DNA from: Minisyncoccota bacterium
Lineage (GTDB): Bacteria > Patescibacteriota > Minisyncoccia > Phycocordibacterales > SBAW01
Direction: 5' to 3'
Assembly (NCBI GenBank): GCA_035549255.1
Contig: DASZRD010000009.1
Span: forward strand, 49,071 to 113,070
Length of the DNA stretch: 64,000 nt
Part shown: positions 1 to 64,000 of the stretch, one piece after another
Numbering within the stretch: position 1 is the first letter of the stretch
How the letters are laid out: each line of letters opens with the position of its first letter
Made by a program: the position numbers and the translations under genes
The notes under the pieces: generated by a model
The model's database searches: none
Told to the model about the DNA's origin: nothing
The model's input: the letters and a program-made list of their open reading frames with translations, nothing else

Positions 1-3000
1 GCGGTCGTGGGCGACAACAGCTTCACCTTCGACGGCACGACGCTCAATGCGCCGGCCGCGGTCTTTACGACGCTTACCAATCTCGGCTCCGCCAATCTCG
101 GCACGGTCTCGACCGGCGTGTGGCACGGCACCGCCATCGCCGACTCGTATGTCGCGGACAATCTCACGATCAGCGGCGGGACCATCAACAACACGCCGAT
201 CGGCGCTGCGACGCCTTCGACGGCGGTCTTCACCAATGCCACAAGCACCAACGCGACGACGACCAATTTCTATGCCTCCGGCCAGACTCGCCTCGGCTCG
301 CTCACCGGCCTTGTTTCCGCAAACGGCGGCATCGTTACCGCGGTCGCGACCAACACGCTCGGGCTCCTCGGCTCGACCAGCCTCTCCGCAACCGCGCCGC
401 TCGCGTACAACTCATCGACCGGCGTCTTCTCGATAAGCCAGGCGAGCGGCAGCCAGGACGGCTATCTTGCTTCTGTTGACTGGACGCAGTTCAACAACAA
501 AGTTTCCTCGACCTCGCTCTCCGCAACGGGGCCCCTGGCATACAATCCCGCGACCGGCGTCTTTTCGCTTGACCAGGCGGGTACCTCGCAAGACGGTTAC
601 CTTTCCTCGGCAGATTGGAACGTATTCAATAACAAGATTTCTTCCTCGAGCCTGTCGGCGGCCGGCCCGCTCTCGTACAACTCTTCGACCGGCCAGTTCA
701 CGATCTCGCAGGCAAGCGGCTCGCAAAATGGTTACTTGAGCTCTGGTGATTGGACCATCTTCAACAATAAAGTTTCTTCAAGCTCGCTCGCGCTCGTCAT
801 CAACCAGGCGTACCCGTTCCCGCAGGCGGGCAATGGCACTTCGACGCTCACCCAGTTCAACGGCGGCATCACCGCCTACGCTTCGTCGACCATCTCGGCG
901 CTAACGTCTATCTTCGCGACCACCAGCAGCTTCGCGATACTCAACGTGCCCTCGGCGCTCCTTACGACCAATGCACAGGGCCAAGTCGTCGCAACTTCGA
1001 CGCTGGGGGTCGCCTATGGCGGCACGGGATCTTCGACGCTCGGCGGTATCCTCATCGGCAACGGCCGCGGTAGCGTCACCTCGGCAAACGTGTCGGCGCC
1101 GCTGAGCTTCTCCGGAAATACGCTCTCGATCCAGGCTGCGAGCGGCTCGCAGAACGGCTATCTCTCGAGCGCCGATTGGACGACATTTAACAACAAAATT
1201 TCCTCCACTTCGCTTTCAGCCGCCGCGCCGCTGTCCTACAATAGCTCGACCGGCCAGTTCACGATCTCGCAGGCAAGCGGCTCGCAGAACGGCTACCTTT
1301 CTTCGAGCGATTGGAACTCCTTCAACGCGCGCCTCTCGACGACGACGCTCGGCCTCTTCGACAAGGGCTACTTCTTCTCGACGACGTCGGCCGATTATTA
1401 TCTTTCGCAGCAGAGCCTCGTCGGATTCTCGACCACGTCGGCTAATTACTGGAAGACGCAGAATAACTTCTTCTCGACCACCTCGGCGATCTACTTCGCC
1501 AATGCTTCGACCACCATCCCCAAGACGTACACCGCCAATACCTTCACCGGCGCGCAGACCTTCCAGAACGGCATCACGACTAACGCGCTCTCGGTAGGCT
1601 CCCTTACCGGCCCCTTGCAGGCGATCGGTGGCGTCGTCTCCTCGACCTCGACGCTCTCGATCATCTACGGCGGCACCGGCACCTCGACGCCCCCTACCTA
1701 CGGCAAGGTACTCCTCGGCAATGCGCAGGGCGGCTACGATTTGGTCGGCACCTCGAGCCTCGGCCTCATCACCAACAACTCGCTCTCGGCGATTGTACCG
1801 CTCCAATACAACACGGGTACGGGCGTCTTCTCGATCCAGAACGCCAAGGCGGACTCCTCGACGCTCGGCGCCGCAACCTTCGCGTCGAACGACTTCAACG
1901 ACAACGGCTCGGGGCTGATCTCGATCGACTACGCGAACGCGCAGAAGGCGACTGGGAGCCAGGCGGGCCTTCTCGCCAGCTCCGATTGGAATGTCTTCAA
2001 TAACAAGATATCGTCCTCCTCGCTCTCGGGCGCCTCGGTCATCGCGTACAACGGCACGACGGGCGTCATCTCGACGCAGGCGGGGACCTTCGGCGGGAAC
2101 GCAAGCAGCGTGTACACCTTCCCGGGCGACCTCGTCACCACGGGCACCGCGACGACCACCAATCTTTACATCGGCGGTACGATAAGCGGCGCCAACCTCT
2201 CCTCCTGCTCGGGCGCATCAGATAAATTGCTCTGGAATTCCTCGACGCAGCAGTTCTCCTGCGGCACGGACGCGGGCGCATCCGGCTCGGACGTCAACTG
2301 GACGCACTTTAACAACAGCGGTATCCGCGTCACGACCGCGACCGACCAGGTGCTCATCGGCTTCACCTCGACCTCGAGCCTCAGCAAGCTCGAAGTACAC
2401 GGCGGCGCGACGATCGACAACGCGACGACGACCAACCTGGTTACTACCGGCGTCGCGTATTTCAGCGGCAATGTCGGCATCGGCACTACGTCGCCCTATC
2501 AGAGCCTGACCGTCGCGTCGGGTAATATCCTCCAGGTCGCCGGCAGCAACCCGACGCTCGCGACCTCGACGGCCGTCGGCGGCTCGACGTACGGCGTATA
2601 TACCTCGGGCAACTACGCGTACGTCGCGGCCGGCAGCGTGCGCATCGTCGACACGACCCAGCCGGGAGCCTCGAAGGTCGTCGGCTCGTATACGGGCACC
2701 ACGCAAGCACAGTCGATCGTCGTCTCGGGCAAGTATGCCTACGTTGGCGATGCGAGCGCGGGCCTCGCGATCCTTGATGTCAGCAACCCGGCAAGCCCGA
2801 CGCTCGTCGGCAGCCTCAATTACTCGACCGTGGGCCACCCGCTCTCGATAGCGCTCTCGGGTCGCTACCTTATCGTGCCGGACTTTGATTCGGGCAAGGT
2901 AAGCGTCGTTGATATCGCGAACCCGGCGGCTCCGGCAGTGGTCGGTACCTACACCACCGGCGGCGCGCCCGCGACCGTCGCGCTCTCGGGCAAGTACGCC

Positions 3001-6000
3001 TACATCGGCGACCAGGCGGACGGCAATATATATATAGAAGACATCAGCAACCCGGCGAAGCCGGTCGCACTCTCGCCCTACACCGGTCTCTTGGGCCCGC
3101 AGGCGATCTACATCTCCGGCCGCTACGCCTACGTGGCTGACATTGCAGGCGGCCTCTACGCGCTCGACATCAGCAACCCTGCGAGCGTCTCGCTCGCAGG
3201 GTCGAAGACTGGCACCGGCTACTACACGGTCGAGGTTGCGGGCGACTACGCGTATGTCACCGATTCTTCGGGTAATCTCGTCGTTCTTGACGTTCACAAC
3301 CTTGGCAGCATTACGACCGCAGGCACGTATGCCACTGGCGTGAGCCCGCGCGGGCTTGCGCTCTCGGGCAAGTACGCGTACGTCACCTCCGGCAACTCGA
3401 CCCTCAAGGTGGTCGACATCAATGGCGCCAAGCTCCCGGCGGCTTCCATCGGCACGATTGAGACTAATAGCATCAATGTCGCCGACGCGGTCAAGGTTGG
3501 CGGCGACGGCTTCTTCGGCGGCGGGCTCAATGTCGGGGCTAGCGGCATCTTTAGCCGCGGCGGGCTCGCGGTGCTCGGCTCCACGACGCTGACCGACCTT
3601 ATCGCCAAGAATGCGACTACGACCAACGCGACCTCGACCAATCTCTATGCGTCTTCGCTCATTGCGGGCAATGCGACATCTACCAACCTCTCTGTCTCGG
3701 GCGTGGCCTCGACGTCCAACCTTTATATCTCCAACCTTGTCGCCGGCGCTCTCGCTATTACTGCATCAGGGAAGGCATACAGCTTCTCGACCTCAACGTG
3801 GACCTTCGCTTCGTCAACACTTCTCGGCGACAGCAACACCTTCTCGGGCGGCAATAAATTTACCGGCAACACCACGCTTGCGAATGCTACCTCGACGAAC
3901 TTCGCGCTCACGAACATCACCAACGCGCTGCTTTCTACAAACGCAAATGGTTCGATAATCCCGACTACGATCTCAAGCCCACTTACCTTCAGCGGCAACA
4001 CGCTTTCCATACAGCAGGCGACCGCGTCGCAAAACGGCTACCTGTCTTTAACTGACTGGAATACCTTCAACGACAAGATTTCCTCGACAAGCCTCTCGGG
4101 TGCGTCGGTCATCTCGTACGATTCGTCCTCCGGCGTCATCACCACACAGCCGGGCACCTTCGGCGGCTCGGGCACGTACGCATTCCCGAACGATGTTCAG
4201 GCCAACGGCAATATAACTGCCGAAGTCGATGGCGGCGCAAGTTCCGGCCCGAATATAAATCTCGTAAACTCGGGCGGCTTCGGCGTCGGCGGCATCAACT
4301 TCTTCACCTACGCGGGGCAGACGGTGCCTTCGGCACAATGGGAGGCCGAGGATGTCGGCAACTGGACGGCCGATCAGATCTTCTCGACGAGCGTCGGCGG
4401 AGGGACTGATGCACCGCTTGCGGCCCGCCTCATCATCAAGGGCACGACCGGGTATGTGGGCATCGGCACCACCTCGCCTCTCACGACGCTCTCCGTCGGC
4501 GGCAATACCTACCTTGGCGGCAGCCTCACCGCTACGGGCACGGTGCAATTCTCCAACCTCGCGGCGGGCGCAGTTGCCGCAACCGCCAACGGCCAGCTCT
4601 ACACCTTCTCCACATCGACGTGGACCTTCGCTTCTTCGACGCTCCTCGGCGACAGTAATACGTTCTCTGGCAATGATACGTTCACCACTGCTCCCAAGCT
4701 CGGCTCTCTGACTGGTTTGGTGGCAGGTAACTCGGGCAATCTCTATGGCCTGTCTACTTCGTCGCTCAACGCCTCGATCACCGGCCAGGCAGGCAATGTA
4801 GCCAACAGCGTCACGTTCAACAACGGCGGCTCGGGCGCCTCAAGCGGCTCGACGTTCAACGGCTCATCGGCCGTCACGATCTCGTACAACACCATTGGTG
4901 CGGTCCCGGCAACCCGTAACATCAACACTACCTTCCCGCTCCAGGGCGGCGGTTCTCTTGCCTCTGACCTCACCATTACCTCTGCCTTCGGTACCACGAC
5001 CACCACCGGCCTTACGCCGAACCAGATCCTCTACACCAATGCCAACGGCGTTCTTACCACCGCGGCGTCCTCGACACTCAACCTCCCGAATGCCGCGCTT
5101 CAGAACTCGAGTGTCACGGTCAACGGCATCACCTGCACGCTCGGGAGCACCTGCACCGTCGCTTCGACGACCCTCCTTGCTAACAGCAACATCTTCAGCG
5201 GCAACAACACGTTCACCGGCAACACGACGCTTGCCAACGCCACCTCGACTAACCTCGCGCTCACGAACATCACGAACGCGCTGCTCTCGACCAACGGCAG
5301 TGGCTCCATCATCCCCACCACAGTCTCTTCGCCGCTCACGTTCTCGGGCAATACGCTCTCGATCCAGCAGGCGAACGGCAGCCAGAATGGCTACCTCTCC
5401 TCGACCGACTGGACTCAATTCAACAACAAAGTCTCTAGCTCGTCGCTCGCGACGATTATCAACTCCGCATACGAGTTCCCAGGCAATGCAACGTCAACGC
5501 AGCTCACATTTAACGGCGGCCTTGTTGCTACGGGCGCAACTACAACCAACCTTGCGGTCACCGGCACTGCATCGACCTCCAACCTCTTCATCTCGAATCT
5601 CGCAGCAGGCGCGCTCGGTATTAACGCATCAGGGAAGGCGTACAGCTTCTCAACCTCGACGTGGACTTTCGCATCCTCGACGCTCCTCTCTGACTCGAAC
5701 ACCTTCAGTGGTAATAACAAGTTCACCAATCCCATTACGCTCGGCACTCTCAACGGCCCGCTCCAGGCCAACAACGGCGTCGTCTCGGCAACCTCGTCGG
5801 TCGGCGTCCTCTACGGCGGCACGGGCCTCACGAGTGCGCCTTCATATGGCAATATCCTCGTCGGCAATTCGTCGGGCGGGTATACGCTCACCGCTACGTC
5901 TTCTCTCGGCCTCGCATCGCTCTCATCCTTCTCCGCCACTGCGCCGCTCTCGTACGATTCTTCAACTGGTGTCTTCTCGATCAGCCAGGCCAACGGCAGC

Positions 6001-9000
6001 CAGAACGGCTACCTTTCTTCGGTTGATTGGACTGCCTTCAACAACAAGATCAGCAGCACGAGCCTCTCGGGCGGCACGGGCATCAATTACACCAGTTCGA
6101 CCGGCGTCATCACCAACACCGGCGTCATCGCGGTCGGCCCGGCAGGCCAGACGCAGAACGGTACGGTAACGATCGCTTCGACCACCGCATCGTTTAACGG
6201 CCTTACCTTCGGGGTGCAGACTGTTGGCGCGGCCGGCACGCTCACCAATACGCCGACCATCGCTGGCACGCTCGACAACTCGGGCCTCACGCACTCGACC
6301 ATCGGTCTCGCCGACGCCAACTCGACGCTTACGGTTTCGGGCTCTCCGGCTGCGCTCGGCGCCAGCCTCTCCGCCACCCTCAACCTCGCGCACGGCAACA
6401 TTTGGACTGCGGCCTCGACCACCTTTGTCGGAGGGGTCACGATCGGCTCGGCCACGACGACCAACCTTGTCGCAACCAATGCCACGACCACTAACCTGGC
6501 GATCACCAGCCTTGCCAACACGCTTCTCTCCGTCAATGCGCAGGGGGCTGTGGTTGCCACCTCTTCGCTCTCGGTCAACTATCTTGCGGGCGTGCTGCCG
6601 GTCGGCAACGGCGGCACGGGCTCCTCGACGCTCGGCGGCATTCTCACGGGCAATGGCACGGGCCAAGTTACATCCGCACAGGTCTCGAGCCCGCTCACGT
6701 TCTCCGGCAATACGCTCTCGATCCAGGCTGCGAGCGGCTCGCAGAACGGCTACCTCTCCTCGACCGATTGGACGACATTTAACAACAAGATCTCCAGCAC
6801 GTCGCTCTCCGCATCCGCGCCGCTCTCGTACAATTCTTCGACTGGCCAATTCTCTATTTCGCAAGCCAATGGTTCTACGAACGGTTATCTGACCTCGAGC
6901 GACTGGACGCAATTTAATGCCAAAGTCTCAAGCTCCTCGCTCGCGCTCGTCATCAATCAGGCATACGAATTCCCGAACAACGCGACCTCGACGCAGATCG
7001 CGTTCAACGGCGGGCTTACCGCGGCAGGCGCCACGACGACTAATTTGAGCGTGAGCGGCACTGCATCGACTTCAAATCTCTTCATCTCCAACCTCGCTGC
7101 CGGTGCTCTCGGTATCAATGCGACAGGGAAGGCGTACAGTTTTTCTACCTCGACCTGGACCTTCGCTTCGTCAACATTGCTTGGCGACAACAACACGTTC
7201 TCTGGCACCGATACCTTCACCAACGCTCCAAAACTCAGCACGTTGACTGGCCTCATCAGCGGCAACTCTGGCACTCTCTATGGCACAGCGACTGGTACGG
7301 TTTCGGGTAGCAATGGTATCTCGGTCACCGCAGGCCAGTCGATCATCGGAAGCGGCCTCACGATCACAGCAACCAATGCCGTGGCAGATGCTTCGACCAA
7401 GGGCGTCGCCACGTTTGCTGCCAACGACTTCAACGACAACGGCTCGGGGCTCATCTCGATCGATTATGCAAACGGCCAGCTCGCGAGCGGCAGCCAGAAC
7501 GGCTTCCTCTCGAACTCTGACTGGAACTCATTTAACTCGCGCCTCTCGACCACAACACTCGGCCTCTTCGACAAGGGTTACTTCTTCTCAACCACTTCCG
7601 CGTCGTACTTCCTCGCACAGAATCAGGGCAACGCATTCTCCACGACATCCGCGATCTACTTCGCTAATGCTTCGACTACCATCCCGAAGACCTATACCGC
7701 CAACACCTTCACCGGCGCGCAGACGTTCCAGAACGGCATCACGACTAACGCGCTCTCGCTCGGCACGCTCTCGGGCCCGCTCCAGGCCAACAACGGCGTC
7801 GTCTCCGCCACCAGCTCGATCGGTGTCCTCTATGGCGGCACGGGCCTCACGTCAGCACCGTCCTATGGCACTATCTTGGTTGGCAATTCTTCGGGCGGTT
7901 ATACGCTCACCGCAACTTCGAGCCTCGGCCTCGCGGCGCTATCGTCCTTCTCGGCAACCGCTCCGCTCCAGTATGACAACACGACCGGCATCTTCTCGAT
8001 CACGCAAGCCAACGGTAGCACCAACGGCTACCTTTCTTCGGTTGATTGGACTGCCTTCAACAACAAGATCTCGAGCACCTCGCTCAGCGCCACCGGCCCG
8101 CTCTCGTACAATCCGTCGACCGGCGTGTTCGCGATCTCCCAAGCGAACGGCTCTACGAACGGCTACTTGAGCAGCACTGACTGGAATACGTTCAATCAAA
8201 AGGTTTCCTCGTCCTCGCTTTACTCGTACGTGGCAGGGAACAAAGACTGGCAGATAATAAACGGCGCCCTCAGCCCGACCACCACGCTCGGCATCGGCGT
8301 GTACGCCTCCTCGACCATCGGCAATGGCGCGCAGAGCGGCGGCCTCACCGTAAACGGCGGCGCGACAACAACCGGCAACGCGTACTTCGCGGGGAACGTC
8401 GGCATCGGTACCCAGTCGCCGAGCGCGCGGCTCGATATCAATGCTTCGTATACGACTACCGGCTTCCCGCTCAGCGTTAAAAATTCGGGGTATTACAACG
8501 CCTACTTCCAGGGCACGAACGCCAACAACCAGGCGTCCTTCTATATGGAGAATGACCGCGGCTCATTCGCATCCTACGGCGGATTCCTCTACGGCGGCTC
8601 TACCAGCGGCCTCTCGAACCTCTTCGGCGCGCCGCGCGCGGATCGCCTGTTCATGTTTGCCGATGGCGCATCGAACCTCGGTTATTACGTCGGAACCCTT
8701 ACGGCGCAGCCATTCGTGATCGGCACGAACAATCTTGAGCGCGCGCGAGTCGACGGCACGACCGGGTATGTGGGCATCGCCACCACGTCGCCGCTCACGA
8801 CGCTCTCCGTCGGCGGCAATACCTATCTCGGCGGCAATCTGACTGCGACCGGCACGGTACAGTTCACAAATCTTTCTGCTGGCGCGGTTGCCGCAACTGC
8901 CAATGGCACGCTCTACACCTTCTCCACCTCGACGTGGACCTTCGCTTCATCGACGCTCCTTGGCGACAATAACACGTTCTCTGGCAACAACACATTCACG

Positions 9001-12000
9001 AATGTTCCGAAGTTGGGCGGCCTGACTGGTCTAGTGGCAGGGAACTCGGGTAATCTCTACGGACTCTCCACCACATCCCTCAACGCCTCGATCACCGGCC
9101 AGGCAGGCAATGTAGCCAACGCCGTCACCTTCAACAACTCCGGCTCCGGCGCATCCTCAGGCTCGACCTTCAACGGCTCGTCGGCGGTAACGATCTCGTA
9201 CAACACGATTGGTGCACAGGTTGCTGGTACGTATGTCACATCAGTAGGTGCAACCTACCCGCTCATCTCTTCGGGCGGCACCGCGCCGGTCATCTCCAGC
9301 GCCTTTGGTACGAGTACTAATTGGGGTCTTGGTGCCAACGGCATCGTCGTAACCAATGCCAGCGGCGTGCCGTTCATTGCGGCGTCTTCAACACTCAACC
9401 TCCCGAATTCCGCGCTCCAGAACTCGACCATAACCGTCAACGGCATCGCCTTCAACCTCGGCGACAGCAAGACCATTACCGCCGCAAGCTCGACCCTCCT
9501 TGCTAACAGCAACACCTTCTCAGGCAACAACACGTTCACCGGCAACACCACGCTCGCAAATGCGACCTCAACCAACCTCGCGCTCACGAACATCACGAAC
9601 GCGCTGCTTTCGACCAATGGCAGCGGCTCCATCATCCCGACAACCGTCTCCTCGCCGCTCACGTTCTCTGGCAACACGCTCTCGATCCAGGCGGCGAGCG
9701 CTAGCCAGAATGGTTACTTAAGCAGCACTGACTGGACCCAGTTCAACAACAAAGTCTCTAGCTCGTCGCTTGCTGCTGTAGTTAATCAGGCCTATGAATT
9801 CCCGAGCAACGCGACTTCGACCCAGATCGCGTTCAACGGCGGACTTACTGCAACGGGCGCAACTACCACTAACCTCTCGGTCACCGGCACTGCATCGACC
9901 TCGCAGCTCTATATATCTAATCTCTCAACCGGCGGTCTTGGTATTAGCTCGACAGGGAAAGTCTACTCGTTTGCAACGTCTACCTGGACTTTCGCATCGT
10001 CGACGCTCCTTGGCGACAGCAACACCTTCTCCGGCAACAACACGTTCACCAATGCGCCGAAGCTCGGAAGCCTTACCGGGCTCGTGGCAGGTAACTCGGG
10101 CAATCTCTATGGCCTGTCTACTTCATCGCTCAATGCAAGCATCACTGGCCAGGCCGGAAATGTCGCCAACAGCGTCACGTTCAACAACGGCGGCTCGGGC
10201 GCCTCAAGCGGTTCGACGTTCAATGGCAGCGGTGCACTTACGGTTTCCTACAACACTATCGGGGCGCAAGTTGCGGGGACGTATGTCACTTCGGTCAATG
10301 CAACGTATCCGCTTCTCTCGAGCGGCGGCACCGCGCCGACAATCTCGACCGCCTTCGGCACCACCACCAACACCGGTATTGGCTCCAACCTCTTCATCTA
10401 TACCGACAACAATGGCGTCTTCAAGGGTGCCGCTTCTTCCTCCCTTAACCTTCCGAACTCGGCGCTCCAGAATTCGAGTATTACTATCAATACGAGCGGC
10501 GGACTCACCGGCGGTGCAGCGGTCTCGCTCGGCAACTCGATTTCGCTCGGCTGCCAGGCCGCATCGGGGAGCCAGGCGGGCTGCCTCTCCTCGACCGACT
10601 GGACGACGTTCAATAACAAAGTTTCCTCAAGCTCGCTTGCCGCGCTCAATTACGCCGCATATCCGTTCTACGCGGCAGGGAATGCCACGACGACCCTTAC
10701 GCAGTTCAACGGCGGCCTGACTGCGTATGCGTCGAGCACCATCGGCAACGGTATTCTCGGCCTTACCGTCAACGGCCCGGCGACGACGACGGGCAACCTC
10801 GTCGTGCAGGGAAGCGGCACCTCGACCATTGCGGGCAGCCTCTCGGTCTCCGGTAACCTCAACTTCAACGGCAACTTGCTCCAGAATGGCGTACCCTTCA
10901 GCTCGAGCCAGTGGATTACGAACGGCTCGAGCATCTACTACGGCACGGGCAATGTCGGCATCGGCACCTCGACTCCCTACGCCAAGCTCTCGGTCGCGGG
11001 CGATATCGTGGGCGGGACCATCAACGCCACTTCGACCACGGCCACCTCGACCATCGCGGGCAGCTTCAATGTCGGCAACGGAGCGCTTAGCTACGACGTC
11101 AATTCCGGCATCACTTCTATTAATAATCTCCAATTGGGCGCGCAGACCTTCGACGCCGACGCGGGCATCCTCTCGTGGATCGACATGCCGGTGACCTCGG
11201 CCTCTTCGGCCGGTACGGTAGAGTCTTACAGCGCCCAGATAGACGGCAACCCGCTCCTTACTATATATAGTCAGTCCGACGGCAGCGGCGGCATCCAGAA
11301 TGCGGCCGTAGGTATCGGCACTACCTCGCCGTTCGCCATGCTTTCGGTGCAGGGCAGCGGCTACCTCGCGGGCAGCCTCACGATCACGGGCATCACTGCG
11401 ACCGGTACGGTGCAATTGACCTCCCTCACTGGCGGCGCAGTTGCGGCCAACCCCAACGGCACGCTGTATACCTTCGCGACCTCGACGCTTACTTCCGCCT
11501 CATCGACCCTCCTCGGCGACAGCAACACCTTCTCCGGCAACAACACGTTCACCAATGCGCCGAAGCTCGGAAGCCTTACCGGGTTCGTCGCCGCGAACAA
11601 CGGCACGCTCTATCAGCTTGCCTCCTCCTCGCTCAATCTTCCGAACGCCGCGCTCCAGAATTCGAGCATTACGATTAACGGCACCGCCTTCAATCTTGGC
11701 GACAGCAAGACGGTCGCGGCTGCATCCTCGACACTCCTCGGCGATACCAACACGTTCAGCGGCACGCAAAACGCCTTTACTAACAAGGTTGGCATCGGCA
11801 CCACCAGCCCCCGCACGACGCTCCAGGTAGCGGCGGGCGGCTCGGGCATCCTGCCCCAGGCGAGCAGCATCGCCGCGTTCGAGAGCAACAGCAATGGCTA
11901 CATCTCCCTCCTCACTCCGGACAGCGCGGAGAACGGCCTCCTCTTCGGCAGCCCGACGGGGGGCAACGCCGACGCCGGGATCATCTACAACAACAATACA

Positions 12001-15000
12001 AACCTGCGCGGCCTCACCTTCCGCACCGGCGGCAACAACACCCACATGGTCATAGACTCCTCGGGCAATGTCGGTATCGGCACCACCAGCCCGGGTGCCA
12101 CCTTCGCCGTAGCGGGCGACGGATACCTGACCGGCGCTCTTACGGTCGGCGGCCAGACCACGCTTGCTGCATCGCTCAATGGCTTGCTCAAAGCCACGAA
12201 CGGCGTCGTCTCGGCTGCTGTAGCAGGAACCGACTACAGCAACTTCGCATATCCGTTCCCGCTCACCGGCAACGCAACCTCATCCCTTACCCAATTCAAC
12301 GGCGGACTCACGGCATATGCGACTTCCACGATCGGCAACGGCGCGCAGGCGGGCGGCCTCACCGTAAGCGGTGGCGCGACGACGACGGGGAATGCGTACT
12401 TTGGGGGGAATGTTGGTATTGGGACCAACGCCCCGACCAGCGCGCTCACGCTCGCACTGGGCAACTCGATCGCCCTCTACAATACCGCCGACCAGACGAC
12501 CAACTACGAGCGCGGCCAGATTGATTGGACCTCAAACGCTCTACGCATCGAGACCGTGGGCGGGGGAAGCGGCTCCAACTCGAGAAGCGTCATTCTCTCC
12601 TCCGGCGGCGCGAACCTGGTGACCGCATCCGCAGGTACGGTCAAGGTAACGCTCAACGGCGGCACCTCGGGCGTCGGCCCGGGCGTCCTCACGAACGGCT
12701 CCTTCAACGGTGCTTCGACTAATCAGGTCGTGCAGTCGATCGCGCCAACCTTCAACCAGTCGGGCACCTCGGGCTATACCGCGCTCTTGATCCAACCGAC
12801 CGAAACCGCCGTCGGCTCGGGGAATAAGTACCTTATCCAGGCCGGCACCAGCACGGCGGCGACGCTCTTCGCCGTCGACAACGCGGGGAATATCACCACC
12901 AATATCACCGGCTCGACGCAATGCCTCCATGTCAATTCGTCCGGCGTTATCTCGGGCACTGGGGCTGACTGCGGCGCCGGCGGCTCGCCGTTCCCATTCA
13001 CGCCGCTCGCGCTCGGCAACGCGACGTCAACCCTGCTTCTCCTCAACAACGGCGTCATTGCCGCAGCGTCTTCAACGATCGGTAATGGTACTGCCGCGGG
13101 CGGTCTCACCATTAACGGTTCAGCTACCTCGACTGGTACGACTACTATCCAAAACGCATTTGCGGTCACAGGCACCAACGGCGGCGTTCCGGTCTCCGGC
13201 GCCGGTACTCGGCTCGAGTTTATTCCTAATCTGGGTGCGCTCCGAGCTGGACAAGTTTCTAGCACCCAGTGGGATGCTTCAAATATCGGCACTTCTTCTT
13301 TCGCGACCGGGCTTGATACTACAGCCTCTGGAGGTTACTCGGCGGCTTTGGGTTATCGAGCGACGGCAAGCGGTGTAGGATCATTTGCCGGCGGCTACTT
13401 TACCGATTGTGGAATGGGTATTATCTCCAGCGGCATTGGCTCGTTTGCATACGGCTATCTTAATCATGGTGTAACAGGCTGCGCGTTTACCCAGATACAG
13501 GCCTCTGGAAATGGCTCAGTTGCTATGGGATATGCGCTTGCCGGTAGAACCATTACTGCTACTCAATCTGGTTCGATCGCTCTCGGTTATGCGAATAACG
13601 GAAGCATTACATCGTCCGGCATTGGTTCATTTGCGGTTGGTGATGGCAATATTACTTCTTCGGGCAGTGGTTCCGTGGCCTTGGGCTATGGCGAGAGCGG
13701 CCTCCTTAGTGCCACTGGACAGGGTGCAGTCGCGATTGGCGCCAATGTTAACGCTACCCAGAACAACGCTCTCGCTTTCGGCTCCTCGTTCACCAACAAC
13801 ATCGCATCCACCTTCCAGGTCGGATTCTCCGCGACACCGACACTCACGGTCACCGCGACGAATACCGGCATCGGCACCACGTCGCCGTACGCCAAGTTCT
13901 CCATCTCTGCCAACGGCAGTGACACCAATAGCACTCTCTTTGCCATTGCATCTTCCACGAGTGGTACTGCAACCTCGACCTTGTTTGCAGTCTCTAACAT
14001 CGGCACTATTACCACCACGCTCGGTGCTGGTGCAGTCGGTGTGAACTCCCTCGGCCAGCTCTACAGCTTCGCTACTTCCTCGGGTTCGGCGGCGTCATCG
14101 ACTCTCCTTGCCGACTACAACACGTTCTCCCACCTCCAGCAATTCAACGGTGGCTTCACGGCGTATGCTTCTTCGACCATTGGCAATGGCGCGCAAATCG
14201 GCGGGCTCACCGTAAGCGGCGGCGCTACGACCACGGGCAACGCGTACTTCGCGGGCAACGTTGGCGTCGGGACAGTATCGCCTGGCTCGACGCTCGATGT
14301 TGGCGGCACGGCGCAGCTGCGCGGCGCGGGCGGTGGGACGGGACTGTATGTCAACAGCAGCGGCAACGTCGGCATCGGTACTACTGGGCAGAATGCCAAG
14401 CTTGAGATCCGCCAGGACGGCAATGGAGTCCAAACCCAGCTCGTCTTGCGCAATAACCAGGGCTCGAGCAATGGCGCGACATCGCGCTTGGGCTTCGGCG
14501 TCTACCGCGATGTCGACGCAACGGCGCTCGGCGCCGCGATCGATGCGATCACCACAGCAGGCATCCCGAACGGCGACAACGCCGAGGGCGCGATCCTCGC
14601 CTTTAGCACGACTAAGGATGGTACTTCCGGCCTGCAGGAGCGCATGCGCATCCTCAACACTGGCAATGTCGGCATCGGTACCAAGAATCCTCAGGCAACC
14701 CTCGACGTCCAGGGCACTGCATCATCGAGCAACCTCTTCGTTACCAACGCTGCCACCACCACCAGCCTTGCGATCACTGGTCTTACTTCGCAGTCCTGCA
14801 TCGGTACCAACTCGCAGGGCCAAGTCGTCGCGGGCACCTGCGGCGGAGGCGGCTCACCATTCCCATTCACGCCGTCTGCGCTTGGCAACTCGACTTCGAC
14901 TCTGCTTCTCCTCAACAACGGCGTCATTGCCACAGCGTCTTCCACAATCGGTAACGGAACAGCGACAGGTGGGCTCACGGTCAACGGCAATTCGACGACG

Positions 15001-18000
15001 ACCGGCAACGTCTACGTTGCCGGTGCCATCGGTATCGGTACCAAGAGCCCATGGGCCTCGCTCGACGTGAATGGCAGCATTGCGATCGCCAACAACAACG
15101 GCGGCAGCACCAACAAGCTCTATCTCGCCTCAGGCGACGGCACGCACTATATATATTCGACCGGTTCTGGCGTGGGCGGCAACAACACCTACTTCGGTGA
15201 ATGGGGCGGCAACTATCACTTCCTCGATACGAGCAATTCGTCCGAGCCGGTTACTATTACCGGAGGCAATCTTGGTGTCGGGACCACGACGCCGACTGCA
15301 AAACTCTCGCTCCAGTACAACTCGGGCGATACGCAGACGACTCTCTTCGCGATCGCGTCCTCAACCGGCAGCACAGCGGTAAACCTCTTCTCGGTCGACA
15401 ATACCGGGCTCACGACGATTGGCAATCCGACCGGTACCGGCGACGCGAATATCCAGTTCGGCGGCGACGCTACGGCATGGTCGGTCGGCAACTACGGGGG
15501 CGACAATTCCTTCCGTATTGCATCCTCGACCAACCTTGCCAACAACGTAGCCTTCGAAGTTACTAAGGCCGGTACCGCCTCGACAACGAACCTTACCATT
15601 TCTTCGCTCGGGGCTTCAGCTGGCAGTTGTCTCACCACCGATTCAAGTGGCAATGTGACAACCACTACATGCGGCGGAGGCGGCTCACCATTCCCATTCA
15701 CGCCGTCTGCGCTTGGCAACTCGACTTCGACTCTGCTTCTCCTCAACAACGGCGTCATTGCCGCAGCGTCTTCCACAATCGGTAATGGCAATCAGAACGG
15801 CGGTCTCACAGTGAGCGGTGGTGCCACCACAACCGGCAACGCGTACTTCGCTGGAAATGTAGGGATTAATAATACTCTTGCAGTTGGGGGGAACGTGGTT
15901 ACTTCCGGAGCGCAGATAGACTCTGCTGGGGTCATTTACTCTCATGGAACCGGAGGCATTAGCTTTGCCTTGAACAGCACTGGCAGTAATTATGGAACCA
16001 TCCAGAATGATGCGCCCGACACATGGTCTCTGGGTACCAACAGTATGCTCACTGGTCTCGGTACGCACGTTCTAACTTGGACAAAGGCTGGCAACATCGG
16101 CATCGGTACCTCGACGCCGGCCAGCCTCCTCACGGTAAGTAATAGCAATACGGGCACACTCACGTACGACGGCACGTCGCTTACGGTCTCGCCGGTCGGT
16201 ACTACGACGACCGCAGGCGCTGTGACCATCACGCCGGGAGCGGCGGGAGGTCCGGGCCTCGGCATCAAAGGATTCAATGGTAACAGCATCGCGCAAATCT
16301 TCACATCCTCCGGCAGCCTCCGCACGCTTCAGATAACTAATACCGGCGCGGGTGGTCTTCAGACAGTCTTTGCGGGCGGTACTGGCAAGAACTTGATCGG
16401 CATCGGGACGACATCGCCGTTTGCTCCGCTCTCAATAGCGGCCAACGGTGGCGACACTAACCCGACACTTTTTGCGATCTCCAGCTCAACCGCCGCCTTT
16501 GCTACCACGACGCTCTTCTCGGTCTCCAACACCGGCTCGACCACCATCGCCAACGGTGTCAACATCACGAGCGGCTGCTACGCGGTCAACGGTACCTGCC
16601 TCTCGACCGGTGGTAGCGGCGGCTCACCATTCCCATTCACGCCGTCTGCGCTTGGCAACTCGACTTCGACCCTGCTTCTCCTCAACAACGGCGTCATTGC
16701 TTCCGCATCCTCGACCATCGGCAACGGTACTGCCGCAGGTGGGCTCACGGTCAATGGCAATTCGACGACGACGGGGAGCCTCTATACTGGCGGCGGTATC
16801 ACGATTGCAGGCACGAACCCGAGCTTCGTATCCCTTTCGGAAAATAACGGCGGGGTTAGCTTCATTAACTATCTCGGCAGCGGCAGTGACGGCACTGGGA
16901 CTTATATCACTAACACATCGAACCATTCTCTGTTCCTCGGCACCAATAATACGACCAAGCTTACGATCGCTGCGGGCGGCAACGTTGGCATAGGCTCAAC
17001 CACGCCGGGCACCCTTCTCTCGATCGGCAGCGTCAACGGCATTAACTTCACCACGGCGACCTCGACCTTCAATTCGACCGGCGGCATCAATATTACGAAC
17101 GGCTGCTATGCGGTGAACGGCGTTTGTCTCACGACCGGCGGCGGGAGCAGCCAATGGACCACGAGCGGCTCGAGCATCTACTACAACACCGGCAGTGTCG
17201 GCGTCGGCACCTCTTCACCGTTCGCCAAGTTCTCGGTCCAGCAGAATTACGGCGACACGCAGACGACGCTCTTCCAGATCAGCTCGTCGACGGCTACCGG
17301 CGGCGCAACCGCTAACTCCTTCTTCTCGGTCGACAATACCGGCCTCACGACGATTGGCGATCCTTCCGGCACCGGCGATGCGAACTTCCAGTTCGCCAAT
17401 GACAACCACGCCTGGTCGGTCGGCTACTATGCGGGCGACAACTCCTTCCGCATCGCGTCGGGCACGTCGCTTGCCTCCAACCCGGCTATCTCCGTCGATA
17501 AGAATGGCACGACGACCATATCCAACGGCGTCAACATACAGTCGGGCTGCTTCTCGGTACAGGGGACGTGTCTCAGCTTCTCGAGCGGAGCCGCGGACTC
17601 GCAATTCGTTAGTACCGACGGTCAGGCGAACATCACCACCTCGACGACCTCGCTCGCCACCATCAGCATCACGCCTTCCACGGCGACTGGCGACGTCTTT
17701 GTCAGCGCGAAGGTAAGCATGTCTTCCAAGACGGCCACCGACTTTATTACCAGCATTGCTGTTCGGGATACGACCTGCACCGGCACGATCTTTGCCCAGG
17801 CGATGGCGAGCTCGACCTCCGCGTCCGGCTCCAACGGTTCGACCGCCTTTGCCAACGGCCTCGAGAACAACCCTGGCACGACGAGCCAGACATACGCGCT
17901 GTGCGCGAGCGATACGTCAGGGACCAACCCGGCGACCTACTTCCTCTCGGCACTCGTCATCAACCCCGGCGCCGACGTGGCAGAGCTTTACTCGACGCTC

Positions 18001-19170
18001 GATGCCGGTATTCAGCCTGGCGACATCGTTTCGGCAGATACGACGCATTTCGAGGGTGTGCGCAAGAGCAGCCCGTATGCTGATTCGCAGCTGATGGGCG
18101 TCGTCTCCACCAACCCGAGCGTCGTCATCGGTACCCCGGTCAATCAAAACGGCAATATCGTGCCGATCGCCTTGCGCGGCCGCATCCCGGTGAAGGTCAA
18201 CCTCGAGGGCGGCGATATCGCCGTGGGCGACCGGATCACGCTCTCGTCGGTGTCAGGCGTCGGCAAGAAGGCGGGTGACCTCGACCAGAGCATCGGCATC
18301 GCTCTTGAGCCGTTCACCGCGCAATCGACGACCACCTCCGTGCTCGTGTTCCTCGACATGCAGCAGGGCGACAACGTCGGCGCGCTCACTAATACTCTGC
18401 TCGGCACCTCGACCGCCACCAGCACTGCTACCAGCACGCCGCAAACAGGCTTTCTCTCGGTGCTCTTCTCCCGCATCGCGAGCTGGCTCGGGGGCGCTGG
18501 CAACGGCATCGCGAACATCTTCACGCAGACGCTCACGGCGACCGTCGTCAACGCCGATACGGTCAACACCAAGCAGCTCTGCATCACCGACGCCTCGGGC
18601 GGCAAGACCTGCGTCACCAAGGCCCAGCTCGACCAGCTCCTCCAGGGCCAGGGAGGTAGCGCGGGCTCTGGCGCAGGGTCCGGTTCAGGTTCGGGCGGCG
18701 CAGGATCGGGCAGCGGCACGACGATGCCCGCAAGCCCCGACCCTGACGCGCCGACGATCACGATCAATGGCGCCAACCCGGCGATGCTCGTGGTAGGCGA
18801 CACGTATGCCGACCTTGGCGTGACGGTGAGCGACGCGCAGGATCAGAATCTCGGCTACCTCGTTTCGCTCGACGGTGCTGCGACCACGACGCCCGACCAG
18901 ATCCATATCGACACGTCGGCCGCAGGAACGCATACCATCACGTACGTCGCGACCGATAACGACGGCAATGTCACGACCGCGCTGCGCACCGTAATCGTCC
19001 AGGATGCGGCGAGCTCGACGCCGTCCGTGCTTCCGCCGGTTGATACGGGCGATACCGGTACCACGACCGGAAGCGGCGCCGATGCGGGCGGCACGGCGAC
19101 CTCGACCGATGCCGGGGCGGGTGCCGGTACCGCACAGGGCGGCGAGGGCACGACTACTCCGGCGGAGTAA
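1..19170 (+). CDS. Giant repetitive cell-surface protein, 5'-partial; more than 6387 aa lie in the window
   Basis: The open frame continues from base 1 with no stop upstream of 7 and ends at TAA 19168-19170. It is Ser/Thr/Gly/Asn-rich. Its parts are 44-aa SQNGYLSS-DWT-FNNK repeats, an LVIVD-like propeller, repeated CGGGGSPFPFTP modules, a GS linker and an Ig-like C-terminus. Confidence 0.85.
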   Translation, partial: AVVGDNSFTFDGTTLNAPAAVFTTLTNLGSANLGTVSTGVWHGTAIADSYVADNLTISGGTINNTPIGAATPSTAVFTNATSTNATTTNFYASGQTRLGSLTGLVSANGGIVTAVATNTLGLLGSTSLSATAPLAYNSSTGVFSISQASGSQDGYLASVDWTQFNNKVSSTSLSATGPLAYNPATGVFSLDQAGTSQDGYLSSADWNVFNNKISSSSLSAAGPLSYNSSTGQFTISQASGSQNGYLSSGDWTIFNNKVSSSSLALVINQAYPFPQAGNGTSTLTQFNGGITAYASSTISALTSIFATTSSFAILNVPSALLTTNAQGQVVATSTLGVAYGGTGSSTLGGILIGNGRGSVTSANVSAPLSFSGNTLSIQAASGSQNGYLSSADWTTFNNKISSTSLSAAAPLSYNSSTGQFTISQASGSQNGYLSSSDWNSFNARLSTTTLGLFDKGYFFSTTSADYYLSQQSLVGFSTTSANYWKTQNNFFSTTSAIYFANASTTIPKTYTANTFTGAQTFQNGITTNALSVGSLTGPLQAIGGVVSSTSTLSIIYGGTGTSTPPTYGKVLLGNAQGGYDLVGTSSLGLITNNSLSAIVPLQYNTGTGVFSIQNAKADSSTLGAATFASNDFNDNGSGLISIDYANAQKATGSQAGLLASSDWNVFNNKISSSSLSGASVIAYNGTTGVISTQAGTFGGNASSVYTFPGDLVTTGTATTTNLYIGGTISGANLSSCSGASDKLLWNSSTQQFSCGTDAGASGSDVNWTHFNNSGIRVTTATDQVLIGFTSTSSLSKLEVHGGATIDNATTTNLVTTGVAYFSGNVGIGTTSPYQSLTVASGNILQVAGSNPTLATSTAVGGSTYGVYTSGNYAYVAAGSVRIVDTTQPGASKVVGSYTGTTQAQSIVVSGKYAYVGDASAGLAILDVSNPASPTLVGSLNYSTVGHPLSIALSGRYLIVPDFDSGKVSVVDIANPAAPAVVGTYTTGGAPATVALSGKYAYIGDQADGNIYIEDISNPAKPVALSPYTGLLGPQAIYISGRYAYVADIAGGLYALDISNPASVSLAGSKTGTGYYTVEVAGDYAYVTDSSGNLVVLDVHNLGSITTAGTYATGVSPRGLALSGKYAYVTSGNSTLKVVDINGAKLPAASIGTIETNSINVADAVKVGGDGFFGGGLNVGASGIFSRGGLAVLGSTTLTDLIAKNATTTNATSTNLYASSLIAGNATSTNLSVSGVASTSNLYISNLVAGALAITASGKAYSFSTSTWTFASSTLLGDSNTFSGGNKFTGNTTLANATSTNFALTNITNALLSTNANGSIIPTTISSPLTFSGNTLSIQQATASQNGYLSLTDWNTFNDKISSTSLSGASVISYDSSSGVITTQPGTFGGSGTYAFPNDVQANGNITAEVDGGASSGPNINLVNSGGFGVGGINFFTYAGQTVPSAQWEAEDVGNWTADQIFSTSVGGGTDAPLAARLIIKGTTGYVGIGTTSPLTTLSVGGNTYLGGSLTATGTVQFSNLAAGAVAATANGQLYTFSTSTWTFASSTLLGDSNTFSGNDTFTTAPKLGSLTGLVAGNSGNLYGLSTSSLNASITGQAGNVANSVTFNNGGSGASSGSTFNGSSAVTISYNTIGAVPATRNINTTFPLQGGGSLASDLTITSAFGTTTTTGLTPNQILYTNANGVLTTAASSTLNLPNAALQNSSVTVNGITCTLGSTCTVASTTLLANSNIFSGNNTFTGNTTLANATSTNLALTNITNALLSTNGSGSIIPTTVSSPLTFSGNTLSIQQANGSQNGYLSSTDWTQFNNKVSSSSLATIINSAYEFPGNATSTQLTFNGGLVATGATTTNLAVTGTASTSNLFISNLAAGALGINASGKAYSFSTSTWTFASSTLLSDSNTFSGNNKFTNPITLGTLNGPLQANNGVVSATSSVGVLYGGTGLTSAPSYGNILVGNSSGGYTLTATSSLGLASLSSFSATAPLSYDSSTGVFSISQANGSQNGYLSSVDWTAFNNKISSTSLSGGTGINYTSSTGVITNTGVIAVGPAGQTQNGTVTIASTTASFNGLTFGVQTVGAAGTLTNTPTIAGTLDNSGLTHSTIGLADANSTLTVSGSPAALGASLSATLNLAHGNIWTAASTTFVGGVTIGSATTTNLVATNATTTNLAITSLANTLLSVNAQGAVVATSSLSVNYLAGVLPVGNGGTGSSTLGGILTGNGTGQVTSAQVSSPLTFSGNTLSIQAASGSQNGYLSSTDWTTFNNKISSTSLSASAPLSYNSSTGQFSISQANGSTNGYLTSSDWTQFNAKVSSSSLALVINQAYEFPNNATSTQIAFNGGLTAAGATTTNLSVSGTASTSNLFISNLAAGALGINATGKAYSFSTSTWTFASSTLLGDNNTFSGTDTFTNAPKLSTLTGLISGNSGTLYGTATGTVSGSNGISVTAGQSIIGSGLTITATNAVADASTKGVATFAANDFNDNGSGLISIDYANGQLASGSQNGFLSNSDWNSFNSRLSTTTLGLFDKGYFFSTTSASYFLAQNQGNAFSTTSAIYFANASTTIPKTYTANTFTGAQTFQNGITTNALSLGTLSGPLQANNGVVSATSSIGVLYGGTGLTSAPSYGTILVGNSSGGYTLTATSSLGLAALSSFSATAPLQYDNTTGIFSITQANGSTNGYLSSVDWTAFNNKISSTSLSATGPLSYNPSTGVFAISQANGSTNGYLSSTDWNTFNQKVSSSSLYSYVAGNKDWQIINGALSPTTTLGIGVYASSTIGNGAQSGGLTVNGGATTTGNAYFAGNVGIGTQSPSARLDINASYTTTGFPLSVKNSGYYNAYFQGTNANNQASFYMENDRGSFASYGGFLYGGSTSGLSNLFGAPRADRLFMFADGASNLGYYVGTLTAQPFVIGTNNLERARVDGTTGYVGIATTSPLTTLSVGGNTYLGGNLTATGTVQFTNLSAGAVAATANGTLYTFSTSTWTFASSTLLGDNNTFSGNNTFTNVPKLGGLTGLVAGNSGNLYGLSTTSLNASITGQAGNVANAVTFNNSGSGASSGSTFNGSSAVTISYNTIGAQVAGTYVTSVGATYPLISSGGTAPVISSAFGTSTNWGLGANGIVVTNASGVPFIAASSTLNLPNSALQNSTITVNGIAFNLGDSKTITAASSTLLANSNTFSGNNTFTGNTTLANATSTNLALTNITNALLSTNGSGSIIPTTVSSPLTFSGNTLSIQAASASQNGYLSSTDWTQFNNKVSSSSLAAVVNQAYEFPSNATSTQIAFNGGLTATGATTTNLSVTGTASTSQLYISNLSTGGLGISSTGKVYSFATSTWTFASSTLLGDSNTFSGNNTFTNAPKLGSLTGLVAGNSGNLYGLSTSSLNASITGQAGNVANSVTFNNGGSGASSGSTFNGSGALTVSYNTIGAQVAGTYVTSVNATYPLLSSGGTAPTISTAFGTTTNTGIGSNLFIYTDNNGVFKGAASSSLNLPNSALQNSSITINTSGGLTGGAAVSLGNSISLGCQAASGSQAGCLSSTDWTTFNNKVSSSSLAALNYAAYPFYAAGNATTTLTQFNGGLTAYASSTIGNGILGLTVNGPATTTGNLVVQGSGTSTIAGSLSVSGNLNFNGNLLQNGVPFSSSQWITNGSSIYYGTGNVGIGTSTPYAKLSVAGDIVGGTINATSTTATSTIAGSFNVGNGALSYDVNSGITSINNLQLGAQTFDADAGILSWIDMPVTSASSAGTVESYSAQIDGNPLLTIYSQSDGSGGIQNAAVGIGTTSPFAMLSVQGSGYLAGSLTITGITATGTVQLTSLTGGAVAANPNGTLYTFATSTLTSASSTLLGDSNTFSGNNTFTNAPKLGSLTGFVAANNGTLYQLASSSLNLPNAALQNSSITINGTAFNLGDSKTVAAASSTLLGDTNTFSGTQNAFTNKVGIGTTSPRTTLQVAAGGSGILPQASSIAAFESNSNGYISLLTPDSAENGLLFGSPTGGNADAGIIYNNNTNLRGLTFRTGGNNTHMVIDSSGNVGIGTTSPGATFAVAGDGYLTGALTVGGQTTLAASLNGLLKATNGVVSAAVAGTDYSNFAYPFPLTGNATSSLTQFNGGLTAYATSTIGNGAQAGGLTVSGGATTTGNAYFGGNVGIGTNAPTSALTLALGNSIALYNTADQTTNYERGQIDWTSNALRIETVGGGSGSNSRSVILSSGGANLVTASAGTVKVTLNGGTSGVGPGVLTNGSFNGASTNQVVQSIAPTFNQSGTSGYTALLIQPTETAVGSGNKYLIQAGTSTAATLFAVDNAGNITTNITGSTQCLHVNSSGVISGTGADCGAGGSPFPFTPLALGNATSTLLLLNNGVIAAASSTIGNGTAAGGLTINGSATSTGTTTIQNAFAVTGTNGGVPVSGAGTRLEFIPNLGALRAGQVSSTQWDASNIGTSSFATGLDTTASGGYSAALGYRATASGVGSFAGGYFTDCGMGIISSGIGSFAYGYLNHGVTGCAFTQIQASGNGSVAMGYALAGRTITATQSGSIALGYANNGSITSSGIGSFAVGDGNITSSGSGSVALGYGESGLLSATGQGAVAIGANVNATQNNALAFGSSFTNNIASTFQVGFSATPTLTVTATNTGIGTTSPYAKFSISANGSDTNSTLFAIASSTSGTATSTLFAVSNIGTITTTLGAGAVGVNSLGQLYSFATSSGSAASSTLLADYNTFSHLQQFNGGFTAYASSTIGNGAQIGGLTVSGGATTTGNAYFAGNVGVGTVSPGSTLDVGGTAQLRGAGGGTGLYVNSSGNVGIGTTGQNAKLEIRQDGNGVQTQLVLRNNQGSSNGATSRLGFGVYRDVDATALGAAIDAITTAGIPNGDNAEGAILAFSTTKDGTSGLQERMRILNTGNVGIGTKNPQATLDVQGTASSSNLFVTNAATTTSLAITGLTSQSCIGTNSQGQVVAGTCGGGGSPFPFTPSALGNSTSTLLLLNNGVIATASSTIGNGTATGGLTVNGNSTTTGNVYVAGAIGIGTKSPWASLDVNGSIAIANNNGGSTNKLYLASGDGTHYIYSTGSGVGGNNTYFGEWGGNYHFLDTSNSSEPVTITGGNLGVGTTTPTAKLSLQYNSGDTQTTLFAIASSTGSTAVNLFSVDNTGLTTIGNPTGTGDANIQFGGDATAWSVGNYGGDNSFRIASSTNLANNVAFEVTKAGTASTTNLTISSLGASAGSCLTTDSSGNVTTTTCGGGGSPFPFTPSALGNSTSTLLLLNNGVIAAASSTIGNGNQNGGLTVSGGATTTGNAYFAGNVGINNTLAVGGNVVTSGAQIDSAGVIYSHGTGGISFALNSTGSNYGTIQNDAPDTWSLGTNSMLTGLGTHVLTWTKAGNIGIGTSTPASLLTVSNSNTGTLTYDGTSLTVSPVGTTTTAGAVTITPGAAGGPGLGIKGFNGNSIAQIFTSSGSLRTLQITNTGAGGLQTVFAGGTGKNLIGIGTTSPFAPLSIAANGGDTNPTLFAISSSTAAFATTTLFSVSNTGSTTIANGVNITSGCYAVNGTCLSTGGSGGSPFPFTPSALGNSTSTLLLLNNGVIASASSTIGNGTAAGGLTVNGNSTTTGSLYTGGGITIAGTNPSFVSLSENNGGVSFINYLGSGSDGTGTYITNTSNHSLFLGTNNTTKLTIAAGGNVGIGSTTPGTLLSIGSVNGINFTTATSTFNSTGGINITNGCYAVNGVCLTTGGGSSQWTTSGSSIYYNTGSVGVGTSSPFAKFSVQQNYGDTQTTLFQISSSTATGGATANSFFSVDNTGLTTIGDPSGTGDANFQFANDNHAWSVGYYAGDNSFRIASGTSLASNPAISVDKNGTTTISNGVNIQSGCFSVQGTCLSFSSGAADSQFVSTDGQANITTSTTSLATISITPSTATGDVFVSAKVSMSSKTATDFITSIAVRDTTCTGTIFAQAMASSTSASGSNGSTAFANGLENNPGTTSQTYALCASDTSGTNPATYFLSALVINPGADVAELYSTLDAGIQPGDIVSADTTHFEGVRKSSPYADSQLMGVVSTNPSVVIGTPVNQNGNIVPIALRGRIPVKVNLEGGDIAVGDRITLSSVSGVGKKAGDLDQSIGIALEPFTAQSTTTSVLVFLDMQQGDNVGALTNTLLGTSTATSTATSTPQTGFLSVLFSRIASWLGGAGNGIANIFTQTLTATVVNADTVNTKQLCITDASGGKTCVTKAQLDQLLQGQGGSAGSGAGSGSGSGGAGSGSGTTMPASPDPDAPTITINGANPAMLVVGDTYADLGVTVSDAQDQNLGYLVSLDGAATTTPDQIHIDTSAAGTHTITYVATDNDGNVTTALRTVIVQDAASSTPSVLPPVDTGDTGTTTGSGADAGGTATSTDAGAGAGTAQGGEGTTTPAE
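382..777 (+). repeat. Three tandem 132-bp (44-aa) repeats 'LSA..PL.YNSSTG.F.ISQASGSQ(N/D)GYLSS.DWT.FNNK.SS.S'. More copies are dispersed at about 1080-1320, 3960-4090, 5320-5460, 5890-6080, 6680-6930, 7930-8220, 9630-9770 and 10540-10640.
   Basis: Found by direct inspection of the translated giant ORF and its DNA. Confidence 0.8.
2560..3440 (+). repeat. Eight '(S/A)G.YAYV...L.(I/V)(L/V)D(V/I)SNPA.P..VG.Y' blades, matching the LVIVD-repeat beta-propeller pattern, inside the giant protein
   Basis: The unit recurs every ~40 aa: SGNYAYVAAGSVRIVD..., SGKYAYVGDASAGLAILDVSNP..., SGRYLIVPDFDSGKVSVVDIANP..., SGKYAYIGD..., SGRYAYVADIAGGLYALDISNP..., AGDYAYVTDSSGNLVVLDV..., SGKYAYVTSGNSTLKVVDI... Confidence 0.6.
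14851..14958 (+). repeat. ~100-bp near-identical intragenic direct repeat, copy 1 (GGSPFPFTPSALGNSTSTLLLLNNGVIA module)
   Basis: An ~81-bp stretch 'ggctcaccattcccattcacgccgtctgcgcttggcaactcgacttcgac(t/c)ctgcttctcctcaacaacggcgtcattgc' starts at 14851, 15682 and 16621 and differs at only one base in the third copy. A diverged copy sits at ~12982. Confidence 0.85.
15682..15789 (+). repeat. ~100-bp near-identical intragenic direct repeat, copy 2
   Basis: See copy 1. Confidence 0.85.
16621..16730 (+). repeat. ~100-bp near-identical intragenic direct repeat, copy 3
   Basis: See copy 1. Confidence 0.8.
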
Positions 19171-19183
19171 TATATAAAGATCC

Positions 19184-20158
19184 ATGAAAAAATGGCTGAT
19201 CATCGGTTTGCTTATCCTCGCCGTCGGGGTGTCCCTGGGTTTGTGGGCGTCGCGCATGCTTGTAAGGAGCGCGCCTTCCTGCTCGGCAGAGTATCCGTTG
19301 CTGGACGACTCCGTCGGATGCGACGATGCGCAGCCCGTCATAACCAAGACGAGCTATACCGCGCTGCAGCAGAGCCTGCTTGCATACATACAAAATGAGA
19401 AGAGTTCGGGGGACACGGCCGATATAGCGATCTTTTTCCGCGACCTTAAGGACGGACCGGTGTTCGGCATCAACGAGCTTGAGGATTTTACGCCCGCGAG
19501 CCTGCTGAAGCTCCCGCTGGCGTTCGCCTATCTCAATGTCGCCGACGAGTACCCGGATTATCTGCAGAAGGAGCTCTTCTATACCGGTACCTCGTCCGTG
19601 ATCGATCAGAATTTCCCGCCCCCCGTCTCCGTCAAGGCCGGGCAGCCGTATACGCTCGAAGAGCTTCTGCAGTACATGATTTCGTACTCCGACAATGGCG
19701 CCTACCAAATGCTCAACGATTATCTCGCTGGCGACCCGAGCCGCAAGGTCCTCCTCGACCAGACCTTCCAGGAGCTCGGTATCATCGACCCCGCGAGCGA
19801 GGATGCGAACACGGTCAGCGTGCGGAGCTATGCGTCGCTCTTCCGGCTGCTCTACAGCGCGGCGTATATCAGCCCCGACCACTCGCAGCTCCTCCTCCAG
19901 TGGCTCTCGGACTCGTCCTTTACCCAGGGGCTGGTTGCGGGCGTACCCGAAGGGGTCACCGTCGCCCACAAATTCGGCGAGCGCTCATTGCCGGACGGCA
20001 CGAAGCAGCTCCATGACTGTGGCATCGTCTATTTTCCGGAGAACCCCTACATCTTGTGCGTCATGACGAAGGGGAGCGACTGGACCAAGCTTGAAGGCGT
20101 GTTGCGGACCGTCTCGCAAATGGTCTATGCGGAAGTCTTATCGAGGAAGCAGAACTAG
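19184..20158 (+). CDS. Membrane-anchored serine hydrolase with a class A beta-lactamase / PBP-like fold
   Basis: It has an N-terminal TM helix, an S-x-x-K motif (PASLLKLP), an SDN motif (YSDNGA) and a K-x-G motif (HKFGE). Its start is 13 nt after the giant gene's stop. Confidence 0.6.
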   Translation: MKKWLIIGLLILAVGVSLGLWASRMLVRSAPSCSAEYPLLDDSVGCDDAQPVITKTSYTALQQSLLAYIQNEKSSGDTADIAIFFRDLKDGPVFGINELEDFTPASLLKLPLAFAYLNVADEYPDYLQKELFYTGTSSVIDQNFPPPVSVKAGQPYTLEELLQYMISYSDNGAYQMLNDYLAGDPSRKVLLDQTFQELGIIDPASEDANTVSVRSYASLFRLLYSAAYISPDHSQLLLQWLSDSSFTQGLVAGVPEGVTVAHKFGERSLPDGTKQLHDCGIVYFPENPYILCVMTKGSDWTKLEGVLRTVSQMVYAEVLSRKQN

Positions 20159-20199
20159 CGGGCTTGAACGCGCGAGGAATTAATTTCTGATTAGGTATG

Positions 20200-20208
20200 T
20201 GCGATAAT
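20200..20208 (+). promoter_or_regulatory. Candidate extended -10 promoter element TGcGATAAT, 11 nt upstream of the ATG of cassette 1
   Basis: TG at 20200-20201 is followed by GATAAT at 20203-20208. The same architecture sits at 24745-24753 before cassette 2. Confidence 0.4.
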
Positions 20209-20219
20209 AATAGAACGAT

Positions 20220-23200
20220 ATGCAGGGCAGGGCAGGGCGCATCATAAAAAAACCGATACAAAGATTCTTCGCGAGCATGCTTGTGCTCGCGCTTGTCGCG
20301 GAAGCCTACGCCCCGCTGCCAACCGTCCTAAAACTTCCTCTTTTTAAGGAAGGTACGGTGCACGCAAGTTCAACGATAGTTACTTACCTTACATCCGGTA
20401 CTTCCTGGACTGTACCTCTCGACTGGAACTCCGCGAGCAATACCATCGAAGTCATCGGCGGCGGTGGGGGTGGTGGTAATGGTGCAAGCGGAGTTGCTGG
20501 TGGCGGTGGAGGAGGTGGCGGCGCATATTCAAAAACCTCGAACCTTTCCTTGGTTCCCGGTAACAGTGTCGCCTATGGCATTGGGACTGGCGGTAGCGCC
20601 CAAACATCTGGCGGCGATACTTTTTTTAACAGAACCTCGGGTTCAGCTAATACTTGTGCAGACGTATCGTCTGTGTGTGCAAAAGGGGGTTCCGGTGCCA
20701 CGAGCGCGACTGGCGCAGGCGGCGGTTCATCTGGAAGCGGCCGAGGAAGCACATTGTATTCTGGTGGCACCGGCGGCACGGTCCCCAGCGGCGGCTCGAT
20801 GGGTGCCGGGGGCGGCGGGGCAGCAGGCCTTAACGGGGCGGGAAAAAACGGCGGCACACCTACCGGCGGCAACCCTGTGGGCGGTTCAGGCGGCGGCGGC
20901 GCTGATAACGGGGCTAATGGTGCTGCCAATACTACAACCACTGGTGGCGCAGGTGGGGCTAACTATCTTGGCTCTGGAGGTGGGTCTGGGGGTACTACGG
21001 GAGTTGGCGGCACAGGTAGTAACGGCGGTGGAGGCGGAGGTGGCGGAGCGGCTACCTCTAATACTTCTTTTGCTGGTGGTGCTGGCGGCGCGGGTATCGA
21101 GTGGGATGCATCACATGGTTCGGGAGGTGGAGCAGGCGGAGCTGCCATGAACGATACTGGCTCTACCGCTGCTACAAATGGCTCTACTGGAGGTCTATAT
21201 GGCGGCGGTGGATCTGGTGGCGCCGCGACCTCCCATGGTGGCTCGACCGGCGGCTCTGGCGCCCAGGGCCTCATCGTCATCACGTATACGCCGGTTGTTC
21301 AAATTTCAACGATCTTTCTTACTTCCGGCACATCCTGGACCGTACCGAACGATTGGAATTCGTCTAATAATACTGTCGAAGTCATCGGCGGCGGTGGCAG
21401 TGGTGGTGCCGCTAAGAATAATGGTGTTAGTTCGGGATCCGGTGGTGGTGGTGGCGGCTATGCAAAAATAACGAATCTAAATCTTACTCCCGGGACTTTG
21501 GTTACTTATCAAGTTGGGGCTGGCGGTACTGCAGTTACTGCCACTGCCGGAAGCGGAAGCGCAGCTGATGTACCAGGGAATAATGGTACAGCCTCATACT
21601 TTAATGGCACGTCTGCCGCTGCTTCAAGTGTCGCAGCAAATGGCGGATCGGGGGGAGGAGCAATCGGCACCTCAGGATCTCTTAGCGGAGGTGCGGGTGG
21701 CACTGTCGTTGTTGGTTCGGGGTATAGTGGAGGCGCCGGGGGTTTAATAAGTGGTAGCGGTTCAAGTGCTCGCGGTACCGGCGGCGGCGGCGCAGGAGGA
21801 TCAAATGGAGCTGGAAATTCGGGTGCGACTTTGTCGGCTACAGGTGCAAGCGATGGGGGTTCCGGCGACGCCGGCTTCGGCGGTTCTTCGACGGGGACAG
21901 CGGGGGCCTTAAATAATACTGCTAGTTCTGGCGGCAACGGGACCGAATGGAATTCTGCGCCCGCGTATGGTGCTGGTGGCGGTGGCGGCGGAGCATATGC
22001 GACTGGGGTAGCTTCTATTGCTGGTGGTGATGGAGGCACCTATGGTGCGGGTAGCGGTGGAGCGGCAAACGATAGAAATTCTTCCGGCTCGGCAACATCT
22101 GGTGCCGGACAACCGGGCATCATCGTCATCACGTATACGTCCTATGTTCCACCCTCCCGCATCATCCGCCTCTTCGGCTCGTATACAAGCGCGCCGATGC
22201 ATATTTACCTTACGACGACCGGCTCGGGCACGTGGACGGTCCCGAGCGACTTTACTTCCAACGGCAGCAGTATCGAAGTCATCGGAGCCGGCGGAGGTAC
22301 GGCAAATACCAACGGCCCCTGCTGCGGCTACGGAGCATACGGGAGCGGCGGCGGCGCATATTCTGAAATTTCGAATGTCTCGCTTACGCCGGGCACTACG
22401 GTCGGCATTAATGTCCCGGCCGGAGGAGCCCCCGGCAGCAGCGGCGGGGATACGTGGCTGTGCAGCTCAACTTCGGGATGTTCATCAATAACTGATACGA
22501 ATGTCATTGTTGGCGCCAAGGGCGGCACAGTGGGGAATCAATCATCGGGCTTAGGTGGCGCATATACATCTGGTGTAGGCACCATAAGATATTCCGGCGG
22601 CAACGGCGGCGTGGGTATCGACACGAATGGCAGCGGCGGCGTCGATTATGCCGGCGGCGGAGGCGGCGCGGGAGGGCCGAACGGCAATGGCGCAAATGGA
22701 GGCAATGGTAGCAGCCTTTCAGAATTCGCTGGCGGCGGCGGTGGCAACGGCGGAGGGTCTGCAGGCCAAGCAGCTTCAACCATAGCGGGAGGCAGTGGCG
22801 GTAATAACTCTCTTGGTTCGGGAGCCGGGGCCGGAGGCAGCAGCAGCAACTCCAATACCTGCAGCGCAGGTACAAATGGCGGTGGTGGTGGCGGAGGCGA
22901 TGGAGGCGCTGGCTGTACTGGCGGTAATGGTACAGAGTGGGACGCCTCTCATGGCTCCGGAGGCGGAGGCGGAGGCGGTTCGACAGGCGGGAACGGCGGT
23001 ACCTATGGCGGCGGGGCAGGTTCTTCAGGCACTACTCCTACCGCAACAGGCGGTCAGGGCATCATTGTCATCACGTACTCACGGCCCAATGTGCGGACAT
23101 TGCGGATTATAGGAGGCGCTGCGCAGCAAATCCTTGGGGGTACTAAGCAAGTAGTTCTTTCGGCCAATCCCGGAGGCGGAAATCAGACATGGATCGTGCC

Positions 23201-24164
23201 AGGAGACTTCAGCTCCCTCATCAAAGTTGAGTGTATTGGGTCTGGAGGGCATGGAGGACAAGGGAATGCTAGTAATGCCGGGGGTGGTGGCGGCGGCGGT
23301 GGAGCTTATGCGTCAACCACGGCGGTTACTGGCCTTACTCCCGGTGCCTCGATATTGTATGCCGTGGGCGCATCAGCAACAACGACTTCGGCAACGAACC
23401 CAGTCGCTAATGCTCGAGAAACGTACTTTAATGGCACCGCATCTTCTACTGCAGCGCTTACCTGTGATTGGGGAAGAATGGGTGGTGTTCCGACAGGCGG
23501 TATTGCAGGCTCGACCGCTTTCTCTGTTCCTTCCTCGAATTCTTCAACGGGCGGTTCTTATGCTGGCGGCTCTGGCGGTGGCGGTTCGAGTGGAACTACG
23601 GGTGGCGGTGGCGGTGGCGGTGGAAGCGCGGGTCCTATTGGAATAGGAAAGTCAGGTGGCACCGCTCAAACCTTAACTAACTTAGGAAGTGCCGGCGGCG
23701 GCGGGGGTTCTAATGGCGGCTCTTCAACTGCTGGGGGTTCACCAAGTTCGGGCGGTCCTGGTGGCAATGGTGGTAATAACACTTCTGGTACAGGAGGTGG
23801 TAGTGGGACGGCAGCATCAATGGGGGGCGCAAGTGCTAGTGCTACGGACGGTTCTAACGGCGGCGGCGGCGGCGGTTCAGGTGGTGCGAATACTACATCT
23901 GGTGCAGGTGGTAGTGGTTCATGCGATACGACTCTTGATGGTAGTACGAGTGGCGCGTGCGGCGGCGGCGGCGGCTCAGGATTCCCAAACGGAGGTACCC
24001 CCGGCCAGCCGGGTGCTGGAGGCGCCTTCGGCGGCGGCGGCGGCGGCGCGAGTTCTCAGATATCACCTCTTGTTCCTGGAGCATCAGGGGGTCAAGGCAT
24101 CATTGTAATTACCTACTCGTCCATTAGTTACCGCCCCGTCATCAAGCTGTATCAATCGCAATAA
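20220..24164 (+). CDS. Gly-rich secreted multi-module protein (1314 aa) with four tandem ~300-aa modules
   Basis: An N-terminal hydrophobic segment is followed by four modules. Each starts '..TSG(T)SWTVP.DW.S..N.IEVIGGGGGG', carries a central 'S.ISN.SLTPGT.V.Y.VG.GG' and ends 'GQGIIVITY(T/S)'. About 45% of residues are Gly. Confidence 0.8.
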   Translation: MQGRAGRIIKKPIQRFFASMLVLALVAEAYAPLPTVLKLPLFKEGTVHASSTIVTYLTSGTSWTVPLDWNSASNTIEVIGGGGGGGNGASGVAGGGGGGGGAYSKTSNLSLVPGNSVAYGIGTGGSAQTSGGDTFFNRTSGSANTCADVSSVCAKGGSGATSATGAGGGSSGSGRGSTLYSGGTGGTVPSGGSMGAGGGGAAGLNGAGKNGGTPTGGNPVGGSGGGGADNGANGAANTTTTGGAGGANYLGSGGGSGGTTGVGGTGSNGGGGGGGGAATSNTSFAGGAGGAGIEWDASHGSGGGAGGAAMNDTGSTAATNGSTGGLYGGGGSGGAATSHGGSTGGSGAQGLIVITYTPVVQISTIFLTSGTSWTVPNDWNSSNNTVEVIGGGGSGGAAKNNGVSSGSGGGGGGYAKITNLNLTPGTLVTYQVGAGGTAVTATAGSGSAADVPGNNGTASYFNGTSAAASSVAANGGSGGGAIGTSGSLSGGAGGTVVVGSGYSGGAGGLISGSGSSARGTGGGGAGGSNGAGNSGATLSATGASDGGSGDAGFGGSSTGTAGALNNTASSGGNGTEWNSAPAYGAGGGGGGAYATGVASIAGGDGGTYGAGSGGAANDRNSSGSATSGAGQPGIIVITYTSYVPPSRIIRLFGSYTSAPMHIYLTTTGSGTWTVPSDFTSNGSSIEVIGAGGGTANTNGPCCGYGAYGSGGGAYSEISNVSLTPGTTVGINVPAGGAPGSSGGDTWLCSSTSGCSSITDTNVIVGAKGGTVGNQSSGLGGAYTSGVGTIRYSGGNGGVGIDTNGSGGVDYAGGGGGAGGPNGNGANGGNGSSLSEFAGGGGGNGGGSAGQAASTIAGGSGGNNSLGSGAGAGGSSSNSNTCSAGTNGGGGGGGDGGAGCTGGNGTEWDASHGSGGGGGGGSTGGNGGTYGGGAGSSGTTPTATGGQGIIVITYSRPNVRTLRIIGGAAQQILGGTKQVVLSANPGGGNQTWIVPGDFSSLIKVECIGSGGHGGQGNASNAGGGGGGGGAYASTTAVTGLTPGASILYAVGASATTTSATNPVANARETYFNGTASSTAALTCDWGRMGGVPTGGIAGSTAFSVPSSNSSTGGSYAGGSGGGGSSGTTGGGGGGGGSAGPIGIGKSGGTAQTLTNLGSAGGGGGSNGGSSTAGGSPSSGGPGGNGGNNTSGTGGGSGTAASMGGASASATDGSNGGGGGGSGGANTTSGAGGSGSCDTTLDGSTSGACGGGGGSGFPNGGTPGQPGAGGAFGGGGGGASSQISPLVPGASGGQGIIVITYSSISYRPVIKLYQSQ

Positions 24165-24166
24165 CT

Positions 24167-24733
24167 ATGTCGCGCACGCAACGAGCAATCATTCGCATCA
24201 TAGTGACGCTTCTTGGCATAGGCATTGTCGTTGCCGCTTTGTGGTACGGCATCCAATTTTTTACGCATCACAGCAGTTCAAATACAAATGTTCCGTTCGG
24301 CCAGATGACGACGCCGCCCGTGCAGCAGGCGCCCGCCGGGTACAAGGAATATCACAGTGATTTGTATCGCTTCTCGATCATCTATCCGGATGACCTAGCC
24401 TTTTTAGCCTATCCTGAAGCTGCGGGCGGTGGGACATTCACCTTCGAGAACGACAGCCAGGGTCGTGGCTTTCAGGTCTATGTAACGCCATTTCAGGGCT
24501 CGCAGATCACCGACGAACGCTTCAAGGCTGACGACCCCTCCGGCGTGCGCGACAATTTGCAGAATATCACCGTCGATGGCGCCGTCGGCGCGTCATTCTA
24601 TGGCAAGGACAAGGCGCTCGGCGACACGGCCGAGATCTGGTTCCTCCGTGAGGGCTACTTGTATGAAGTCACCACGCTCAAGGCGACCGCCGACCTCTTG
24701 ACCTCGGTCATGCAGACGTGGAAGTTCTACTAG
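24167..24733 (+). CDS. Small membrane-anchored partner protein (188 aa), paralog of 27605..28174
   Basis: Its start is 2 nt after the upstream stop. It has an N-terminal TM helix. Motifs conserved with the paralog are YH.D.Y.FS..YPD.L, FTFE.D, QITD..FK.DDPSGVRD, LGDT.E.WF.R.G.LYEVTT and a C-terminal MQTWKFY. Confidence 0.75.
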   Translation: MSRTQRAIIRIIVTLLGIGIVVAALWYGIQFFTHHSSSNTNVPFGQMTTPPVQQAPAGYKEYHSDLYRFSIIYPDDLAFLAYPEAAGGGTFTFENDSQGRGFQVYVTPFQGSQITDERFKADDPSGVRDNLQNITVDGAVGASFYGKDKALGDTAEIWFLREGYLYEVTTLKATADLLTSVMQTWKFY

Positions 24734-24744
24734 CGCTCCGCTCG

Positions 24745-24753
24745 TGCGATACT
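24745..24753 (+). promoter_or_regulatory. Candidate extended -10 promoter element TGcGATACT, 11 nt upstream of the ATG of cassette 2
   Basis: Spacing and sequence match the element at 20200-20208. It lies in the 31-nt gap between the partner-1 stop and cassette 2. Confidence 0.4.
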
Positions 24754-24764
24754 AAAGGGACGTC

Positions 24765-27608
24765 ATGCAGGGCAGGAGACAGACAGTCTTTCATATTCTA
24801 AAAAGAGCATCGGCTGGTTTTCTTATCAGCGCGCTTATACTTGCGGCGTATGTCTCGATCCCAGGCATAGCGCCGCTCCCAAGCGCCTACGCAGCGGTTT
24901 GTGCCGGCGGCACGTACTCCGGCGGCATTTGCACTATTATGCTCACCTCCGGCAGCACCTGGACGGTGCCGAGCGATTGGGGTTCTCCTAATACTATCGA
25001 AGCAATCGGTGGTGGCGGAGGCGGAGGCGGAGGAGGCCGCGGGGGCGGGGGCGGGGGCGCAGCTGCTTTGATATCGAATCAATCGCTTACTCCTGGTACG
25101 ACGCTTGGTATAAATATAGGCGCGGCCGGTGCAGCTGGCGGAACGAACACTGACGGAGGTACTGGTGGCGATACGTGGCTCTGTAGTTCGACTTCGAGCT
25201 GCAGCTCGATTTCCGACACGAATGTTATCGTCGGTGCTAAGGGCGGCTCCGGTTCATCAAGCACTTCCGGCGGCGCAGGGGGTGTCGGCTCGAGCGGCGT
25301 TGGAGCGACAAAGAACTCTGGTGGTGCGGGTGGTAATGCAACCACTACTGGTACGTACAAAGGTGGCGGTGGTGGCGGTGGCGTGGGGGGCCTCGGCGGC
25401 GTGGGCGGTACTGGCGGCGCAGGTAATGGCGGTGGCGGTGGCGGTGGCGGTGCCGCTCTGGGCGGCATAGGCGGTATTGGTGGTGCCGGAGGTTTTGGCG
25501 GCTCCGGTGGTGGCGGAGGTGGTGGCGGTTCTGGAGGTATGAATGGTGGGCAGGGAGGTGCTGGTGGAAGAGGACCTAATAATGATGGCGGTGGCGGGGG
25601 CGGTGGCGGCATCGGAAGCAGCAGTGGTTCTGGAGGTAATGGCGGTATTGGAGGCGATTCGGGTGGCGGTGGCGGTGGCGGTGGCGGCGCTGCAGTTGGT
25701 GGTTCCGGAGGCAATGGTGGCGATGCTGCTGCTTTTGGCGGCTCTGGCGGCGGCGGCGGCTCCGGTGGACCTGGTGGCGGTGCTGGCGGTGCTGGCGGCG
25801 GTGGGGCAAGTTTTGAGCCTTTTGGCGGTGGCGGCGGAGGCATAGGAGGTACTGGTGGCACCGGTGGAGTTGGAGGGACTGCAAATACTCAATCTGCTGG
25901 CGGTGGCGGCGGTGCAGCTTCTTCAGGCGGTGCAGGCGGTGCGGGTGGTGCGGGTGGCACTAGCGGTATTGGCGGTGGCGGTGGCGGCCAGGGTGGTTCT
26001 GGCGCTGGTGGCGGTAGCGGTGCTACTGGCGCACAAAACGGCGGTGGTGGTGGCGGTGGTGGTTCGTCAGGCGCTGGCGGTAATTCAACTTCTTCAACGG
26101 GAGGCGCAGGAGGTTCCGGCGGTGGCGGCGCGGGTGGCACTGGCAATACAAATCCTGGTGGTAATGGCAGTGATGCTATTGGCCAAGGCGGCGGAGGTGG
26201 CGGTGGCGGTAATAATACTGGTAGTGGTACCGGAGGTACCGGAGGTAATAGTGGCGGCGCAGGTGGAGCAAGTCAAAGCAGTAGTTGCGGTGGTGGCGGA
26301 GGTGGTGCAGGCCCTGGCGGAGGCGGAGGTGGAGGATGTGTGATAGGCGGCGCAGGTAGTGCGGGACCTAGTACAACTGGCGGTGGCGGAGGTGGTGGTA
26401 GTTTCGGTTCAGGTGTTGGGGGCGGCAGAGGGGGTAATTCTGGTGGTTCTGGTGGTATTGGTAATGGCGGTGGCGGTGGCGGTGGCCAAGGCGGTGGCGG
26501 TGGCGGTGGTTATAACGGCGGCGGCGCGGGAAGTAGCGGCCCTGGATCAAGCGGCGGCGGCGGAGGTGGCGGCGAGGAAGCTACTCCGGGTGGTGCTGGT
26601 GGAAATAGCGGCGGTGCAGGCGCGAATTATGGCGGTGGCGGTGGCGGTGGCCAAGGCGGTGGCGGTGGCGGTGGCGCAGCAGGTAATGATGGCAGTGGGG
26701 CTATTGGCAGTACTCCTGGCGGCGGCGGAGGTGGTGGAAGCCTTAATTCTTCCATACTAGAAGCTGGTGCCGCAGGCGGCCAAGGGGAAATAATCATTAC
26801 GTATACTCCGCTCGTTCGCGCTCGCACCATTCTTCTTTTCGGTTCGATAACGGGTGGCGTGACGCCCATCCGCTCTTTGCGCGTGATTGGTTCGGGTGGT
26901 ATCTCTCATGCCCAAAAAACAGTCACTCAAAACTACGATGCGCAGGTCGATACTTCGCAGTCAGTATTTGGTGGTGGAAGCGCGCTCTTTGACGGCACCA
27001 ACGACAACCTCCAGCTCGACAGCAGCCCGGATTTTACCTTTGGCACCGGCGACTTCACGATAGATTTCTGGATGCGGCCCAACGTCGTCAATACCGACAT
27101 GGTGCTCTACGACGGCCGGCCGGCCGGCACCAACGGCGCCTACCCGACCATCTATCTCAGCAATACCAACCACATCTCATACCTTGCAAACAACGCCACC
27201 AGGATCACCGGCACTACCAACATCGCGGCCGGCACCTGGTACCATGTCGCTCTTGCGCGTAGCGGCACGGCGACCAAACTATTTCTCAACGGGGTGCAAG
27301 AGGGCTCGACGTATACCGACAGCACGAATTATCTGCCCATGGACACGACGCCGGGGCTGTCGCGACCGCTCATCGGCATACGGTCGACCGACCTCTTGAG
27401 CGGTTTCAACGGCTGGATTGACGAGCTGCGCGTGAGCAAGGGCATCGCCCGCTGGACAACCACGTTTACTCCGCCAAGCGCTGCCTATGTGCCCGATGCG
27501 TATACCGTACTTCTTTTGCATATGGATGGCACCGATGGCCAAGAGACATTTACCGATGCTACTGGAAATCTTCTTAACCGCCAGATAATCATTTATCCTC
27601 TGCAATGA
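24765..27608 (+). CDS. Gly-rich secreted protein (947 aa): one hyper-expanded module plus a C-terminal LamG/concanavalin-like domain
   Basis: It shares the 'MQGR' start and TM segment with the 20220 gene. Its single module runs from 'LTSGSTWTVPSDWGSPNTIEAIGGGGGG' through ~600 aa of poly-Gly to 'GQGEIIITYTP'. The C-terminus carries LamG signatures: 'FTIDFWMRPN', 'WYHVALARSG..KLFLNGV' and 'GWIDELRVSKG'. Confidence 0.8.
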   Translation: MQGRRQTVFHILKRASAGFLISALILAAYVSIPGIAPLPSAYAAVCAGGTYSGGICTIMLTSGSTWTVPSDWGSPNTIEAIGGGGGGGGGGRGGGGGGAAALISNQSLTPGTTLGINIGAAGAAGGTNTDGGTGGDTWLCSSTSSCSSISDTNVIVGAKGGSGSSSTSGGAGGVGSSGVGATKNSGGAGGNATTTGTYKGGGGGGGVGGLGGVGGTGGAGNGGGGGGGGAALGGIGGIGGAGGFGGSGGGGGGGGSGGMNGGQGGAGGRGPNNDGGGGGGGGIGSSSGSGGNGGIGGDSGGGGGGGGGAAVGGSGGNGGDAAAFGGSGGGGGSGGPGGGAGGAGGGGASFEPFGGGGGGIGGTGGTGGVGGTANTQSAGGGGGAASSGGAGGAGGAGGTSGIGGGGGGQGGSGAGGGSGATGAQNGGGGGGGGSSGAGGNSTSSTGGAGGSGGGGAGGTGNTNPGGNGSDAIGQGGGGGGGGNNTGSGTGGTGGNSGGAGGASQSSSCGGGGGGAGPGGGGGGGCVIGGAGSAGPSTTGGGGGGGSFGSGVGGGRGGNSGGSGGIGNGGGGGGGQGGGGGGGYNGGGAGSSGPGSSGGGGGGGEEATPGGAGGNSGGAGANYGGGGGGGQGGGGGGGAAGNDGSGAIGSTPGGGGGGGSLNSSILEAGAAGGQGEIIITYTPLVRARTILLFGSITGGVTPIRSLRVIGSGGISHAQKTVTQNYDAQVDTSQSVFGGGSALFDGTNDNLQLDSSPDFTFGTGDFTIDFWMRPNVVNTDMVLYDGRPAGTNGAYPTIYLSNTNHISYLANNATRITGTTNIAAGTWYHVALARSGTATKLFLNGVQEGSTYTDSTNYLPMDTTPGLSRPLIGIRSTDLLSGFNGWIDELRVSKGIARWTTTFTPPSAAYVPDAYTVLLLHMDGTDGQETFTDATGNLLNRQIIIYPLQ

Positions 27609-28174
27609 GAAAGCTCGTTCTAATTTCTGTAGGAGTTTTTACGGTAGCTATATTAGGCCTGCTTGGTGTCTGGTATATGCAATCTCCGGCGATTTCATCT
27701 GTCGCAATAGATCTAGGCACTTCTTCAGGGGCGTCTTCCACAGTCCCGTCAACTACTCCGCTCGTGCGCGACGTGCCTGCGGGCCAGAACGAGTATCATA
27801 ATGACGCCTATCACTTCTCTGTGCTCTATCCGGACAACCTCAAAGTTGCCGAGCAAGACAATGGCGCAAGCGCGACGTTCACCTTCGAGGATGATAAAAA
27901 CGTGCAGGGCTTCCAGCTTTTCGTGCAGCCGTTCTCGGGCACGCAGATAACTGATGCGCAATTTAAACAGGACGATCCGTCCGGGGTGCGCGACGACCCG
28001 CAGAACTTCACGCTCGACGGCGCTTCTGGCGTGGCCTTCTATAGCCAGGATCATTTGCTCGGAGACACGCGCGAGATGTGGTTCATTCGTGGCGGCTTCC
28101 TTTATGAGGTGACGACCTTCAAAGAGCAGGCTGACTGGCTCGACCAGATCATGCAGACGTGGAAATTCTATTAG
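27605..28174 (+). CDS. Small membrane-anchored partner protein (189 aa), paralog of 24167..24733
   Basis: An ATGA overlap joins its start to the upstream stop. It is ~55% identical to the first partner over ~130 aa. Confidence 0.75.
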   Translation: MRKLVLISVGVFTVAILGLLGVWYMQSPAISSVAIDLGTSSGASSTVPSTTPLVRDVPAGQNEYHNDAYHFSVLYPDNLKVAEQDNGASATFTFEDDKNVQGFQLFVQPFSGTQITDAQFKQDDPSGVRDDPQNFTLDGASGVAFYSQDHLLGDTREMWFIRGGFLYEVTTFKEQADWLDQIMQTWKFY

Positions 28175-28191
28175 CAGTTTAAAATTGGCGG

Positions 28192-28197
28192 TATACT
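28192..28197 (+). promoter_or_regulatory. Candidate -10 box TATACT 6 nt upstream of the gap ATG, implying a leaderless-like transcript
   Basis: 'ggcggTATACTactagtATG'. No Shine-Dalgarno sequence is visible. Confidence 0.3.
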
Positions 28198-28203
28198 ACT
28201 AGT

Positions 28204-29220
28204 ATGGCAGTACGCGTAGCAATCAACGGCTTTGGGCGCATCGGGCGCGCATTCCTGCGCGCATCGTGGGGCGACCCGGATGTCGAGGTTGTCGCGGTCA
28301 ATGACTTGGGCGACATCGGCAACCTCGCGTACCTCCTCCAATACGACAGCGTGTACCGTACATTTAGCCAAAAAGTTTCGGTAGAGAATGGCCAGCTCGT
28401 CGTCGGTGGCAAGCAAATCCATGTCACAGCAGAGAAAGATCCGACCAAATTGCCATGGAGCTCGCTCAACATCGATGTCGCAGTCGAGTCGACCGGCGTA
28501 TTCGACAGCTACGAGAAGGCGAGCGCGCATCTCACTGCCGGCGCCAAGCACGTAGTTATCTCGGCGCCGGTCAAGGACGAGCTTGCGGGCGCCGGGACTG
28601 TGCTCATGGGCGTCAATGAGGAAAGATTGAGCGTCTGTCAGGTGACCTCCAACGCATCGTGCACGACCAACTCCGTCTCGCCCGTTATCGCGATCCTCGA
28701 CGAGAAGCTCGGCATCGAGAAGGCGCTTCTTAATACGACGCATGCCTACACTGCGACGCAGTCGATCGTCGACTCTCCGGTCAAGGGCAGCGATTACCGT
28801 CGCGGCCGGGCCGCGGCGCAGAACATGAGCCCATCCTCGACCGGCGCCGCAATCGCTGTCACCAAAGCGTACGAGCAGTTGACGGGAAAATTTGATGGCA
28901 TCTCGATCCGCGTGCCGGTTGTCGCAGGCTCGATCGCCGACGTTACCTTTATCGCCAAGCGCGACACGACTGCCGAGGAGGTGAACAAGATTTTGGAGGA
29001 CGCCGCCAAGGAAGAGCGCTGGCAGGGGATATTCGATGCCACGCACGAGCAGCTCGTCTCGGGCGACATTATCAGCAACCCGCACGCGAGCATTGCCGAC
29101 CTCGGCATGACGCGCGTTGTCGGCGGCAACCTGGTGAAGGTCCTCGCCTGGTACGACAACGAGTGGGGCTATACGCAGACGCTCGTCAGGCACGTCAAGA
29201 AAGCCGGCGGTAAAGCTTAA
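28204..29220 (+). CDS. gap: Glyceraldehyde-3-phosphate dehydrogenase
   Basis: It carries the INGFGRIGR NAD-binding motif and the active-site motif SNASCTTN, over 338 aa. Confidence 0.9.
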   Translation: MAVRVAINGFGRIGRAFLRASWGDPDVEVVAVNDLGDIGNLAYLLQYDSVYRTFSQKVSVENGQLVVGGKQIHVTAEKDPTKLPWSSLNIDVAVESTGVFDSYEKASAHLTAGAKHVVISAPVKDELAGAGTVLMGVNEERLSVCQVTSNASCTTNSVSPVIAILDEKLGIEKALLNTTHAYTATQSIVDSPVKGSDYRRGRAAAQNMSPSSTGAAIAVTKAYEQLTGKFDGISIRVPVVAGSIADVTFIAKRDTTAEEVNKILEDAAKEERWQGIFDATHEQLVSGDIISNPHASIADLGMTRVVGGNLVKVLAWYDNEWGYTQTLVRHVKKAGGKA

Positions 29221-29344
29221 AATAAGGCTCTTTCCGCTAGAAGTGGCTCATTGTACATTCATGAAAACCAGGCTATAGTACCTATTGTGCTTGTTGGGCC
29301 GTCAGGCCTATCGACCAATAAAGAGTGTCGAAAGCAGGCACGCC

Positions 29345-29374
29345 AAAAAACGCCACCTTCGGGTGGCGTTTTTT
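29345..29374. terminator. Bidirectional rho-independent terminator
   Basis: The sequence is AAAAAA-CGCCACC-ttcg-GGTGGCG-TTTTTT. It sits between convergent gap (+) and the 29379..29921 ORF (-). Confidence 0.75.
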
Positions 29375-29378
29375 GTGT

Positions 29379-29921
29379 CTAGTCGTCTGCCACGTTCCCT
29401 TTGCTGTTCCGCACGAGCTTTATATCCCTGTAGTAACGCGTGCTCCAAGCCGGTATCACGCTGAAGAATTGGAACCGTCCTTCGCCGATTTTTCTAACAA
29501 CTACTTTGATCCTGTATCCTTTCACTATTCCCACGAATCCTATGTCCCGGATGATGACATTCTCCCACCGAGGCTGTTTACGCACCCAGGTCTTTTTTCG
29601 GTCGTAGTATTCCTCGAACTCCTGCATGAAGGCGGTCTTCCCCAGAAGCTCGCGCGCCTTCTCTAGGAGTTCGAAACGCATGATCTGGACGCGCTTATTC
29701 CGCTCCTGTTTGGGTATGCGGTAGATAAGGTGATTGAATCCTTCCGAGCTGAAATGGACTTCCTTTCCATTCAGAGCCGGACATACAACCGGTCTAAAGG
29801 CCTTGTACAAAATCTCCGCCTCTGCCCGTATCTCATCATAACGAGCCAGCTTTTCGTCATTGACTTTATTCGTAGCGTGTTCCAATTCCAACGCTTGCTC
29901 CTCCTCATTCATCCCGGCCAT
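29379..29921 (-). CDS. Hypothetical protein (180 aa) in a lower-GC island
   Basis: The frame is intact, Lys/Glu/Arg-rich and uses AT-richer codons than its neighbours. I recognise no motifs in it. Confidence 0.5.
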   Translation of the reverse strand: MAGMNEEEQALELEHATNKVNDEKLARYDEIRAEAEILYKAFRPVVCPALNGKEVHFSSEGFNHLIYRIPKQERNKRVQIMRFELLEKARELLGKTAFMQEFEEYYDRKKTWVRKQPRWENVIIRDIGFVGIVKGYRIKVVVRKIGEGRFQFFSVIPAWSTRYYRDIKLVRNSKGNVADD

Positions 29922-29944
29922 TCTATACTTCGAGAGACGCTTTG

Positions 29945-29978
29945 CAAACGCAGTACTAAATACGCTCTATTGCGTTTG
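29945..29978. promoter_or_regulatory. Perfect 8-bp inverted repeat CAAACGCA-N18-TGCGTTTG in the divergent intergenic region
   Basis: Seen directly in the sequence. It is a candidate operator between the orphan ORF and rpiB. Confidence 0.3.
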
Positions 29979-30005
29979 AGAATGTAAGCGGGATAATAGA
30001 GAACA

Positions 30006-30449
30006 ATGGCAGCAAAGATTTTTTTAGCATCCGATCACGCGGGATACGAGATGAAAGAGGCGCTCAATGCCTTTCTCACCGAGCGCGGCTATGAGGTTGA
30101 GGATTTGGGCGCTTCGACGCTCGATCCCAATGACGATTACCCGGATTATCTCGGCTCATTGGGGAGAAATGTGGCTCAAAATAAGGGTTCTTTCGGTATC
30201 GGCATAGGGGGTAGTGGACAGGGCGAAGCGATGGCAGTCAATAGGACGCCAGGCGCGCGCGCGGCAGTCTATTATGGCGGACCGGAAGAGATCGTCACAC
30301 TCTCGCGCGAGCATAACGATGCGAATGTCCTCTCGCTCGGGGCGCGCTTTGTCTCGATCGAGGATGCCAAGAACGTCGTTGCCAAGTGGCTCTCAACGCC
30401 TTTTAGCAATGACGAGCGCCACGTCCGCCGCATCCAGAAACTCGGATGA
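30006..30449 (+). CDS. rpiB: Ribose-5-phosphate isomerase B
   Basis: It matches the RpiB/LacAB family (ASDHAGYEMK, GSGQGEAMAVNR, EHNDANVL), over 147 aa. Confidence 0.85.
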   Translation: MAAKIFLASDHAGYEMKEALNAFLTERGYEVEDLGASTLDPNDDYPDYLGSLGRNVAQNKGSFGIGIGGSGQGEAMAVNRTPGARAAVYYGGPEEIVTLSREHNDANVLSLGARFVSIEDAKNVVAKWLSTPFSNDERHVRRIQKLG

Positions 30450-31165
30450 TAGAAATTATTCCCGCGATACTCCGCAAATCTTTCAAAGACATCGAGCGCG
30501 ATCTTGAGCGCGTGCACGGTGCCGCCCACCGGGTGCAGATCGACGTTGTTGACGGACGCTTTGCGCATGGTACCACCTGGCCGTACCACGACCGCGAGTC
30601 GTTCGACAAAATCGTCGCTGAAGAGAACGGCCTCCCGCACTGGCAGGACTTCGACTTCGAGTTCGACCTCATGATCGAGGACCCGCATCTGCGCGTCATG
30701 GACTTCGTGCGCGCCGGCGCCTCGCGGGTTGTCATCCATGCCGACTCGCACGGCGCGGTCGAGGGGTTGCGCAAAGTCGCCGACCTGCGCGAGGACGACG
30801 GCCGTGGCGCGTTCTCCGTCTCGACGGGCCTCGCTCTCCTTCCAAACATGCAGCCGGACGTCTTGGATTCCTTCGACACGCTCTACGACTACGTGCAGGT
30901 GATGGGGATCGATCATGTCGGTAAGCAAGGCCAGCCGTTCGACGACCATGCGCTCGCGCTCATCGAGCGCCTGCGCCGCCGCTATCCCGACCTGCCGATA
31001 CAAGTCGACGGCGGTGTGAGTGCGGAGCACATTCCCGCGCTTGTGCGCGCGGGCGCAACGAGCCTTATCGTCGGCAGCGCCATATTCGGCGCGGATGACG
31101 CGATCGCCGCGTATAAAGCGTTGTATACTGAAGCCAATGCCCCTGGGAGAGGACAAGGTTCTTGA
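30446..31165 (+). CDS. rpe: Ribulose-phosphate 3-epimerase family protein
   Basis: It shows RPE-like motifs IDVVDGRF and DLMIEDP. An ATGA overlap joins it to rpiB. Confidence 0.65.
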   Translation: MIEIIPAILRKSFKDIERDLERVHGAAHRVQIDVVDGRFAHGTTWPYHDRESFDKIVAEENGLPHWQDFDFEFDLMIEDPHLRVMDFVRAGASRVVIHADSHGAVEGLRKVADLREDDGRGAFSVSTGLALLPNMQPDVLDSFDTLYDYVQVMGIDHVGKQGQPFDDHALALIERLRRRYPDLPIQVDGGVSAEHIPALVRAGATSLIVGSAIFGADDAIAAYKALYTEANAPGRGQGS

Positions 31166-31994
31166 AATCCAGAACAAAGCCCGCGCGATCCGCGAGACGA
31201 TTATCGAGATGCTCGTCGCGGCAGGCTCCGGCCACACCGCGGGGCCGCTTGGCATGGCGGACATCTTCGCGACATTCTACTTTCATATCCTCAATCATGA
31301 GCCGCACAATCCCGAGTGGGAGGAGCGCGACCGCCTGATCCTCAGCAACGGCCACATCGTGCCGGTGCGCTACGCCGCGATGGCGCACGCCGGCTACTTC
31401 CCGGTTGCGGAATGCCTCACGCTGCGCAAATTCGGCTCGAGGCTGCAAGGCCATCCCGAGCGCACCAAGTTGCCAGGCCTTGAGACGACGTCGGGGCCGC
31501 TTGGCAGCGGCTTGGGGCAAGCGGCGGGCATCGCCTACGGCGCGCGCATGGACCGCAAGCGCTTCCGCACCTATGTGGTCATGTCCGATGGCGAGCAGGA
31601 TGCGGGCAACACCTGGGAGGCGGCGATGTTCGCCGGCAATAACAAACTGCATAATCTCACGGCGGTCATTGACCGCAATAATATCCAGATCAACGGCATG
31701 ACCGAGCAAGTTATGCCGCTGGAGAACTTGCGCGGCAAATACGAGGCGTTCAATTGGCACGTGCTCGAGGTCGACGGCCATAACATCAAGCAGTTCTGCG
31801 ACGCGATTGAAGAAGCGAAGGCGATCTATGAAAAGCCGACGGTGATTATCGCGCACACGATCCCCGGCAAAGGCATCAAAGAGATAGAATTCGACTACAC
31901 CTGGCACGGCAAACCGCCGACCAAGGAAGAAGCCAAGAAATTCTTGCATGAATTGCGCACGCTGGGCGGCAAAGTAAAGAGCGAACATCAATAG
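31137..31994 (+). CDS. Transketolase, N-terminal (TPP-binding) subunit
   Basis: The start is placed at MPLGEDKV.., which is internal to the track ORF at 31020. It has the GSGHTAGPLGMADI motif and the gene is split. Confidence 0.8.
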   Translation: MPLGEDKVLEIQNKARAIRETIIEMLVAAGSGHTAGPLGMADIFATFYFHILNHEPHNPEWEERDRLILSNGHIVPVRYAAMAHAGYFPVAECLTLRKFGSRLQGHPERTKLPGLETTSGPLGSGLGQAAGIAYGARMDRKRFRTYVVMSDGEQDAGNTWEAAMFAGNNKLHNLTAVIDRNNIQINGMTEQVMPLENLRGKYEAFNWHVLEVDGHNIKQFCDAIEEAKAIYEKPTVIIAHTIPGKGIKEIEFDYTWHGKPPTKEEAKKFLHELRTLGGKVKSEHQ

Positions 31995-31996
31995 GC

Positions 31997-32998
31997 ATGC
32001 TGAACTCTGATCTTAAACTCGCGAAGAATATTTTTGATACTCCGGACATGGCGCCGACGCGTGACGGGTTTGGCACTGGTTTAGTGGAAGCAGGCGAGAA
32101 GGACTCTCGCGTGGTCGCGGTATGCGCTGACCTGGCAGAAAGTACGCGCATCTTGGCATTTAAGGAGAAGTTTCCCGATCGTTATATCGAGGCAGGCGTC
32201 GCGGAGCAAAATCTGGCGACCGTCGCATCCGGCCTCGCCAACTACGGCAAGATCCCGTTCATTGCCTCCTACGCGACCTTCAGTCCCGGCCGCAACAACG
32301 AGCAGATCCGCACGACGGTCTCTATTAATAATGTGCCGGTCAAGATCGTCGGCTCCCATGCGGGCGTTTCGGTCGGCCCCGACGGCGCGACGCACCAGGC
32401 GCTCGAGGATATCGCACTCATGCGCGTGCAGCCTCGTATGACCGTGCTTTACCCCTGCGATCGCGAGCAGGCGCGCAAGGCGACGCTCGCCGCGGCCGAG
32501 CATCAGGGGCCAGTGTATCTGCGCCTCGCGCGCGAGAAGACGCCGATCATGACGACTGCGCAGACGTCGTTTGAATTCGGCAAAGCCCAGCTCATGTGGC
32601 AGCCCAAGGACCGACGCAAGAAGCCCGATGTTGTTGTCTTTGCGACCGGGCCGCTCCTTTATAATGCACTCATCGCGGCGCGAGACCTCGAGGAGAAGCT
32701 TGCGGTCGTAGTTATCAATATCCACACGATCAAGCCGCTTGATGCGGCAACGGTCGTCCAGTGGGCCAAGAAGGCCGGCGCCGTCGTGACGGTAGAAGAG
32801 CATCAGGTTGCCGGCGGCCTCGGCGGCGCTATTGCGGAGGTGCTTGCATCACAAGCGCCGGTGCCGGTCGAATTTATCGGCGTGCACGACCAGTTCGGCC
32901 AGTCGGGAGAGCCCGCGGAACTTATCGCGCACTATCATATGGATGCGCCAAGCATCATCGATGCTATTACCAAGGTAAAGGCTCGCAAGGCAAAATAG
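31997..32998 (+). CDS. Transketolase, C-terminal (pyrimidine-binding) subunit
   Basis: It shows transketolase central and C-terminal domain similarity and starts 3 nt after the N-terminal subunit. Confidence 0.8.
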   Translation: MLNSDLKLAKNIFDTPDMAPTRDGFGTGLVEAGEKDSRVVAVCADLAESTRILAFKEKFPDRYIEAGVAEQNLATVASGLANYGKIPFIASYATFSPGRNNEQIRTTVSINNVPVKIVGSHAGVSVGPDGATHQALEDIALMRVQPRMTVLYPCDREQARKATLAAAEHQGPVYLRLAREKTPIMTTAQTSFEFGKAQLMWQPKDRRKKPDVVVFATGPLLYNALIAARDLEEKLAVVVINIHTIKPLDAATVVQWAKKAGAVVTVEEHQVAGGLGGAIAEVLASQAPVPVEFIGVHDQFGQSGEPAELIAHYHMDAPSIIDAITKVKARKAK

Positions 32999-33002
32999 TT
33001 GT

Positions 33003-33194
33003 ATGTTCAATGACTTCAAGCGCTCGCGCGGCAGCATCTGGAAGTCAAGCGTCAATTCGTTTATCGGCAGTGTATTCCTGGGCGTATGCGCGCTGTGGGC
33101 GATAATCGTCATTTGCCAGGCCTCATGGGGCGTCAATCCAGTCGCGCAGGCTTTTACCAACGCCGTTGCAATGGAGACGCAGGTGTCTAATTAA
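33003..33194 (+). CDS. Possible small membrane protein (63 aa)
   Basis: It is a single-TM ORF starting 5 nt after the transketolase stop. Its GC3 is host-like. This is a weak call. Confidence 0.25.
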   Translation: MFNDFKRSRGSIWKSSVNSFIGSVFLGVCALWAIIVICQASWGVNPVAQAFTNAVAMETQVSN

Positions 33195-33203
33195 TAGAGG
33201 AAG

Positions 33204-33242
33204 AAAAAGCCCCCGCCGCGCGTTACTACGCGCGGCGGGGGC
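33204..33242 (-). terminator. Rho-independent terminator downstream of gmk
   Basis: A 14-bp perfect stem GCCCCCGCCGCGCG / CGCGCGGCGGGGGC with loop ttacta is followed by a T5 tract on the minus strand. Confidence 0.8.
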
Positions 33243-33249
33243 CGCGAAC

Positions 33250-33813
33250 TCACATTCTCCATAGGTTGATCGCGGTTTCCGTAATTTCCTCAGGAGTAGA
33301 CCGCAGAGCGTCGATCTTGCGAAAATGATCGTCCTTCTTCGCTTCCTTATTCCATTCGCGACCCTCGATCAGCCGCTCCTCGATCTCCGATGGCGACAGG
33401 CCGCCGCGCGCTTTCATGCGACGGCGAAGCTCCGTCTCGTCGTCGATATACAGGTACAAGGAGCGCGTCAGCCCTAATTTGCGGTGCCTCATGACGTACC
33501 GATGCAGCTTTTGGGCCGCATCGATCGTGATGATGGCGACGTTGAACCCGGCTGAGAGCGCGTCATCTACCGCTTTCTTGCGCGTGCCGTAGCGGTAAGC
33601 GCCGATCTTCACGTGCCAGAGCAGCTCGCAGTTGTTGCCGATTTCCCGGAATTTGTTCTCCGAGACATGCGCGTATTCGCCCGGTTGGTCGGTTGCCCTC
33701 GGCGGCCGCGTCGTGATGCTTTCGAGCGGTTGCAGGCCGGGGATTATTTCGCTCAGATGTCCGAGAAGCGTCGTCTTGCCGCTGCCGGACGGGCCGCAAA
33801 TAACGAGAATCAT
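33250..33813 (-). CDS. gmk: Guanylate kinase
   Basis: It has the P-loop ICGPSGSGKTT. The start at MILVICG is preceded by GGAGGGACCT, and the longer track ORF carries an Arg-rich extension, so I trimmed it. Confidence 0.8.
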   Translation of the reverse strand: MILVICGPSGSGKTTLLGHLSEIIPGLQPLESITTRPPRATDQPGEYAHVSENKFREIGNNCELLWHVKIGAYRYGTRKKAVDDALSAGFNVAIITIDAAQKLHRYVMRHRKLGLTRSLYLYIDDETELRRRMKARGGLSPSEIEERLIEGREWNKEAKKDDHFRKIDALRSTPEEITETAINLWRM

Positions 33814-33878
33814 AGGTCCCTCCAAAGGTCGGTATCCAGCCGGAGTATAGGAGATTTCTGACCTTGCGGCAACGCTCC

Positions 33879-34880
33879 TTAGAGCGCTTCTATCTTGAAA
33901 GCTGCTGCCGGCTTGGCGAGATGCTGCTCGAGCTCTTCGCGCTTGAGGAGGCCCTTCTGCGCGCCGATGTCCTGAAGCACCGATGATGCGTTGGTAGCGC
34001 CCCACTGCACGGCTTCCTCGAGCGGCTTGCCAAGCTCGAGCGCCGCGACCGTGGTCGAGGCGAGCGCGTCGCCGGCACCGGTGATCTCATAAGGCGGCTT
34101 AGGGTCGGGGTAGCGCGGGCAGTGGAACATCGTCACGCCATCCTCTTTGATTCCGTACGAGCCCCGCGCGTCGTCGGTAATGACGGCGATTTTCGGTCCG
34201 AGCGCCCTCATACCCTTGAGGAGATCTTTCATGTCGCTGCCGGCGGGTAAGCCAAGAATGGTCTCCGCCTCTTCCTTGTTGCAGAAGAATATATTCGTGC
34301 GCGCATAGACGTCGCGCAGCGCCTCGACACCGAGCTTGATCTGGAAGGTGCCGGGCTGGAAGGCGAGCTTCGTATCGGGAAATTCCTTGAGCTTCTCCAT
34401 CCACGCGTGATGATAGGGGACAGAATTTTCTCCAAGCGATGAAAGGTACACCCACTTGGGCCCTATAGTCATCTGCGGCACGGTGTAGTCGAACTGCTCG
34501 TGCTTGACCAATATCGTGCGCTGGCTCTCGAACCACAGCACGTAATGATAGTTGGTGTGCTTGCCCGGCACCTTCTCTATATAGTCGAGCGCCACGTTGT
34601 CGATCTGGAGCGAAGCGAAGCACTGCGTCGCATACATGTCGTCGCCGACATACGCGCGCAAGGCAGATTTGAGCCCAAGCCGTGCCGCAGAGACCGCTGC
34701 GTTGGCGGAGTTGCCCACGGCGGGCACCACTTCGGCGAATTCATAGGGGATCTTGTCGCCCCAGCGCATGCAGATCTCGCACTCCTCGTTGTTGAGTTTG
34801 CAATGCACGGAGGCGTCATGGAGGCGGATAAACGCATCAATAACAATATCGCCAATGGCGAGAAAATCGAGCTGTTCCAT
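33879..34880 (-). CDS. PfkB-family carbohydrate/nucleoside kinase (ribokinase-like)
   Basis: It has the ITGAGDA anion-hole motif and a ribokinase-like fold signature, over 333 aa. Confidence 0.7.
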   Translation of the reverse strand: MEQLDFLAIGDIVIDAFIRLHDASVHCKLNNEECEICMRWGDKIPYEFAEVVPAVGNSANAAVSAARLGLKSALRAYVGDDMYATQCFASLQIDNVALDYIEKVPGKHTNYHYVLWFESQRTILVKHEQFDYTVPQMTIGPKWVYLSSLGENSVPYHHAWMEKLKEFPDTKLAFQPGTFQIKLGVEALRDVYARTNIFFCNKEEAETILGLPAGSDMKDLLKGMRALGPKIAVITDDARGSYGIKEDGVTMFHCPRYPDPKPPYEITGAGDALASTTVAALELGKPLEEAVQWGATNASSVLQDIGAQKGLLKREELEQHLAKPAAAFKIEAL

Positions 34881-34925
34881 ATATTTTCAGTATACTATGC
34901 GTATACAGGTGTTACACTGGTGAGT

Positions 34926-35795
34926 ATGGATATCCCAATGAAAAATCTCCGCGCGACCATTGCTGACTTTAAGGCAGCAGGGAAGGCTATCGGGCATTTT
35001 AATTTCTCCGACTCCAACCAGCTGCGCGCTATCGCGCTCGCGGCGAAAGAGGTAAATGTGCCAGTTATTGCAGGGTTGTCGGAAGGCGAGCGGGAATTTT
35101 TCCCGATCACGCATGCGCGGGCGCTCGTCGACCGCTACCGCATCGAGGGCGTCAATATGTTCCTTAATGCCGATCATACGTATAGTGCTGAGAAGGTCCA
35201 CAAGGCGATATCGGAAGGCGTCGACTCGGTCGTCGTCGACGGCGCGGCGCTCCCGTTCGATGAGAATGTCGCGATGCTCAAGGAGTGCGTCGACTATGCG
35301 CGCAAGGGAGGCCGCGATATCATTATCGAAGGCGAGCTCGGCTATATCGGCCAGTCTTCCAAACAGCTGGATGCTTTGCCGGAAGGCGTCTCGATCGAGA
35401 ATCTTACGACCGTCGAAGACGCGAAGAAGTTCCTTGCCGGTACCGGCATCGATGCCTTCGCGCCGGCTGTGGGCAACGTCCATGGGATGCTTAAGTCCGC
35501 TCAAGAGCCGCGGCTTCACCCCGACCGGGTAAAAGAGATCGCCGACGCGCTCCAAATCCCGCTTGTGCTCCATGGCGCATCGGGCAACACTGAAGAAGAT
35601 ATCGCCGCGTGCATCAAGGCGGGCGTCACGATCGTGCACATCAATACCGAATTGCGCCTCACGTACCGCGACAGCCTCAAAAAATCGCTCGAAGCTAATC
35701 CCGACGAAACGACGCCGTACAAATTCTTGACACCCGCCGTCGACGCGATGCAGCAGTTCCTCATGGAGAAAATGCGCCTCTTCGCCTCGGCCTAG
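34926..35795 (+). CDS. fba: Class II fructose-bisphosphate aldolase family protein
   Basis: Motifs HFNFSD, LVLHGASG and the Zn-binding His pattern are present. The start is placed at MDIPMKNL and the upstream part of the track ORF is rejected. Confidence 0.8.
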   Translation: MDIPMKNLRATIADFKAAGKAIGHFNFSDSNQLRAIALAAKEVNVPVIAGLSEGEREFFPITHARALVDRYRIEGVNMFLNADHTYSAEKVHKAISEGVDSVVVDGAALPFDENVAMLKECVDYARKGGRDIIIEGELGYIGQSSKQLDALPEGVSIENLTTVEDAKKFLAGTGIDAFAPAVGNVHGMLKSAQEPRLHPDRVKEIADALQIPLVLHGASGNTEEDIAACIKAGVTIVHINTELRLTYRDSLKKSLEANPDETTPYKFLTPAVDAMQQFLMEKMRLFASA

Positions 35796-35836
35796 CGGTT
35801 GCCAAAAACCAGTATATCTGCTAAATTATTCGGGCA

Positions 35837-36496
35837 ATGCAGCTTACTGTCGAAAAGCGCGATACGAAACAGAGTCCCAAGTCCTTGCGCGGCAAGGGTT
35901 TACTGCCTGCGGTCGTCTACGGCCGTTCCGAGGAGTCGACCCCTATCACCGTCGACCGCAAGGCCTTCGACAAGGTCTTCCATCAAGCGGGGGAGTCGAG
36001 CGTCATTACCCTTGCCGGCCTCGGCGAGGAGAAGGATGCGCTCATCCACGAGGTTGAATTCGACGCCGTGACCGGCGTACCGGTCCACGCCGATTTTTAC
36101 GCGATCGAGAAGGGTCAGACTGTTACGGTGTCGATCCCGCTCGAGTTCGTCGGCGAGTCTCCGGCCGTGAAGGACCTTGGCGGCATCTTGGTGAAGGTCA
36201 TCCACGAACTGGAGATCGAGTGCCAGCCCAAGGACCTCCCGCACGCGATCAATGTCGATATCTCCGCTCTCGCGACCCTCGAGGACCAGATCCACGTCAA
36301 GGACCTCAAGGGCATCCCGTCTTCGGCCACCATCACGTTGGACCCGGAGGAGGTCGTAGCGATGGTATCGGTCGCTGTCGAAGAGCCGGTGGAGGAAGCC
36401 CCGGCCGACCTCTCCTCGATCGAGATCTCCGAAGAGCGCGGCAAGAAGGAGGAAGAGGGCGCCGAGGGAGCCGCTCCTGCAGAAACCAAAGAATAA
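35837..36496 (+). CDS. rplY: 50S ribosomal protein L25 / general stress protein Ctc
   Basis: The N-terminus MQLTVEKR..SPKSLRGKGLLPAVVYG is followed by an acidic C-terminal tail. Confidence 0.8.
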   Translation: MQLTVEKRDTKQSPKSLRGKGLLPAVVYGRSEESTPITVDRKAFDKVFHQAGESSVITLAGLGEEKDALIHEVEFDAVTGVPVHADFYAIEKGQTVTVSIPLEFVGESPAVKDLGGILVKVIHELEIECQPKDLPHAINVDISALATLEDQIHVKDLKGIPSSATITLDPEEVVAMVSVAVEEPVEEAPADLSSIEISEERGKKEEEGAEGAAPAETKE

Positions 36497-36498
36497 AA

Positions 36499-36523
36499 GA
36501 ACCCGGGGTAACCCGGGTTTTAT
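36499..36523 (+). terminator. Rho-independent terminator after rplY
   Basis: ACCCGGG-gtaa-CCCGGGT is followed by TTTT. Confidence 0.7.
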
Positions 36524-36544
36524 CGTCCGAGTTACAATACTCAT

Positions 36545-36856
36545 ATGATAAAGAAACCTTTCTATAATGCCGTGCTCGCCGCGGGATATATCGTCGGGCT
36601 CGTGTATTTTATTTTTACTTTCATTGCGCAGCCCAATACGCCGGACAGCGAATCGTCGCTCCTGGTGCCGATTGCGATGCTCTCCCTCTTCGTGCTCTCG
36701 GCGGCAGTCATGAGCTACCTCTTCCTCTATGAACCGCTCATGCTCTACTTTGAGGGCAAGAAGCAGGAAGCCGTGCGGTTTTTCCTTCAGACGACCGGCA
36801 TCTTCGCGCTCATTACGTGCGCATACTTCGTGCTGCTCATCGTCATGGGAAGGTAA
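36545..36856 (+). CDS. Small polytopic membrane protein (103 aa)
   Basis: It has three hydrophobic helices. I recognise no motifs in it. Confidence 0.5.
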   Translation: MIKKPFYNAVLAAGYIVGLVYFIFTFIAQPNTPDSESSLLVPIAMLSLFVLSAAVMSYLFLYEPLMLYFEGKKQEAVRFFLQTTGIFALITCAYFVLLIVMGR

Positions 36857-36901
36857 CCGGTAAGCACTACCGGGGCCACTCCGTCTGATATACTCGTATA
36901 T

Positions 36902-38287
36902 ATGAGGGCGAACATAGGGAGGGCTGCCGCTCTCTTACTGATTGGCATCATAATCTGCGCGGGGGTGTACACATCACTTATGCTTGCGCCGCACGCAAGC
37001 GCGCAGACGCTCACCGACCAGCAGAAGGCGCAGCTTCAGGCGCAGTACGATGAGCTGCAGGCCGAGATCGCGCAATGGCAGCAGGTACTCAATGACACCA
37101 AGGCCAAGAAAGCAAGCCTCCAGGGCGACGTGACGACGCTCAATGCCGAGATTGCCAAGGCGCAGGCGGAGATCAAGCAGCGCACGATCACCATAACGAC
37201 GCTCGGCAACGAGATCGACCAGAAGAACGCGCAGATCAGCGACCTCGAGGACTCGATCGACCAGGGCCACGACTCCCTCGCCAAGCTCCTGCGCCAGATG
37301 AACGAGACGGAGACCGAGTCGCTCGTGGTGCTCGCGTTCTCGGCGAGCAACCTCTCGGACTTCCTCTCCGATGTCGACAATATCAATTCGATCAACAGCG
37401 CGCTTGAGGCGCAATTCAACCAGATACGCAATACGCAAGCGCAGGTCGCGATCGCGCGCGACGCACTGAGCACCCAGCAAGACGCACAGATCGACGCGGA
37501 GCACGACGTCGAGGTGAAAAAGTCCCAGATCCAGGACGACCAGACGCAGAAGAAGCAGCTCCTCGCCGTCACGACGCAAAACGAGACGACCTACAGCCAG
37601 ATACTCGCGCAGCGCCAGGCGCAGGCGGCGGCGATCCGCGCGGCACTCTTCCCGCTGCGCGACGCGGCGGCGATCAACTTCGGCACCGCGCTCACCTACG
37701 CGCAGGCCGCGCAGAAGGCGACCGGCGTCGACCCGGCCTTCGTACTCGCGATCCTCACGCAAGAGTCCAACTTGGGCGCCAACGTCGGCCAGTGCTATCT
37801 TTCCAACGACAAGACGGGCGCGGGCGTCGGCAAGAATACCGGCACCGCCTTCGCCAACGTCATGAGCCCGACGCGCGATGTGCCGCCCTTCTTGGCGCTT
37901 GCCGATCAGCTCGGCTTCGACCCGCACCATCAGGTGGTCTCGTGCCCGATCCCGAGCGCGGGCGGCTGGGGCGGCGCCATGGGTCCGGCGCAATTCATCG
38001 CCTCGACGTGGGCGACGATGGCGAGCAAAGTTGCGACGGCGCGCGGCGAGTCCATAGCCAATCCGTGGGACCCACAAGACGCGATCATGGCGATGTCCAT
38101 ATATCTCGGCAATCTGGGCGCCTCGGCCGGCACGTATTCCTCCGAGCGTACGGCAGCCGCCAAATACTACGCGGGCGGGGCGTGGGCGACCGCAGGGCAG
38201 ACCTATGCCAACCAAGTGATGTCCAAGGTCGACTCGATACAGAAGAATATCGACTGCCTCACCGACAACAGTACCTGTAGCATCTAA
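36902..38287 (+). CDS. Secreted coiled-coil protein with a C-terminal lytic-transglycosylase (SLT)-like domain
   Basis: A signal peptide is followed by ~230 aa of heptad-rich Q/A/E/L coiled coil. The C-terminus carries 'LTQESNLG...GAMGPAQF'. Confidence 0.6.
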   Translation: MRANIGRAAALLLIGIIICAGVYTSLMLAPHASAQTLTDQQKAQLQAQYDELQAEIAQWQQVLNDTKAKKASLQGDVTTLNAEIAKAQAEIKQRTITITTLGNEIDQKNAQISDLEDSIDQGHDSLAKLLRQMNETETESLVVLAFSASNLSDFLSDVDNINSINSALEAQFNQIRNTQAQVAIARDALSTQQDAQIDAEHDVEVKKSQIQDDQTQKKQLLAVTTQNETTYSQILAQRQAQAAAIRAALFPLRDAAAINFGTALTYAQAAQKATGVDPAFVLAILTQESNLGANVGQCYLSNDKTGAGVGKNTGTAFANVMSPTRDVPPFLALADQLGFDPHHQVVSCPIPSAGGWGGAMGPAQFIASTWATMASKVATARGESIANPWDPQDAIMAMSIYLGNLGASAGTYSSERTAAAKYYAGGAWATAGQTYANQVMSKVDSIQKNIDCLTDNSTCSI

Positions 38288-38331
38288 GCCAGCGGCTTGC
38301 AGAAGCCATTTTGCCGTGCTATTATTGAAGT

Positions 38332-38553
38332 ATGAAAGCCGAAACCCATCCGACATATTTTCCCGAGGCCAAGGTGACCTGCGCATGCGGGAACACCTTT
38401 ACCGTGGGCTCGACCCGCGAGCATATCGAGGTGGAAATCTGCTCCAACTGCCACCCGTTCTACACCGGCAACGAGAAGATCATGGACGCCGCCGGCCGCG
38501 TAGAGAAGTTCAAGGCGCGCCGCGCTGCTGCTTCCGCCAAGAAGGCGAAGTAG
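38332..38553 (+). CDS. rpmE: 50S ribosomal protein L31
   Basis: It has MKAETHP and the CxxC...CxxC zinc ribbon. Confidence 0.9.
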
Positions 38554-39540
38554 ATGGACCTCGCGAAATATAAAGAGAACCCGAAGACCGCCTTTCTCGC
38601 GCAAGAGTACGAGCGGCTTTTGGCTGAGGAGATGGAGATCCGCGCCATAGACGACGCGGAGCTGGGAGAACTTGCGAAAGACGACATTGCGCGTATCGAG
38701 GAGCATAAGTCGATGCTGCTCAAGCAGATGGACGAGATCTTGGAAGGCGAGAAGGAGGAAGAGGAGTTCCCCAACGAGATCGTGCTCGAAGTTCGCGCCG
38801 GTGTCGGCGGCGAAGAGGCCGCGCTCTTCGCCGAAGAGCTCTCCAACATGTACCGCGCGTATGCAGTGAAGGAAGGCTGGAACGTGCGCGTGCTCTCCGA
38901 GTCCAAGTCCGACCTTGGTGGCTATAAGGAAGCCGTGTTCGAAATCCGCGGTAAGGGCGTCTATAAGCGGCTGCGCTGGGAGACCGGCGTGCATCGCGTA
39001 CAGCGCGTGCCCGCGACCGAGAAGTCCGGCCGCATCCACACCTCGACCGCCTCGGTCGCGATCGTACCGATCAAAAAGAAGGTAACCATTGTAGTCAATC
39101 CTGCCGACTTCGACATGGAATATTCCCGCTCAGGAGGGGCGGGGGGGCAGAACGTCAACAAGGTCGAGACTGCGGTGCGCATTATCCATCGTCCTACCGG
39201 CATCGATGCGCGATCCACCGTTGAGCGTAGCCAATCGGCGAACCGCGAGCGCGCCATGGCGATCGTGATGGCCAAGCTCCAGGAACGCGCCGACGAAGAG
39301 GCGGCTGCAAAGCTTTCGGCCAATCGCAAGTCCCAGATCGGCACCGGCGACCGCTCCGAGAAAATCCGCACCTACAACAGCCTACAAGACCGCGTGACCG
39401 ACCACCGGATCAAGGAATCCTGGCACAACCTCCCGGGCATTTTTGAGGGCAATCTGGAGGGCATCCTGGACGCGCTTGAGGCCGCCAGCGAAGGGGGAGC
39501 CGGCTTCGGCGAAGGCGTTGCGCCGGAGGAAGAAGCGTGA
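38554..39540 (+). CDS. prfA: Peptide chain release factor 1
   Basis: It has the GGQ motif ([11 protein letters not shown]) and the RF1-type PAT tripeptide (RVQRVPATE). Confidence 0.85.
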
Positions 39541-39563
39541 TATCTTAAAGCACACGTTCGCAT

Positions 39564-40286
39564 ATGGATAAGAACCAGCTGATCGACAAGCTTTTTACCG
39601 TTGGAGCCCATTTCGGCTACAGCCCGTCCCGCCGGCATCCGAGCCAGGCGTCCTTTATCTATGGCGAGAAGGGCGGCACCGAAGTATTTGACCTCGAGAA
39701 GACGGCCGCCTGCCTCGACACCGCGCTCTCATTCGTGAAGTCTCTTGCAGCCGAGCGTAAGACGATCCTCTTCGTCGGCGGCAAGGCTGAGGCGCGCGGC
39801 GCCGTCAAGCGCACCGCCGAGCGCATCAATGCGCCCTACGTTGCCTCTCGCTGGATTGGCGGTACGCTCACCAACTTTTCCGAAATCAAGCGCCGCCTCG
39901 GCCGCCTCTCCGAGATCACGACCATGCGCGAGAAGGGGGAGCTCGCCAAATTCACCAAGCGCGAGCGCCTGCTTATCGACCGCGAGGCTAACGACCTCGA
40001 GCTTATGTTCGGCGGCCTCAAGGGCGTCACCAAGCTTCCCGACGCGCTCATGATCGTCGACCCGCGCCAGGAGGACGCGGCGGTCAAGGAGGCGGCCAAA
40101 TTCACTATCCCGGTCATCGCCCTCATGAACTCCGACTGCGATCGTACGAACATCGCGTACCCCGTCCCCGGCAACGACGCCTCGCAGGAAACGATCACCT
40201 TCGTCCTCGACGAAGTCGCCAAGGTATACATGGACAATCTCGCCCCTGAGAAGGCTCCGCAGCCTGCAGAAGCGGCGGCAAACTAA
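39564..40286 (+). CDS. rpsB: 30S ribosomal protein S2
   Basis: It has S2 family signatures (GAHFGY, ILFVGGK). Confidence 0.9.
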   Translation: MDKNQLIDKLFTVGAHFGYSPSRRHPSQASFIYGEKGGTEVFDLEKTAACLDTALSFVKSLAAERKTILFVGGKAEARGAVKRTAERINAPYVASRWIGGTLTNFSEIKRRLGRLSEITTMREKGELAKFTKRERLLIDREANDLELMFGGLKGVTKLPDALMIVDPRQEDAAVKEAAKFTIPVIALMNSDCDRTNIAYPVPGNDASQETITFVLDEVAKVYMDNLAPEKAPQPAEAAAN

Positions 40287-40291
40287 TCGCT

Positions 40292-40747
40292 ATGGCAGTA
40301 TCCGCAGAGCAAGTTAAAGCGCTCCGTGATGCAACCGGCGTCTCGATGATCGAGTGCAAGAAGGCGCTTGAAGCGGCCGACGGCAATATGGACAAGGCGC
40401 TCGATATCCTTCGCGCGCGCAGCAATGAAATCGCGGCCAAGAAGTCCGACCGCGCGCTCGGCGCCGGCGTCGTCGCCTCATATATCCACTCGACCGGCCA
40501 GGTGGGCGCCATGGTCGTGCTCTCAAGCGAGACTGATTTCGTATCCAAAAACGAGGAGTTCTCCGCGCTCGCGCGCGACATCGCGATGCATGCTGCAGCC
40601 ATGCGCCCGCAGAACGTGGCGGAACTTCTCGAGCAGCCGTTCATTAAAGATTCAACGCAGACAATCGCGGGGCTTATCTCCGGCGCCACGCAGAAGTTCG
40701 GCGAGCGCGTCGAGATAAGCTCGCTTTCAGTCGCCTCGGTAGCATAG
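40292..40747 (+). CDS. tsf: Elongation factor Ts, short 151-aa form
   Basis: It has the UBA-like N-terminus VKALRDATGVSMIECKKAL. Confidence 0.8.
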   Translation: MAVSAEQVKALRDATGVSMIECKKALEAADGNMDKALDILRARSNEIAAKKSDRALGAGVVASYIHSTGQVGAMVVLSSETDFVSKNEEFSALARDIAMHAAAMRPQNVAELLEQPFIKDSTQTIAGLISGATQKFGERVEISSLSVASVA

Positions 40748-40785
40748 CAAGCCACCCTGCTATACTAGTGAGGTGCGGGATTGTC

Positions 40786-41199
40786 ATGACTCTCTTCTTC
40801 ACCATAACGCTCGGCGCATCGATTATCGGCCTTCTCGCGATGCTTCTTATCAAGAGCCGTGAAATGCGCACGGGCCGGCGCATCTTCGCGCGCCTGCGGC
40901 CCGCGGAGAGCGGGGTGCTCCACAGCGTCGTCTACTTCTTTGAAAAGACGCTCCCTATCACGATCAAATACCTCGTCTTTCGTGCGAGCGAGGGCCTGGG
41001 CGCGCTCGTCAAGCGCACGTTCGCGCGCGGCATCCTCCTCTTCGAGTACGCGCTCGAGCACATGCTCGTATTCATCCGCGACCTCACCCGCCCGCCGCAC
41101 CGCGGCGGCCCCGCGTCGCCCTTCCTCCAGGAAGTCGCCGATCATAAGCGCGAGCTCATGAAGGGCTCCAAGGAAGACCGCGCGATCTTCGAGGAGTAG
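40786..41199 (+). CDS. Hypothetical membrane-anchored protein
   Basis: It has an N-terminal TM helix. ATG 40786 is preceded by GAGGTG, while the GTG at 40768 is an alternative start. Confidence 0.45.
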   Translation: MTLFFTITLGASIIGLLAMLLIKSREMRTGRRIFARLRPAESGVLHSVVYFFEKTLPITIKYLVFRASEGLGALVKRTFARGILLFEYALEHMLVFIRDLTRPPHRGGPASPFLQEVADHKRELMKGSKEDRAIFEE

Positions 41200-41218
41200 C
41201 CGCCGCGCCTACAGTCAC

Positions 41219-41294
41219 GCCGCCTTAGCTCAGTTGGTAGAGCAACTCTTTTGTAAAGAGAAGGTCCCCAGTCCGAATCTGGGAGGCGGCTCCA
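41219..41294 (+). tRNA. tRNA-Thr(UGU) with an encoded 3' CCA
   Basis: It folds into a cloverleaf. The acceptor stem is GCCGCCT/AGGCGGC and the D-arm is AGCTCAGTTGGTAGAGC. The anticodon loop is TTTGTAA. The T-arm is GGTCCCCAGTCCGAATCTGGG, followed by a T discriminator and CCA. Confidence 0.85.
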
Positions 41295-41316
41295 AAATCT
41301 ACTTGCAATTGAAAGC

Positions 41317-42000
41317 CTATTTCTCTTTCGTGCTGGTTGCGGCGGTCGAGGTTGCCAGGGTGTCGAGGCCCGGAATAAGCGCTTGCATGTCGTCGACATT
41401 TTTGAAACCGTAGACAGGTGCGCCGTTGTTGATGACGAAGGCGGGGAGGTTATCATCCACTTTTCGCAGCGCAATGAGTGTCTGGAGCGCCGATAGGTCG
41501 AGGTTGTAGTCGAATGAGTATACGCGCAGGTCCGGATAATTCTCGCGCAGGTACGTAAGCACGTCGCCCGCGCGGCCGCAGTCGGGGCAATCGCCGGAGT
41601 TCGAGTAGAAGTAGAGGACAGAGATCGGCTTCGTGCCGCACTTCTGCGAGACTTGCTGCATCAGGAGATAGTCCTTGATCTCAAGCAGGCTGTACTGCTT
41701 CTTGAGGCTGATTACGTCGTTGTTGTCGCTGCCGAGCTTGCTCTCGGCGTACGATAGCTGCTCGGCTAAAGAATTGAGCTCGTCCGTGAGGACCGGGTGC
41801 TCGGAGAGCGTCTCGCAGTCGGTGTTGCCGAGAAGCTCGAACTGCGTCTCCGAGGAGAGGAGGTCGATCGAGATCGCGTCCTGCGTCGCGCGGATGTCGG
41901 CAACGCGTACCGCGTCGAGCTTGGCCGCGATATAAAAAGCGGTACCGAAGATAGCGGCGGTTATGGCGAATGCAAGGAGATATTTCTTCCAATCAGTCAT
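41317..42000 (-). CDS. Membrane-anchored thioredoxin-fold (DsbA-like) thiol-disulfide oxidoreductase
   Basis: It has an N-terminal TM helix and the CPDC active-site motif. Confidence 0.55.
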   Translation of the reverse strand: MTDWKKYLLAFAITAAIFGTAFYIAAKLDAVRVADIRATQDAISIDLLSSETQFELLGNTDCETLSEHPVLTDELNSLAEQLSYAESKLGSDNNDVISLKKQYSLLEIKDYLLMQQVSQKCGTKPISVLYFYSNSGDCPDCGRAGDVLTYLRENYPDLRVYSFDYNLDLSALQTLIALRKVDDNLPAFVINNGAPVYGFKNVDDMQALIPGLDTLATSTAATSTKEK

Positions 42001-42012
42001 GTATGATGATCG

Positions 42013-43245
42013 CTAGCGCCAGGTTGCTTCGCGCGCGCGGATGGTACCCCAGCTCGCGCGCAGGAGCCACAGCGGTGCGATAAGGCCGAAGAGCGCGAAA
42101 TAGGAGATAAGCGCCTTGATCGTGATCCGGTTCTGCGCCATGCGCTGCCCGAGCATGATCGACACGAGCATGAAGCCCAGCGAGATGAGGATGATGAATG
42201 AGAGCATACTCGTGTCCATATAGAACCACTGGATGCGGAAGCTTGGCATCGTGAGCGGCACGCCGGTTGCCCAGAAGTCGGATGCCGTCGTGATAATGGA
42301 GGAAGACACAGTGTAGAGGCTGTAGACGGCGGTGTACACGCCGAGGAAGAAGGCAAGCAGGCCGAACGGGAGTGTGAGCATGCCGAAGTTGCCGAAGCGC
42401 GGGTTGAAGTACATATACGCGTAGTCGATCGAGTTCTGAAGGAACCCTTGCGACCAGCGCACGCGCTGCACGAGGAGCTTGCGCACCGACTTTGGCACGG
42501 TCGTGTAGACATAGGCGGTGTGCGCGTTGATGATCTTGAGGCCGTGTTTATGCATGCGGAAGGCGATCTCCATGTCCTCGGTGTTATGCGCGTGGCGGAA
42601 GAGGCCGATCTTCGAGAATACCGCGCGGCGGTAGAAGGAGAACGGCCCCGGGAGCACATGAAGCGCGCCGACGTTGTCGATCATCTTGCGGTAGAAGACG
42701 CCGAAGGTGTACTCGACGCTCTGCATGAGTTCGAGGATCGATTTAGGATGATGCACTTTCATGATCGGCATGAGCGCCATCGCGTCGGGATTATGCTCAA
42801 ATGCCTTCACCACCTCGACGAGCGCGTCGGGGCTCGCGAAGGAGTCCGCATCGAGGCAGCCGATAAGCTCGGCCTGGGAGCGCTCGATCGCGAAGTTGAG
42901 CGCGGTATACTTGCCGCCATTCTCTTTATAGTAATACGAAACCTGCGGATGTGATGCGGCAAACTGCTCGGCGATCTTGCGCGTGCCGTCGGTCGAGCCG
43001 TCATCGACCACCATGATCTCGAGCTTATTCTCCGGGTACTCGAGCGCCGTGAGCGATTCGAGCGTGGCAAGGATCGTGTGCTCTTCGTTGAAGGCAGGCA
43101 CCGCGATCGTCACGGTCGGATAGCGCGCAGGGCGCGCAGACGTCTTCTTGTGCGGCTTTTTTTCGAAGAAGGAGATGAGCAAAAACACCTCGAAATAGAG
43201 GGCCAAAAAGAGGCATACATATACTCCCAGGGCCCCTATGTCCAT
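42013..43245 (-). CDS. Family 2 glycosyltransferase, processive synthase-like, with C-terminal TM helices
   Basis: It has the GT2 motifs VAIPAFNEE and VVDDGSTDGT and a QxxRW-like 'QRVRWSQG'. The C-terminus is polytopic. Confidence 0.75.
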   Translation of the reverse strand: MDIGALGVYVCLFLALYFEVFLLISFFEKKPHKKTSARPARYPTVTIAVPAFNEEHTILATLESLTALEYPENKLEIMVVDDGSTDGTRKIAEQFAASHPQVSYYYKENGGKYTALNFAIERSQAELIGCLDADSFASPDALVEVVKAFEHNPDAMALMPIMKVHHPKSILELMQSVEYTFGVFYRKMIDNVGALHVLPGPFSFYRRAVFSKIGLFRHAHNTEDMEIAFRMHKHGLKIINAHTAYVYTTVPKSVRKLLVQRVRWSQGFLQNSIDYAYMYFNPRFGNFGMLTLPFGLLAFFLGVYTAVYSLYTVSSSIITTASDFWATGVPLTMPSFRIQWFYMDTSMLSFIILISLGFMLVSIMLGQRMAQNRITIKALISYFALFGLIAPLWLLRASWGTIRAREATWR

Positions 43246-44038
43246 GGCTCAAACTATAGCATTTTTGGCGCATTTGAGCCATACTTCTGGTATTCCTATG
43301 GAAGACAAGCAACAGGGCCATATCCACCCTATTTCGAGCCTTATCCGCGAGGCCAATCGCATCTTTGGCAAAATGGGCTTCGCCTTCGCCGAAGGGCCGC
43401 TCTTGGAAGACGAGTGGCACAACTTCGATGCGCTCAATGTGCCCAAGGATCACCCGGCGCGCGATATGCAGGACACGTTCTTTATTAAAAACATGCCCGG
43501 CCATGTGCTGCGCACGCACACGAGTCCGGTACAGGTGCGCTATATGGAGGCGCAAGTGAAAGCGGGCATCATGCCGCCCTACCGCGTGATCGTGCCGGGG
43601 AAGGTTTTCCGCAACGAGGCGACCGATATGACGCATGAGGCGGAATTTTTTCAAATAGAAGGTCTTGCGGTCGGCAAGGACGTGACGCTGGGCAACCTCA
43701 AAGGTACGCTTGAGCAATTTTTCAAAGAGCTTTTCAGGGGAGCCAATGTCGAGGTGCGCTTCCGTCCAAGCTTCTTCCCGTTTACCGAGCCGTCGGTCGA
43801 GGTCGACATGCGGCTCGTGGGCGACGATGTGCCGGAAAAATTGCGTGGTCGGTGGATCGAGATGATGGGCGCCGGCATGGTGCACCCCAATGTGCTGCAG
43901 AACGCCGGCCTCGACCCGGAAGTCTATCAAGGCTTCGCCTTCGGCATGGGGCTCGACCGGTTGGCCCTCCTGCGCTGGTCGATAGACGATGTGCGCCTCA
44001 TGCACTCGGCCGACCTTCGCTTCATCAACCAGTTTTAA
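43238..44038 (+). CDS. pheS: Phenylalanine--tRNA ligase alpha subunit, short form
   Basis: It has class II motifs (FRNEATDMTHEAEF, GAGMVHPNVL). ATG 43298 is an alternative start. Confidence 0.85.
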   Translation: MSMAQTIAFLAHLSHTSGIPMEDKQQGHIHPISSLIREANRIFGKMGFAFAEGPLLEDEWHNFDALNVPKDHPARDMQDTFFIKNMPGHVLRTHTSPVQVRYMEAQVKAGIMPPYRVIVPGKVFRNEATDMTHEAEFFQIEGLAVGKDVTLGNLKGTLEQFFKELFRGANVEVRFRPSFFPFTEPSVEVDMRLVGDDVPEKLRGRWIEMMGAGMVHPNVLQNAGLDPEVYQGFAFGMGLDRLALLRWSIDDVRLMHSADLRFINQF

Positions 44039-44041
44039 CAT

Positions 44042-45871
44042 ATGAAAATCTCCCGACGCTGGATACAGAATTTTTTTGATAGCGAACTGCAGAGCACGCA
44101 GGAGGTTGCGGATGCCCTCACGTTTCACGCTTTCGAGATCGACGGCATTGAGAAGGTCGGCGATCCGTCTAACGCCGAGACGAGTGACGAGGTGCTCGAC
44201 GTGAAGGTGACGCCCAACCGCGGACATGATTGCCTCTCGCACCGCGGCATCGCGGGAGAACTCTCGGCGATACTAAAGTTGCCGCTCAAAGTCGACCCGT
44301 GGGCGGGGAAGCCGGATTTCTCCAAGGCCACTGACGCAGTCTCGATCACGCTTGAGGATCCGGCACTCTCGCCCCGCTACATCGCCGCCTATATAAAGAG
44401 CGTGAAAGTGGCCCCCAGCCCCGCGTGGCTCGTACAAGCGCTTGCAGCGATGGGCCAGCGCTCGATCAATAATGTCGTCGACGCGACCAATATGGTCATG
44501 TTCAATACCGGCCAGCCGCTGCATGCCTTCGACGCAGGAAAGCTAGAGCAGGATAATGGTAAGTACCACATCGTCGTGCGTAAGGCGCGCGCGGGCGAAA
44601 AGCTTCTCGCACTCGACAACAAAGAATACGAGCTCAAAGACTCGATGCTCGTCATTGCCGACGGGGTGGCCGACGTGCCGGTAGGCATTGCCGGCATCAA
44701 GGGCGGCACGCCCGCCGGCATTACCGAAGCGACGACTGACATTATTATCGAATCAGCAAACTTCAACGGCGTCTTGGTGCGCAAGACCGCACAGGCCTTG
44801 AAGCTGCGCACCGACGCCTCAAGCCGCTTCGAGCAAGGGGTCTCGCCCGAGCTTGCCGGCTATGGTATGAGACAAGTTGTCGATCTTGTAACGAGTATCG
44901 CGAGCGGGGAATTAATCGGCTTTGCTGATGTCTACCCGGCGCCGCAGGAAATGAAGCGCGTGTCGGTCTCTGTCGATAAAATTAACCAAATTCTCGGTAC
45001 CAAACTCACCGGCGCCGAAGTGAGCGACGTATTCCAGCGGCTGCAATTTGCGTATAAAGAAGAGAATGATTTGTTCGATGTCGAGGTGCCGTTCCAGCGG
45101 CTCGATATTGTGATTGCAGAAGATCTCGTTGAGGAGGTCGGTCGCATTGTTGGCTATGATAAAGTTCCTGCTGAGCCGTTGCCGTCGATGCCAAAGCAGC
45201 CGGAAGTGAATCTCAATTTCTACACCGCCGAGCATGTTCGCAAGCAGCTCACTGATATGGGGTACTCTGAGGTCTTCACCTCTGTCTTCGCTGACAAAGG
45301 CGAGGTTGCCGTGCTCAACAAGGTCGACAGCGTGCGGCCGTACCTGCGCGCCAATCTTGTCGACGGGCTCAATGACGCGCTCAAGAAAAATATTCCTAAT
45401 AAAGACCTCCGTGGCCTCAAGGAAGTGAAATTGTTCGAGATCGGGTCGATCTGGAAGGGCGGCAAGGAAGAAATTTCCGCCGGTATTGTGACCGAGAAGG
45501 ACAAAGCCCAAGAAGAGCCGCTCGCCATGCACGCGCCCAAGGAAGCGCTAACCCAATACGAAGACTTACCGCTCTCGACCGCTGTGCGCTACCAGCCGTT
45601 CTCCAAGTACCCCTACATCGTGCGCGATATTGCGATGTGGACGCCTGCCGGTACCGAGCCTGATGCTGTTTCAAAAATGATCGCCGATCAGGCAGGGGAT
45701 CTGTGCGTTAAAATCTCTCTCTTCGATCAATTTCAAAAAGCAGAAAAAACTTCACTCGCGTTCCGCCTTATATTCCAATCATTCGAGCGCACGCTTACCG
45801 AGGTGGAAGTAAACGAAATAATGGAAAAAGTCTCCGCGGCTCTCAAAGAAAAAGGCTTCGAGATCAGATAG
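44042..45871 (+). CDS. pheT: Phenylalanine--tRNA ligase beta subunit, 609-aa form lacking the N-terminal tRNA-binding domain
   Basis: The B1 domain (MKISRRWIQ) leads directly into the B3/B4 region (TPNRGHDCLSHRGIA). Confidence 0.85.
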   Translation: MKISRRWIQNFFDSELQSTQEVADALTFHAFEIDGIEKVGDPSNAETSDEVLDVKVTPNRGHDCLSHRGIAGELSAILKLPLKVDPWAGKPDFSKATDAVSITLEDPALSPRYIAAYIKSVKVAPSPAWLVQALAAMGQRSINNVVDATNMVMFNTGQPLHAFDAGKLEQDNGKYHIVVRKARAGEKLLALDNKEYELKDSMLVIADGVADVPVGIAGIKGGTPAGITEATTDIIIESANFNGVLVRKTAQALKLRTDASSRFEQGVSPELAGYGMRQVVDLVTSIASGELIGFADVYPAPQEMKRVSVSVDKINQILGTKLTGAEVSDVFQRLQFAYKEENDLFDVEVPFQRLDIVIAEDLVEEVGRIVGYDKVPAEPLPSMPKQPEVNLNFYTAEHVRKQLTDMGYSEVFTSVFADKGEVAVLNKVDSVRPYLRANLVDGLNDALKKNIPNKDLRGLKEVKLFEIGSIWKGGKEEISAGIVTEKDKAQEEPLAMHAPKEALTQYEDLPLSTAVRYQPFSKYPYIVRDIAMWTPAGTEPDAVSKMIADQAGDLCVKISLFDQFQKAEKTSLAFRLIFQSFERTLTEVEVNEIMEKVSAALKEKGFEIR

Positions 45872-45888
45872 ATAAAATAAAAGAAGAA

Positions 45889-45915
45889 CGCCCGCCGCAC
45901 AAGATGCGGCGGGCG
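45889..45915. terminator. Hairpin terminator between convergent pheT and the 45949 gene
   Basis: An 11-bp stem CGCCCGCCGCA/TGCGGCGGGCG is present. The U-rich tract lies on the minus-strand side. Confidence 0.6.
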
Positions 45916-45948
45916 GGATCATTGGCAGGATAGATCTGATCAAGCGAG

Positions 45949-46533
45949 CTAAGGCAGCGGAATCTCCCTGAACTGAGAATCCAGAAGGAGTACCGGCTTA
46001 CCGCCCTTCTGAAAGGTATGGATGCAGCCCAGCTCGTCGAACTGTTCCATCAGTAGCAGATAGTCGAACGTATCGACCGCGCACTTCTTCTGGAAGACGG
46101 CGACGTAGAATTCGGCTTCCGGATGCTGGGCACGAATCTCCCGGATCTTCTTCGCGAGCGGTGGGACGATAATATCCCATTTGCTCGTGAAGTCCGCCAC
46201 TGAGTACCACTGCCAGCGTTTCGGATCGCGCACGGCAACAATGATCACTGTAAGAGGGACAAAGACGGCGATAAACACGGGCCCTCCGCCGAACATGAGG
46301 ACGGCTATCCCGTAGGTAACGTAATCAAGCGCAGTATGACTGACGCCGAGAATATCTTTCGGCACCAAGAAGAAGGCGATCAGGATGCCCACAAGGAATG
46401 CCAGTATCACTAACTTCCCGAATATCTTGCTGTTATCGAGCCAGCGCTGGATATACCAGAACTTATTGGGCGGGGTAAGCCGGATCGCCTCGGCTTCCAT
46501 CCAGTCGCTCAACGACATTGAAAGAGCGGTCAT
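45949..46533 (-). CDS. Hypothetical polytopic membrane protein
   Basis: The start is trimmed to MTALSMS.., which is preceded by AAGGA. Confidence 0.5.
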   Translation of the reverse strand: MTALSMSLSDWMEAEAIRLTPPNKFWYIQRWLDNSKIFGKLVILAFLVGILIAFFLVPKDILGVSHTALDYVTYGIAVLMFGGGPVFIAVFVPLTVIIVAVRDPKRWQWYSVADFTSKWDIIVPPLAKKIREIRAQHPEAEFYVAVFQKKCAVDTFDYLLLMEQFDELGCIHTFQKGGKPVLLLDSQFREIPLP

Positions 46534-46628
46534 CTCTCGATTCCTTGTATTGGAGTTGAGGGAACAATTTCCACGGCAACAGTACCACAATCCTCTTATT
46601 TAGCAAGGTTTTTTGGCTGTCCACAGGC

Positions 46629-48757
<2,129 letters not shown>

Positions 48758-48770
48758 ATTTTCCCCCAAC

Positions 48771-48802
48771 AAAAAACTCCGGCACATGGCCGGAGTTTTT
48801 TG
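48771..48802. terminator. Bidirectional rho-independent terminator
   Basis: The sequence is AAAAAA-ACTCCGGC-acatg-GCCGGAGT-TTTTTT. Confidence 0.8.
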
Positions 48803-48818
48803 TTGACCTTTCGTTGCT

Positions 48819-56143: not shown

Positions 56144-59137
56144 CTAGAGCGCCTTGAGCTTGTCGGCCACTATGGAAAGCTCGCCGTTGCGGTTGCTAAG
56201 CCGGCCCTTGAGCGCTATCACGCGCTCGGGCTGGAGGATCTCGCGGAACTCTTTGTAAATCCTCGGAAAGATCGCCGCCTCGAGGCTGCCGTCGAAGTCG
56301 CTGATCTTGACGAACGCCATCTGGTCGCCGCCTTTGGTGAGTATCGTTCGCACGGCTTCCACCATGCCTGCGGCAACGACCGTCATGCCCGGCACCGTGT
56401 CGCGCCGCAGCTGCCCGAGCGTCATCGGGCGCTTGGACAGCTGCTCCTTAAAGCGGTCGAGCGGATGGCCCGAAATATAGAGGCCGAGCAATTCTTTTTC
56501 CCAAGCGAGGCGCGTCTCTTGCGGCACTTCGGGTGCTTGCGGGATCACGACGTCGCTCACGCTGGCGCCAAGCGAGGCAAAAAGCGAGTCATGCGACTGC
56601 TCTTTCATCGCCTCGCGATGGTACTCGAGGAGATGCTCGATCGATGCGAGCATGCTGCTCCGGTCGCCGAAGGAATCGAGCGCGCCGCACTGGATAAGCG
56701 ACTCGAGGCCTTTCTTGTTGAGGTTCTGATCTTTCACCCGTCGCAAGAAATCGGACAGCGTAGTGAAGCGGCCATTGCGCTTCCGCTCGGCGATGATCGC
56801 GTCCGCCACGCCGCGGCCGAAGTTCTTGATCGAATAGAGGCCGAAGCGGATGCAATCTGTCTCGATATCGCCCGCGAGCGCCGCAGCCTCGGACGTGCGC
56901 GCGCTCTTCGGGCTTGCAAGCGCGGTGAAGCCGCCAAAGCTCTCATTGACATCGGGTGCGAGGACCGGGATGCCGATGCGCTTGCACTCCGCGACCATGA
57001 TAGCGACCGTCTCGACATCGCCCGCTTCGGCAGTGAGCACGGCCGCCATGTACTCGACCGGGTAATTGGCCTTGAGGTATGCGGTCTGGTACGCGACGCG
57101 GCCGTAGGACGCCGAGTGCGCCTTGTTGAAACCGTACGCAGCGAAAGGCTCGATCCAGTTCCATACCTCCTCAGCTTTGCGCTGCGGCCACTTGGAGTGC
57201 TCCATGCAGCCGTGGATAAATTTTTCCTTCTGCTTGGCCATCTCCTCGGGGATCTTCTTGCCGACCGCCTTGCGGAACTTGTCGACGTCGCCCCAGGAAT
57301 ATCCGGCCAGGTCGTGCGCCATGATGAGCAAGTCGTCCTGGTAGACCAGGATGCCGTAGGTCTGCTTGAGGATAGGCTCCATCGCGGGGTCGAGGTAGCG
57401 GATGAGTGCGGGGTTATGCTTGCGCTCGATATATTGCGGGATAAATTGCATCGGGCCGGGGCGGTAGAGCGCCACCATCGCGTTGATATCGTGGATCGAC
57501 GTCGGCCGGAGCTCCTTGAGGAACCTGGTCATACCTGCGCCGTTGAGCTGGAAGGTCGCTTCGGTGTCGCCGCGCGTGAGCATCTCATAGGTCTTCTTGT
57601 CGTCGAGCGGGATCGCCTCGATGTCGAGTGTAGTGCCGCGGATCGTCTCGACCAGCTCGACTGCGCTCGCGAGGATCGTCAGGTTGCGGATACCGAGGAA
57701 GTCGAACTTAGTAAGGCCGACACCGTCCTCGCCTACGCTGTACATGTCGTACTGCGTGATCATCTTGCCGCCCTTGGGGTCGAGCTGGAGCGGCGTGTAG
57801 TCGATCAGCGGCCGCGGCGAGATGACCACGCCGGCCGCGTGGACGCCGACGTGGCGCGCGCAGCCTTCGATCGACTTCCCGAGGTCGACGATCTCGCGCG
57901 CCTCCGGCTCATTATCGTAAATCTTTTTAAATTCCGGATTTTCATTCAATGCGCGCTCGAGCGTCATGGGGAAGCCCTGGCTGCCGAAGGGGATCTCCTT
58001 GGCGATGCGGTCGCCCAGCCCATAGGGCTGGCCCAGCGCGCGTGCGACGTCACGCACGACGCCGCGCGCGAGCATGGTGCCGAAAGTGCCGATCTGTCCC
58101 ACCTTGTCCTCGCCATATTTTCTGCGCGCGTAGTCGATGACCTCGTCGCGCCGATCGTCAGCGAAGTCCATGTCGATATCGGGTGCCGAGGGGCGCTCGG
58201 GGTTGAGGAAACGCTCGAAGGGGATCTTGTACTCAAGCGGGTCTATCTTGGTGATTTGGAGAAGATACGTCGTCATTGAGCCCGCTACGCTGCCGCGGAT
58301 GTTGGTGTAGATATTATTTTCGCGTGCGAAGCGGATGAGGTCCTCGACGACGAGGAAGTACGCGGCATAGCCCTTGAACTTGATGATGCCGAGCTCATAG
58401 TCGAGACGCTCCATGACGTCAGGCTTTCCCTCGAGCCTGCGCGCCTTGAGGCCTTTGAGGCACAGTGCGCGCAAAACATCGTCGGCATTCTCTTCCGGCG
58501 GCAATTCGAAGTGCGGGAAAATAAACTTGCCCAGCGTGAGCTCTAGGTTGCAGGCGTCGGCGATCTCGAGGGTCTTCTCGAGCTGCGCTGGGGTGAAGCG
58601 CTCTTCCATCTCGGCGGCGGCCGGGAAGTGCTGCGGCTCATCGTCCGCGTCGATATCGCCGCCCTCGTTTGCCCCCGGGTCGGCGATGGCGCGCATCGTC
58701 TCCCACGCTCTGCGGTCCTGCGGGTCGAGATAAAAGATCTCTGGCAGCGCGACGTCGCTCTGCCTGGGGTCGAGCGCGATAATTCCCTCGCGGTACGCCG
58801 CGATCATCGCCTCTGTTACGGTCGGGTTGTTTGGGAACTCGAGGTGCGATTTCGTAACGAGCTGGAGCAGATTCTGATACCCCGTAAAATCTTTCGCATA
58901 GAACAGCTGCCGTCGGTTGTCGCCTACATGCGCGTCGAGCCCGACGATGGGCTTGATGCCGGCGCTCTTACATTCTTTATAAAATTCGATCGCGCCGTAG
59001 AGATTATTAAGATCAGTGAGTGCCAGCGCCTCGCATCCTGCGGCTTTGGCCCGCGCGACCAGGTCGGGGATCTTCGGCAGCGCGTGCAAGAGCGAGTAGT
59101 GCGAGTGGGCGTGAAGGTAAGCAAACTTGGCAGCCAT
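56144..59137 (-). CDS. dnaE: DNA polymerase III alpha subunit, 997-aa form
   Basis: It has the PHP domain N-terminus (YLHAHSHYSLL) and the Pol IIIA palm and fingers regions. Confidence 0.85.
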   Translation of the reverse strand: MAAKFAYLHAHSHYSLLHALPKIPDLVARAKAAGCEALALTDLNNLYGAIEFYKECKSAGIKPIVGLDAHVGDNRRQLFYAKDFTGYQNLLQLVTKSHLEFPNNPTVTEAMIAAYREGIIALDPRQSDVALPEIFYLDPQDRRAWETMRAIADPGANEGGDIDADDEPQHFPAAAEMEERFTPAQLEKTLEIADACNLELTLGKFIFPHFELPPEENADDVLRALCLKGLKARRLEGKPDVMERLDYELGIIKFKGYAAYFLVVEDLIRFARENNIYTNIRGSVAGSMTTYLLQITKIDPLEYKIPFERFLNPERPSAPDIDMDFADDRRDEVIDYARRKYGEDKVGQIGTFGTMLARGVVRDVARALGQPYGLGDRIAKEIPFGSQGFPMTLERALNENPEFKKIYDNEPEAREIVDLGKSIEGCARHVGVHAAGVVISPRPLIDYTPLQLDPKGGKMITQYDMYSVGEDGVGLTKFDFLGIRNLTILASAVELVETIRGTTLDIEAIPLDDKKTYEMLTRGDTEATFQLNGAGMTRFLKELRPTSIHDINAMVALYRPGPMQFIPQYIERKHNPALIRYLDPAMEPILKQTYGILVYQDDLLIMAHDLAGYSWGDVDKFRKAVGKKIPEEMAKQKEKFIHGCMEHSKWPQRKAEEVWNWIEPFAAYGFNKAHSASYGRVAYQTAYLKANYPVEYMAAVLTAEAGDVETVAIMVAECKRIGIPVLAPDVNESFGGFTALASPKSARTSEAAALAGDIETDCIRFGLYSIKNFGRGVADAIIAERKRNGRFTTLSDFLRRVKDQNLNKKGLESLIQCGALDSFGDRSSMLASIEHLLEYHREAMKEQSHDSLFASLGASVSDVVIPQAPEVPQETRLAWEKELLGLYISGHPLDRFKEQLSKRPMTLGQLRRDTVPGMTVVAAGMVEAVRTILTKGGDQMAFVKISDFDGSLEAAIFPRIYKEFREILQPERVIALKGRLSNRNGELSIVADKLKAL

Positions 59138-59157
59138 AAACCCAGTATACTCTTTGT

Positions 59158-59754
59158 ATGGAGCAATTTCTCGTCGGGATCGATGAGGCCGGTCGCGGGC
59201 CTTTGGCGGGGCCAGTGGCGGTCGGCGTCGTGGCGGCGCCGTCTTCCTTTAATATGCATTTGCTCGACGGCGTGCGAGACAGCAAGCAGATGACCGAACT
59301 CGGCCGCGAGATCTGGTTTGAGAAATTGCGGGTATTTGAGGAAGAAGAGGGGCTCAAGTGGAATGTGCAATTCTCCTCCGCGCTATATATAGATACCTAC
59401 GGCATCGTGCCCGCAATCAAGCGCGCACTCTCCCGGGCTTTGCGCGCGCTGGAGCTTGACCCTGCTCATGCGCGCATACTTCTTGACGGGTCGCTGAAGG
59501 CTCCCAAGCATTTTCTCGATCAGGAAACGATCATCCGCGGCGACGATAGCGAGCCGATCATCTCGATTGCATCCGTTGCTGCAAAAGTCCGCCGCGACCG
59601 CTTGATGCGCAAGATTGCGATTAAATATCCTGACTATAGTTTTGAAATACATAAAGGGTACGGGACGAAATCGCATCGTGAAGCGATCATGAAATACGGG
59701 TTGAGCGATATGCACCGTGCGACATTCTGTAAGTTGAAAAAAGGGGAGAAATAA
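59158..59754 (+). CDS. rnhB: Ribonuclease HII
   Basis: It has the GIDEAGRGPLAGPV motif. Confidence 0.85.
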   Translation: MEQFLVGIDEAGRGPLAGPVAVGVVAAPSSFNMHLLDGVRDSKQMTELGREIWFEKLRVFEEEEGLKWNVQFSSALYIDTYGIVPAIKRALSRALRALELDPAHARILLDGSLKAPKHFLDQETIIRGDDSEPIISIASVAAKVRRDRLMRKIAIKYPDYSFEIHKGYGTKSHREAIMKYGLSDMHRATFCKLKKGEK

Positions 59755-59815
59755 CGTATAGTTAAAAACCGGAATTCAGTACTCGTGCGGCCAACAAAAT
59801 CCTAGGGAGACTCTC

Positions 59816-60034
59816 TTGAGGAGACTGTTTTGCAAGGACTGCCCCCTCTTTCGAGGGATAACAAAAGGCGGCAAAAGAACGAAAGTGCTTTGCCGTGCTG
59901 GATGCGAGCAAGAAGAGAAGCCAATCGAGCGGGACGGCGTATACGTCGAGCAAGGCGAATGCAAAGTCATACCTCTTCATATCCTCGCCCAAGTGGCTCG
60001 GGCGCAGCCCGAACTCGTTCGTTATCAAACATAA
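59816..60034 (+). CDS. Possible Cys-rich small protein (72 aa)
   Basis: It has CKDC...CRAGC...C cysteine pairs and is followed 24 nt downstream by a terminator hairpin. This is a weak call. Confidence 0.2.
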   Translation: MRRLFCKDCPLFRGITKGGKRTKVLCRAGCEQEEKPIERDGVYVEQGECKVIPLHILAQVARAQPELVRYQT

Positions 60035-60057
60035 CCGCTATCGTCTCACGCTTCGAA

Positions 60058-60091
60058 CCCCGACCGTATCCACGGCCGGGGTTTGTCTTTT
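60058..60091 (+). terminator. Hairpin plus T-tract terminator
   Basis: CCCCGACCG-tatcca-CGGCCGGGG carries one mismatch and is followed by TTTGTCTTTT. Confidence 0.5.
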
Positions 60092-60117
60092 AAGGGTATT
60101 TCTGGTATAGTCCTTGC

Positions 60118-60354
60118 ATGGTCAACCATATGAGACATACGCGCTCGCAGACGGCTAACCGCCGTTCGCATCATGCGCTGAAGGTCCACAGCCTCGCTAC
60201 CTGCGAGTGCGGTGCTCCTCGCGTGTCTCATCGGGCATGCCCGGAGTGCGGCCGCTACAATGGCCGGGTCGTTATCGATATCGCCGGTAAGGCGGCAGCG
60301 AAGGCGTCCAAGCGCAAGGCAGCAGAGGGAAGTAAGAGCGAGGCGCAGAAGTAG
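60118..60354 (+). CDS. rpmF: 50S ribosomal protein L32
   Basis: It has the L32 signature RRSHHAL and a C4 zinc ribbon. Confidence 0.8.
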   Translation: MVNHMRHTRSQTANRRSHHALKVHSLATCECGAPRVSHRACPECGRYNGRVVIDIAGKAAAKASKRKAAEGSKSEAQK

Positions 60355-60423
60355 TAATCTGCCTTTTCTCTTGGGTCTATCTCGTGCGAGGTCCGCTCTA
60401 GGTCGGTCAGGCTCTTTGAACTC

Positions 60424-61347
60424 ATGGCAAATAGGCATTTATCCCGCTCGGTCGTACTCCAAACACTCTTCGAGTGTGATGTCCGGAATCTTGCGCCGGA
60501 ATCCGCGCGTGAGTCGCTCATGCGCAATATGACCGAGTTCGCGCCTGCGGCGGGCGATACGCCCTTCGTCGAAGAACTTCTGCGCGGTGTCATCGAGCGC
60601 AAGCAAGACCTTGATCTTGTAATCGAGAAGGCTGCGCCCGAGTGGCCGCTCGAGCGCATCGCGCCCGTCGACCGCAACGTGCTGCGGCTCGGCCTCTACG
60701 AGCTCCTCTTTGCCGACCGCGACAAGGTGCCAGCAAAGGTGGCGATCAACGAAGCGATCGAGCTTGCCAAGACCTTCGGCGGTGAGAATTCCGGCCGCTT
60801 TGTCAACGGCGTCCTCGGCGCCGTCTATAAAGAGCTTGGCGAGCCGGGTAAGGACGAGGTCAGCAAGAAAAAGAAAGACGTCCCGTACGAGGAGATGCCG
60901 GTGCAGCACCTCGGCGGCGCGGTTGTCTACGCCAAGCAGGGCAAGGATGTGTACTTGGCGCTCGTGCACGACATCTTCGGCCACTGGACATTGAGCAAGG
61001 GCAAGATCGGCGACAGCGAGGCGACCAAGAACGAGACGGTTGAAGAGGGCACGATCCGCGAGATCAAGGAAGAGATCGGGCTCGATATCACGATCAAGGA
61101 GAAGATCGGCGAGAACGAGTACGTGGCAAGCGACCCCAAGACGGGGAAGAAGCGCAAGCACGTGACCTACTTCTTGGCCGAGGCGCCGTTTACCGAAGTG
61201 AAGCTCGAGCAGAAGGGCGGGCTCGACGACGCGCGCTGGTTCCGCCTCAAGGACGCGCTCGAGCTCAATTTTTATGAGGACATGCTGCCCCTCGTCACTA
61301 AAGCCGTGCATCTATTAACCGAAACTACTCCGCAGGAAAAGAAATAA
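60424..61347 (+). CDS. nusB: NusB transcription antitermination factor fused to a C-terminal NUDIX hydrolase domain
   Basis: Residues 1-140 are NusB-like (LYELLF, VAINEAIELAK). Residues ~170-300 carry the Nudix box GKIGDSEATKNETVEEGTIREIKEEIGL. Confidence 0.7.
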   Translation: MANRHLSRSVVLQTLFECDVRNLAPESARESLMRNMTEFAPAAGDTPFVEELLRGVIERKQDLDLVIEKAAPEWPLERIAPVDRNVLRLGLYELLFADRDKVPAKVAINEAIELAKTFGGENSGRFVNGVLGAVYKELGEPGKDEVSKKKKDVPYEEMPVQHLGGAVVYAKQGKDVYLALVHDIFGHWTLSKGKIGDSEATKNETVEEGTIREIKEEIGLDITIKEKIGENEYVASDPKTGKKRKHVTYFLAEAPFTEVKLEQKGGLDDARWFRLKDALELNFYEDMLPLVTKAVHLLTETTPQEKK

Positions 61348-61353
61348 CAGGAT

Positions 61354-62046
61354 ATGCAGAAGGATTTCGTGCAGTTCGAGAAGTCGATCAGCATCACGTT
61401 CCATAATTTAAAGCTGCTCCGCCAGGCCTTCACGCACCGCTCGTACCTCAACGAGCACCGGAGCGAGGGCGGCGAGCACAACGAGCGGCTCGAGTTCTTG
61501 GGCGACGCCGTGCTCGAGCTTGTCTCGACGCGGTTCCTCTTTGATAAATTTCCGACGTATCCGGAAGGCGACCTCACGGCATTCCGCGCTGCACTCGTTA
61601 ACGCGGTCACGTGTTCAGAAGTCGCAAACGAATTGGGCATGAATGAGTATCTTTTGCTTTCCAAGGGCGAGAGCAAGGACAACGGCCGCGCGCGCGGCGT
61701 TCTCCTCGCTAATGCCTTCGAGGCGCTGGTGGGCGCTATCTATCTCGACCAAGGCTACGACGCCGCGCAGCAATTTATAGAGAAGCATCTGCTCCCTAAG
61801 CTCGACATGATCGTCAAGAAGAAGCTCTGGCGCGATGCAAAGTCGACTCTGCAGGAGAAGGCGCAAGAGGCTGAGGGCGCGACACCCTCCTATGCCGTTA
61901 TCCGTGAGACAGGTCCCGACCACGACAAGCAGTTCGTCGTTGGCGTATATGTACGTGATACGCAGCTCGCGCAAGGCATGGGCAAAAGCAAACAAGAAGC
62001 CGAGCAATCGGCAGCCCAAGCCGCCCTTGAAGCCAAGGGGTGGTAA
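61354..62046 (+). CDS. rnc: Ribonuclease III
   Basis: It has the RNase III signature ERLEFLGDAVLEL and a dsRBD C-terminus. Confidence 0.9.
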   Translation: MQKDFVQFEKSISITFHNLKLLRQAFTHRSYLNEHRSEGGEHNERLEFLGDAVLELVSTRFLFDKFPTYPEGDLTAFRAALVNAVTCSEVANELGMNEYLLLSKGESKDNGRARGVLLANAFEALVGAIYLDQGYDAAQQFIEKHLLPKLDMIVKKKLWRDAKSTLQEKAQEAEGATPSYAVIRETGPDHDKQFVVGVYVRDTQLAQGMGKSKQEAEQSAAQAALEAKGW

Positions 62047-62066
62047 TTATTTGATAGAATACGGGC

Positions 62067-64000
62067 ATGCGTTTAAAGAGCATCGAGCTCTCGGGGTTTA
62101 AGTCTTTTGCTAAAAAGACGACTCTTGAATTTGCCTCATCCATCACCGCGATCGTCGGGCCCAACGGCTCGGGCAAGTCCAATACCGCCGAGTCCTTCCG
62201 CTTCGTACTCGGCGAGCAGTCGATGAAATCGATGCGCGGCCGCAAAGGCGAAGACATGATCTGGAACGGCTCTGGAGCGGTGCCGCGCGCAGGGCGCGCG
62301 GGCGTGAAATTAGTCTTTGATAATACCGACCGCGCGCTCAACCTCGACTTCGACGAGGTAACGATCGAGCGCGTCGTCTACCGCGACGGCGCGAATGATT
62401 ATTTGCTCAATGGTAGCCAGGTGCGTCTGCGCGATATTGCGGAACTCTTAAGCCAGGCGAATATCGGCGCATCGGGTCACCATATCATTTCCCAAGGCGA
62501 GGCGGACCGCATACTCTCCTCAAGCAGCCGCGAGCGCCGTGAGATGATCGAGGACGCGCTGGGCCTCACTGCGTATCTTTATAAGCGGGAAGAAGCCGAG
62601 CGTAAGCTCGAAAGGGCGGCAGAAAATATGCGCGAGGTCGAGGCTCTTCGCCGGGAACTCGTGCCGCACCTTAAATTCCTCGCAAGCCAGGTAAAGAAGA
62701 TCGAAGAGGCGCAGGCGCTGCGCGAAAATCTGAGCCAGCTGTATCTCGAATATCTCAAGCGCGAACATATCTACCTTGCGGCGGCCAAAGGCGAGCTCGT
62801 GGCGCTTCAGGAGGCGCCCGCGCGCGAACATGAAGAGCTCGACGAGCGTATCGAGCATCTCAAGCGCGAGCTTGCAAGTAAGGGCAAGAAAGACGCGCGC
62901 ACGCATGAATTGATCGAGCTTGAGGAAGAAGGCCGGAATCTCGCGCGCCGCCGCGACACGGCGGCGCGCGAGCTCGGCCGCATCGAGGGCGAGCTTGCCG
63001 CGCACGAGCGCTTGTCGAGCGCAAGCGAAGGGAGCGTGCCCGCGGGCGAGGTGAGGACCTTCGCGGCGCGCGTGCGTGACGAGCTCGAGGCGCTCCAAAG
63101 TCTCGAAGGGGATACGCTCCGCGCGCGCGTCCAGTCCCTGCTTTCGCTCGCGCGCGACTTCGTGCGCAGTATTGTCGATCGCTCATCCTCCGGCGGCAAC
63201 GACAAGCGCAACCTCGCGCGCAAAAAGTCCGAGCTCGAATCCGATATGCAGGAACTTGAAGCGGCCGAGGAACGCGTTGCCAAGCAGGTAGCAGAATTGC
63301 GTACGAGTATCGAGAGCGAGAAGGACGCTTCGCGCGAGGCGGAGCGAGAACTCTTCCAGGCGATGGCCAAGCGCAGCGAGCTTGCCGCGACGCTCGCACA
63401 GATTAAGAACAAGCGCGAGATCCTCTCGCGCGAGGAAGATGCTTTCAAGGCAGAATTTGCCGAAGCGGGCGCACTTATCGGCCGCGATGCGCTTACCTAT
63501 GAAGAGTATGACGTACGGGCGCCCAACGGCGAGCGGGTTGAAGAGTCCGAGATGCTCGATGAAGGCCGTGGCAAGCAAGAAGAGCGCCACAAGAAGCTCG
63601 AGCGCATGAAAATAAAATTGGAGGAGATTGGCGCAGGGGACTCGAGCGAAGTGCTCAAAGAGCATAAAGAAACCACCGAGCGCGACCAATTCCTCGCGCG
63701 CGAGCTTGCCGACATCACGCTTTCCTCGGAGAAGCTCCATCAGCTTATCGACGAGCTCACCGAGACGCTTGAGACCAGATTTACCGAAGGTATCGAGCGC
63801 ATCAATACCGAATTCGACCGCTTCTTCAAGCTCATGTTCGGCGGCGGCACGGCGGCGCTTCAAATCGTAAAGGAAACTAGGCAGAAGCGTGCGAGCCTCG
63901 CGCTTATCGATGATGAAGATACAGGCAGTGCCGATAATGATGAGGGTGATAACGAAGAGACAGAAGAGGGGATCGAGATCGCGATCACCCTCCCGCACAA
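62067..64000 (+). CDS. smc: Chromosome segregation protein SMC, 3'-partial
   Basis: The N-terminus MRLKSIELSGFKSF...GPNGSGKSN has the Walker A motif and is followed by a long coiled coil. The frame is open to the window end. Confidence 0.85.
   Translation, partial: MRLKSIELSGFKSFAKKTTLEFASSITAIVGPNGSGKSNTAESFRFVLGEQSMKSMRGRKGEDMIWNGSGAVPRAGRAGVKLVFDNTDRALNLDFDEVTIERVVYRDGANDYLLNGSQVRLRDIAELLSQANIGASGHHIISQGEADRILSSSSRERREMIEDALGLTAYLYKREEAERKLERAAENMREVEALRRELVPHLKFLASQVKKIEEAQALRENLSQLYLEYLKREHIYLAAAKGELVALQEAPAREHEELDERIEHLKRELASKGKKDARTHELIELEEEGRNLARRRDTAARELGRIEGELAAHERLSSASEGSVPAGEVRTFAARVRDELEALQSLEGDTLRARVQSLLSLARDFVRSIVDRSSSGGNDKRNLARKKSELESDMQELEAAEERVAKQVAELRTSIESEKDASREAERELFQAMAKRSELAATLAQIKNKREILSREEDAFKAEFAEAGALIGRDALTYEEYDVRAPNGERVEESEMLDEGRGKQEERHKKLERMKIKLEEIGAGDSSEVLKEHKETTERDQFLARELADITLSSEKLHQLIDELTETLETRFTEGIERINTEFDRFFKLMFGGGTAALQIVKETRQKRASLALIDDEDTGSADNDEGDNEETEEGIEIAITLPH

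Follow-up and report, generated by a model that had tools for sequence, protein, structure and literature searches.

The window analysed here, a stretch of 64,000 nucleotides from a 177-kb contig of a 'Candidatus Paceibacterota' MAG, opens inside one giant gene and continues into 45 kb of GAPDH, transketolase, ribosomal protein, GyrB, DnaE and similar genes (Table 1). Housekeeping proteins encoded in the window match exactly NCBI proteins that bear the label 'Candidatus Paceibacterota bacterium', in support of a Patescibacteria/CPR origin. Frame +1 runs without a stop from base 1 to 19167 and ends in a stop codon at 19168-19170, which gives 6389 codons, or 6387 when counted from the first GTG at base 7. 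About 180 stops would be expected over this length from the base composition and none was observed, an outcome with a chance probability of about 1e-78, and the remaining five frames of the same stretch hold 66-453 stops each. The initial annotation had described one uninterrupted giant frame, open at the window start, with its true N-terminus beyond the window, and both points are borne out. Indeed, the gene call on the source contig is 7526 aa long and starts about 3411 nt before window base 1, so that about 1137 aa lie upstream of the window. GC3 stays between 0.65 and 0.86 along the whole ORF, compared with 0.77 in the housekeeping genes, and window positions 9184-19170 are identical to the NCBI contig. 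We regard it as almost certain that this is a real coding gene.

Table 1. Features of the giant gene and its immediate surroundings (nucleotide positions in the window; aa numbering from window base 1)
Feature	Position (nt)	Strand	Basis or remark
Giant gene, 3' 85%	1-19170	+	6389 codons plus stop
Conserved non-repeat segment 'GDNSFTFDGTTLNAP...VWHG...LTISGGTINNTPIG' (aa 1-85)	1-255	+	part of aa 1-192 homologous to P0002
Zone of 16 full 45-aa 'PL.YNSSTG.FSISQASGSQNGYLSS.DWT.FNNK' units (aa 127-3544)	379-10632	+	profile HMM, motif counts
LVIVD beta-propeller, seven blades (aa ~855-1150)	2563-3450	+	PF08309 E 2e-53, 7 stretches
Super-repeat copy 1 (aa 1441-1860)	4321-5580	+	~80% aa identity to copy 2
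Super-repeat copy 2 (aa 2879-3300)	8635-9900	+	~80% aa identity to copy 1
Super-repeat, partial third copy (aa ~3290-3520)	9868-10560	+	follows copy 2
'GNVGIGTTSP'-delimited module zone	11791-17580	+	14 of 18 motifs
'CGAGGSPFPFTP...SSTIGNG' module 1	12970-13089	+	motif search
YadA-head-type repeat block (aa ~4430-4600)	13288-13800	+	PF05658, 32.9 bits vs cut-off 25, 4 stretches
Further SSTIGNG modules	14839-14958, 15670-15789, 16597-16728	+	motif search
Conserved C-terminal cassette (aa 5860-6345)	17578-19035	+	homology search
phi29-gp12-type (Peptidase_G2-like) intramolecular chaperone (IMC)	17968-18495	+	beta domain aa 5990-6119, helices to ~aa 6165
A5991-D5992-V-A-E5995, predicted autocleavage site if cleaved	17971-17985	+	aligns on gp12 S691/D692-F-A-E695
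Conserved 'CITD....K.C' hairpin	18580-18612	+	then 'VTKAQLDQLL'
Gly/Ser linker after 'VTKAQLDQLL'	18652-18720	+	sequence
Bacterial surface Ig-like domain (aa 6253-6333)	18757-18999	+	Pfam Bact_surface_Ig-like
Membrane-anchored beta-lactamase-family serine hydrolase	19184-20158	+	13 nt downstream of giant gene

The 45-aa units, detected with a profile HMM, measure 43-48 aa and are joined by about four half or degenerate copies. They stand in tandem pairs or triplets as well as dispersed, interleaved with 'STLLGD.NTFSG', 'FNGG', 'YGGTG' and 'FSTTSA' units. An earlier count of about 20 or more such repeats is acceptable once the partial copies are included, while the unit length of 44 aa needs correction. 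The 45-aa unit belongs to no Pfam family and has no solved structural relative, profile search included; against PHROGs it matched solely families of unknown function, and phmmer with the whole protein against PDB sequences returned nothing useful. The 'STWTFASSTLLGD.NTFSG' units ('STLLGD..NTFSG' type) are present as described previously, in 7 copies by a strict pattern and 10 by a relaxed one. Tandem PF08309 repeats suffice to close an LVIVD propeller, which had been given eight blades. The seven Pfam stretches match seven 'SG.Y(A/L)(Y/I)(V/I)' motifs, evenly spaced about 42 aa apart (aa 870-1128), and the propeller therefore has seven blades. Nested repeat systems are real, since the super-repeats are accompanied by further internal duplications (aa 1900-2040 with 2573-2713; aa 420-600 with 2490-2670). 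Super-repeat copies 1 and 2 have a dN/dS of 0.26 at a dS of 0.70, and across the internal repeat copies compared these values were 0.13-0.38 and 0.44-1.4, indicating purifying selection.

Of the 18 'G(I/V)GT..P' modules, 14 lie in the zone at nt 11791-17580, which also contains three C(Y/F)(A/S)V(N/Q)G(T/V)C hairpins; 'GNVGIGTTSP' modules are typical of 'tail fiber domain-containing' proteins with S74 chaperones. Where five SSTIGNG modules had been announced, four 'C.GGGSPFPFTP...SSTIGNG' copies follow the strict pattern (aa 4324, 4947, 5224 and 5533) and the fifth, at aa 4083, is divergent, with five additional 'AY(P/E)F(P/Y)...FNGG' variants upstream of them. YadA_head, which scored above the Pfam cut-off, is a trimer-type module. 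For a typical region of 'GIGT...GSPFPFTP' modules, the AF2 monomer prediction averaged a pLDDT of 50, was uninformative and was set aside.

The protein ends in a conserved cassette that passes from a beta-rich lead-in through a chaperone domain, helices, a Cys hairpin and a GS linker to an Ig-like domain, from which a Thr/Gly/Asp-rich tail extends to the stop ('...GGEGTTTPAE'). Homologues of the cassette comprise 220 cluster representatives at E<=1e-30, many of them aligned at or near their own C-terminal end. Homology of the chaperone domain to that of phi29 gp12 is highly likely, on the basis of both sequence profile and fold. The cassette family profile matches the phi29 gp12 sequence (E 3.7e-6), with a conserved D-x-A-E on D692/E695; the AF2 model, confident over aa 5990-6119, has the phi29 gp12 structures 3suc and 3gqh as its best Foldseek matches (E 1.5e-4) and 'Preneck appendage protein' as the best matches in BFVD (E 2e-10). 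PF11962 gave no match on the giant protein even at E<=5 and weak matches in 5 of 26 cassette homologues (best E 2.6e-4), and a search with the chaperone domain alone returned 8 matches, all fragments. D5992 and E5995 align on D692 and E695, residues which we take to be catalytic, as in MEROPS family G2. Moreover, the D and A of D-x-A-E are near-invariant among 26 homologues, and the residue preceding the conserved Asp, here Ala and not Ser, varies across the family. phi29 gp12 assembles as a homotrimer, and the virion does not contain its IMC (PMC9863714); the last residue of mature gp12* is 691 (PMC6542822). For the giant protein, autocleavage at A5991/D5992 is a tentative prediction, to which we give slightly less than an even chance. 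In the phage-like contigs L083, L103, L120 and L122 the domain closes the protein; in L003 and in the giant protein it has about 225 residues after it, and one relative carries it twice, both times internally. Given these trailing residues and internal copies, it may act as a stable trimerisation knot instead of a discarded chaperone. The GIGT modules, YadA-head block, CxxxxxxC hairpins, 'FSTTSA' repeats, phi29-gp12-type chaperone and C-terminal Ig-like domain are all additions to the initial annotation.

The other end of the chain can be approached through relatives. Among those with readable N-termini, 8 of 11 start with a cytoplasmic HTH_17 domain plus a single TM helix and 3 of 11 with a signal peptide. 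Window aa 1-192 aligns to aa 803-1036 of an HTH+TM-anchored homologue (P0002) with 56% identity (E 2e-67), and the giant gene itself, whose N-terminus is outside the window, probably encodes the same kind of anchor. A secretion signal had been placed outside the window; the N-terminus does lie there, while a signal peptide does not fit most relatives. Relatives with ORFs of 3000 to at least 6385 aa are common in Patescibacteria genomes, in agreement with the suggestion that giant proteins of this kind are typical of ultra-small bacteria, although the modules are not exclusive to these and also occur in Bacteroidota, Oligoflexales/Bdellovibrio, Omnitrophota and phage contigs. Modules are shuffled rapidly between species. 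In a complete Kaiserbacteria relative, the exact place of the G2-type domain is taken by an S74-type IMC, after which come the same hairpin and Ig-like domain; PF13884 is found in many of the module homologues. Around the giant gene, the serine hydrolase is probably co-transcribed with it and was not found beside relatives elsewhere. The window also encodes a GT2 glycosyltransferase, and a sortase gene lies 31 kb from the giant gene.

We favour, with moderate confidence, the view that this is an intact cellular gene whose product is a surface-displayed fibre assembled with the help of a chaperone. The gene appears native to a Paceibacterota (CPR) bacterium, and its 7526-aa modular product has modules that are partly common to phage fibres. 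The phage-type IMC is the most informative clue to mechanism. An N-terminal anchor in the cytoplasmic membrane, of the type used by most relatives, would hold the chain, and the remainder would be exported. The C-terminal IMC would then set three chains in register and nucleate their folding into a long homotrimeric fibre, in the manner of phage tailspikes and tail fibres, after which it may cut itself at A5991/D5992. The propeller, the YadA-like head, the unique inserts that separate the 'GIGTTSP' motifs and the distal Ig-like domain, if retained, would offer binding surfaces distant from the cell, most likely used for attaching to a host cell, a prey cell or some other surface, and module shuffling and expansion would provide diversification. 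We consider a homotrimeric fibre rather likely, and adhesion to a host as its main role about an even bet. CPR giant membrane proteins have been proposed to serve host recognition and attachment (PMC8080830), and predicted adhesins are essential in Saccharibacteria (PMC11665869). A putative host-attachment role of the giant fibre is plausible and agrees with these hypotheses.

More speculatively, and with a low probability in our estimation, the family might act as a contact sensor beyond a passive adhesin, with a cytoplasmic HTH domain of DNA-binding type linked via one TM helix to a surface fibre whose length would be hundreds of nanometres. Since this topology resembles that of ToxR/CadC-like membrane-bound one-component regulators, host contact or tension could reach the HTH domain. 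Gene expression might then change, or the nucleoid might be tethered at the attachment site, and the phage-type chaperone would supply extracellular trimer assembly free of other chaperones. Eukaryotic MYRF is a precedent, although in a different topology, for a single protein with a DNA-binding domain, a membrane helix and a self-cleaving chaperone of phage type.

With the phi29 gp12 IMC (Peptidase_G2, PF11962) the giant protein has in common the profile homology, the D-x-A-E on the cleavage site and a domain located downstream of a long fibrous or repetitive region. In contrast to gp12, it is cellular, 7526 aa long and below the Pfam threshold, has Ala instead of Ser before the Asp, continues after its non-terminal chaperone with a Cys hairpin, an Ig-like domain and a low-complexity tail, and has no beta-helix enzymatic 'tassel' upstream. 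It resembles S74 (PF13884) 'tail fiber domain-containing proteins' in the 'GNVGIGTTSP...ERMRI' module type, but its chaperone is of the G2 and not the S74 type, and it is 4-10 times longer than the S74 homologues (~400-2000 aa among the matches listed). The YadA-head repeats and the long repetitive, presumably trimeric surface fibre recall trimeric autotransporter adhesins such as YadA and AtaA; the homotrimeric fibres of AtaA measure about 260 nm (PMC13082670). A C-terminal YadA-type beta-barrel anchor is absent, as whole-protein Pfam scans gave LVIVD, YadA_head and Bact_surface_Ig-like alone. Moreover, the lineage of the Paceibacterota bacterium is monoderm (PMC11665869), and, because the anchor of the giant fibre is inferred to be N-terminal, its polarity would be opposite to theirs. 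The giant membrane proteins of Vampirococcus lugosii (1392-4163 aa) likewise come from a CPR bacterium, form the largest protein class of a small genome, are predicted to be located at the membrane and have a proposed role in host recognition and attachment (PMC8080830). Their domains are WD40, PKD, integrin and fibronectin, whereas the giant fibre, almost twice as long, has the 45-aa unit, GIGT modules, LVIVD and the phage-type chaperone. Giant T1SS/RTX or LPXTG adhesins (SiiE, MpIBP, the Mobiluncus 7651-aa adhesin) are of a similar size class, with tandem-repeat extenders and distal binding domains, but the repeats of the giant fibre are not Ig-like (BIg) and its folding strategy is apparently that of phage fibres. 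Pfam revealed neither RTX repeats nor a T1SS signal, and a C-terminal LPXTG motif with hydrophobic segment is absent, leaving no sorting signal. Thus, as their defining anchors or signals are absent, the trimeric autotransporter, LPXTG and RTX classes were rejected for this protein.

A large part of bacterial diversity belongs to the Patescibacteria. To our knowledge, all cultivated members are attached to other microbes, and the molecules that recognise and hold the host, besides type IV pili, are largely unknown. The giant gene is a well-preserved member of a large unnamed family (about 220 cassette-bearing cluster representatives at the threshold given above) that appears to build very long surface fibres from partly phage-type modules folded by a phage-type IMC. 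It offers experimental handles in the predicted cleavage site, a compact C-terminal trimerisation construct and distal domains for binding assays. The HTH-plus-membrane-helix anchor of the relatives is unusual and hints at a coupling between cell surface and cytoplasm. Cellular genes of this kind may be wrongly assigned to viruses by virus-detection pipelines.

It is unlikely, though worth some weight, that the protein serves as part of the envelope or coat (for instance as fibrous glycocalyx, spacer or phage decoy) and not as a host-specific adhesin. A Ser/Thr-rich fibre could form a protective or structural layer, and modules resembling phage receptor-binding proteins could soak up or block phages. 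Heavy glycosylation is plausible because about 43% of the residues are Thr, Gly or Ser. The GT2 glycosyltransferase, the clustering of the gene with two other large glycine-rich anchored proteins and the related genes on two separate contigs of one Kaiserbacteria MAG (L012 and L020) also point in this direction. However, ligand binding or adhesion is typical of propeller, YadA-head and Ig-like domains, and the rapid shuffling of modules between species is easier to reconcile with a variable interaction partner than with a role that is purely structural.

That the gene encodes a phage or prophage tail fibre, or a part of a phage-tail-like particle, instead of a cellular surface protein is very improbable. 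Its genomic setting is cellular: the 45 kb downstream consist of housekeeping or envelope genes, with no capsid, portal, terminase or tail gene, and base composition and GC3 agree with the host genome. The N-termini of relatives have membrane anchors or signal peptides, features that virion proteins lack, and 7526 aa greatly exceeds the usual size of a tail fibre. Some kinship with phage fibres is nevertheless evident, since a G2-type chaperone caps tail fibres in a genuine myophage contig (four ORFs with the domain at the extreme C-terminus, plus five tail-fibre genes), 294 IMG/VR stretches contain the 45-aa unit, 'tail fiber domain-containing protein' is the name given to relatives and there is a weak PHROG tail-fibre match. 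Among deposited phage genomes, the repeat matched one 636-kb uncultured phage once and the cassette matched none; a phage gene was rejected for this reason, and only modules common to phage fibres were retained. In one repeat-carrying IMG/VR contig, the PHROG scan found GroEL near the repeat.

The in-frame stop, frameshift or chimera of repeats named in the initial annotation as fatal to its finding did not appear, as judged from the intact frame, the contig identities and the purifying selection. A pseudogene or chimeric mis-assembly of repeats is scarcely credible even for a highly repetitive sequence from a metagenome assembly, judged here as assembled, given the improbability of the uninterrupted frame, the selection on repeat copies, the lack of any exact DNA repeat of at least 100 bp within the gene (repeats of at least 200 bp being at most 87% identical), the identity of the last 2.5 kb (window 16671-19170) in an independent Logan assembly, and the presence in one different species of an ORF that is cut at the locus edge, still spans at least 6385 aa and shares a colinear block and the C-terminal cassette.

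The main new finding on the giant protein is its C-terminal cassette. Its last ~530 residues (numbered from window base 1) are non-repetitive and widely conserved, with matches in 8566 cluster representatives at E<=1e-3 and in 220 at E<=1e-30, many of them at or near the C-terminal end of proteins of ~350 to >2400 aa. An AF2 model built with 26 sequences is confident for a domain at aa 5990-6119, for which Foldseek against the PDB ranked phi29 gp12 first (3suc, E 1.5e-4; 3gqh, E 1.8e-4), as well as for an Ig-like domain. Moreover, the top matches in a viral model library are 'Preneck appendage protein' (E 2e-10), and the profile of the cassette family matches the gp12 sequence 6qz9_A (E 3.7e-6). 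The domain is thus homologous to the phi29 gp12-type chaperone; its membership of the Peptidase_G2-like (G2) group is partial, and a Pfam search of the giant protein gave no match to PF11962 at any threshold. In the profile alignment, the family motif D-x-A-E-x-Y falls on gp12 S691|D692-F-A-E695-Y, and the crystal structure 3gqh, of a C-terminal fragment, begins with this Asp. The model of mature gp12* stops at residue 691 (PMC6542822), and gp12 is a homotrimer that lacks its intramolecular chaperone domain in the virion (PMC9863714). The giant protein reads A5991-D5992-V-A-E5995-L-Y, with Ala in the place of the Ser that precedes the conserved Asp in gp12. Helices, a conserved Cys hairpin, a Gly/Ser linker, the Ig-like domain (PF16403, E 7e-12) and a low-complexity tail follow.

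A Kaiserbacteria relative (L020) has the same C-terminal layout, but its hairpin and Ig-like domain are preceded by an S74 (endosialidase-type) chaperone and not by a G2 one. Judged from sequence, two unrelated phage chaperone types are interchangeable at this position, which speaks for folding of the preceding modules into fibres of phage type, presumably trimers. Four ORFs of L120, the contig of a genuine myophage with a tail sheath (E 7e-105) and virion proteins, end in a G2-type domain. A Patescibacteria ORF (L038) carries two internal G2-type copies, which are hard to reconcile with a simple role in cleaving off a C-terminus.

The initial annotation had described one open frame filling the first 19.2 kb, which is confirmed: bases 1-19167 hold no stop in 6389 codons, where ~180 would be expected from base composition, and each of the five other frames holds 66-453 stops. 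That this ORF is an artefact, whether a pseudogene or an assembly chimera of repeats, appears unlikely. Third-position GC is 0.65-0.86 in all 1.5-kb slices (housekeeping genes of the window, 0.77), and overall GC is 0.59-0.63 against ~0.58 in the rest of the window. The NCBI contig CAYTYW010000014.1 (177,268 bp, assembly GCA_964442315.1), identified by an exact match to the protein of the next gene, is 99.995% identical over 20,975 bases compared; the sole mismatch, C against G at window 25040, is synonymous and falls in a nearby 947-codon ORF, not in the giant gene. The gene call on that contig gives the giant protein 7526 aa, which puts ~1137 residues (3411 nt) before window base 1. Over window 16671-21787 the sequence also agrees base for base with an independent Logan assembly (run SRR12170510). 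Repeat copies share <=87% DNA identity over >=200 bp and the longest exact repeat is 80-99 bp, so that long k-mer assembly of the gene is unambiguous. The paralogous copies, with dN/dS of 0.13-0.38 at dS 0.44-1.4, are old duplications kept by purifying selection. In another Paceibacterota species (L003), an ORF of 6385 aa or more has a colinear block, including the propeller, at 62-78% identity and the same cassette.

The nested repeat systems noted initially are also real, since the small units sit inside super-repeats of 140-420 aa. The estimate of ~20 or more 44-aa repeats was near in number, with a unit length of 45 aa instead. The LVIVD propeller, described with eight blades, is 7-bladed (seven Pfam stretches, seven motifs), and of the five SSTIGNG modules four are strict 'C.GGGSPFPFTP...SSTIGNG' copies and the fifth is only divergent; five looser 'AY(P/E)F(P/Y)...FNGG' variants lie upstream. 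The 'STWTFASSTLLGD.NTFSG' unit, listed at first without a count, occurs seven times by a strict pattern and ten times by a relaxed one. Missing from the earlier list were 18 'G(I/V)GT..P' motifs (14 within aa 3931-5860), a YadA-head block (PF05658, 32.9 bits, cut-off 25), 'FSTTSA' repeats, five short Cys hairpins and the C-terminal cassette.

Positions of features in the window, the giant protein (aa) and comparison loci
Feature	Position	Remarks
Giant gene	1-19170, frame +1	stop 19168-19170
45-aa unit 'S.SA..PL.Y...TG.FSIQQASGSQNGYLSS.DWT.FNNK.SST'	aa 127-3544	16 full copies, ~4 half units
Super-repeat example	aa 1441-1860, 2879-3300	~80% identical; partial third copy next
Serine hydrolase, beta-lactamase family	19184-20158	N-terminal membrane anchor
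Glycine-rich proteins	20220-24164, 24765-27608	1314 and 947 aa; N-terminal hydrophobic anchors
Paralogous anchored proteins	24167-24733, 27605-28174	~188 aa; one after each glycine-rich protein
Transketolase	31020-32998	separate N- and C-terminal subunit genes
SLT lytic transglycosylase protein	36902-38287	461 aa; coiled-coil-like region
EF-Ts	40292-40747	unusually short, 151 aa
Sortase	50224-50850	
Public calls for 947-codon ORF	L001 15582-18425	four small genes
Kaiserbacteria relative	L020 9377-19360	complete, 3328 aa
Patescibacteria ORF	L038 8948-13843	G2-type domains at aa 1096-1224, 1363-1489
Myophage tail-fibre genes	L120 264-12495	five consecutive; marine contig Ga0098055_1000252
45-aa unit, 636-kb uncultured phage	LR756504.1 378513-378653	53% identity, 47 aa
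IMG/VR contig with 45-aa unit	L128 463-2109	

Most homologues of aa 1-1200 come from Patescibacteria (Paceibacterota, Parcubacteria, Kaiserbacteria, Magasanikbacteria, Minisyncoccia), and several bear PF13884 (Peptidase_S74), PF11962 (Peptidase_G2), PF16403 or PF12728. ORFs in Patescibacteria genome loci reach at least 6385, 4462, 4039, 3849, 3581, 3489, 3328 and 3072 aa. Compared with L003, the giant protein has 16 versus 13 45-aa units, 18 versus 7 GIGT motifs and 4 versus 0 GSPFPFTP modules; module order is strongly different too, so the family evolves via shuffling and expansion. Outside Patescibacteria, the 45-aa unit is present in Bacteroidota, Oligoflexales/Bdellovibrio and some Proteobacteria, and in 294 stretches of putatively viral IMG/VR contigs; among deposited phage genomes it is very rare, with a single record that carries it. 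All 80 IMG/VR loci fetched (L123-L202) contain it, in up to 14 copies, and in six contigs inspected the unit-bearing ORFs reach ~2300 aa. A GroEL gene lies near the unit in one such contig, and few of these contigs have clear hallmarks of phages. Tail-fibre-like genes may have caused some fragments of cellular genomes (CPR or Bacteroidota) to be filed as viral.

Among 11 relatives with a visible gene start, eight have an HTH_17 domain at the N-terminus (Pfam E 1.6e-9 to 2.8e-4) and, after a charged helix, a single hydrophobic one (at aa ~92-144 in seven and ~254-272 in the eighth); the remaining three have signal peptides instead. L020 has a classical signal peptide. Anchor type, like chaperone type, is interchangeable within the family. 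Window aa 1-192 align with P0002, one of the HTH+TM proteins, over its aa 803-1036 (56% identity, E 2e-67), and we consider it rather probable that the giant gene itself encodes such an anchor. The C-terminus of the giant protein has neither an LPXTG motif nor a hydrophobic segment; the window does contain a sortase gene. The excisionase-like HTH_17, charged helix and single transmembrane helix start large Patescibacteria fibre proteins in L004, L005, L007, L008, L009, L011, L013 and L034, and also P0002, P0016 (HTH_17 duplicated) and P0063. A DNA-binding-type domain is there tethered to a giant extracellular protein, which NCBI names only 'helix-turn-helix domain-containing protein'.

Beyond the observed domain content, chaperone homology, selection on repeats and taxonomic setting of the giant gene, we propose that the chain would be anchored at its N-terminus and then exported, that the chaperone would nucleate a homotrimer from the C-terminus, possibly with self-cleavage at A5991|D5992, and that propeller, YadA-like head, unique inserts and Ig-like domain would be displayed as binding surfaces. 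AtaA has about 3600 aa. By proportion to its fibres of about 260 nm (PMC13082670), the fibre could, speculatively, reach several hundred nm, comparable to or longer than the cell. Its most likely use would be adhesion to a host, in line with published proposals for CPR giant proteins (PMC8080830, PMC11665869); a contact sensor coupled to the cytoplasmic HTH seems improbable. There is precedent both for giant CPR surface proteins and for 'tail fiber domain-containing' proteins in cells. A search of open-access papers and preprints gave no description of surface fibres of CPR bacteria with phage-type chaperone caps, or of their HTH+TM anchors.

The guess of an ultra-small bacterium was right, as a 'Candidatus Paceibacterota bacterium' MAG at NCBI has exact matches to ribosomal proteins S2 and L25, a release factor, GAPDH and the hydrolase that follows the giant gene. 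A GC content of 59% is perhaps unexpected for this group. Elsewhere in the window the genes are cellular ones (split transketolase, FBA, PfkB, EF-Ts, PheT, GyrB, DnaE, RNase HII and III, NusB, SMC, tRNA-Thr, GT2 glycosyltransferase, sortase), and no phage genes lie downstream of the giant gene within it. Given the 13-nt gap after the giant gene's stop, the serine hydrolase is probably in the same operon; no such hydrolase adjoins the relatives in the other fetched loci. With its glycine-rich and anchored neighbours, the giant gene looks like a surface-protein island. GC skew goes from ~-0.15 in the giant gene to +0.18 across the glycine-rich genes (20220-28174). Both glycine-rich proteins repeat '...TSGTSWTVP.DW...IEVIGGGGGG...GQGIIVITYT', the 947-aa one, a continuous ORF here, ends in a Laminin_G_3 domain, and a similar Gly-rich module immediately precedes the chaperone domain in the L003 giant protein.

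Follow-up and report, generated by a model that had tools for sequence, protein, structure and literature searches.

Whole tandem repeat units are near-identical in the alpha C/Rib, SasG/Aap and Esp adhesins of Gram-positive cocci. In T-even phages, conserved motifs that flank variable segments of gp37/gp38 reportedly mediate module exchange. Mosaicism of phage tail-fibre genes has been noted (PMC2993671), and the cagY gene of Helicobacter pylori carries 43–52 direct repeats of at least 16 nt per kb, with size variants demonstrated within hosts (Aras et al. 2003, PMC2194252). For Bdellovibrio bacteriovorus, the report on mosaic adhesive trimer (MAT) fibres describes S74 and non-S74 subfamilies with a modular, mosaic build and a conserved N-terminal domain of about 130 aa after the signal peptide (Caulton et al. 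2024, PMC10769870). Patescibacteria (CPR) rely on attachment to other cells, and their host recognition is largely unknown. Here we analyze repeats within a giant gene of an uncultured Candidatus Paceibacterota bacterium (MAG). The repeats look like the outcome of recurrent copying of DNA from module to module and are of a known kind, that of the in-frame repeats of cagY and of mosaic tail-fibre genes.

The gene occupies one end of a 64-kb window, by which we mean the whole stretch of DNA that was analysed. As called on the source contig (NCBI CAYTYW010000014.1) it encodes 7,526 aa, of which 6,387 lie within the window and the N-terminal 1,139 outside it. As judged from the ORFs scanned in the window, it is chromosomal, surrounded by housekeeping genes, and not phage. 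Its homologues come from Paceibacterota/Kaiserbacteria, and many of them carry Peptidase_S74 and Ig-like domains; a search of the C-terminal 2,387 aa and of the last 555 aa of the giant protein gave no match to Peptidase_S74 (PF13884). PHROG tail-fibre matches were obtained at E=3e-9 and 1e-4. With a modelled module as query, the top Foldseek match was the Bdellovibrio Bd2133 fibre (8OND, probability 0.97, TM-score only 0.15, from a low-confidence model), and T4 gp34 and the Mu fibre were also among the matches, whereas a PDB sequence search with modules M2–M3 returned none. The product is thus probably a trimeric, tail-fibre-like cell-surface protein, as fold and family similarity suggest; because the monomer AF2 model of the module is of low confidence (pLDDT 64.7), the term trimeric fibre has a weak footing, and membership in any particular tail-fibre family is not established. 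Close relatives of the protein were absent from the collections searched: with its unique C-terminal 555 aa as query, the best of 5.8 billion proteins was 45% identical and metagenome contigs yielded a single 1.5-kb fragment at 71%, JGI metagenome contigs held zero exact matches to the 53-mer described below, and the proteins were singletons when clustered at 90%.

Features of the giant gene and its junction repeats (positions in the 64-kb window)
Feature	Position	Strand	Basis or remark
Giant ORF	1..19170	+	5′-truncated by the window; modular tail-fibre-like surface protein (probable); ORF 7..19170
LVIVD beta-propeller repeats, N-terminal part of the protein	2593..3432, approximate	+	Pfam PF08309, E=3.7e-54, 7 stretches; limits from sequence landmarks
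Second identity island, GDSNTFSGNNTFTNAPKLGSLTG	10012..10080	+	Identical to 11515-11583 over 69 bp; counts among the 17 exact repeats of at least 30 bp
Diverged junction copy, opens module M1	12970..13073	+	10/81 mismatches vs copy 1, several synonymous
Cys-Cys hairpin closing the preceding module (C4931...C4945)	14797..14841	+	Cys positions; beta-hairpins in model
Equivalent Cys pairs	12922-12972, 15628-15672, 16576-16599	+	Cys positions; beta-hairpins in model
Junction repeat copy 1, opens module M2	14839..14954	+	14839-14931 exact match to copy 2; encodes C-GGGGSPFPFTPSALGNSTSTLLLLNNGVIA
Module M2 body (module = 277 aa)	14955..15627	+	Synonymous sites saturated vs other modules; one subdomain 65% identical to M4
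Junction repeat copy 2, opens module M3	15670..15785	+	15670-15762 exact match to copy 1
Module M3 body (module = 313 aa)	15786..16575	+	Best matches are other genomes' proteins, not adjoining modules
Junction repeat copy 3, opens module M4	16618..16700	+	53 bp exact, mismatch at 16671, 29 exact bases
Bacterial surface Ig-like domain (DUF5011 type), near C-terminus	18748..19005	+	Pfam PF16403, E=7.6e-12

The modules are ancient and of differing types, joined by one common junction. Each repeat copy encodes a module start (GGGGSPFPFTPSALGNSTSTLLLLNNGVIA) directly after a Cys-Cys hairpin, the layout being the hairpin, a Gly linker and then SPFPFTP...LLLLNNGVIA; this segment has no secondary structure in the AF2 model, where its confidence is below average. 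Throughout the family the junction motif is conserved as protein. The segment most conserved in the family (ASSTIGNG..GGLT..GGATTTGN) lies downstream of the exact tract and does have synonymous differences.

A sequence-only reading of the window had reported an identical 81-bp stretch at 14851 and 15682. We found 0 mismatches there, and the true exact stretch proved longer, at 93 bp, which is the longest exact direct repeat of the window; extended to 14954/15785, copies 1 and 2 are identical at 115/116 positions. The copy at 16621, which had been credited with a single differing base, in fact differs from that at 14851 at 2/81 positions (T>C at 16671 and C>T at 16701), and an exact 53-mer (16618–16670) is common to it and to copies 1 and 2. 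The diverged copy announced at 12982 is present, and exact runs of 41 and 32 bp are common to it and copies 2 and 3. About 25 further near-identical bases had been claimed on the flanks of the copies; this held downstream of copies 1 and 2 (2/25 mismatches) and over 12 bases upstream of them, but not for the other flanks (7–14/25 mismatches). When the 53-mer was searched with up to 3 mismatches, 0 matches were found in 100 shuffles versus 3 observed, confirming that the repeats are real and far above chance.

All four copies lie in frame 0 of the ORF. Successive copies are 1869, 831 and 939 bp apart (623, 277 and 313 codons), in agreement with the 0.8–1.9 kb given by the sequence-only reading, and copy 1 is separated from copy 3 by 1770 bp (590 codons). 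In total, 93 maximal pairs of direct repeats of at least 16 nt were counted in the giant gene (4.9 per kb over 19.2 kb), and the spacing was divisible by 3 in 93/93 pairs, while a housekeeping block of 19 kb held zero direct repeats of that length. Exact repeats of at least 30 bp numbered 17. Tandem Repeats Finder detected no tandem array, and neither silent cassettes nor inverted copies were found elsewhere in the window when both strands were searched with up to 3 mismatches and by a six-frame HMM search.

Codon comparisons showed that the DNA identity exceeds what protein conservation would give. Between M2 and M3, 31/31 consecutive codons of the island are identical versus 14.5 expected (P = 10^-10.8 under the gene's codon usage), and because 8 of these identical codons are rare (5–14% usage), codon bias is no explanation for the island. 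In the module bodies, by contrast, same-codon counts at identical residues did not exceed random expectation (30 observed versus 35.6 expected for M2–M3), in-register identity outside the island was at the random level, and a synonymous-site comparison found no recent duplication of module bodies in the giant gene. Since there are zero synonymous differences inside the tract and the flanks are saturated, the island is recombination-active. In the M1 copy the peptide is almost that of the other copies, yet it is encoded with synonymous differences, so that no particular nucleotide sequence is obligatory; protein conservation is insufficient to explain the DNA identity of the junctions. Within 200 bp, 6 mosaic sites grouped M2M3|M1M4 and 8 grouped M2M4|M1M3, these being small numbers and plain site counts. 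The junction peptides are each other's closest matches (78–90% identity, versus at most 75% for proteins of other genomes); of the four module bodies, by contrast, those of M1 and M3 are closest to foreign proteins (for example P0001, 54% over 311 aa). Taken from the sequence, the pattern supports the view that the copies carry the footprint of recent homologous exchange. We consider it probable that the repeats are the junction DNA of a giant fibre-like gene, kept identical by short-tract intragenic gene conversion. Concerted evolution confined to the module junction and recurring across the family is the informative signal, and it had escaped the sequence-only reading.

Conversion tracts would measure about 50–120 bp, and homologous recombination between junctions would amount to concerted evolution. 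The likely driver would be a feedback loop, in which the conserved motif retains the identity that seeds recombination and each conversion renews that identity. The tracts also appear to be of sufficient length and in the correct phase for crossover or slippage between copies. Because all repeats of at least 16 nt are in frame, recombination between copies would shorten or lengthen the gene by exactly 277, 313 or 590 codons, and crossover or slippage would thereby delete or duplicate whole modules seamlessly, altering fibre length and module content. The in-frame loss or gain of 275–315-aa modules put forward by the sequence-only reading is therefore geometrically possible and could take place at the junction repeats, which would offer a simple route to altered fibre length and binding repertoire. 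Antigenic variation through such module changes, in an environmental Paceibacterota bacterium, is speculation.

The island pattern was also found in relatives. In the MAG of a distant relative (37% GC, S74-type fibre gene), 5 junction copies have 148–293 bp of exact identity; 55/55 codons are identical at the junctions versus 23 expected, the bodies are at random expectation, and the five copies are alike within the genome on a nucleotide sequence that differs from that of the giant gene. Exact direct repeats of at least 50 bp were detected in 27/48 related loci, and relatives carry exact repeats of 0.3–0.7 kb. Islands near Cys-pair junctions (53/125, versus a 17% baseline) are about twofold enriched by a test that takes neither island length nor the non-independence of copies into account, and 58% of the islands in related genes lie away from junctions.

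These data bear on the possibility that the junctions are selected recombination linkers, their identity being favoured for shuffling, deleting or duplicating fibre modules, including between paralogous fibre genes, with a change in host or partner specificity. That the giant gene houses such a dedicated variation system, and not a by-product of conversion, seems to us unlikely. The enrichment of islands at module boundaries, the presence of junction-centred islands in distant lineages of differing GC content, the use of the same junction to join different ancient module types and the in-frame outcome of all possible events are in its favour; the 0.3–0.7-kb repeats of relatives suggest recent module-scale events, and cagY of H. 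pylori provides a precedent (PMC2194252). However, the giant gene is without recent module duplication, variant alleles were not observed, more than half of the islands are off junctions, repeat density is about 10 times below that of cagY (4.9 versus 43–52 per kb), and second-order selection is hard to demonstrate and unnecessary for the data. It is likewise only tentatively that we mention its broadest form, in which the junction cassette of patescibacterial fibre genes (Cys hairpin, Gly linker, FPFTP...ASSTIGNG) would be a built-in recombination linker, its DNA identical per genome, through which ultrasmall episymbionts could reshuffle, lose or gain modules without breaking the frame, both inside a fibre gene and from one such gene to another, and thereby adjust their attachment to hosts. 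If true, this would be a cellular counterpart to phage tail-fibre module swapping.

An origin of the identity in the assembly, where bulge-popping or consensus could have turned similar copies into identical ones, or where module order and number could reflect a chimeric path through the repeat, is improbable. The contig does come from a short-read MAG assembly, and the 93-bp repeat is longer than the k-mers in common use. When run SRR12170510 was assembled independently with k=31, the assembly broke precisely where a 32-bp repeat common to two copies ends, and two contigs of a related MAG terminate inside the equivalent repeat. Nevertheless, assemblers do not generate repeats, and the copy-specific differences (16671 and 16701) were preserved, as were the flanks that have diverged. 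A Logan contig starts at 16671, as predicted by the window's repeat map, and matches the window at 100% over 16671–21787. The same island pattern is present in MAGs from different assemblers, with NODE_ and k141_ contig names, and reads of 150 bp can span a 93-bp repeat. The exact identity may be slightly overstated, since bulge removal during short-read assembly can collapse repeat copies that are nearly identical. The assembly hazard of which the sequence-only reading had warned is real, because an independent assembly does break at a repeat; in genomes of this type, short-read assemblies of the largest genes are fragmented at the junction repeats or can be put in the wrong order there, and module counts of MAG-derived giant proteins are therefore provisional.

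Purifying selection alone, with a peptide or an RNA/DNA element (translational pause, structure or internal start) demanding the sequence, is very improbable. The protein-level conservation of the junction motif and the cluster of rare codons in the island would fit it, but the synonymous-site contrast largely refutes it: under protein constraint about 14.5 codons should be identical and not 31, the M1 copy has synonymous changes and codons in more frequent use for an almost unaltered peptide, and relatives hold within-genome identity on wholly different nucleotide sequences. Candidate elements were rejected individually. The RNA fold z-score was −0.05, and the sole Rfam match, to a miRNA elsewhere, was below threshold and due to chance; the GGAGG of copies 1 and 2, a candidate Shine-Dalgarno sequence for an internal start, is missing in copy 3 and has no in-frame start codon after it; and a rare-codon pause is unsupported because the M1 copy has common codons. 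The copies were also considered as the target of a diversity-generating retroelement, which was rejected: their differences are of mixed type (T>C, A>G, T>G, C>T), not adenine-specific, and no reverse transcriptase was present among the ORFs scanned in the window. That whole modules were recently duplicated in tandem and their bodies then diverged very fast, as the common architecture and the 65% identical M2/M4 subdomain might suggest, is also very improbable, being contradicted by saturated synonymous sites in the bodies next to an unchanged junction, where neutral sites should diverge equally in both, by M1 and M3 bodies nearer to other genomes' proteins than to adjoining modules, and by the lack of an array in the Tandem Repeats Finder output.

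Short-tract conversion at the junctions, which we favour, has counterparts in the systems described above. As in the tandem-repeat adhesins of Gram-positive cocci, concerted evolution of intragenic surface-protein repeats would permit in-frame change in repeat number, but the giant gene is without a tandem array, is identical over only about 90 bp per module start, and has bodies of 277–623 aa that are saturated at synonymous sites. Like the MAT fibres, which sit at the surface of a bacterium living on other bacteria, the product is probably phage-tail-fibre-like and of modular, mosaic build; Bd2133 is the best structural match of its modelled module, and its homologues often carry Peptidase_S74. 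It differs in that the giant protein is about ten times longer and has no detectable S74 domain, and the structural match has a TM-score of only 0.15 on a low-confidence model; the sections of the MAT report used here (PMC10769870) make no mention of DNA-level junction homogenisation. Like mosaic phage tail-fibre genes, the giant gene is built of interchangeable segments with short conserved border sequences where homologous recombination can act, and the fibre-like nature of its product is backed by PHROG and Foldseek; unlike them, it is chromosomal among housekeeping genes, and the homogenisation we propose is intragenic, whereas phages swap segments between co-infecting genomes. With cagY it has in common that one large gene for a surface-exposed protein holds many short direct DNA repeats, that all possible recombination events are in frame, and that such events are predicted to yield proteins with internal segments lost or doubled. 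The two proteins are unrelated, one being a type IV secretion component and the other a tail-fibre-like fibre, and the cagY repeats are far denser; size variants have been demonstrated for cagY, whereas those of the giant gene are a prediction. A further difference is that in the giant gene it is at the borders between folded modules that the longest repeats lie.

The junction repeats of the giant gene, which lie at the starts of the successive modules M1 to M4 of the encoded protein, are a genuine and statistically unambiguous feature: in 100 shuffles the 53-mer shared by copies 1 to 3 (the starts of M2, M3 and M4) did not occur once, even when 3 mismatches were allowed. Successive copies are spaced 623, 277 and 313 codons apart, all in frame 0 as the sequence-only reading had held, and 93/93 repeat pairs of at least 16 nt in the giant gene are in frame. 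That reading was also right about an 81-bp stretch identical in copies 1 and 2 and about a diverged copy further upstream. It had placed a single difference in copy 3, where two of the 81 positions differ, and the near-identical flanks of ~25 bp that it described for all three copies hold only downstream of the first two, where 2/25 bases mismatch, against 7-14/25 in the other flanks. Each copy opens with the latter Cys of a Cys-Cys pair; the encoded peptide, GGGGSPFPFTPSALGNSTSTLLLLNNGVIA, forms the beginning of the module and is followed by the family-wide motif ASSTIGNG..GGLT..GGATTTGN. Five more, looser versions of the junction are present in the giant gene. Further exact islands of 30-69 bp (the pair in the table and 15 more pairs), 0.5-6 kb apart and all in frame, fall at other conserved motifs, such as GDSNTFSGNNTFTNAPKLGSLTG and NGYLSSVDWTAFNNKI.

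Coordinates of the features discussed (window positions unless a related locus is named)
Feature	Position	Remark
Giant gene	7..19170 (+)	
Diverged junction copy (M1)	12982	10/81 mismatches
Exact 93-bp tract, copies 1 and 2	14839-14931 = 15670-15762	Longest exact direct repeat of the 64-kb window
Extended tract, copies 1/2	to 14954/15785	115/116 identical
81-bp stretch, copies 1/2	14851/15682	0 mismatches; within the 93-bp tract
Exact 53-mer, copy 3	16618-16670	Common to copies 1 and 2
Differences in the 81-bp stretch of copy 3 (from 16621)	16671; 16701	T>C; C>T
Further exact island pair	10012-10080 / 11515-11583	
Logan contig SRR12170510	16671-21787	100% identical
C-terminal region starting 'GADVAELYSTL...'	17968-18369	
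First glycine-rich ORF	20220-24164	1,314 aa
~188-aa ORF after it	24167-24733	
Second glycine-rich ORF	24765-27608	947 aa
~188-aa ORF after it	27605-28174	
Single-base difference	25040	C; G in the NCBI/collection copy; synonymous CGC/CGG
ORFs with weak CARDB or Ig-like matches	48819-53909	
Sortase gene	50224-50850	Among the preceding ORFs
L001, low-GC relative	1-5871	Same MAG as L002, CAZVQB01
L030, 710-bp exact repeat	7782-8491 / 9080-9789	Spacing not a multiple of 3
L016, 306-bp exact repeat	4540 / 7985	Spacing not a multiple of 3

M2 and M3 share an unbroken run of 31 identical codons, for which the probability is 10^-10.8 given the codon usage of the giant gene, and eight of them are rare codons (GGA, TCA, CCA twice, TCT, ACT twice and CTG, each of 5-14% usage). 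Whereas codon identity in this island of exact identity was 31/31 against 14.5 expected, gapped alignments of the M2 and M3 bodies, the remainder of each module after the junction, gave the same codon at 30 identical residues against 35.6 expected; in the module bodies same-codon use at identical residues is not above chance, and synonymous sites are saturated. The M1 copy encodes nearly the same peptide, yet synonymous changes are present, and the most conserved protein segment lies downstream of the exact tract and has synonymous differences. Site patterns are mosaic, M2 agreeing within 200 bp with M3 at 6 sites and with M4 at 8. The junction peptides match one another best (78-90%), and the bodies of M1 and M3 find their best matches in proteins of other genomes, such as P0001 (54% over 311 aa). 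Taken together, the codon, body, M1-copy, position, site-pattern and relationship evidence exclude a recent whole-module duplication and point to concerted evolution by short-tract gene conversion, of which they are classical signs. The junction repeats are best explained as stretches homogenised by gene conversion within a giant modular fibre gene.

A system of 'recombination linkers' maintained by selection would be compatible with these data, but they do not require such selection, and we consider it unlikely. It is more improbable still that the identity was created by the assembler, whose effect would at most be the loss of a few differences within the island: flanks and the bases specific to single copies were retained, and the same pattern was obtained with different assemblers. 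A nucleotide-level function of the repeat is not supported: its RNA fold has a z of -0.05, it matches no Rfam family, and neither a start nor an SD sequence is conserved; the repeats also lack the defining features of a DGR and of a tandem array. The assembly hazard raised by the sequence-only reading is real. An independent Logan contig begins at the exact end of a 32-bp repeat common to M1 and M4, and in the MAG carrying the related loci L001 and L002 two contigs terminate inside the repeat; because both end there, the L001/L002 fibre gene is probably fragmented by its junction repeat.

Comparison of related loci indicates that gene-conversion-like junction islands recur independently in relatives. 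L001, from a 37%-GC MAG, carries a fibre gene of the S74 type (>1,942 aa) with five junction copies (GGTGSAFPFTPTLFGSTNANSTSTLIGFTNGIYSLASSTIGNGNQNGGLTISGG...) that match each other exactly over 148-293 bp; beyond the islands the copies agree in register only at the random level, and codon identity was 55/55 in the island against 23 expected, with bodies at expectation. Exact direct repeats of at least 50 bp were found in 27/48 related loci, many of them centred on a 'GCYAVNGTC..GG' hairpin-junction. Islands lay near Cys pairs in 53/125 cases against a per-residue baseline of 17%, a roughly twofold enrichment; the test is approximate and takes account neither of island length nor of the copies not being independent. 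Exact repeats of 0.3-0.7 kb in some relatives suggest recent module-scale events. The very long repeats of L030 and L016, whose spacing is out of frame, lie in two adjacent ORFs; this suggests neighbouring paralogous genes, or frameshift or assembly error in those MAGs.

The giant gene runs past the 5′ end of the window; on its source contig, NCBI GCA_964442315.1, CAYTYW010000014.1 (177 kb), it encodes 7,526 aa. It lies among housekeeping genes of the chromosome (GAPDH, transketolase, aldolase, RF, S2, PheT, GyrB, DnaE and RNase III); the neighbouring proteins, annotated as Candidatus Paceibacterota, stay singletons when clustered at 90%. Pfam domains in the protein were limited to LVIVD repeats and, towards the C-terminus, a surface Ig-like domain. 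All homologues come from Patescibacteria (Paceibacterota, Kaiserbacteria and others), many with Peptidase_S74 and the same Ig-like domain. Two regions are matched by PHROG tail-fibre families; a stretch overlapping the C-terminal region in the table, itself without a Pfam domain, matches phrog_19602 (E=1.4e-4), and a low-complexity Gly/Ser linker and the Ig-like domain follow. No obvious LPXTG motif was seen at the C-terminus. In a low-confidence AF2 monomer model (pLDDT 64.7) that covers one module together with both its junctions, the Cys pairs form beta-hairpins, the bodies are beta-rich and no secondary structure is modelled for the junction motif, which would be expected of a segment that folds only in an oligomer. 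The best structural match was the Bdellovibrio Bd2133 fibre (probability 0.97 but TM-score 0.15), followed by T4 gp34, the Mu fibre and phage hyaluronidase fibres. Given the PHROG and structural matches, we treat the protein as a putative giant tail-fibre-like surface fibre.

Immediately downstream of the giant gene lie two very glycine-rich ORFs, which together contain 91 in-frame direct repeats of at least 16 nt. A unit of the form 'TSGTSWTVP.DW...IEVIGGGGG...GIIVITY' occurs four to five times in the first; the second ends in a Laminin_G_3 domain and is broken into small alternative-frame genes by the gene caller on record. The ~188-aa ORFs behind them, neither with a Pfam match, are paralogues (49% identity, E=3e-62), and since each follows a glycine-rich gene, the pairs represent a duplicated two-gene unit. 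Across 20,975 bases compared, the window and the NCBI/collection copy of the contig differ only at the position in the table, within a glycine-rich gene. GC skew in window 1-28000 is -0.05 to -0.20 in the giant gene against +0.13 to +0.19 in the glycine-rich genes, a contrast that probably stems from the amino acids encoded (Thr/Ser/Ala against Gly codons), not from replication. The ORFs around the sortase gene may be a small surface-protein cluster.

Since all repeat pairs are in frame, the protein would lose or gain exactly 277, 313 or 590 residues by crossover or slippage among the three copies, and the change would fall at a natural boundary between modules. The idea that the copies are a substrate for in-frame module loss and gain has its geometry correct and is indirectly supported, if unproven. 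In-frame intragenic repeats of surface proteins and mosaic fibre genes are of an already known kind; the modestly newer aspect is that homogenisation appears confined to module junctions and recurrent across Patescibacteria. The giant protein resembles the 'mosaic adhesive trimer' proteins of Bdellovibrio (PMC10769870), a likeness that carries no family assignment. Among documented precedents H. pylori cagY comes closest; its in-frame direct repeats produce size variants within hosts, at a repeat density ~10-fold above that of the giant gene (PMC2194252).

Follow-up and report, generated by a model that had tools for sequence, protein, structure and literature searches.

The window analysed here is a stretch of 64,000 nt from a Minisyncoccota bacterium (contig DASZRD010000009.1). 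In this window, we examined the ORF 19184..20158 (+), whose product of 324 aa we refer to as the hydrolase. Its ATG start, its length and its match to the full Pfam profile PF13354 (Beta-lactamase2; E 5.6e-36, 124.3 bits vs a gathering threshold of 22, profile positions 2-214 of 214) indicate that this ORF, first proposed from the letters alone (the sequence-only reading), is real. The flanks were also correctly described there: the giant ORF 7..19170 lies upstream, its TAA stop ending at 19170 and leaving exactly the proposed 13 nt (19171-19183) before the hydrolase ATG, and a Gly-rich ORF of 1314 aa (20220..24164) lies downstream. An antisense ORF, 19154..19969 (-), was dismissed as a high-G+C artefact. 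The features of the locus are as follows.

7..19170, + strand: upstream partner, the 3' portion of a gene for a giant secreted fibre (6387 aa of the product fall within the window; in the public contig it has 7526 aa)
17959..18375, + strand: conserved module of ~135 aa in the giant protein, common to nearly all hydrolase-linked giants
19171..19183, + strand: 13-nt spacer from the giant stop to the hydrolase ATG (read from the DNA)
19184..20158, + strand: serine-enzyme gene (class A beta-lactamase / PBP-A fold), predicted to be membrane-anchored, complete with 324 aa plus stop
19184..19270, + strand: predicted N-terminal signal-anchor, aa 1-29, consisting of MKKW and the hydrophobic 19-mer LIIGLLILAVGVSLGLWAS (from Kyte-Doolittle, AlphaFold2 and relatives)
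19271..19357, + strand: linker / N-terminal extension, aa 30-58; it contains the invariant Lys55 and a conserved Cys pair, Cys33/Cys46 (from the alignment of relatives)
19358..20143, + strand: catalytic domain, aa 59-320, of class A / PBP-A fold (from secondary structure and fold matches)
19499..19510, + strand: box I, S106-L-L-K109 (= S70-x-x-K73), with the nucleophile Ser and the general-base Lys (read from the DNA)
19688..19696, + strand: box II, S169-D170-N171 (= S130-D-N132; read from the DNA)
19781..19813, + strand: short loop, aa 200-210, IIDPASEDANT, at the omega-loop position according to the PBP-A alignment (HMMER)
19970..19981, + strand: box III, in the variant form K263-F264-G265-E266 instead of the K-[T/S]-G of class A enzymes and PBPs (read from the DNA)

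The N-terminal transmembrane helix proposed in the sequence-only reading is well supported: the hydrophobic segment at aa 5-23, right after Lys-Lys, has a mean Kyte-Doolittle value of 2.35, AlphaFold2 modelled residues 2-29 as a helix, and 47 of the 50 relatives have a counterpart of this segment. This hydrophobic N-terminus after Lys-Lys and the two conserved Cys pairs, the second of which (C279/C292, in the catalytic domain) has both residues invariant in the 50-relative alignment, suggest that the protein is probably outside-facing, with a single N-terminal helix and only 4 residues in the cytoplasm. The model as a whole has a pLDDT of 93.3 and a pTM of 0.87, with lower confidence in the linker (pLDDT 67-87 at aa 30-58). 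The ectodomain is acidic, with a pI of 4.4 (family median 5.0). A domain search returned no secretion or toxin-delivery domain, and the protein, with its single helix, has no cytoplasmic signalling domain. Since the 13-nt spacer contains no promoter-like or terminator-like site, the giant and hydrolase genes are probably co-transcribed.

Active-site motifs and the omega loop

The nearest solved relative of the hydrolase in both fold and sequence is PBP-A, which has the class A fold without Glu166 (best Foldseek matches 2j9o/2j7v, E 1e-17). We assessed motif conservation in an alignment with 50 relatives (mean column identity about 47%). The SLLK, SDN and K-F-G motifs that had been noticed from the sequence are all present in the class A order, and the catalytic residues are conserved. 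Invariant in this set are S106 and K109 of box I (50/50), S169 and D170 of box II (each 50/50, with the Asn at 48/50), K263, G265 and E266 of box III, and D278, C279 and C292; K, F, G and E of box III are each found in 50/50 relatives. S106 and K109 align to S70/K73 of TEM-1 and to S61/K64 of PBP-A, and every alignment places the SDN with S130-N132 and the Lys-x-Gly with K234/G236. A misplaced catalytic Ser or Lys, which the sequence-only reading had named as the result that would speak against it, is thus not indicated by the alignments, all of which pair these residues with S70/K73. The spacing from the Ser to the SDN is 63 residues, versus 60 in TEM-1, and that from the SDN to the K-x-G is 94 residues, versus 104 in TEM-1 and 97 in PBP-A.

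The 252 box III motifs found (256 of 268 family proteins) are all K[F/Y]G, 225 of them being KFGE, and none of the 252 is KTG or KSG. To our knowledge, an invariant box III Phe has no precedent in characterised PBPs or class A enzymes.

In the HMMER alignment to PBP-A, D202 lies opposite L158, the Glu166 position, but the D202 column is not conserved in the family (D34/A7/N6/P2/I1); the AlphaFold2 model has a coil at aa 199-210. In an alternative hhalign register against TEM-1, Q196 falls at position 166 and I200 at position 170, and the 10-residue length difference is put before helix H6, not in the omega loop. As the FQE[LW]G motif is shared with PBP-A, we gave preference to the register anchored on that protein; in neither register do the sequence alignments of the 50 relatives contain a conserved equivalent of Glu166 or Asn170. 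These two omega-loop residues give class A enzymes their quick deacylation of beta-lactams. Since the hydrolase appears to have neither, the alignments speak against a beta-lactamase that destroys antibiotics. The hydrolase scores 86.3 bits against the NCBIfam model NF033103 (bla_class_A), below the cut-off of 200, and at most 50 bits against the named bla families, the cut-offs of which are 320-685. Of the class A characters, the SxxK box and the SDN loop are found, whereas K-[T/S]-G and Glu166/Asn170 are not, and the earlier suggestion that this is not a resistance enzyme appears to be sound on these grounds.

The K-F-G-E family and its gene neighbours

The hydrolase is a member of a large uncharacterised family of Patescibacteria, the K-F-G-E family (2159 clusters at 50% identity, E <=1e-30). 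An identical protein already has an NCBI entry under the name "serine hydrolase [Candidatus Paceibacterota bacterium]", and relatives of similar length (about 320-335 aa) are 43-53% identical to it. It carries all the family signatures, namely, the C..C linker, PASLLK, SDN, AHKFGER, HDCG and PY.LC.MT. In the Tn-seq data of Southlakia epibionticum, the only PF13354 protein listed is a 598-aa protein of another architecture (PF13354 + PG_binding_4), which is non-essential.

The new point is the gene linkage, which was absent from the sequence-only reading: hydrolase genes very often lie directly behind giant surface-fibre genes, and this place is a conserved feature of the K-F-G-E family. In 22 of 62 species-level loci, a reading frame of 1000 aa or more on the same strand ends no more than 200 nt upstream of the hydrolase gene, while on the control side such a large frame lies within 200 nt downstream in 2 of 64 loci (Fisher p = 2e-6); within 3 kb, a large frame is found upstream in 33/62 loci versus downstream in 3/64. 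Eight of the ten annotated contexts have a same-strand upstream product of at least 1676 aa, six of these eight being directly adjacent, with one 4-nt overlap; the five full-length upstream giants in the annotated contexts measure 7526, 6938, 8485, 3491 and 2053 aa. The upstream giants, including that of the window, form one homologous cluster, which lies upstream in 38 of the 62 species loci and in 52 of 81 loci. Complete giants have cleavable Sec signal peptides, and their mature N-terminus carries the conserved motif [IL]N[FY]QG[KR]L. No C-terminal membrane, LPXTG-type, sorting or anchor signal was found in the upstream giants, which end in variable tails described as Pro/Thr/Glu-rich and also as Pro/Thr/Ser-rich. 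Their ~135-aa module has weak similarity to the Peptidase_G2 IMC and phage tail-fibre families.

This linkage is one-sided. In the reciprocal count from the giant module, the hydrolase gene is directly downstream of 4 of 67 evaluable large proteins and a convergent copy is nearby in 5 more, so that only 4 to 9 of 67 giants have a hydrolase nearby. The reciprocal scan was run with the closer module set (A3); the 14-sequence alignment (A2) contained no stretch conserved enough. Linked giants have nothing in their sequence that sets them apart from unlinked ones: the FSW domain and the PT-rich tail are found in both groups, and no conserved cleavage or attachment motif at the giant termini is specific to hydrolase-linked copies. 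Among the papers searched, none ties the K-F-G-E family to giant proteins; the papers on giant genes of Omnitrophota are unrelated to this pair.

Besides giants, the genes that recur around the hydrolase encode a small TM protein, a polytopic TPR membrane protein (~660 aa, at +1 in 13 loci) and a GT2 glycosyltransferase (at +2 in 7 loci), the last two being absent from the window itself. Searches of Pfam, NCBIfam and PDB gave TPR only for the ~660-aa protein and no match for a recurrent neighbour of ~156 aa, and a glycosylation pathway therefore stays a guess. Among the 106 neighbour ORFs searched, there are no mur, pbp or ftsW genes, and the only matches are sporadic ones to LytR_C and BacA (single cases) and to GT2.

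Proposed function and its alternatives

The most likely reading, to which we give an even chance, is that the hydrolase is a wall-proximal acyl-serine peptidase that acts in remodelling the envelope of its own cell and is expressed together with the giant fibre. The reaction, substrate and functional tie to the fibre that we infer would be as follows. The hydrolase would be an extracytoplasmic acyl-serine enzyme with a type-II membrane anchor and the PBP-A / class A fold. Its catalytic set would be the standard one of PBPs, made up of Ser106 with Lys109 as its activator, the loop Ser169-Asp-Asn171, and Lys263. As this set is present, the hydrolase should form an acyl-enzyme, presumably with a peptide or ester substrate, and the acyl group would then be passed to water or an amine. 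The box III Thr/Ser of PBPs and class A enzymes binds the free carboxylate of the substrate. The invariant Phe and the Glu after it in box III therefore suggest that the group beside the scissile bond is probably not a free carboxylate, and the Phe argues against a classical D-Ala-D-Ala carboxypeptidase; a cut of the endopeptidase or amidase type, for instance at a cross-link or an amidated stem peptide, would fit better. The short tether would confine the enzyme to its own wall-proximal zone, and its most likely role would be to remodel the envelope of its own cell locally, in step with the export or display of the giant anchor-less fibre. That peptidoglycan may be what it trims is suggested by the activity of PBP-A (PMC11189452). 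Counting against the peptidase reading are the invariant box III Phe, the acidic ectodomain, the one-sided linkage, the likeness in sequence of linked and unlinked giants, and the missing mur, pbp and ftsW neighbours.

It is possible, though on the less probable side, that the hydrolase is an esterase, amidase or acyltransferase on a non-peptidoglycan target, such as an ester (D-alanyl or O-acyl) carried by a wall glycopolymer or a lipid-linked precursor, or that it serves the maturation or processing of the giant fibre. This would account for the invariant Phe and Glu where a carboxylate-binding Thr/Ser is expected, and enzymes of the beta-lactamase fold in which the third motif is changed are frequently esterases, FmtA and the family VIII esterases being examples; within the superfamily's class C-like branch, a lost box III hydroxyl is associated with non-peptidoglycan substrates (esterases, amidases and acyltransferases). 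The TPR and GT2 neighbours hint at a glycoconjugate pathway as well, and the Pro/Thr/Ser-rich tails of the giants are of a type that is often glycosylated. On the other hand, the nearest solved relative, PBP-A, is a bona fide DD-peptidase, the window has neither the TPR nor the GT2 neighbour, and the termini of linked giants carry no cleavage or attachment motif of their own.

The giants bear on two further readings. That the K-F-G-E enzymes are a Patescibacteria-specific PBP branch which partners giant anchor-less fibres, either by cutting a passage through the cell's own wall or by fixing the fibre covalently in a sortase-like way, is unlikely in our view; if it were true, the fibre so served would be of ~750 kDa, and the Phe/Glu box III would mark a switch from the D-Ala-D-Ala carboxylate to a protein or amide partner. 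We consider it quite improbable that the hydrolase itself is a PBP-fold transpeptidase which fixes the giant fibre to peptidoglycan, or cross-links wall peptides around it. Complete giants do combine a Sec signal peptide and a conserved mature N-terminus with the lack of a C-terminal or LPXTG-type anchor, the hydrolase gene is directly next to the giant gene, at times overlapping its stop, and PBPs can use foreign amines as acceptors. However, the adjacent hydrolase is missing from most members of this giant family, the linked giants have no acceptor or donor motif that the others lack, and we know of no PBP that anchors proteins. Transpeptidase products were also absent when PBP-A was assayed in vitro (PMC11189452).

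An attack on host or prey peptidoglycan at the contact site of the giant adhesin, as suggested in the sequence-only reading, would suit the epibiotic life of Patescibacteria and the linkage to a presumed attachment fibre. We regard it as very unlikely, because the N-terminal anchor (found in 47/50 relatives) and a linker of only about 30 residues would hold the domain beneath the producer's own wall, and no secretion or toxin-delivery domain accompanies it.

Extremely improbable, too, is the reading in which the hydrolase works as a class A beta-lactamase, or as a sponge for beta-lactams, and shields the cell or its host from antibiotics, even though several pipelines, that of JGI among them, give relatives the label 'beta-lactamase class A' and the distant CPR relatives A-1 and A-2 have been reported to degrade some penicillins in LC-MS assays (PMC9145738). 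Besides the low bla_class_A score and the absent Glu166/Asn170, Phe replaces Thr/Ser235, the Glu at position 237 would be expected to repel the beta-lactam carboxylate, and a conserved operon place behind a surface-fibre gene is unlike that of a resistance gene. A catalytically idle binder or sensor of wall peptides or beta-lactams, of the BlaB/BlaR type, is hardly credible: the altered box III might suggest it, but the four catalytic positions (Ser, Lys, Ser-Asp-Asn and Lys) are regarded as invariant across the family, and the single helix with 4 cytoplasmic residues leads to no signalling domain.

Patescibacteria make up a large part of bacterial diversity and live attached to other cells. 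The strong, one-sided linkage to giant genes provides a testable handle on how proteins of 2,000 to 8,500 residues are exported or held, and the invariant aromatic in the K-x-G box is a natural experiment on the role of this box in the PBP / beta-lactamase superfamily. The K-F-G-E family is now labelled "beta-lactamase class A" or "serine hydrolase" and is included in CPR "resistome" surveys; the missing beta-lactamase hallmarks correct its 'beta-lactamase class A' reading.

Comparison with known systems

Ambler class A enzymes (TEM-1, PER-1/2, TLA and GES) have the same fold as the hydrolase (Foldseek target-normalised TM-score 0.73-0.82), and S70/K73, S130-D-N132 and K234/G236 are all paired in the alignment. 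They differ from it in Glu166/Asn170, which have no apparent counterpart in the hydrolase sequence, in positions 235 and 237, which are Phe and Glu in the hydrolase, and in the membrane anchor of the latter. Between S130 and K234, a span that includes the omega loop, the hydrolase has 10 residues fewer than TEM-1, and by the PBP-A alignment about 13 residues are missing from its omega loop relative to class A.

PBP-A (Tll2115 of Thermosynechococcus elongatus; PDB 2j7v, 2j8y and 2j9o) has the same SxxK and SDN boxes, likewise has no catalytic Glu at the omega-loop position (L158), has an acid straight after box III (KTG-D, compared with KFG-E) and shares the motifs FQE[W/L]G and [G/H]D[A/C]G with the hydrolase. 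PBP-A is a cyanobacterial DD-carboxypeptidase and DD-endopeptidase with the active site S61-K64, S122-N124, L158 and K219-T-G-D222, and in its wild-type form it has an N-terminal membrane anchor with a spacer (PMC11189452), as the hydrolase does (anchor aa 5-23, linker 30-58). However, the two are only about 25-27% identical, the Thr of PBP-A is replaced by the invariant Phe so that K-T-G-D is not found in the hydrolase family, the loop at the omega-loop position is ~7 residues shorter in the hydrolase, and the two conserved Cys pairs and the link to giant fibre genes are features of the hydrolase and not of PBP-A. Their hosts differ as well, being Patescibacteria and cyanobacteria, respectively. 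The pI of the hydrolase ectodomain is 4.4, against 7.56 for PBP-A, and an acidic pI was judged by the PBP-A authors to be typical of beta-lactamases rather than of wall-acting PBPs (PMC11189452).

A-1 and A-2 of Microgenomates (Maatouk et al. 2022) are also Patescibacteria proteins of the PF13354 type with an N-terminal hydrophobic segment, and they resemble the hydrolase in the short omega region and the 'AHK.GE/D ... HD.G' signature (BLASTP E 2e-23 to A-1 and 1e-13 to A-2). With 27% (A-1) and 25% (A-2) identity to the hydrolase and a canonical K-T-G, they belong to a separate family; their degradation of penicillins was reported to be slow, in a publication that did not include a context analysis (PMC9145738). 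A hydrophobic box III residue is also present, according to the alignment, in the 'putative beta-lactamase' NP_815223.1 of Enterococcus faecalis (K-I-G; PDB 3cjm), an uncharacterised structural-genomics target which is ~22-23% identical to the hydrolase and has no known link to giant proteins.

Finally, if the hydrolase is indeed a wall-proximal peptidase that serves the giant fibre, it may be compared with FlgJ, EtgA and VirB1, dedicated wall enzymes of envelope-spanning machines that are encoded beside very large exported structures and are thought to make room for them. These are glycosidases or lytic transglycosylases, whereas the hydrolase has a PBP fold, and the likeness would be one of function only.

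The hydrolase gene and its family

The hydrolase is encoded by an ATG-initiated ORF that carries three motif boxes in the following positions.

19184-20158 (+): hydrolase gene, ATG-initiated ORF, 324 aa
19499-19510 (+): box I, S106-L-L-K109
19688-19696 (+): box II, S169-D-N171
19970-19981 (+): box III, K263-F-G265, then Glu

The sequence-only reading had reported these SLLK, SDN and K-F-G motifs and a beta-lactamase-type fold, and both are borne out: all three motifs are present in the ORF, which covers the full Pfam profile PF13354 (Beta-lactamase2) with an E-value of 5.6e-36, far above chance, and an AlphaFold2 model computed with 50 relatives as input (pLDDT 93.3, pTM 0.87) retrieved PBP-A (Tll2115), a Thermosynechococcus DD-peptidase of class A fold, as the best Foldseek match in the PDB, followed by the class A enzymes PER, TLA and GES. 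An antisense ORF of 271 aa (19154-19969, -) overlaps the gene without homology support; it is most likely a by-product of high G+C content, since this is the type of ORF expected by composition in DNA of about 60% G+C.

The public databases already contain the identical protein, named "serine hydrolase [Candidatus Paceibacterota bacterium]", from a contig of 177 kb in GCA_964442315.1. The next-closest relatives, assigned, wherever a name is given, to Paceibacteria, Kaiserbacteria, Saccharimonadales and other Patescibacteria, share only 43-53% identity, are about 325 aa long and all contain PF13354, and an exhaustive profile search gave 2159 clusters at 50% identity with E-values of 1e-30 or better. 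In a few longer members (about 600 aa) the domain is duplicated in tandem; P0121, P0124 and P0162 are of this kind, with a K[F/Y]G box in both halves and, at least in P0121, a lipoprotein-like N-terminus (LFLSC), and they may originate outside Patescibacteria. Some genomes hold the hydrolase twice: at L171 (the contig of P0099) a pair of paralogues on opposite strands is separated by about 3 kb, alongside a P-type ATPase, and two contigs (L062, L064) of one metagenome-assembled genome carry almost the same copy. Several records with Patescibacteria-type hydrolase and giants (L016, L031, L035, L046, L051 and others) are titled 'uncultured Gammaproteobacteria', 'Nitrospirota', 'Terriglobales' or similar; mislabelling or mis-binning is the probable cause, and the taxon names of these records are untrustworthy. 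The hydrolase is an ordinary member of a large, uncharacterised family already present in the databases, and what is distinctive within the penicillin-binding protein (PBP)/class A kind is the family-wide K-F-G-E box together with a strong link, in one direction only, to giant fibre genes.

Association with giant fibre genes

The giant gene on the 5' side (7-19170, +) ends in a TAA at 19168-19170, confirming the 13-nt gap to the hydrolase ATG noted previously, and no promoter-like or terminator-like site was found between the two genes in the window; they are co-located and probably co-transcribed. When we examined annotated gene calls around ten family members, a very large same-strand gene lay upstream in eight (products of 7526, 6938, 8485, 3491 and 2053 aa, and, from truncated or interrupted genes, of no less than 1676, 1685 and 2087 aa), with direct adjacency in 6 of these 8 pairs, one overlapping by 4 nt. 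Of the 81 loci counted (80 species representatives and the contig of the window itself), 62 have at least 3 kb upstream; a same-strand frame of at least 1000 aa ends no more than 200 nt before the hydrolase start in 22 of them and lies within 3 kb in 33, against 2/64 and 3/64 on the downstream side as a control (Fisher p = 2e-6 and 5e-10, respectively). Many of the upstream frames run past the end of the 10-kb flank, so the sizes given are minima. When neighbour ORFs were clustered all against all, the upstream proteins fell into one homologous group, which occurs in 52 of the 81 loci (position -1 in 32, -2 or -3 in 17 further) and as a same-strand upstream member in 38 of the 62 with sufficient sequence.

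In a reverse test, which started from the giants' shared module in an independent collection of metagenome contigs, the hydrolase was directly downstream of only 4 of the 67 evaluable large module-bearing proteins and in a convergent copy within a few kb of 5 more, and we found no tail or domain feature distinguishing hydrolase-linked from unlinked giants. Therefore, the pair is not an obligate two-gene cassette; there is one hydrolase per several paralogous fibres, beside one of these. Our literature search found no paper that connects the hydrolase family with giant proteins, and the new point is this genomic context, the frequent placement behind giant fibre genes.

The giant ORF runs off the window's 5' end and encodes 7526 aa in the public contig. 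Complete giants begin with a Sec signal peptide, their mature N-termini carry the conserved motif [IL]N[FY]QG[KR]L, and most hydrolase-linked ones share a module:

17959-18375 (+): module of about 135 aa

The module weakly resembles the autoproteolytic intramolecular chaperone domain Peptidase_G2 IMC (5 of 14 modules, best E 0.004) and weakly matches phage tail-fibre/cement families (phrog_6427 in 12 of 14). The C-terminal part of the giants comprises an Ig-like or "FSW" domain and a Pro/Thr/Glu-rich tail; in the window's giant, where the stretch around 18745-18990 also stands out, the module is followed by an Ig-like domain (PF16403) and then a tail rich in Gly, Thr and Asp. Membrane or LPXTG-type anchors were looked for at the giants' C-terminal ends and are absent. 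The window's giant resembles a secreted fibre of the tail-fibre kind more than a classical adhesin with an anchor.

Further features of the window lie downstream.

20220-24164 (+): Gly-rich 1314-aa ORF, four repeated units ending '...GIIVITY'
24765-27608 (+): 947-aa ORF with C-terminal Laminin_G_3 (PF13385)
36902-38287 (+): SLT lytic-transglycosylase ORF (PF13406/PF01464), a further wall-cutting enzyme 17 kb downstream
41219-41294: tRNA-Thr

The hydrolase is followed by the Gly-rich ORF, in keeping with the Gly-rich genes described on its far side, then by a 188-aa ORF, the 947-aa LamG protein and housekeeping genes, which in the rest of the window include GAPDH, transketolase, PfkB kinase, class II aldolase, PheT, GyrB and DnaE. 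The Gly-rich ORF matches no Pfam or NCBIfam family and falls outside the conserved pair, since its homologues adjoin the hydrolase in just 3 of 81 loci. The 947-aa gene model is uncertain, as public gene calls divide the same DNA into genes of 100, 162, 133 and 249 aa; a LamG protein likewise lies directly behind the hydrolase at the related locus L003/L008.

At other loci the hydrolase repeatedly has three neighbours that the window lacks: a TM protein (about 156 aa) in 26 loci; a polytopic membrane protein (about 660 aa) in 17 loci, at +1 in 13, whose only family match is to TPRs at its C-terminal end; and a GT2 glycosyltransferase (about 248 aa) in 9 loci. They were seen downstream for example at L009, L039, L048 and L069. 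These three possibly form a glycoconjugate or protein-glycosylation module, and 106 neighbour ORFs showed no enrichment for genes of peptidoglycan synthesis. We tentatively favour peptidoglycan as the substrate; the main rival, though an unlikely one, is an esterase or amidase whose target would be a glycopolymer or the giant protein, and a transpeptidase attaching the anchor-less fibre to the wall is decidedly less probable.

Topology and active site

Residues 5-23 form a strongly hydrophobic 19-mer behind Lys-Lys (mean Kyte-Doolittle 2.35), the AlphaFold2 model has a single helix at residues 2-29, and 47 of 50 relatives have an N-terminal hydrophobic segment, so that the N-terminal TM helix proposed earlier is supported as a prediction. 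A predicted signal-anchor is more likely than a cleaved signal peptide, for which the segment is long. Two conserved Cys pairs, C33/C46 and C279/C292, the partners of each spaced 13 positions apart, fit, with this N-terminus, an extracytoplasmic domain, and the hydrolase is probably an outside-facing, membrane-tethered PBP-fold protein. With only about 30 linker residues, its catalytic domain must work near the producer's own membrane; host peptidoglycan, which the sequence-only reading had allowed as a target, is thus unlikely, and we give an attacker of host walls very little credence.

The catalytic Ser, Lys, Ser-Asp-Asn and Lys-x-Gly align to S70, K73, S130-N132 and K234/G236 and are invariant across the family; the acyl-serine set is intact and strongly conserved in this putative enzyme. 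The deacylation machinery, as judged by alignment, is absent: in the PBP-A alignment the site of L158 (= Glu166) is D202, with D/A/N/P/I across the family, and in an alternative hhalign register against the class A reference TEM-1 the residues at 166 and 170 (Asn170) are Q196 and I200. The S169-to-K263 span is 94 residues, compared with 104 in TEM-1 and 97 in PBP-A, and the missing residues sit in the omega loop according to the PBP-A alignment, where the model has a mere 12-residue coil. Box III Phe and Glu are each found in 50 of 50 sequences of the family alignment, and all 252 boxes found in 268 family proteins are K[F/Y]G, 225 of them KFGE. In beta-lactamases and PBPs, a Thr or Ser at the middle position contacts the substrate carboxylate; since this residue is replaced by Phe, with Glu two residues later, we infer that neither beta-lactams nor the carboxylate of a C-terminal D-Ala would bind well. 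The hydrolase scores 86 bits against the cut-off of 200 of the curated NCBIfam class A model, and far under those of all specific bla families. Without class A hallmarks on these sequence criteria, it is not a class A beta-lactamase; the earlier view that it does not confer resistance was right, and despite the shared fold a true beta-lactamase is hardly credible. An idle binder or sensor is equally improbable beside an invariant catalytic set.

Proposed mechanism and known systems

Peptidoglycan trimming by the hydrolase is plausible by analogy with PBP-A, its nearest solved relative, a DD-carboxypeptidase and DD-endopeptidase (PMC11189452). Ser106 would be acylated by a wall peptide and the acyl-enzyme then hydrolysed, as in PBP-A; the Phe/Glu box III would select a leaving group without a free carboxylate, so endopeptidase or amide cleavage would fit better than carboxypeptidase action. 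The tether would limit activity to the inner zone of the cell's own wall, and the operon position suggests that it may be coordinated with fibre export or display.

Two distant CPR relatives, A-1 and A-2, have been expressed and were reported to degrade some penicillins slowly (Maatouk et al. 2022, PMC9145738). Such slow turnover would be expected of a PBP. The two proteins share 27% and 25% identity with the hydrolase and have a true K-T-G box rather than K-F-G, and by sequence they constitute a separate family. Southlakia epibionticum has a 598-aa "serine hydrolase" with PF13354 and PG_binding_4, non-essential in Tn-seq, which does not imply orthology to the K-F-G-E family. PBP-A-type enzymes have been described as limited to cyanobacteria, and wild-type PBP-A likewise has a membrane anchor plus spacer (PMC11189452), a layout common to it and the hydrolase.

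Follow-up and report, generated by a model that had tools for sequence, protein, structure and literature searches.

The window analysed here, a 64,000-nucleotide stretch of a Paceibacterota (CPR) genome, carries two adjacent gene pairs on the + strand, each composed of a gene for a large secreted-type protein and a gene for a small partner. We give an about even chance (probability roughly 0.5) to the interpretation that each pair is a surface-protein cassette of a type found widely among Paceibacteria-type CPR bacteria, in which the partner binds the C-terminal tail of the large protein 1:1, either as a tether or in assembly.

According to this proposal, the first gene would encode a Sec-exported modular binding protein that ends in a short, basic, β-strand-forming tail; in the window, its modules would be tandem TNF-like plus glycine-rich domains like those at the receptor-binding tip of phage tail fibres, in some cases joined by a LamG lectin-like domain. 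The second, translationally coupled gene would encode a single-pass membrane protein (N-in/C-out), bearing an acidic PsbP/Mog1-like ectodomain on a stalk of ~30 residues. The ectodomain may bind its cognate tail 1:1, probably by β-sheet augmentation and charge complementarity, and this binding would either keep on the cell surface a protein that has no anchor of its own or pass that protein on during assembly. Tail and partner would travel together, and the passenger domains ahead of the tail could therefore be swapped freely. The gene pair is absent from the curated families and literature searched, and the locus, first put forward as a candidate undescribed cell-surface locus, still looks like one.

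Organization of the gene pairs

The first gene, bigA (20220..24164, + strand), codes for 1314 amino acids that comprise a Sec-type signal peptide (residues ~1-29), four modules and a short C-terminal tail. A 2-nt gap separates its stop codon from the start of partnerA (24167..24733, +; 188 aa), which consists of a TM anchor, a Ser/Thr/Pro linker and a PsbP-like ectodomain (residues ~56-188). In the second pair, bigB (24765..27608, +; 947 aa) contains a signal peptide, one module, a tail-like linker, a LamG domain and a C-terminal tail, and its stop codon is overlapped, as ATGA, by the ATG of partnerB (27605..28174, +; 189 aa; TM helix at residues 2-25, a linker, and a PsbP/Mog1-like domain at residues ~58-189). 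The four ORFs, their shared starts and both junctions, as described in the first-pass annotation, are all in place at these coordinates, and its view of the pair as a real, conserved and tightly coupled unit is upheld by gap counts and linkage in related loci (see below). Its proposal of a tandem duplication fared differently: judged by sequence comparison, cassettes A and B are old paralogous lineages, each more closely related to cassettes of other genomes, rather than products of recent tandem duplication.

Extended -10-like elements, TGCGATAAT (20200..20208, +) and TGCGATACT (24745..24753, +), are located 11 nt 5' of the bigA and bigB starts, respectively, and both genes open with the identical start ATGCAGGGCAGG, which gives the shared layout TGCGATA[AC]T-N11-ATGCAGGGCAGG. 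There is no Shine-Dalgarno sequence between TGCGATAAT and the bigA start. Of 37 related loci, about 14 have a similar -10-like hexamer adjoining the start codon of the equivalent gene. The motif TGCGATAMT has only two sites in the 64 kb, compared to 0.94 expected by chance, and two or more sites appeared in 24 of 100 shuffles; the count alone is therefore non-significant. A sigma-70 scan showed no -35/-10 pair at either element. Of the shared extended -10 originally proposed, the sequences and identical spacing are thus borne out, but neither a significant motif count nor a sigma-70 pair accompanies them; what is non-random about the start regions is that both elements stand at the same distance from one and the same 12-nt start.

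Upstream of the cassettes, a gene (19184..20158, +) codes for a class-A β-lactamase-fold protein with an N-terminal TM segment (Pfam PF13354, E 6e-36). Homologues of this protein adjoin cassettes in 10 other loci, as a recurrent but non-obligatory neighbour.

Modular composition of the large proteins

The four modules of bigA are marked by W.VP at residues 63, 373, 672 and 991 and by IVITY at residues 352, 635, 949 and 1295. Module 2 (aa 361-641; 21300..22142, +) matches Pfam PF21722, the gathering score of which is 24.3 bits, with 27.4 bits (E 4e-6, positions 3-225 of 226). Module 1 (aa 51-358; 20370..21293, +; E 0.0014, 19.1 bits, positions 4-222 of 226) and module 4 (aa 976-1301; 23145..24122, +; full profile, 14.5 bits) score below the cutoff. 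Module 3 (aa 659-955; 22194..23084, +) is defined by alignment with the other modules; neither it nor the bigB module is matched by PF21722, yet both align with the remaining modules. Module 2 is followed by a tail-like linker, ..PPSRIIRLFGSY.., and module 3 by the linker ..VRTLRIIGGAAQQILGG...

The bigB protein contains a single TNF-like/Gly-rich module, greatly lengthened in its Gly tract (aa ~55-682; ~630 aa) and connected by the tail-like linker RARTILLFGSITGGVTPIRSLRVIGSGG to a LamG/concanavalin-A-like domain (aa 743-892; 26991..27440, +; Pfam PF13385, E 2e-19 to 2.5e-20). The latter also matches PHROG baseplate-wedge and virion-structural families, with E values down to 5e-48. As noted at the outset, the two large proteins differ in both module number and C-terminal domain (four modules in bigA, one plus LamG in bigB).

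A profile of 22 modules matches the Pam3 fibre 7yfw/7ypx (gp24) with an E value of 4e-11, in an alignment that takes in the strands at the N-terminal end as well as the C-terminal GxQGIIIVQY strand. The predicted fold is that of PF21722-type domains, a TNF-like β-sandwich capped by a glycine-rich lattice. On the basis of these profile matches, the modules can be confidently assigned to the Pfam PF21722 Gly_rich_2/Pam3 gp24-like tail-fibre tip domains, and the earlier statement that they match no known family is to be corrected.

Both large proteins have an N-terminal basic n-region and hydrophobic h-region, i.e., predicted Sec-type signal peptides (signal peptides and membrane topology were judged by eye plus the AF2 helix), and neither contains a helical shaft or baseplate-docking domain. 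Gly_rich_2 and LamG are the only domains identified by Pfam and NCBIfam in the window proteins, and DUF2341, LamG, BNR and fn3 were found in relatives.

The C-terminal tails

The tail of bigA, SSISYRPVIKLYQSQ (24123..24161, +), represents a short "T4" form which resembles the tails of two related loci (L059, HPNLKVLSQ; and L001). AF2 predicts no secondary structure for it, and the last two 10-residue blocks show mean pLDDT values of 84 and 65, the lower value covering the final 9 residues. The bigB protein ends in NRQIIIYPLQ (27576..27605, +). Nearly the same sequence, NRQIIIYPQ, terminates a LamG protein in locus L005 and a Gly-rich module in L060, and close partner homologues follow both; the window-type short tail is also found behind different passengers.

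Throughout the family, the tails are 10-24 residues long and are composed of alternating basic and hydrophobic β-strand residues with Gly turns and no TM segment; common types are SRKMRLFEGFxIKFxSGRIILxQ and RIIRLxGGVRLxGGVRL. The average net charge of the last 24 residues of the proteins upstream of partners is +3.0. The window tails are short and atypical, with one weakly basic strand, so the family-level argument is extrapolated to the window proteins. The tail motif directly follows the signal peptide in L041 and is internal in L030 and L031; in its positions, it appears to work like a portable tag.

The partner proteins

The partnerA and partnerB proteins are 49% identical by BLASTP (E 3e-62) and 51% by MAFFT, slightly lower than the ~55% first reported. 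An alignment of 23 partner sequences contains 19 invariant columns, and the conserved blocks that had been singled out (FS..YP, F..D.PSGV, GDT.E.WF, LYEVTT and TW.F) are invariant or near-invariant columns of the family. Together with the varied passengers encoded upstream, this agrees with the original description of a conserved small protein and a variable large one.

In the AF2 model of the partner (pLDDT 86), a linker of low confidence joins a TM helix to a β-rich domain. This domain is predicted to form an antiparallel β-sheet with helices at its sides and can be superposed on PsbP or Mog1. The window partners are below every Pfam and NCBIfam threshold. Among 51 family members, Pfam PsbP is matched by 6, and PsbP_2 (PF18933) weakly by 21 (best E 1e-4), none of them the window partners. 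As modelled, the partner is PsbP-like, a member of the PsbP/Mog1-like superfamily, and the claim of no known family thus falls for the small protein as well. The family comprises 2,286 clusters at 50% identity (E<=1e-3). The partner ectodomains analysed are all negatively charged, with a mean net charge of -7.7.

Linkage of partner and tail among related loci

Linkage was assessed for 53 partner genes having an upstream ORF. A Gly-rich module protein is encoded upstream in 21 of them and the module is absent in the other 32, and the partner is therefore, contrary to what had been supposed, not tied to Gly-rich proteins. The upstream ORF carries a conserved basic β-strand tail of ~20 residues in about 40 of the 53 by eye (36 by regex), ahead of which are found Gly-rich, DUF2341+LamG, BNR+fn3 and Fn3-like passengers as well as some without a known domain. 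Conversely, a partner is located within 1.2 kb downstream of 34 of 35 tail-bearing ORFs in the partner-centred loci, and a tail-only DNA-pattern scan recovered 12 loci from metagenomes; in each of the 11 that could be assessed, a partner follows directly downstream. For about a quarter of the partner genes, the gene just upstream bears no recognisable tail; inserted genes or possible frameshifts occur in some of these cases. On these sequence counts, the conserved link thus connects the partner to the short C-terminal tail, whatever the passenger, rather than to the Gly-rich domains.

Partner genes and tail-bearing genes are paired one to one, with up to three pairs in tandem. Of 67 stop-to-start gaps, 52 do not exceed 20 nt and 11 are ATGA-type overlaps; the analysis takes the earliest possible start codon, which biases it towards short gaps. 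When each partner is compared with its closest counterpart from a different locus, the two agree in tail type in 48 of 54 cases and in passenger class in 38 of 54, and tandem pairs of one genome sit in different partner clades, by tail type; simple co-inheritance of adjacent DNA would likewise give such co-clustering. Among individual loci, L056 has one tail-bearing ORF without a partner, and L045 has one partner behind two tail-bearing genes.

Comparison with known systems

The closest known relatives of the modules are the tips of Pam3 gp24, S16 gp38 and Bxb1 gp33, and the ALK/LTK glycine-rich domain. The tip of gp24, which is TNF-like plus glycine-rich, is the proposed host-recognition part of the Pam3 fibre, and its chaperone is the Mu Tfa-like gp25, a cytoplasmic protein with a β-sandwich and a helical trimerisation domain, which embraces the glycine-rich tip (PMC9608196). 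Like gp24-type tips, the window modules contain an N-terminal ..W.VP..., GGGGxGG motifs and a C-terminal ..GxGIIVITY. Unlike those tips, they belong to cellular signal-peptide proteins that lack a docking shaft, they occur in up to four tandem copies or as an expansion of ~630 aa, and a C-terminal tail and a non-phage partner follow.

By analogy, the partner could be an extracytoplasmic folding or assembly chaperone that binds transiently and then releases the exported protein, with no permanent tether, which we consider unlikely. The gene order is the same as that of the Pam3 fibre and its chaperone, in that a glycine-rich receptor-binding protein is encoded first and a small gene comes directly 3' of it; the modules share homology with gp24, whose folding and trimerisation need gp25 (PMC9608196); and 1:1 translational coupling makes a 1:1 relationship plausible. 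However, the partner goes with the tail irrespective of passenger fold, and most partners adjoin LamG, BNR, Fn3-like or uncharacterised passengers. No Tfa/gp25-type sequence or fold (β-sandwich plus helical trimerisation domain) was found in the PsbP-like partner. PHROG gave no match to it, its relatives are absent from 2.9 million IMG/VR contigs, BFVD yielded just two weak matches (both "lipoprotein"), and a membrane anchor with a stalk would be unusual for a chaperone that releases its client. The fibre-chaperone parallel drawn in the first-pass annotation therefore holds for the modules, which map to a fibre with a known chaperone, but not for the partner, which differs in fold, is membrane-anchored and has neither PHROG nor viral-contig relatives.

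The partner is closest to the PsbP/Mog1/DUF1795 (Eag chaperone)/LpqN/DcrB superfamily. Eag chaperones are encoded beside their client, a short segment of which they bind. Unlike the described PsbP/Mog1-type families, the partner has an N-terminal TM anchor and a predicted extracytoplasmic location, and it pairs with the conserved C-terminal β-tail of Sec-exported proteins. The basic amphipathic character of the tails, and the recurrence nearby of the β-lactamase-fold (PBP-like) gene, would also suit a tail that is its own anchor and binds wall polymers or anionic lipid. The PsbP-like protein would then have another job in the operon, which might be sensing, envelope biogenesis or, as in LpqN/DcrB, the handling of lipids. 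This we consider quite unlikely, as it leaves unexplained the separate partner of each cassette (including the tandem pairs, with clades by tail type), the ATGA-type coupling and the uniform acidity of the ectodomains.

Known C-terminal sorting systems include LPXTG/sortase, PEP-CTERM/exosortase, GlyGly-CTERM/rhombosortase and MYXO-CTERM/myxosortase (bioRxiv 10.1101/2023.06.07.544157). Like these signals, the tail is a short conserved C-terminal tag on unrelated surface proteins, which co-occurs in the genome with a membrane protein. Unlike them, it lacks a hydrophobic TM segment and the tripartite arrangement of motif, TM helix and basic cluster, its motif also occurs at the mature N-terminus or internally, and the partner is no recognisable protease or transpeptidase and is present once per substrate, not once per genome. 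It is tentatively possible that the cassettes represent a new, lineage-wide mode of surface display in Paceibacteria, in which a portable, basic β-strand tag of 10-24 residues is recognised 1:1 by a downstream-encoded, membrane-anchored PsbP-like receptor; such display would be mechanistically distinct from both sortase/exosortase-type sorting and phage fibre chaperones.

In functional terms, the proposed docking resembles the cohesin-dockerin system, in which a small portable C-terminal tag docks diverse secreted proteins on an anchored receptor. Cohesin-dockerin docking serves cellulosomal enzymes, is non-covalent, and brings many tags bearing Ca-binding repeats onto one scaffoldin. In contrast, the folds here are unrelated, there are no Ca-binding repeats, the genes pair 1:1 and binding is putative.

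The first-pass analogy to polymorphic toxins and cognate immunity proteins, prompted by a large secreted protein followed by a small one, is very improbable: Pfam and NCBIfam show neither a toxin domain nor any enzymatic one, such as a peptidase or nuclease, in bigA, bigB or 10 sampled relatives, the large proteins end in LamG or binding modules plus a tail of 10-22 aa, a conserved small protein with a variable large one is the reverse of toxin-immunity co-variation, partner clades follow tail type and not passenger, PADLOC defence-system models gave 0 matches for the four proteins, and the partner fold is common to many non-immunity proteins. Equally remote is a prophage or phage-derived region of tail fibres and assembly proteins; the best structural and PHROG matches of the modules and LamG are indeed phage tail proteins, but both large proteins have Sec-type signal peptides and lack the baseplate-docking helical shaft of Pam3 gp24, the flanking genes are cellular (the β-lactamase-fold gene and a GAPDH-like ORF at 28204-29220), the IMG/VR contigs contain no partner relatives, and no other phage genes adjoin the cassettes examined.

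Implications for CPR surface biology

A life in attachment to host cells is commonly attributed to CPR/Patescibacteria, which brings up the question of how they display and exchange surface binding proteins. A PsbP-like membrane family of ~2,300 clusters, together with a recognisable tail on the paired surface proteins, provides a concrete handle on this question, and many of these surface proteins use the receptor-binding fold by which phages recognise their hosts. Even if docking proved false, the annotation is corrected, with PF21722/Pam3-gp24-like modules and a PsbP-like partner. If true, tail-partner docking would be a new principle of protein anchoring or assembly, the surface proteome of uncultured Paceibacteria could be catalogued by using the tail as a sequence tag, and phage-type glycine-rich adhesin tips would have a cellular use: host-dependent cells would exchange glycine-rich tips, LamG lectins and BNR propellers ahead of a constant docking module.

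Organization of the two cassettes

The two cassettes lie in tandem on the forward strand, each coupling the gene for a large exported-type protein to that of a small partner predicted to be membrane-anchored: bigA (20220..24164, 1314 aa) is followed by partnerA (24167..24733, 188 aa), and bigB (24765..27608, 947 aa) by partnerB (27605..28174, 189 aa). These open reading frames match exactly those delineated in the first-pass annotation. The same is true of the stop/start coupling (2 nt between the bigA stop and the partnerA ATG, and an ATGA overlap of bigB and partnerB) and of the shared start regions, in which TGCGATAAT (20200) and TGCGATACT (24745) are both located 11 nt 5' of an identical ATGCAGGGCAGG. 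In the MAG that contains the window, annotated as Candidatus Paceibacterota, the two partners are the hypothetical proteins VG934_03330 and VG934_03340. Rfam and tRNA scans revealed no feature in the cassette region, and both paralogues and orthologues are too diverged for dN/dS analysis.

The start regions had been interpreted as carrying an extended -10 element. A -10-like sequence is indeed present at both starts, the sites of the only two occurrences of the 9-mer TGCGATAMT in the window; with a chance expectation of 0.94, and at least two copies in 24 of 100 shuffles, the count alone is not significant, and a sigma-70 scan yielded no -35/-10 pair at either start site. The case for a promoter is thus one of position and not of statistics.

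Modular composition of the large proteins

The bigA protein contains four modules, each delimited by '..W.VP..' and '..GxGIIVITY', and bigB a single module with a strongly enlarged Gly tract followed by a C-terminal domain, in keeping with the difference in module number and C-terminus described originally. The first-pass annotation could assign the modules to no family; they do, however, fall within an established one (PF21722, of the Pam3 gp24 type). Against PF21722 (Gly_rich_2), module 2 of bigA covers the whole model with a score above the Pfam gathering cutoff, and modules 1 and 4 give full-length, sub-threshold matches. A profile of 22 modules, from the window and related loci, matches the cyanophage Pam3 tail-fibre protein (PDB 7yfw/7ypx, E 4e-11), in an alignment that takes in the opening strands as well as the closing 'GKQGIIIVQY' strand. 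In Pam3 the unit comprises a TNF-like sandwich on which glycine-rich motifs form a capping lattice; it is similar to S16 gp38 and to the ALK ligand-binding domain, and its variable distal tip is the proposed host-receptor recognition part (PMC9608196).

The C-terminal domain of bigB is LamG/concanavalin-like (Pfam E 2e-19), and among PHROGs it best matches families of baseplate-wedge and virion structural proteins. The N-termini of both large proteins exhibit a basic n-region, a hydrophobic h-region and then AxA-like sites; their sequences contain no evident LPXTG motif, C-terminal TM segment or lipobox. Neither bigA nor bigB has the helical shaft by which Pam3 gp24 is docked to a baseplate. 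From these sequence features, we read the two as putatively Sec-exported cellular proteins made of phage-type receptor-binding domains.

In bigB, about 500 residues (aa ~150-650, window 25200-26700) consist of 55-70% glycine, and the middle of this tract is unmatched by the module HMM. TRF identified nothing but short GGN repeats; at the DNA level, the Gly tracts are accordingly no simple arrays of repeats. The bigB tract may represent either a disordered spacer or a glycine-rich lattice of much greater extent.

The partner, a predicted PsbP-like membrane protein

The two partners are homologous (BLASTP E 3e-62), as proposed originally, with an identity of 49%, slightly under the 55% then claimed. 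An AF2 model built on a 23-sequence alignment (pLDDT 86) consists of a TM helix (aa 2-25), a low-confidence linker of ~30 aa and a beta-rich domain with two helices. Its structural relatives (scores in brackets) include BT_1490 (11.7), cyanobacterial PsbP (11.2), TplEi (10.5), PnsL1 (10.2), Tsi3 (9.5), Mog1 (9.3), LpqN (9.1), PA0094 (9.0), SciW (7.9) and DcrB (7.0), all members of the PsbP/Mog1/DUF1795 superfamily. Of these, PA0094 corresponds to EagT6, a T6SS chaperone, and SciW is a chaperone of the Eag type; those members that have been characterised work by binding a partner protein or a lipid.

No significant match to partnerA or partnerB emerged from Pfam, NCBIfam, PHROGs or PADLOC, and among 51 family members 21 show weak matches to PsbP_2 (PF18933; best E 1e-4). 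The small protein, which the first-pass annotation could fit to no known family, belongs to no curated family but has the predicted fold of the known PsbP/Mog1 superfamily. Only 23 relatives were found by a word-indexed search, yet the family is far from small: when 1.84 billion cluster representatives were searched with a profile, 2,286 matched at E<=1e-3 and 395 of them at E<=1e-30, almost all being 170-240 aa long. No relative was found in IMG/VR, and a search of BFVD gave two weak 'lipoprotein' matches and nothing else. The ectodomains are all acidic (mean net charge -7.7), and residues D123, F145, E157, W159 and E168 are invariant in the 51-sequence family alignment.

Linkage of the partner to a C-terminal tail

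In the first contexts to be inspected among the related loci from other genomes (numbered L001-L060), namely L001, L002/3 and L005-7, partner homologues were preceded by Gly-rich open reading frames, as the first-pass annotation had predicted. A scan with the partner alignment, with one genome per GTDB species, provided 51 loci, labelled as Parcubacteria-group, Paceibacterota, Adler-, Kaiser-, Giovannoni-, Vogel-, Niyogi- and Portnoybacteria, together with some unconfirmed 'uncultured' labels of other phyla. Among the 53 partner genes having a same-strand upstream open reading frame, a Gly-rich module protein, scored by an HMM of the four bigA modules, is encoded upstream of only 21. By eye, a conserved C-terminal tail, i.e., a short basic beta-strand segment, occurs in about 40 of the 53 upstream proteins, whether Gly-rich or not (36 positives by regular expression, minus one false positive, plus five clear misses). 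The pairing of large protein and partner is genuine and more general than was proposed, and the emphasis on a Gly-rich protein was misplaced.

The converse also holds. Of the 35 open reading frames in the partner-centred loci whose tail strictly fits type 1 or type 2, 34 are followed by a partner at a distance of at most 1.2 kb. For an unbiased scan, a degenerate DNA pattern for MRLFEGFxIKF was used, with no use of the partner; it detected 12 metagenome contigs, in all of which the motif lies ~21 aa before the end of the frame, and a partner is located directly downstream (E<=1e-63) in all 11 contigs that have downstream sequence. Taking the first possible start codon, the stop-to-start distance is at most 20 nt in 52 of 67 cases, with an ATGA-type overlap in 11. 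There is one partner per tail gene, and tandem pairs are common (three in L008, and two each in L009, L020, L042 and the window). Two exceptions to the 1:1 ratio were observed: two consecutive tail-bearing genes with one partner (L045, 4054-5789), and a type-1 tail gene with no partner within 1.5 kb (L056, 1240-2391).

The pair can also be split, as shown by three unrelated genes inserted between tail gene and partner, whose products, judged by eye, are an NYN/LabA-like sequence (L016, 4520-5083), a protein with a Walker-A GKT motif (L029, 4833-5981) and a small secreted protein (L012, 5473-5943).

When each partner is compared with its nearest counterpart in another locus, the tail type is the same in 48 of 54 cases and the passenger class, i.e., the domains in front of the tail, in 38 of 54. 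Partner clades track tail type, not genome, and the tandem partners of L008 and L020 belong to different clades, each matching its own tail. Recombination would therefore have repeatedly swapped passengers, with tail and partner kept together; linkage by itself could be the source of part of this signal. On genomic grounds, the case for a tail-partner unit is strong.

Forms and positions of the tail

Two main forms of the tail were distinguished, type 1 ('..SRKMRLFEGFxIKFxSGRIILxQ') and type 2 ('..GRIIRLxGGVRLxGGVRL'); the tails in the window are of a short form ('..YRPVIKLYQSQ' in bigA and '..NRQIIIYPLQ' in bigB). The preceding passengers comprise DUF2341+LamG, BNR+fn3, repeated Fn3-like '..YYFRAYATNSAGTGYG..' domains and family-less domains. 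In 10 sampled proteins, no curated Pfam or NCBIfam model covers the tail. One invariant Arg is retained, and the upstream proteins have a mean charge of +3.0 in their C-terminal 24 aa, the preceding 200 aa being slightly acidic. No secondary structure is predicted for the bigA tail, where pLDDT drops to 65 in the final 9 residues. Between their modules, bigA and bigB have tail-like strands as linkers.

The short tail 'NRQIIIYPQ' follows LamG in L005 and stands directly after a Gly-rich module in L060, and 'HPNLKVLSQ' in L059 follows a passenger judged by eye to be DUF2341/LamG-like; all three genes adjoin close relatives of the window partners. The short window-type tail is accordingly portable in its own right. 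In L041 (4849-5799) the tail motif is found directly after the signal peptide, and in L030 (3408-5918) and L031 (4237-5904) it is internal, between repeated passenger units, with the partner gene still downstream in every case. The tail therefore acts like a portable tag that requires no free C-terminus.

In about 14 of 37 loci, against ~3 of 37 roughly estimated to arise by chance, a TANNNT hexamer resembling a -10 element starts 11-15 nt before the ATG of the tail gene, in many cases with TG on its 5' side. These sites lie directly 5' of the large genes (window 20200-20219 and 24745-24764; L002, L008, L009, L010, L015, L017, both cassettes of L020, L024, L032, L041 and others), and such starts have no Shine-Dalgarno sequence. 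Their placement suggests leaderless or very short-leader mRNAs for tail-bearing genes.

Neighbouring genes

The window cassettes have as a neighbour (19184-20158) the gene for a class-A beta-lactamase-fold protein (PF13354) whose N-terminus includes a hydrophobic segment. A PF13354 gene also adjoins the cassettes in 10 other loci (L005, L029, L038, L047, L048, L049, L050, L052, L056 and L059), either just 5' of the large gene or just 3' of the partner, and may be an optional third component or a mere cell-envelope neighbour. Further upstream, a giant open reading frame of >6387 aa (7-19170) runs off the start of the window; its product carries five LVIVD repeats (PF08309, E 8e-52) and, at the C-terminus, a bacterial surface Ig-like domain, and a '..SQNGYLSS.DW..FNNK..' motif with no Pfam match recurs in it many times. 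This giant protein has motifs in common, e.g. '..GRVPVKV...G.I..GD.L..S...G..MKA', with a >1883-aa protein (L054, 2-5650) which has no recognisable tail and precedes the most distant partner relative (Portnoybacteria label).

Directly 3' of partnerB, a forward-strand open reading frame (28204-29220) is, by eye, glyceraldehyde-3-phosphate dehydrogenase-like (MAVRVAINGFGRIGR...); the long antisense frame that overlaps it (28171-29193, reverse strand) is probably spurious. Mobile-element genes near cassettes include a Y1 transposase (weak match; L059, 1700-2416) and a phage integrase (L002, 10852-11442).

A proposed tail-recognising surface cassette and its alternatives

The best-supported reading is that of a two-gene surface cassette in which the tail is recognised by the partner. 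By the mechanism that we infer, an exported modular binding protein would be recognised via its C-terminal tail by the cognate membrane-anchored PsbP-like ectodomain, and the partner would then hold the exported protein at the surface or steer its assembly. The closest rival is a partner that serves as a releasing chaperone, as might be expected from Pam3, whose version of the same domain requires the downstream chaperone gp25; the partner, however, tracks the tail and not the glycine-rich fold, its own fold is unlike gp25/Tfa, and it has no viral relatives. The defining features of fibre-chaperone pairs are absent here. Were the tail instead to anchor the protein by itself, with an unrelated function for the partner, the 1:1 cognate pairing would be left unexplained. 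The layout had also been likened to toxin-immunity pairs, whose defining features are absent here: there is no toxin domain and the conservation pattern is inverted. A prophage fibre was rejected because of the signal peptides, the cellular nature of the flanking genes and the lack of partner relatives in IMG/VR.

The defining features of classical C-terminal sorting signals are lacking too: the tail has no TM segment, and here there is one partner per substrate. Among the results listed, our literature search found no paper on PF21722, on Patescibacteria with PsbP, on CPR with polyglycine, or on a Patescibacteria sorting signal. In its general kind, the cassette belongs with tag-plus-receptor surface display or assembly. 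Undescribed in the libraries and papers searched is the combination of a portable basic beta-tail with a dedicated PsbP-like membrane protein, paired 1:1 and represented by thousands of clusters in one CPR lineage, and there is a real chance that this tail-partner unit constitutes a distinct system.

Follow-up and report, generated by a model that had tools for sequence, protein, structure and literature searches.

The TG domain, which combines a TNF-like sandwich with a glycine-rich part, is already known, as are its fold and its relatives in phages and in the receptor ALK. In the cyanophage Pam3 fibre protein gp24 (PDB 7YFW, 7YPX), a single TG domain ends an α-helical trimeric shaft on the virion and has been proposed to be the receptor-recognising tip (PMC9608196); folding of gp24 involves the Tfa-like chaperone gp25. 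The 'tail wing brush' gp33 of mycobacteriophage Bxb1 and part of its tail spike gp29 (PDB 9D93) are likewise single-domain virion proteins, and in the animal receptor tyrosine kinases ALK and LTK (PDB 7LIR, 7LRZ, 7NX3) the TG domain belongs to the ectodomain, has a larger lattice and binds cytokine ligands. A related design principle is found in the T-even-type gp38 adhesins, for instance that of Salmonella phage S16 (PDB 6F45), where hypervariable loops for receptor recognition are displayed on a polyglycine-II scaffold made of conserved Gly-rich motifs; such polyglycine-II bundles are stable scaffolds (bioRxiv 10.1101/2023.11.25.568672).

Here, we describe a cellular protein with four TG domains in tandem. 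It is encoded at 20220..24164 (+) of the window, by which we mean the whole 64,000-nucleotide stretch of DNA that was analysed, and its 1314-aa translation, of which 32% is Gly, consists of a signal or anchor sequence followed by four tandem TG modules (Pfam Gly_rich_2). By inspection, the N-terminus (20220..20312, +) has a basic n-region and then a hydrophobic segment, MQGRAGRIIKKPIQRFFASMLVLALVAEAYA, which suggests a putative Sec-type signal peptide or signal anchor; cleavage is uncertain because the most probable signal-peptidase site has a Pro right after it. An N-terminus with a similar hydrophobic segment (MQGRRQ...) is found in a second Gly-rich protein encoded downstream.

An earlier reading of this DNA, made from the sequence only, had proposed four consecutive modules of ~300 aa, and this division is borne out, with module lengths of 281–326 aa. 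Module 1 (aa 52–357; 20373..21290, +) matches an independent family profile, A3, with an hhalign probability of 100% (E 5e-48), and module 2 (aa 362–642; 21303..22145, +), for which we predicted a structure, does so with 100% (E 1e-49). After a linker (22146..22196, +) that contains the sequence SRIIRLFGS, module 3 (aa 660–956; 22197..23087, +) follows with 100% (E 4e-41); nearest to it is the module of the second Gly-rich protein, with which it has GGDTWLCSSTSGCSSITDTNVIVGAKGG in common. A further linker, VRTLRIIGGAAQQILGGTKQ (23088..23150, +), with basic/hydrophobic strands that resemble the C-terminal tail discussed below, leads to module 4 (aa 978–1303; 23151..24128, +), the most divergent, which is recognised with 99.6% (E 7e-24) and by HMM pieces at aa 987–1233 and 1177–1305. 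The protein ends in a short tail, SYRPVIKLYQSQ, and the stop codon (24129..24164, +).

All four modules open with a W.VP.D(W/F) strand, carry L(T/V)PG in their centre and close with G(I/L)IVITY. The sequence-only reading had called its edge motifs invariant, but they vary: the fit is close in modules 1 and 2, loose in module 3, whose opening has DF for DW and LTTTGSGTW, and loosest in module 4, whose opening departs furthest from the proposed pattern (NQTWIVPGDFSS..KVECIG). Likewise, its description of the interior as almost exclusively G/S/A/T/N holds for the composition, to which these residues contribute 73–78%, but omits the further conserved motifs GGDT(F/W), Y(S/A)GG.GG, G(T/I)EWD and YG.G.

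The repeats are not chance products of compositional bias. Compared with 200 composition-preserving shuffles, the local alignments of all six module pairs score 9.4–19.7 SD higher, at identities of 40–54%, or 22–37% when G:G columns are left out. The HMM-HMM alignments to profile A3, which was built from 32 single-domain homologues, many of them annotated with PF21722, and includes no sequence from the window, gave probabilities of 99.6–100% for four of four modules; coverage is full-length for modules 1, 2 and 3, while the top match of module 4 is its N-terminal half, the closing part being recovered separately by HMM. At the DNA level, the modules are only 60–80% identical at their motifs, and in a rough neighbor-joining tree, weak in that it is based on short low-complexity segments, each module lies nearer to counterparts from other genomes, or from the second protein, than to the modules beside it. 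Given this low motif identity and the lack of joint clustering, the four modules are, on sequence grounds, old and anciently diverged paralogues, and the same two observations rule out recent tandem amplification. A diversity-generating retroelement was rejected as well: no DNA repeat joins 20220–28174 to the rest of the window, and there is therefore no template repeat there.

Membership in Pfam PF21722 (Gly_rich_2) by Pfam's own criterion rests on module 2, which at 27.4 bits exceeds the gathering threshold of 24.3 bits over profile positions 3–225 of 226, because module 1 (19.6 bits), module 4 (14.3 bits) and the whole protein (15.9 bits) stay below it and module 3 has no standalone match; the low whole-protein score is due to HMMER's bias correction. 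The profile alignments nevertheless establish that all four modules are homologous to PF21722-bearing family members, in the case of module 4 through its N-terminal half and the separate HMM piece. A precomputed PF21722 annotation exists for many homologues, and the family comprises about 10,600 cluster representatives, among which tandem copies are common. The Pfam comparison suggested by the sequence-only reading thus places the protein as a new member of the known TG domain family and not as a new fold. In NCBIfam and PHROGs, the protein has no significant match; a tblastn search of a phage genome collection with module 2 returned none either, but the low-complexity filter probably strips most of the query, so that this blank result has no bearing on phage relatives, and we found no literature under the names PF21722 or Gly_rich_2.

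The relationship to the solved phage structures is supported by profiles and by modelling. The family profile A1 finds the Pam3 fibre chains 7YFW and 7YPX in the PDB with E 5e-9, in an alignment that takes in the opening and central strands as well as the closing strand, GIIIVQY, and the single protein sequence matches the solved Pam3 chain with E 8e-4. The AF2 model of module 2 is a confident, compact fold (pLDDT 93.3, pTM 0.91), for which Foldseek reports a probability of 1.00 both to the Pam3 fibre and to Bxb1 chain Q; modules 1, 3 and 4 were assigned by profile alignment. In this model, the predicted fold is the two-sheet TNF-like sandwich with Gly-rich hairpins in a layered lattice. The 'edge motifs' are the β-strands of this jelly-roll-type sandwich, namely (L/F)TSGTSWTVP, IEVIG, LTPG..V.Y.VG and GIIVITY. 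The sequence-only reading had favoured a compact fold over a disordered linker and left a choice between a β-sandwich and a β-helix; model, Foldseek and profile matches agree on the sandwich, and the β-helix finds no support.

The same reading had regarded the Gly-rich parts as capping loops. Homology with Pam3, ALK and Obg points instead to an ordered lattice that grows from the sandwich. Between the strands, the conserved Gly-rich motifs would form hairpins of extended, polyglycine-II-type segments, which would pack as a lattice via main-chain hydrogen bonds, while variable, polar, indel-prone segments would lie between these motifs. When the family alignment is mapped onto module 2, column conservation and the placement of insertions show this alternation of conserved Gly-rich motifs and variable indel-prone segments, a pattern that matches the architectures described for Pam3 gp24 (PMC9608196) and for the gp38 adhesins (bioRxiv 10.1101/2023.11.25.568672).

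Compared with the described systems, the protein differs in several respects. Unlike Pam3 gp24, it has four TG domains in tandem, a secretion-type N-terminus and a cellular genome, and its modules exceed the TG region of Pam3 by about 75–120 aa. There is no trimerising, baseplate-docking helical shaft of the Pam3 type, as only 51 residues, basic and hydrophobic, precede module 1; nor is the gene surrounded by virion genes or followed by one for a chaperone of the Tfa/gp25 type, the next gene downstream instead encoding a protein with a PsbP-like fold. With gp38, the modules have the alternating design in common, but no structural or sequence match to 6F45. With the ALK/LTK domain, they have in common the fold of sandwich and glycine lattice; there is no detectable sequence-family match to ALK/LTK, and Pfam assigned the modules to no other family of glycine-rich domains.

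The gene is a cellular gene on a Candidatus Paceibacterota (Patescibacteria/CPR) chromosome and not part of a prophage. Its neighbours include housekeeping genes for GAPDH, transketolase, RF, PheT, GyrB and DnaE; the flanks showed no genes for capsid, terminase or tail proteins, and several other Patescibacteria contigs have the cluster in synteny beside the GAPDH/pentose-phosphate genes. Upstream lies a giant ORF (7..19170, +) of >6387 aa that is cut off by the start of the window; it carries LVIVD repeats as well as a bacterial surface Ig-like domain. A giant gene of this kind is part of the cluster, on its upstream side, both here and in two related contigs that were inspected (L003 and a contig from JGI), where the counterpart directly precedes the TG gene. 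Peptidase_S74 domains are typical of phage fibres; the giant gene of L003 has one, and none was found in the window's giant ORF. Downstream, the second Gly-rich protein (947 aa; 24765..27608, +) combines one TG module (aa 55–680; nt 24927–26804), its Gly-rich interior greatly expanded, with a LamG domain (aa 743–892) that matches PHROGs labelled baseplate wedge or virion structural protein. In other proteins, TG homologues are fused to LamG, DUF2341, FN3 and Ig-like domains, to RHS toxins, to TcdB/FG-GAP and, in one case (P0085), to a type IV pilin N-terminus, a domain company that is extracellular or serves targeting.

Both Gly-rich genes of the window are directly followed by a gene for a membrane-anchored PsbP-like partner, whose structure was predicted as well. 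Partner 1 (188 aa; 24167..24733, +), with an N-terminal TM helix and a PsbP/Mog1-like domain, starts 2 nt past the stop of the four-module ORF; partner 2 (189 aa; 27605..28174, +) is 49% identical to it, and its start overlaps the stop of the second Gly-rich gene (ATGA). The four-module protein is probably co-expressed with its downstream partner. Across partner loci, only about a third have a TG gene adjoining the partner gene, and what the partner is genomically linked to is a C-terminal tail motif that a wide variety of surface proteins carry. This motif of ~25 aa is basic/hydrophobic and three-stranded, occurs on large surface proteins of the TG, LamG, DUF2341 and other types, and takes forms such as ..R(K/T)MRLFEGF.IKF..G(R/K)IIL.Q. 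or R.VRLRGGVRL.GG.RL. The tail of the four-module protein is a reduced form of the one borne by proteins whose genes immediately precede a partner gene. We found neither an NCBIfam model nor a literature match for the motif, and consider it, together with its link to the partner, to be new and previously undescribed. The SRIIRLFGS stretch between modules 2 and 3 resembles the first strand of this motif in relatives. A small gene upstream of the best homologue, P0121, is unrelated to the partner.

Taken together, we consider it reasonably probable that the exported four-module protein is a surface-located receptor-binding protein or adhesin with four heads. This putative role draws on homology and on the fused domains: receptor binding is suggested because the TG domain forms the proposed receptor tip of Pam3 and resembles the ligand-binding domain of ALK/LTK. 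The product would be displayed on the surface in multivalent form, its four diverged heads could provide different specificities or added avidity, and they would plausibly serve the attachment of a presumably episymbiotic bacterium to its host or to a substrate. Speculatively, the partner may use the short C-terminal tail to anchor the Gly-rich protein or to aid its assembly. Still more broadly, and only tentatively, the two Gly-rich proteins might be cargo of an undescribed surface-display system of Patescibacteria, in which the partner would bind the tail and so dock, sort or anchor the proteins that carry it; together with the giant gene of the cluster, this would be a host-attachment apparatus built of parts that derive from phage fibres, with the four TG heads as exchangeable receptor-binding tips.

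Among the alternatives, there is perhaps one chance worth serious thought, though a minor one, that the modules are rigid blocks of a coat or fibre alongside the giant upstream protein and recognise no specific receptor. The stability of polyglycine-II bundles and the fibre-like gene directly upstream of the TG gene in related contigs speak for such a structural part; the solved relatives, however, sit at the distal tip of phage fibres or are ligand-binding receptor domains, and the variable segments and deep divergence of the modules are more in keeping with diversified recognition than with a uniform scaffold. That the gene encodes the tail fibre of a phage or prophage, working in a virion, is very improbable. 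The sequence-only reading had rightly pointed to phage tail-fibre domains, as the nearest solved structures are phage fibre proteins and the LamG part of the second protein matches virion-type PHROGs, but the housekeeping flanks lacking capsid, terminase and tail genes, the conserved synteny in several Patescibacteria contigs, the secretion-type N-terminus in place of the Pam3 shaft and the lack of a significant PHROGs match to the protein itself all argue for a cellular gene.

Equally improbable, in our view, is a role as the targeting module of a polymorphic toxin, with the PsbP-like protein as its immunity protein. Two TG modules do form the N-terminus of Bradyrhizobium RHS toxins, others are fused to TcdB-like proteins, and the fold of the partner is similar to that of TplEi and Tsi3, two T6SS immunity proteins. 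The PsbP/Mog1 fold is a generic one, however, both Gly-rich proteins of the window lack a toxin or RHS domain, and the partner is tied to the tail motif on varied surface proteins, not toxins. Finally, the Gly content, the 73–78% share of G/S/A/T/N and the sub-threshold whole-protein Pfam score after bias correction might suggest a disordered, low-complexity spacer in which motifs recur by compositional chance, a reading that the present results already refute and that we hardly entertain.

For specialists, the surface receptor-binding protein that we favour may be only moderately surprising, given what is known of the domain. To our knowledge, however, how the ultra-small, host-dependent Patescibacteria recognise and attach to their hosts is largely unknown, and the literature that we found concerns type IV pili and secretion systems. 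For protein science, the four modules are a natural case of polyglycine-II lattice domains concatenated within one chain. For the biology of these bacteria, we find on a Patescibacteria chromosome four diverged copies of a proposed receptor-recognition domain of phage fibre tips, in a gene whose neighbours encode a second TG protein, a conserved membrane partner and a giant protein of fibre-like character, and this cluster offers concrete candidates for determinants of host specificity.

The + strand ORF at 20220-24164 encodes a protein of 1314 residues, 417 of which are glycine, and motif searches together with a MAFFT alignment delimit four modules within it: M1 (aa 52-357), M2 (aa 362-642), M3 (aa 660-956) and M4 (aa 978-1303). 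All four share an opening motif (..W.VP.D(W/F)..), a central ..L(T/V)PG.. strand and a closing G(I/L)IVITY. The sequence-only reading had described four tandem modules with invariant edge motifs and a poly-Gly interior. The tandem arrangement is real, but 'invariant' proved too strong: M1 and M2 fit the patterns originally given, whereas M3 and especially M4 carry degenerate versions. Likewise, the interior is more than poly-Gly, as it holds further conserved motifs (GGDT(F/W), YSGG.GG, GTEWD, YGGG). All six module pairs scored 9.4 to 19.7 standard deviations above composition-preserving shuffles (200 shuffles), which speaks against motifs arising by chance from composition. In the HMM-HMM alignment with hhalign, run against a family profile built exclusively from proteins of other organisms, M1-M3 aligned over their full length with 100% probability and M4 with 99.6%. 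Judged from these comparisons, the similarity of the modules is no by-product of composition. Even within the motifs, the DNA identity between the copies is just 60-80%, and a rough tree places each module closer to modules of other genomes, or to the one in the second Gly-rich protein, than to the modules beside it; the four are old paralogs and not the product of a recent amplification.

The modules belong to the TNF-like plus glycine-rich (TG) type represented in Pfam by PF21722 (Gly_rich_2). The direct Pfam comparison recovers this in part: M2 matches almost the entire profile with 27.4 bits (threshold 24.3), while M1 (19.6 bits) and M4 (14.3 bits) remain below threshold and M3 gives no match to this profile. 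A family profile of 46 sequences, searched against PDB sequences, found the Pam3 fiber (7YFW/7YPX) with an E-value of 5e-9, and the opening, central and closing strands all lie within the alignment. AlphaFold2 predicts M2 with a mean pLDDT of 93.3 and a pTM of 0.91, without any low-confidence segment, and a Foldseek search of PDB with this model returned the Pam3 fiber and chain Q of the Bxb1 tail tip (probability 1.00), followed by the glycine-rich domains of ALK/LTK. The Pam3 domain is a TNF-like sandwich whose strands run into six loops with twelve glycine-rich motifs, forming a four-layer lattice, and its less conserved distal tip is the proposed receptor-binding part (PMC9608196). The family alignment resembles it in that conserved Gly-rich motifs alternate with variable, insertion-prone segments; the edge motifs therefore correspond to the strands of the sandwich. 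By homology, the poly-Gly interior folds into an ordered lattice of glycine segments, for which we infer polyglycine-II geometry from superposition. Thus, the earlier interpretation of a compact fold akin to phage tail fibers was essentially right, and the high-confidence prediction disfavors the idea that the glycine-rich sequence is a disordered linker.

A profile search against 1.84 billion cluster representatives yielded 10,595 family members at E <= 0.001 and 1,618 at E <= 1e-30. In a biased sample of 335 family proteins, 245 have one module, 74 two, 14 three and two four; the module count of our protein is thus at the top of the sampled range, shared only with P0123, whose four modules are non-contiguous. 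Four contiguous modules are a natural extension of the family. TG modules are fused to LamG, DUF2341, FN3, Ig-like and RCC1 domains, to RHS toxins (Bradyrhizobium) and to TcdB/FG-GAP proteins, and in one case to a type IV pilin N-terminus; all of these contexts are secreted or targeting ones. The Bradyrhizobium RHS toxins begin with two TG modules, and TG modules lie at the C-terminal end of the TcdB/FG-GAP-type proteins (for both groups: P0124-P0126, P0130, P0136, P0200, P0201; P0131, P0198, P0232, P0235). This suggests that secreted toxins have adopted the domain for targeting. The single-module subfamily of P0001, P0002, P0006, P0007 and about 25 others (~360-425 aa) shows a different architecture: it has a conserved N-terminal domain of ~100 aa (..W(R/C).PS...PKD.FGNE..TRF....DG...W.GWF(D/E)DR(D/E)DADAFL..) and often ends in ..NMPMLGM.

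The second Gly-rich protein (24765-27608, +) consists of one TG module followed by a LamG domain, the latter matching phage 'baseplate wedge' PHROGs. The interior of its module is strongly enlarged (~626 aa, with 33 G-rich runs compared to 6-12 per module in the first protein). An 84-nt stretch of this module (25164-25247) is 74% identical to one in M3 (22443-22526) and encodes GGDTWLCSSTS(G/S)CSSI(T/S)DTNVIVGAKGG with two cysteines; no other module has it. The stretch may stem from a common ancestor or from gene conversion, and may form a disulfide-bearing loop. Within the 64-kb window, no DGR-type repeat was found between this locus and the remaining sequence. Upstream lie a giant ORF (7-19170, +; >6387 aa, extending past the window start) with LVIVD repeats, a surface Ig-like domain and many copies of a ~40-aa motif (..TG.F.ISQASGSQNGYLSS.DW..FNNK..), and, between it and the first Gly-rich gene, a Beta-lactamase2-family gene (19184-20158, +; Pfam E 6e-36) whose product has a hydrophobic segment at the N-terminus. 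In the related contig L003, the giant counterpart (1-6872) stands immediately upstream of the TG gene and contains a Peptidase_S74 domain (SSDARLKQNV...), an intramolecular chaperone characteristic of phage fibers, and a Beta-lactamase2 homolog lies directly downstream of the cluster; the S74 domain is absent from the giant ORF in the window.

Both Gly-rich genes have, right behind them, a gene that encodes a membrane-anchored PsbP/Mog1-like partner of ~188 aa (24167-24733 and 27605-28174, both +), the first starting 2 nt past the upstream stop and the second overlapping it; the two are 49% identical. We surveyed 76 partner loci in species-representative genomes, nearly all from Patescibacteria; of the 70 with enough upstream sequence, 24 have a TG-module ORF immediately before the partner. 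The ORF ending at the partner start, with or without TG modules, usually has a basic/hydrophobic C-terminal tail (e.g. ..RKMRLFEGFKIKFLNGRIILHQ. or ..RAVRLRGGVRLRGGTRLQ.; consensus ..R(K/T)MRLFEGF.IKF..G(R/K)IIL.Q. or R.VRLRGGVRL.GG.RL). A strict pattern of this tail is present in 26/67 directly upstream ORFs versus 6/1216 other ORFs of the same loci, these six also lying upstream in the same clusters. In the first Gly-rich protein, tail-like strands occur in the linkers after M2 and M3 (22146-22196 and 23088-23150, +), and a reduced tail (RPVIKLYQSQ) forms its end (24129-24164, +); the second has reduced or split pieces at about 26805-26900 and at 27570-27608 (+), as if its LamG domain had been inserted within the tail. 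Neither an NCBIfam model nor a paper was found for this motif. A docking or sorting role of the partner is only a hypothesis. We consider its linkage with the tail the part most worth following up.

At the N-terminus of both Gly-rich proteins, basic residues precede a hydrophobic segment, which in the first we read as a putative signal for export or membrane anchoring. Three points lead us to infer that the protein is located at the cell surface and has four heads that bind receptors: the solved relatives are fiber tips or ligand-binding ectodomains, the architecture sets variable segments on a conserved framework, and the domains to which TG modules are fused are extracellular ones. The strongest competing explanation is that the modules act only as structural elements of a coat or fiber. 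The likeness to Pam3 could evoke a prophage origin of the gene, which we disfavor; the window, with genes for GAPDH, a split transketolase, a release factor, PheT, GyrB and DnaE, is part of a cellular chromosome, and exact sequence matches assign it to a MAG named Candidatus Paceibacterota bacterium. A toxin/immunity pair of Gly-rich protein and partner would fit the modules found on toxins; we disfavor it too, as the partner is linked to a tail borne by many kinds of surface protein and not to toxins.

Earlier work has already described the TG domain and its fold, as well as the relatives in phages and in ALK, and tandem copies are common among uncharacterized family members. Here, four homologous TG domains are shown in an apparently exported cellular protein, which joins a known family as a new member with unusually many repeats, from an interesting organism.
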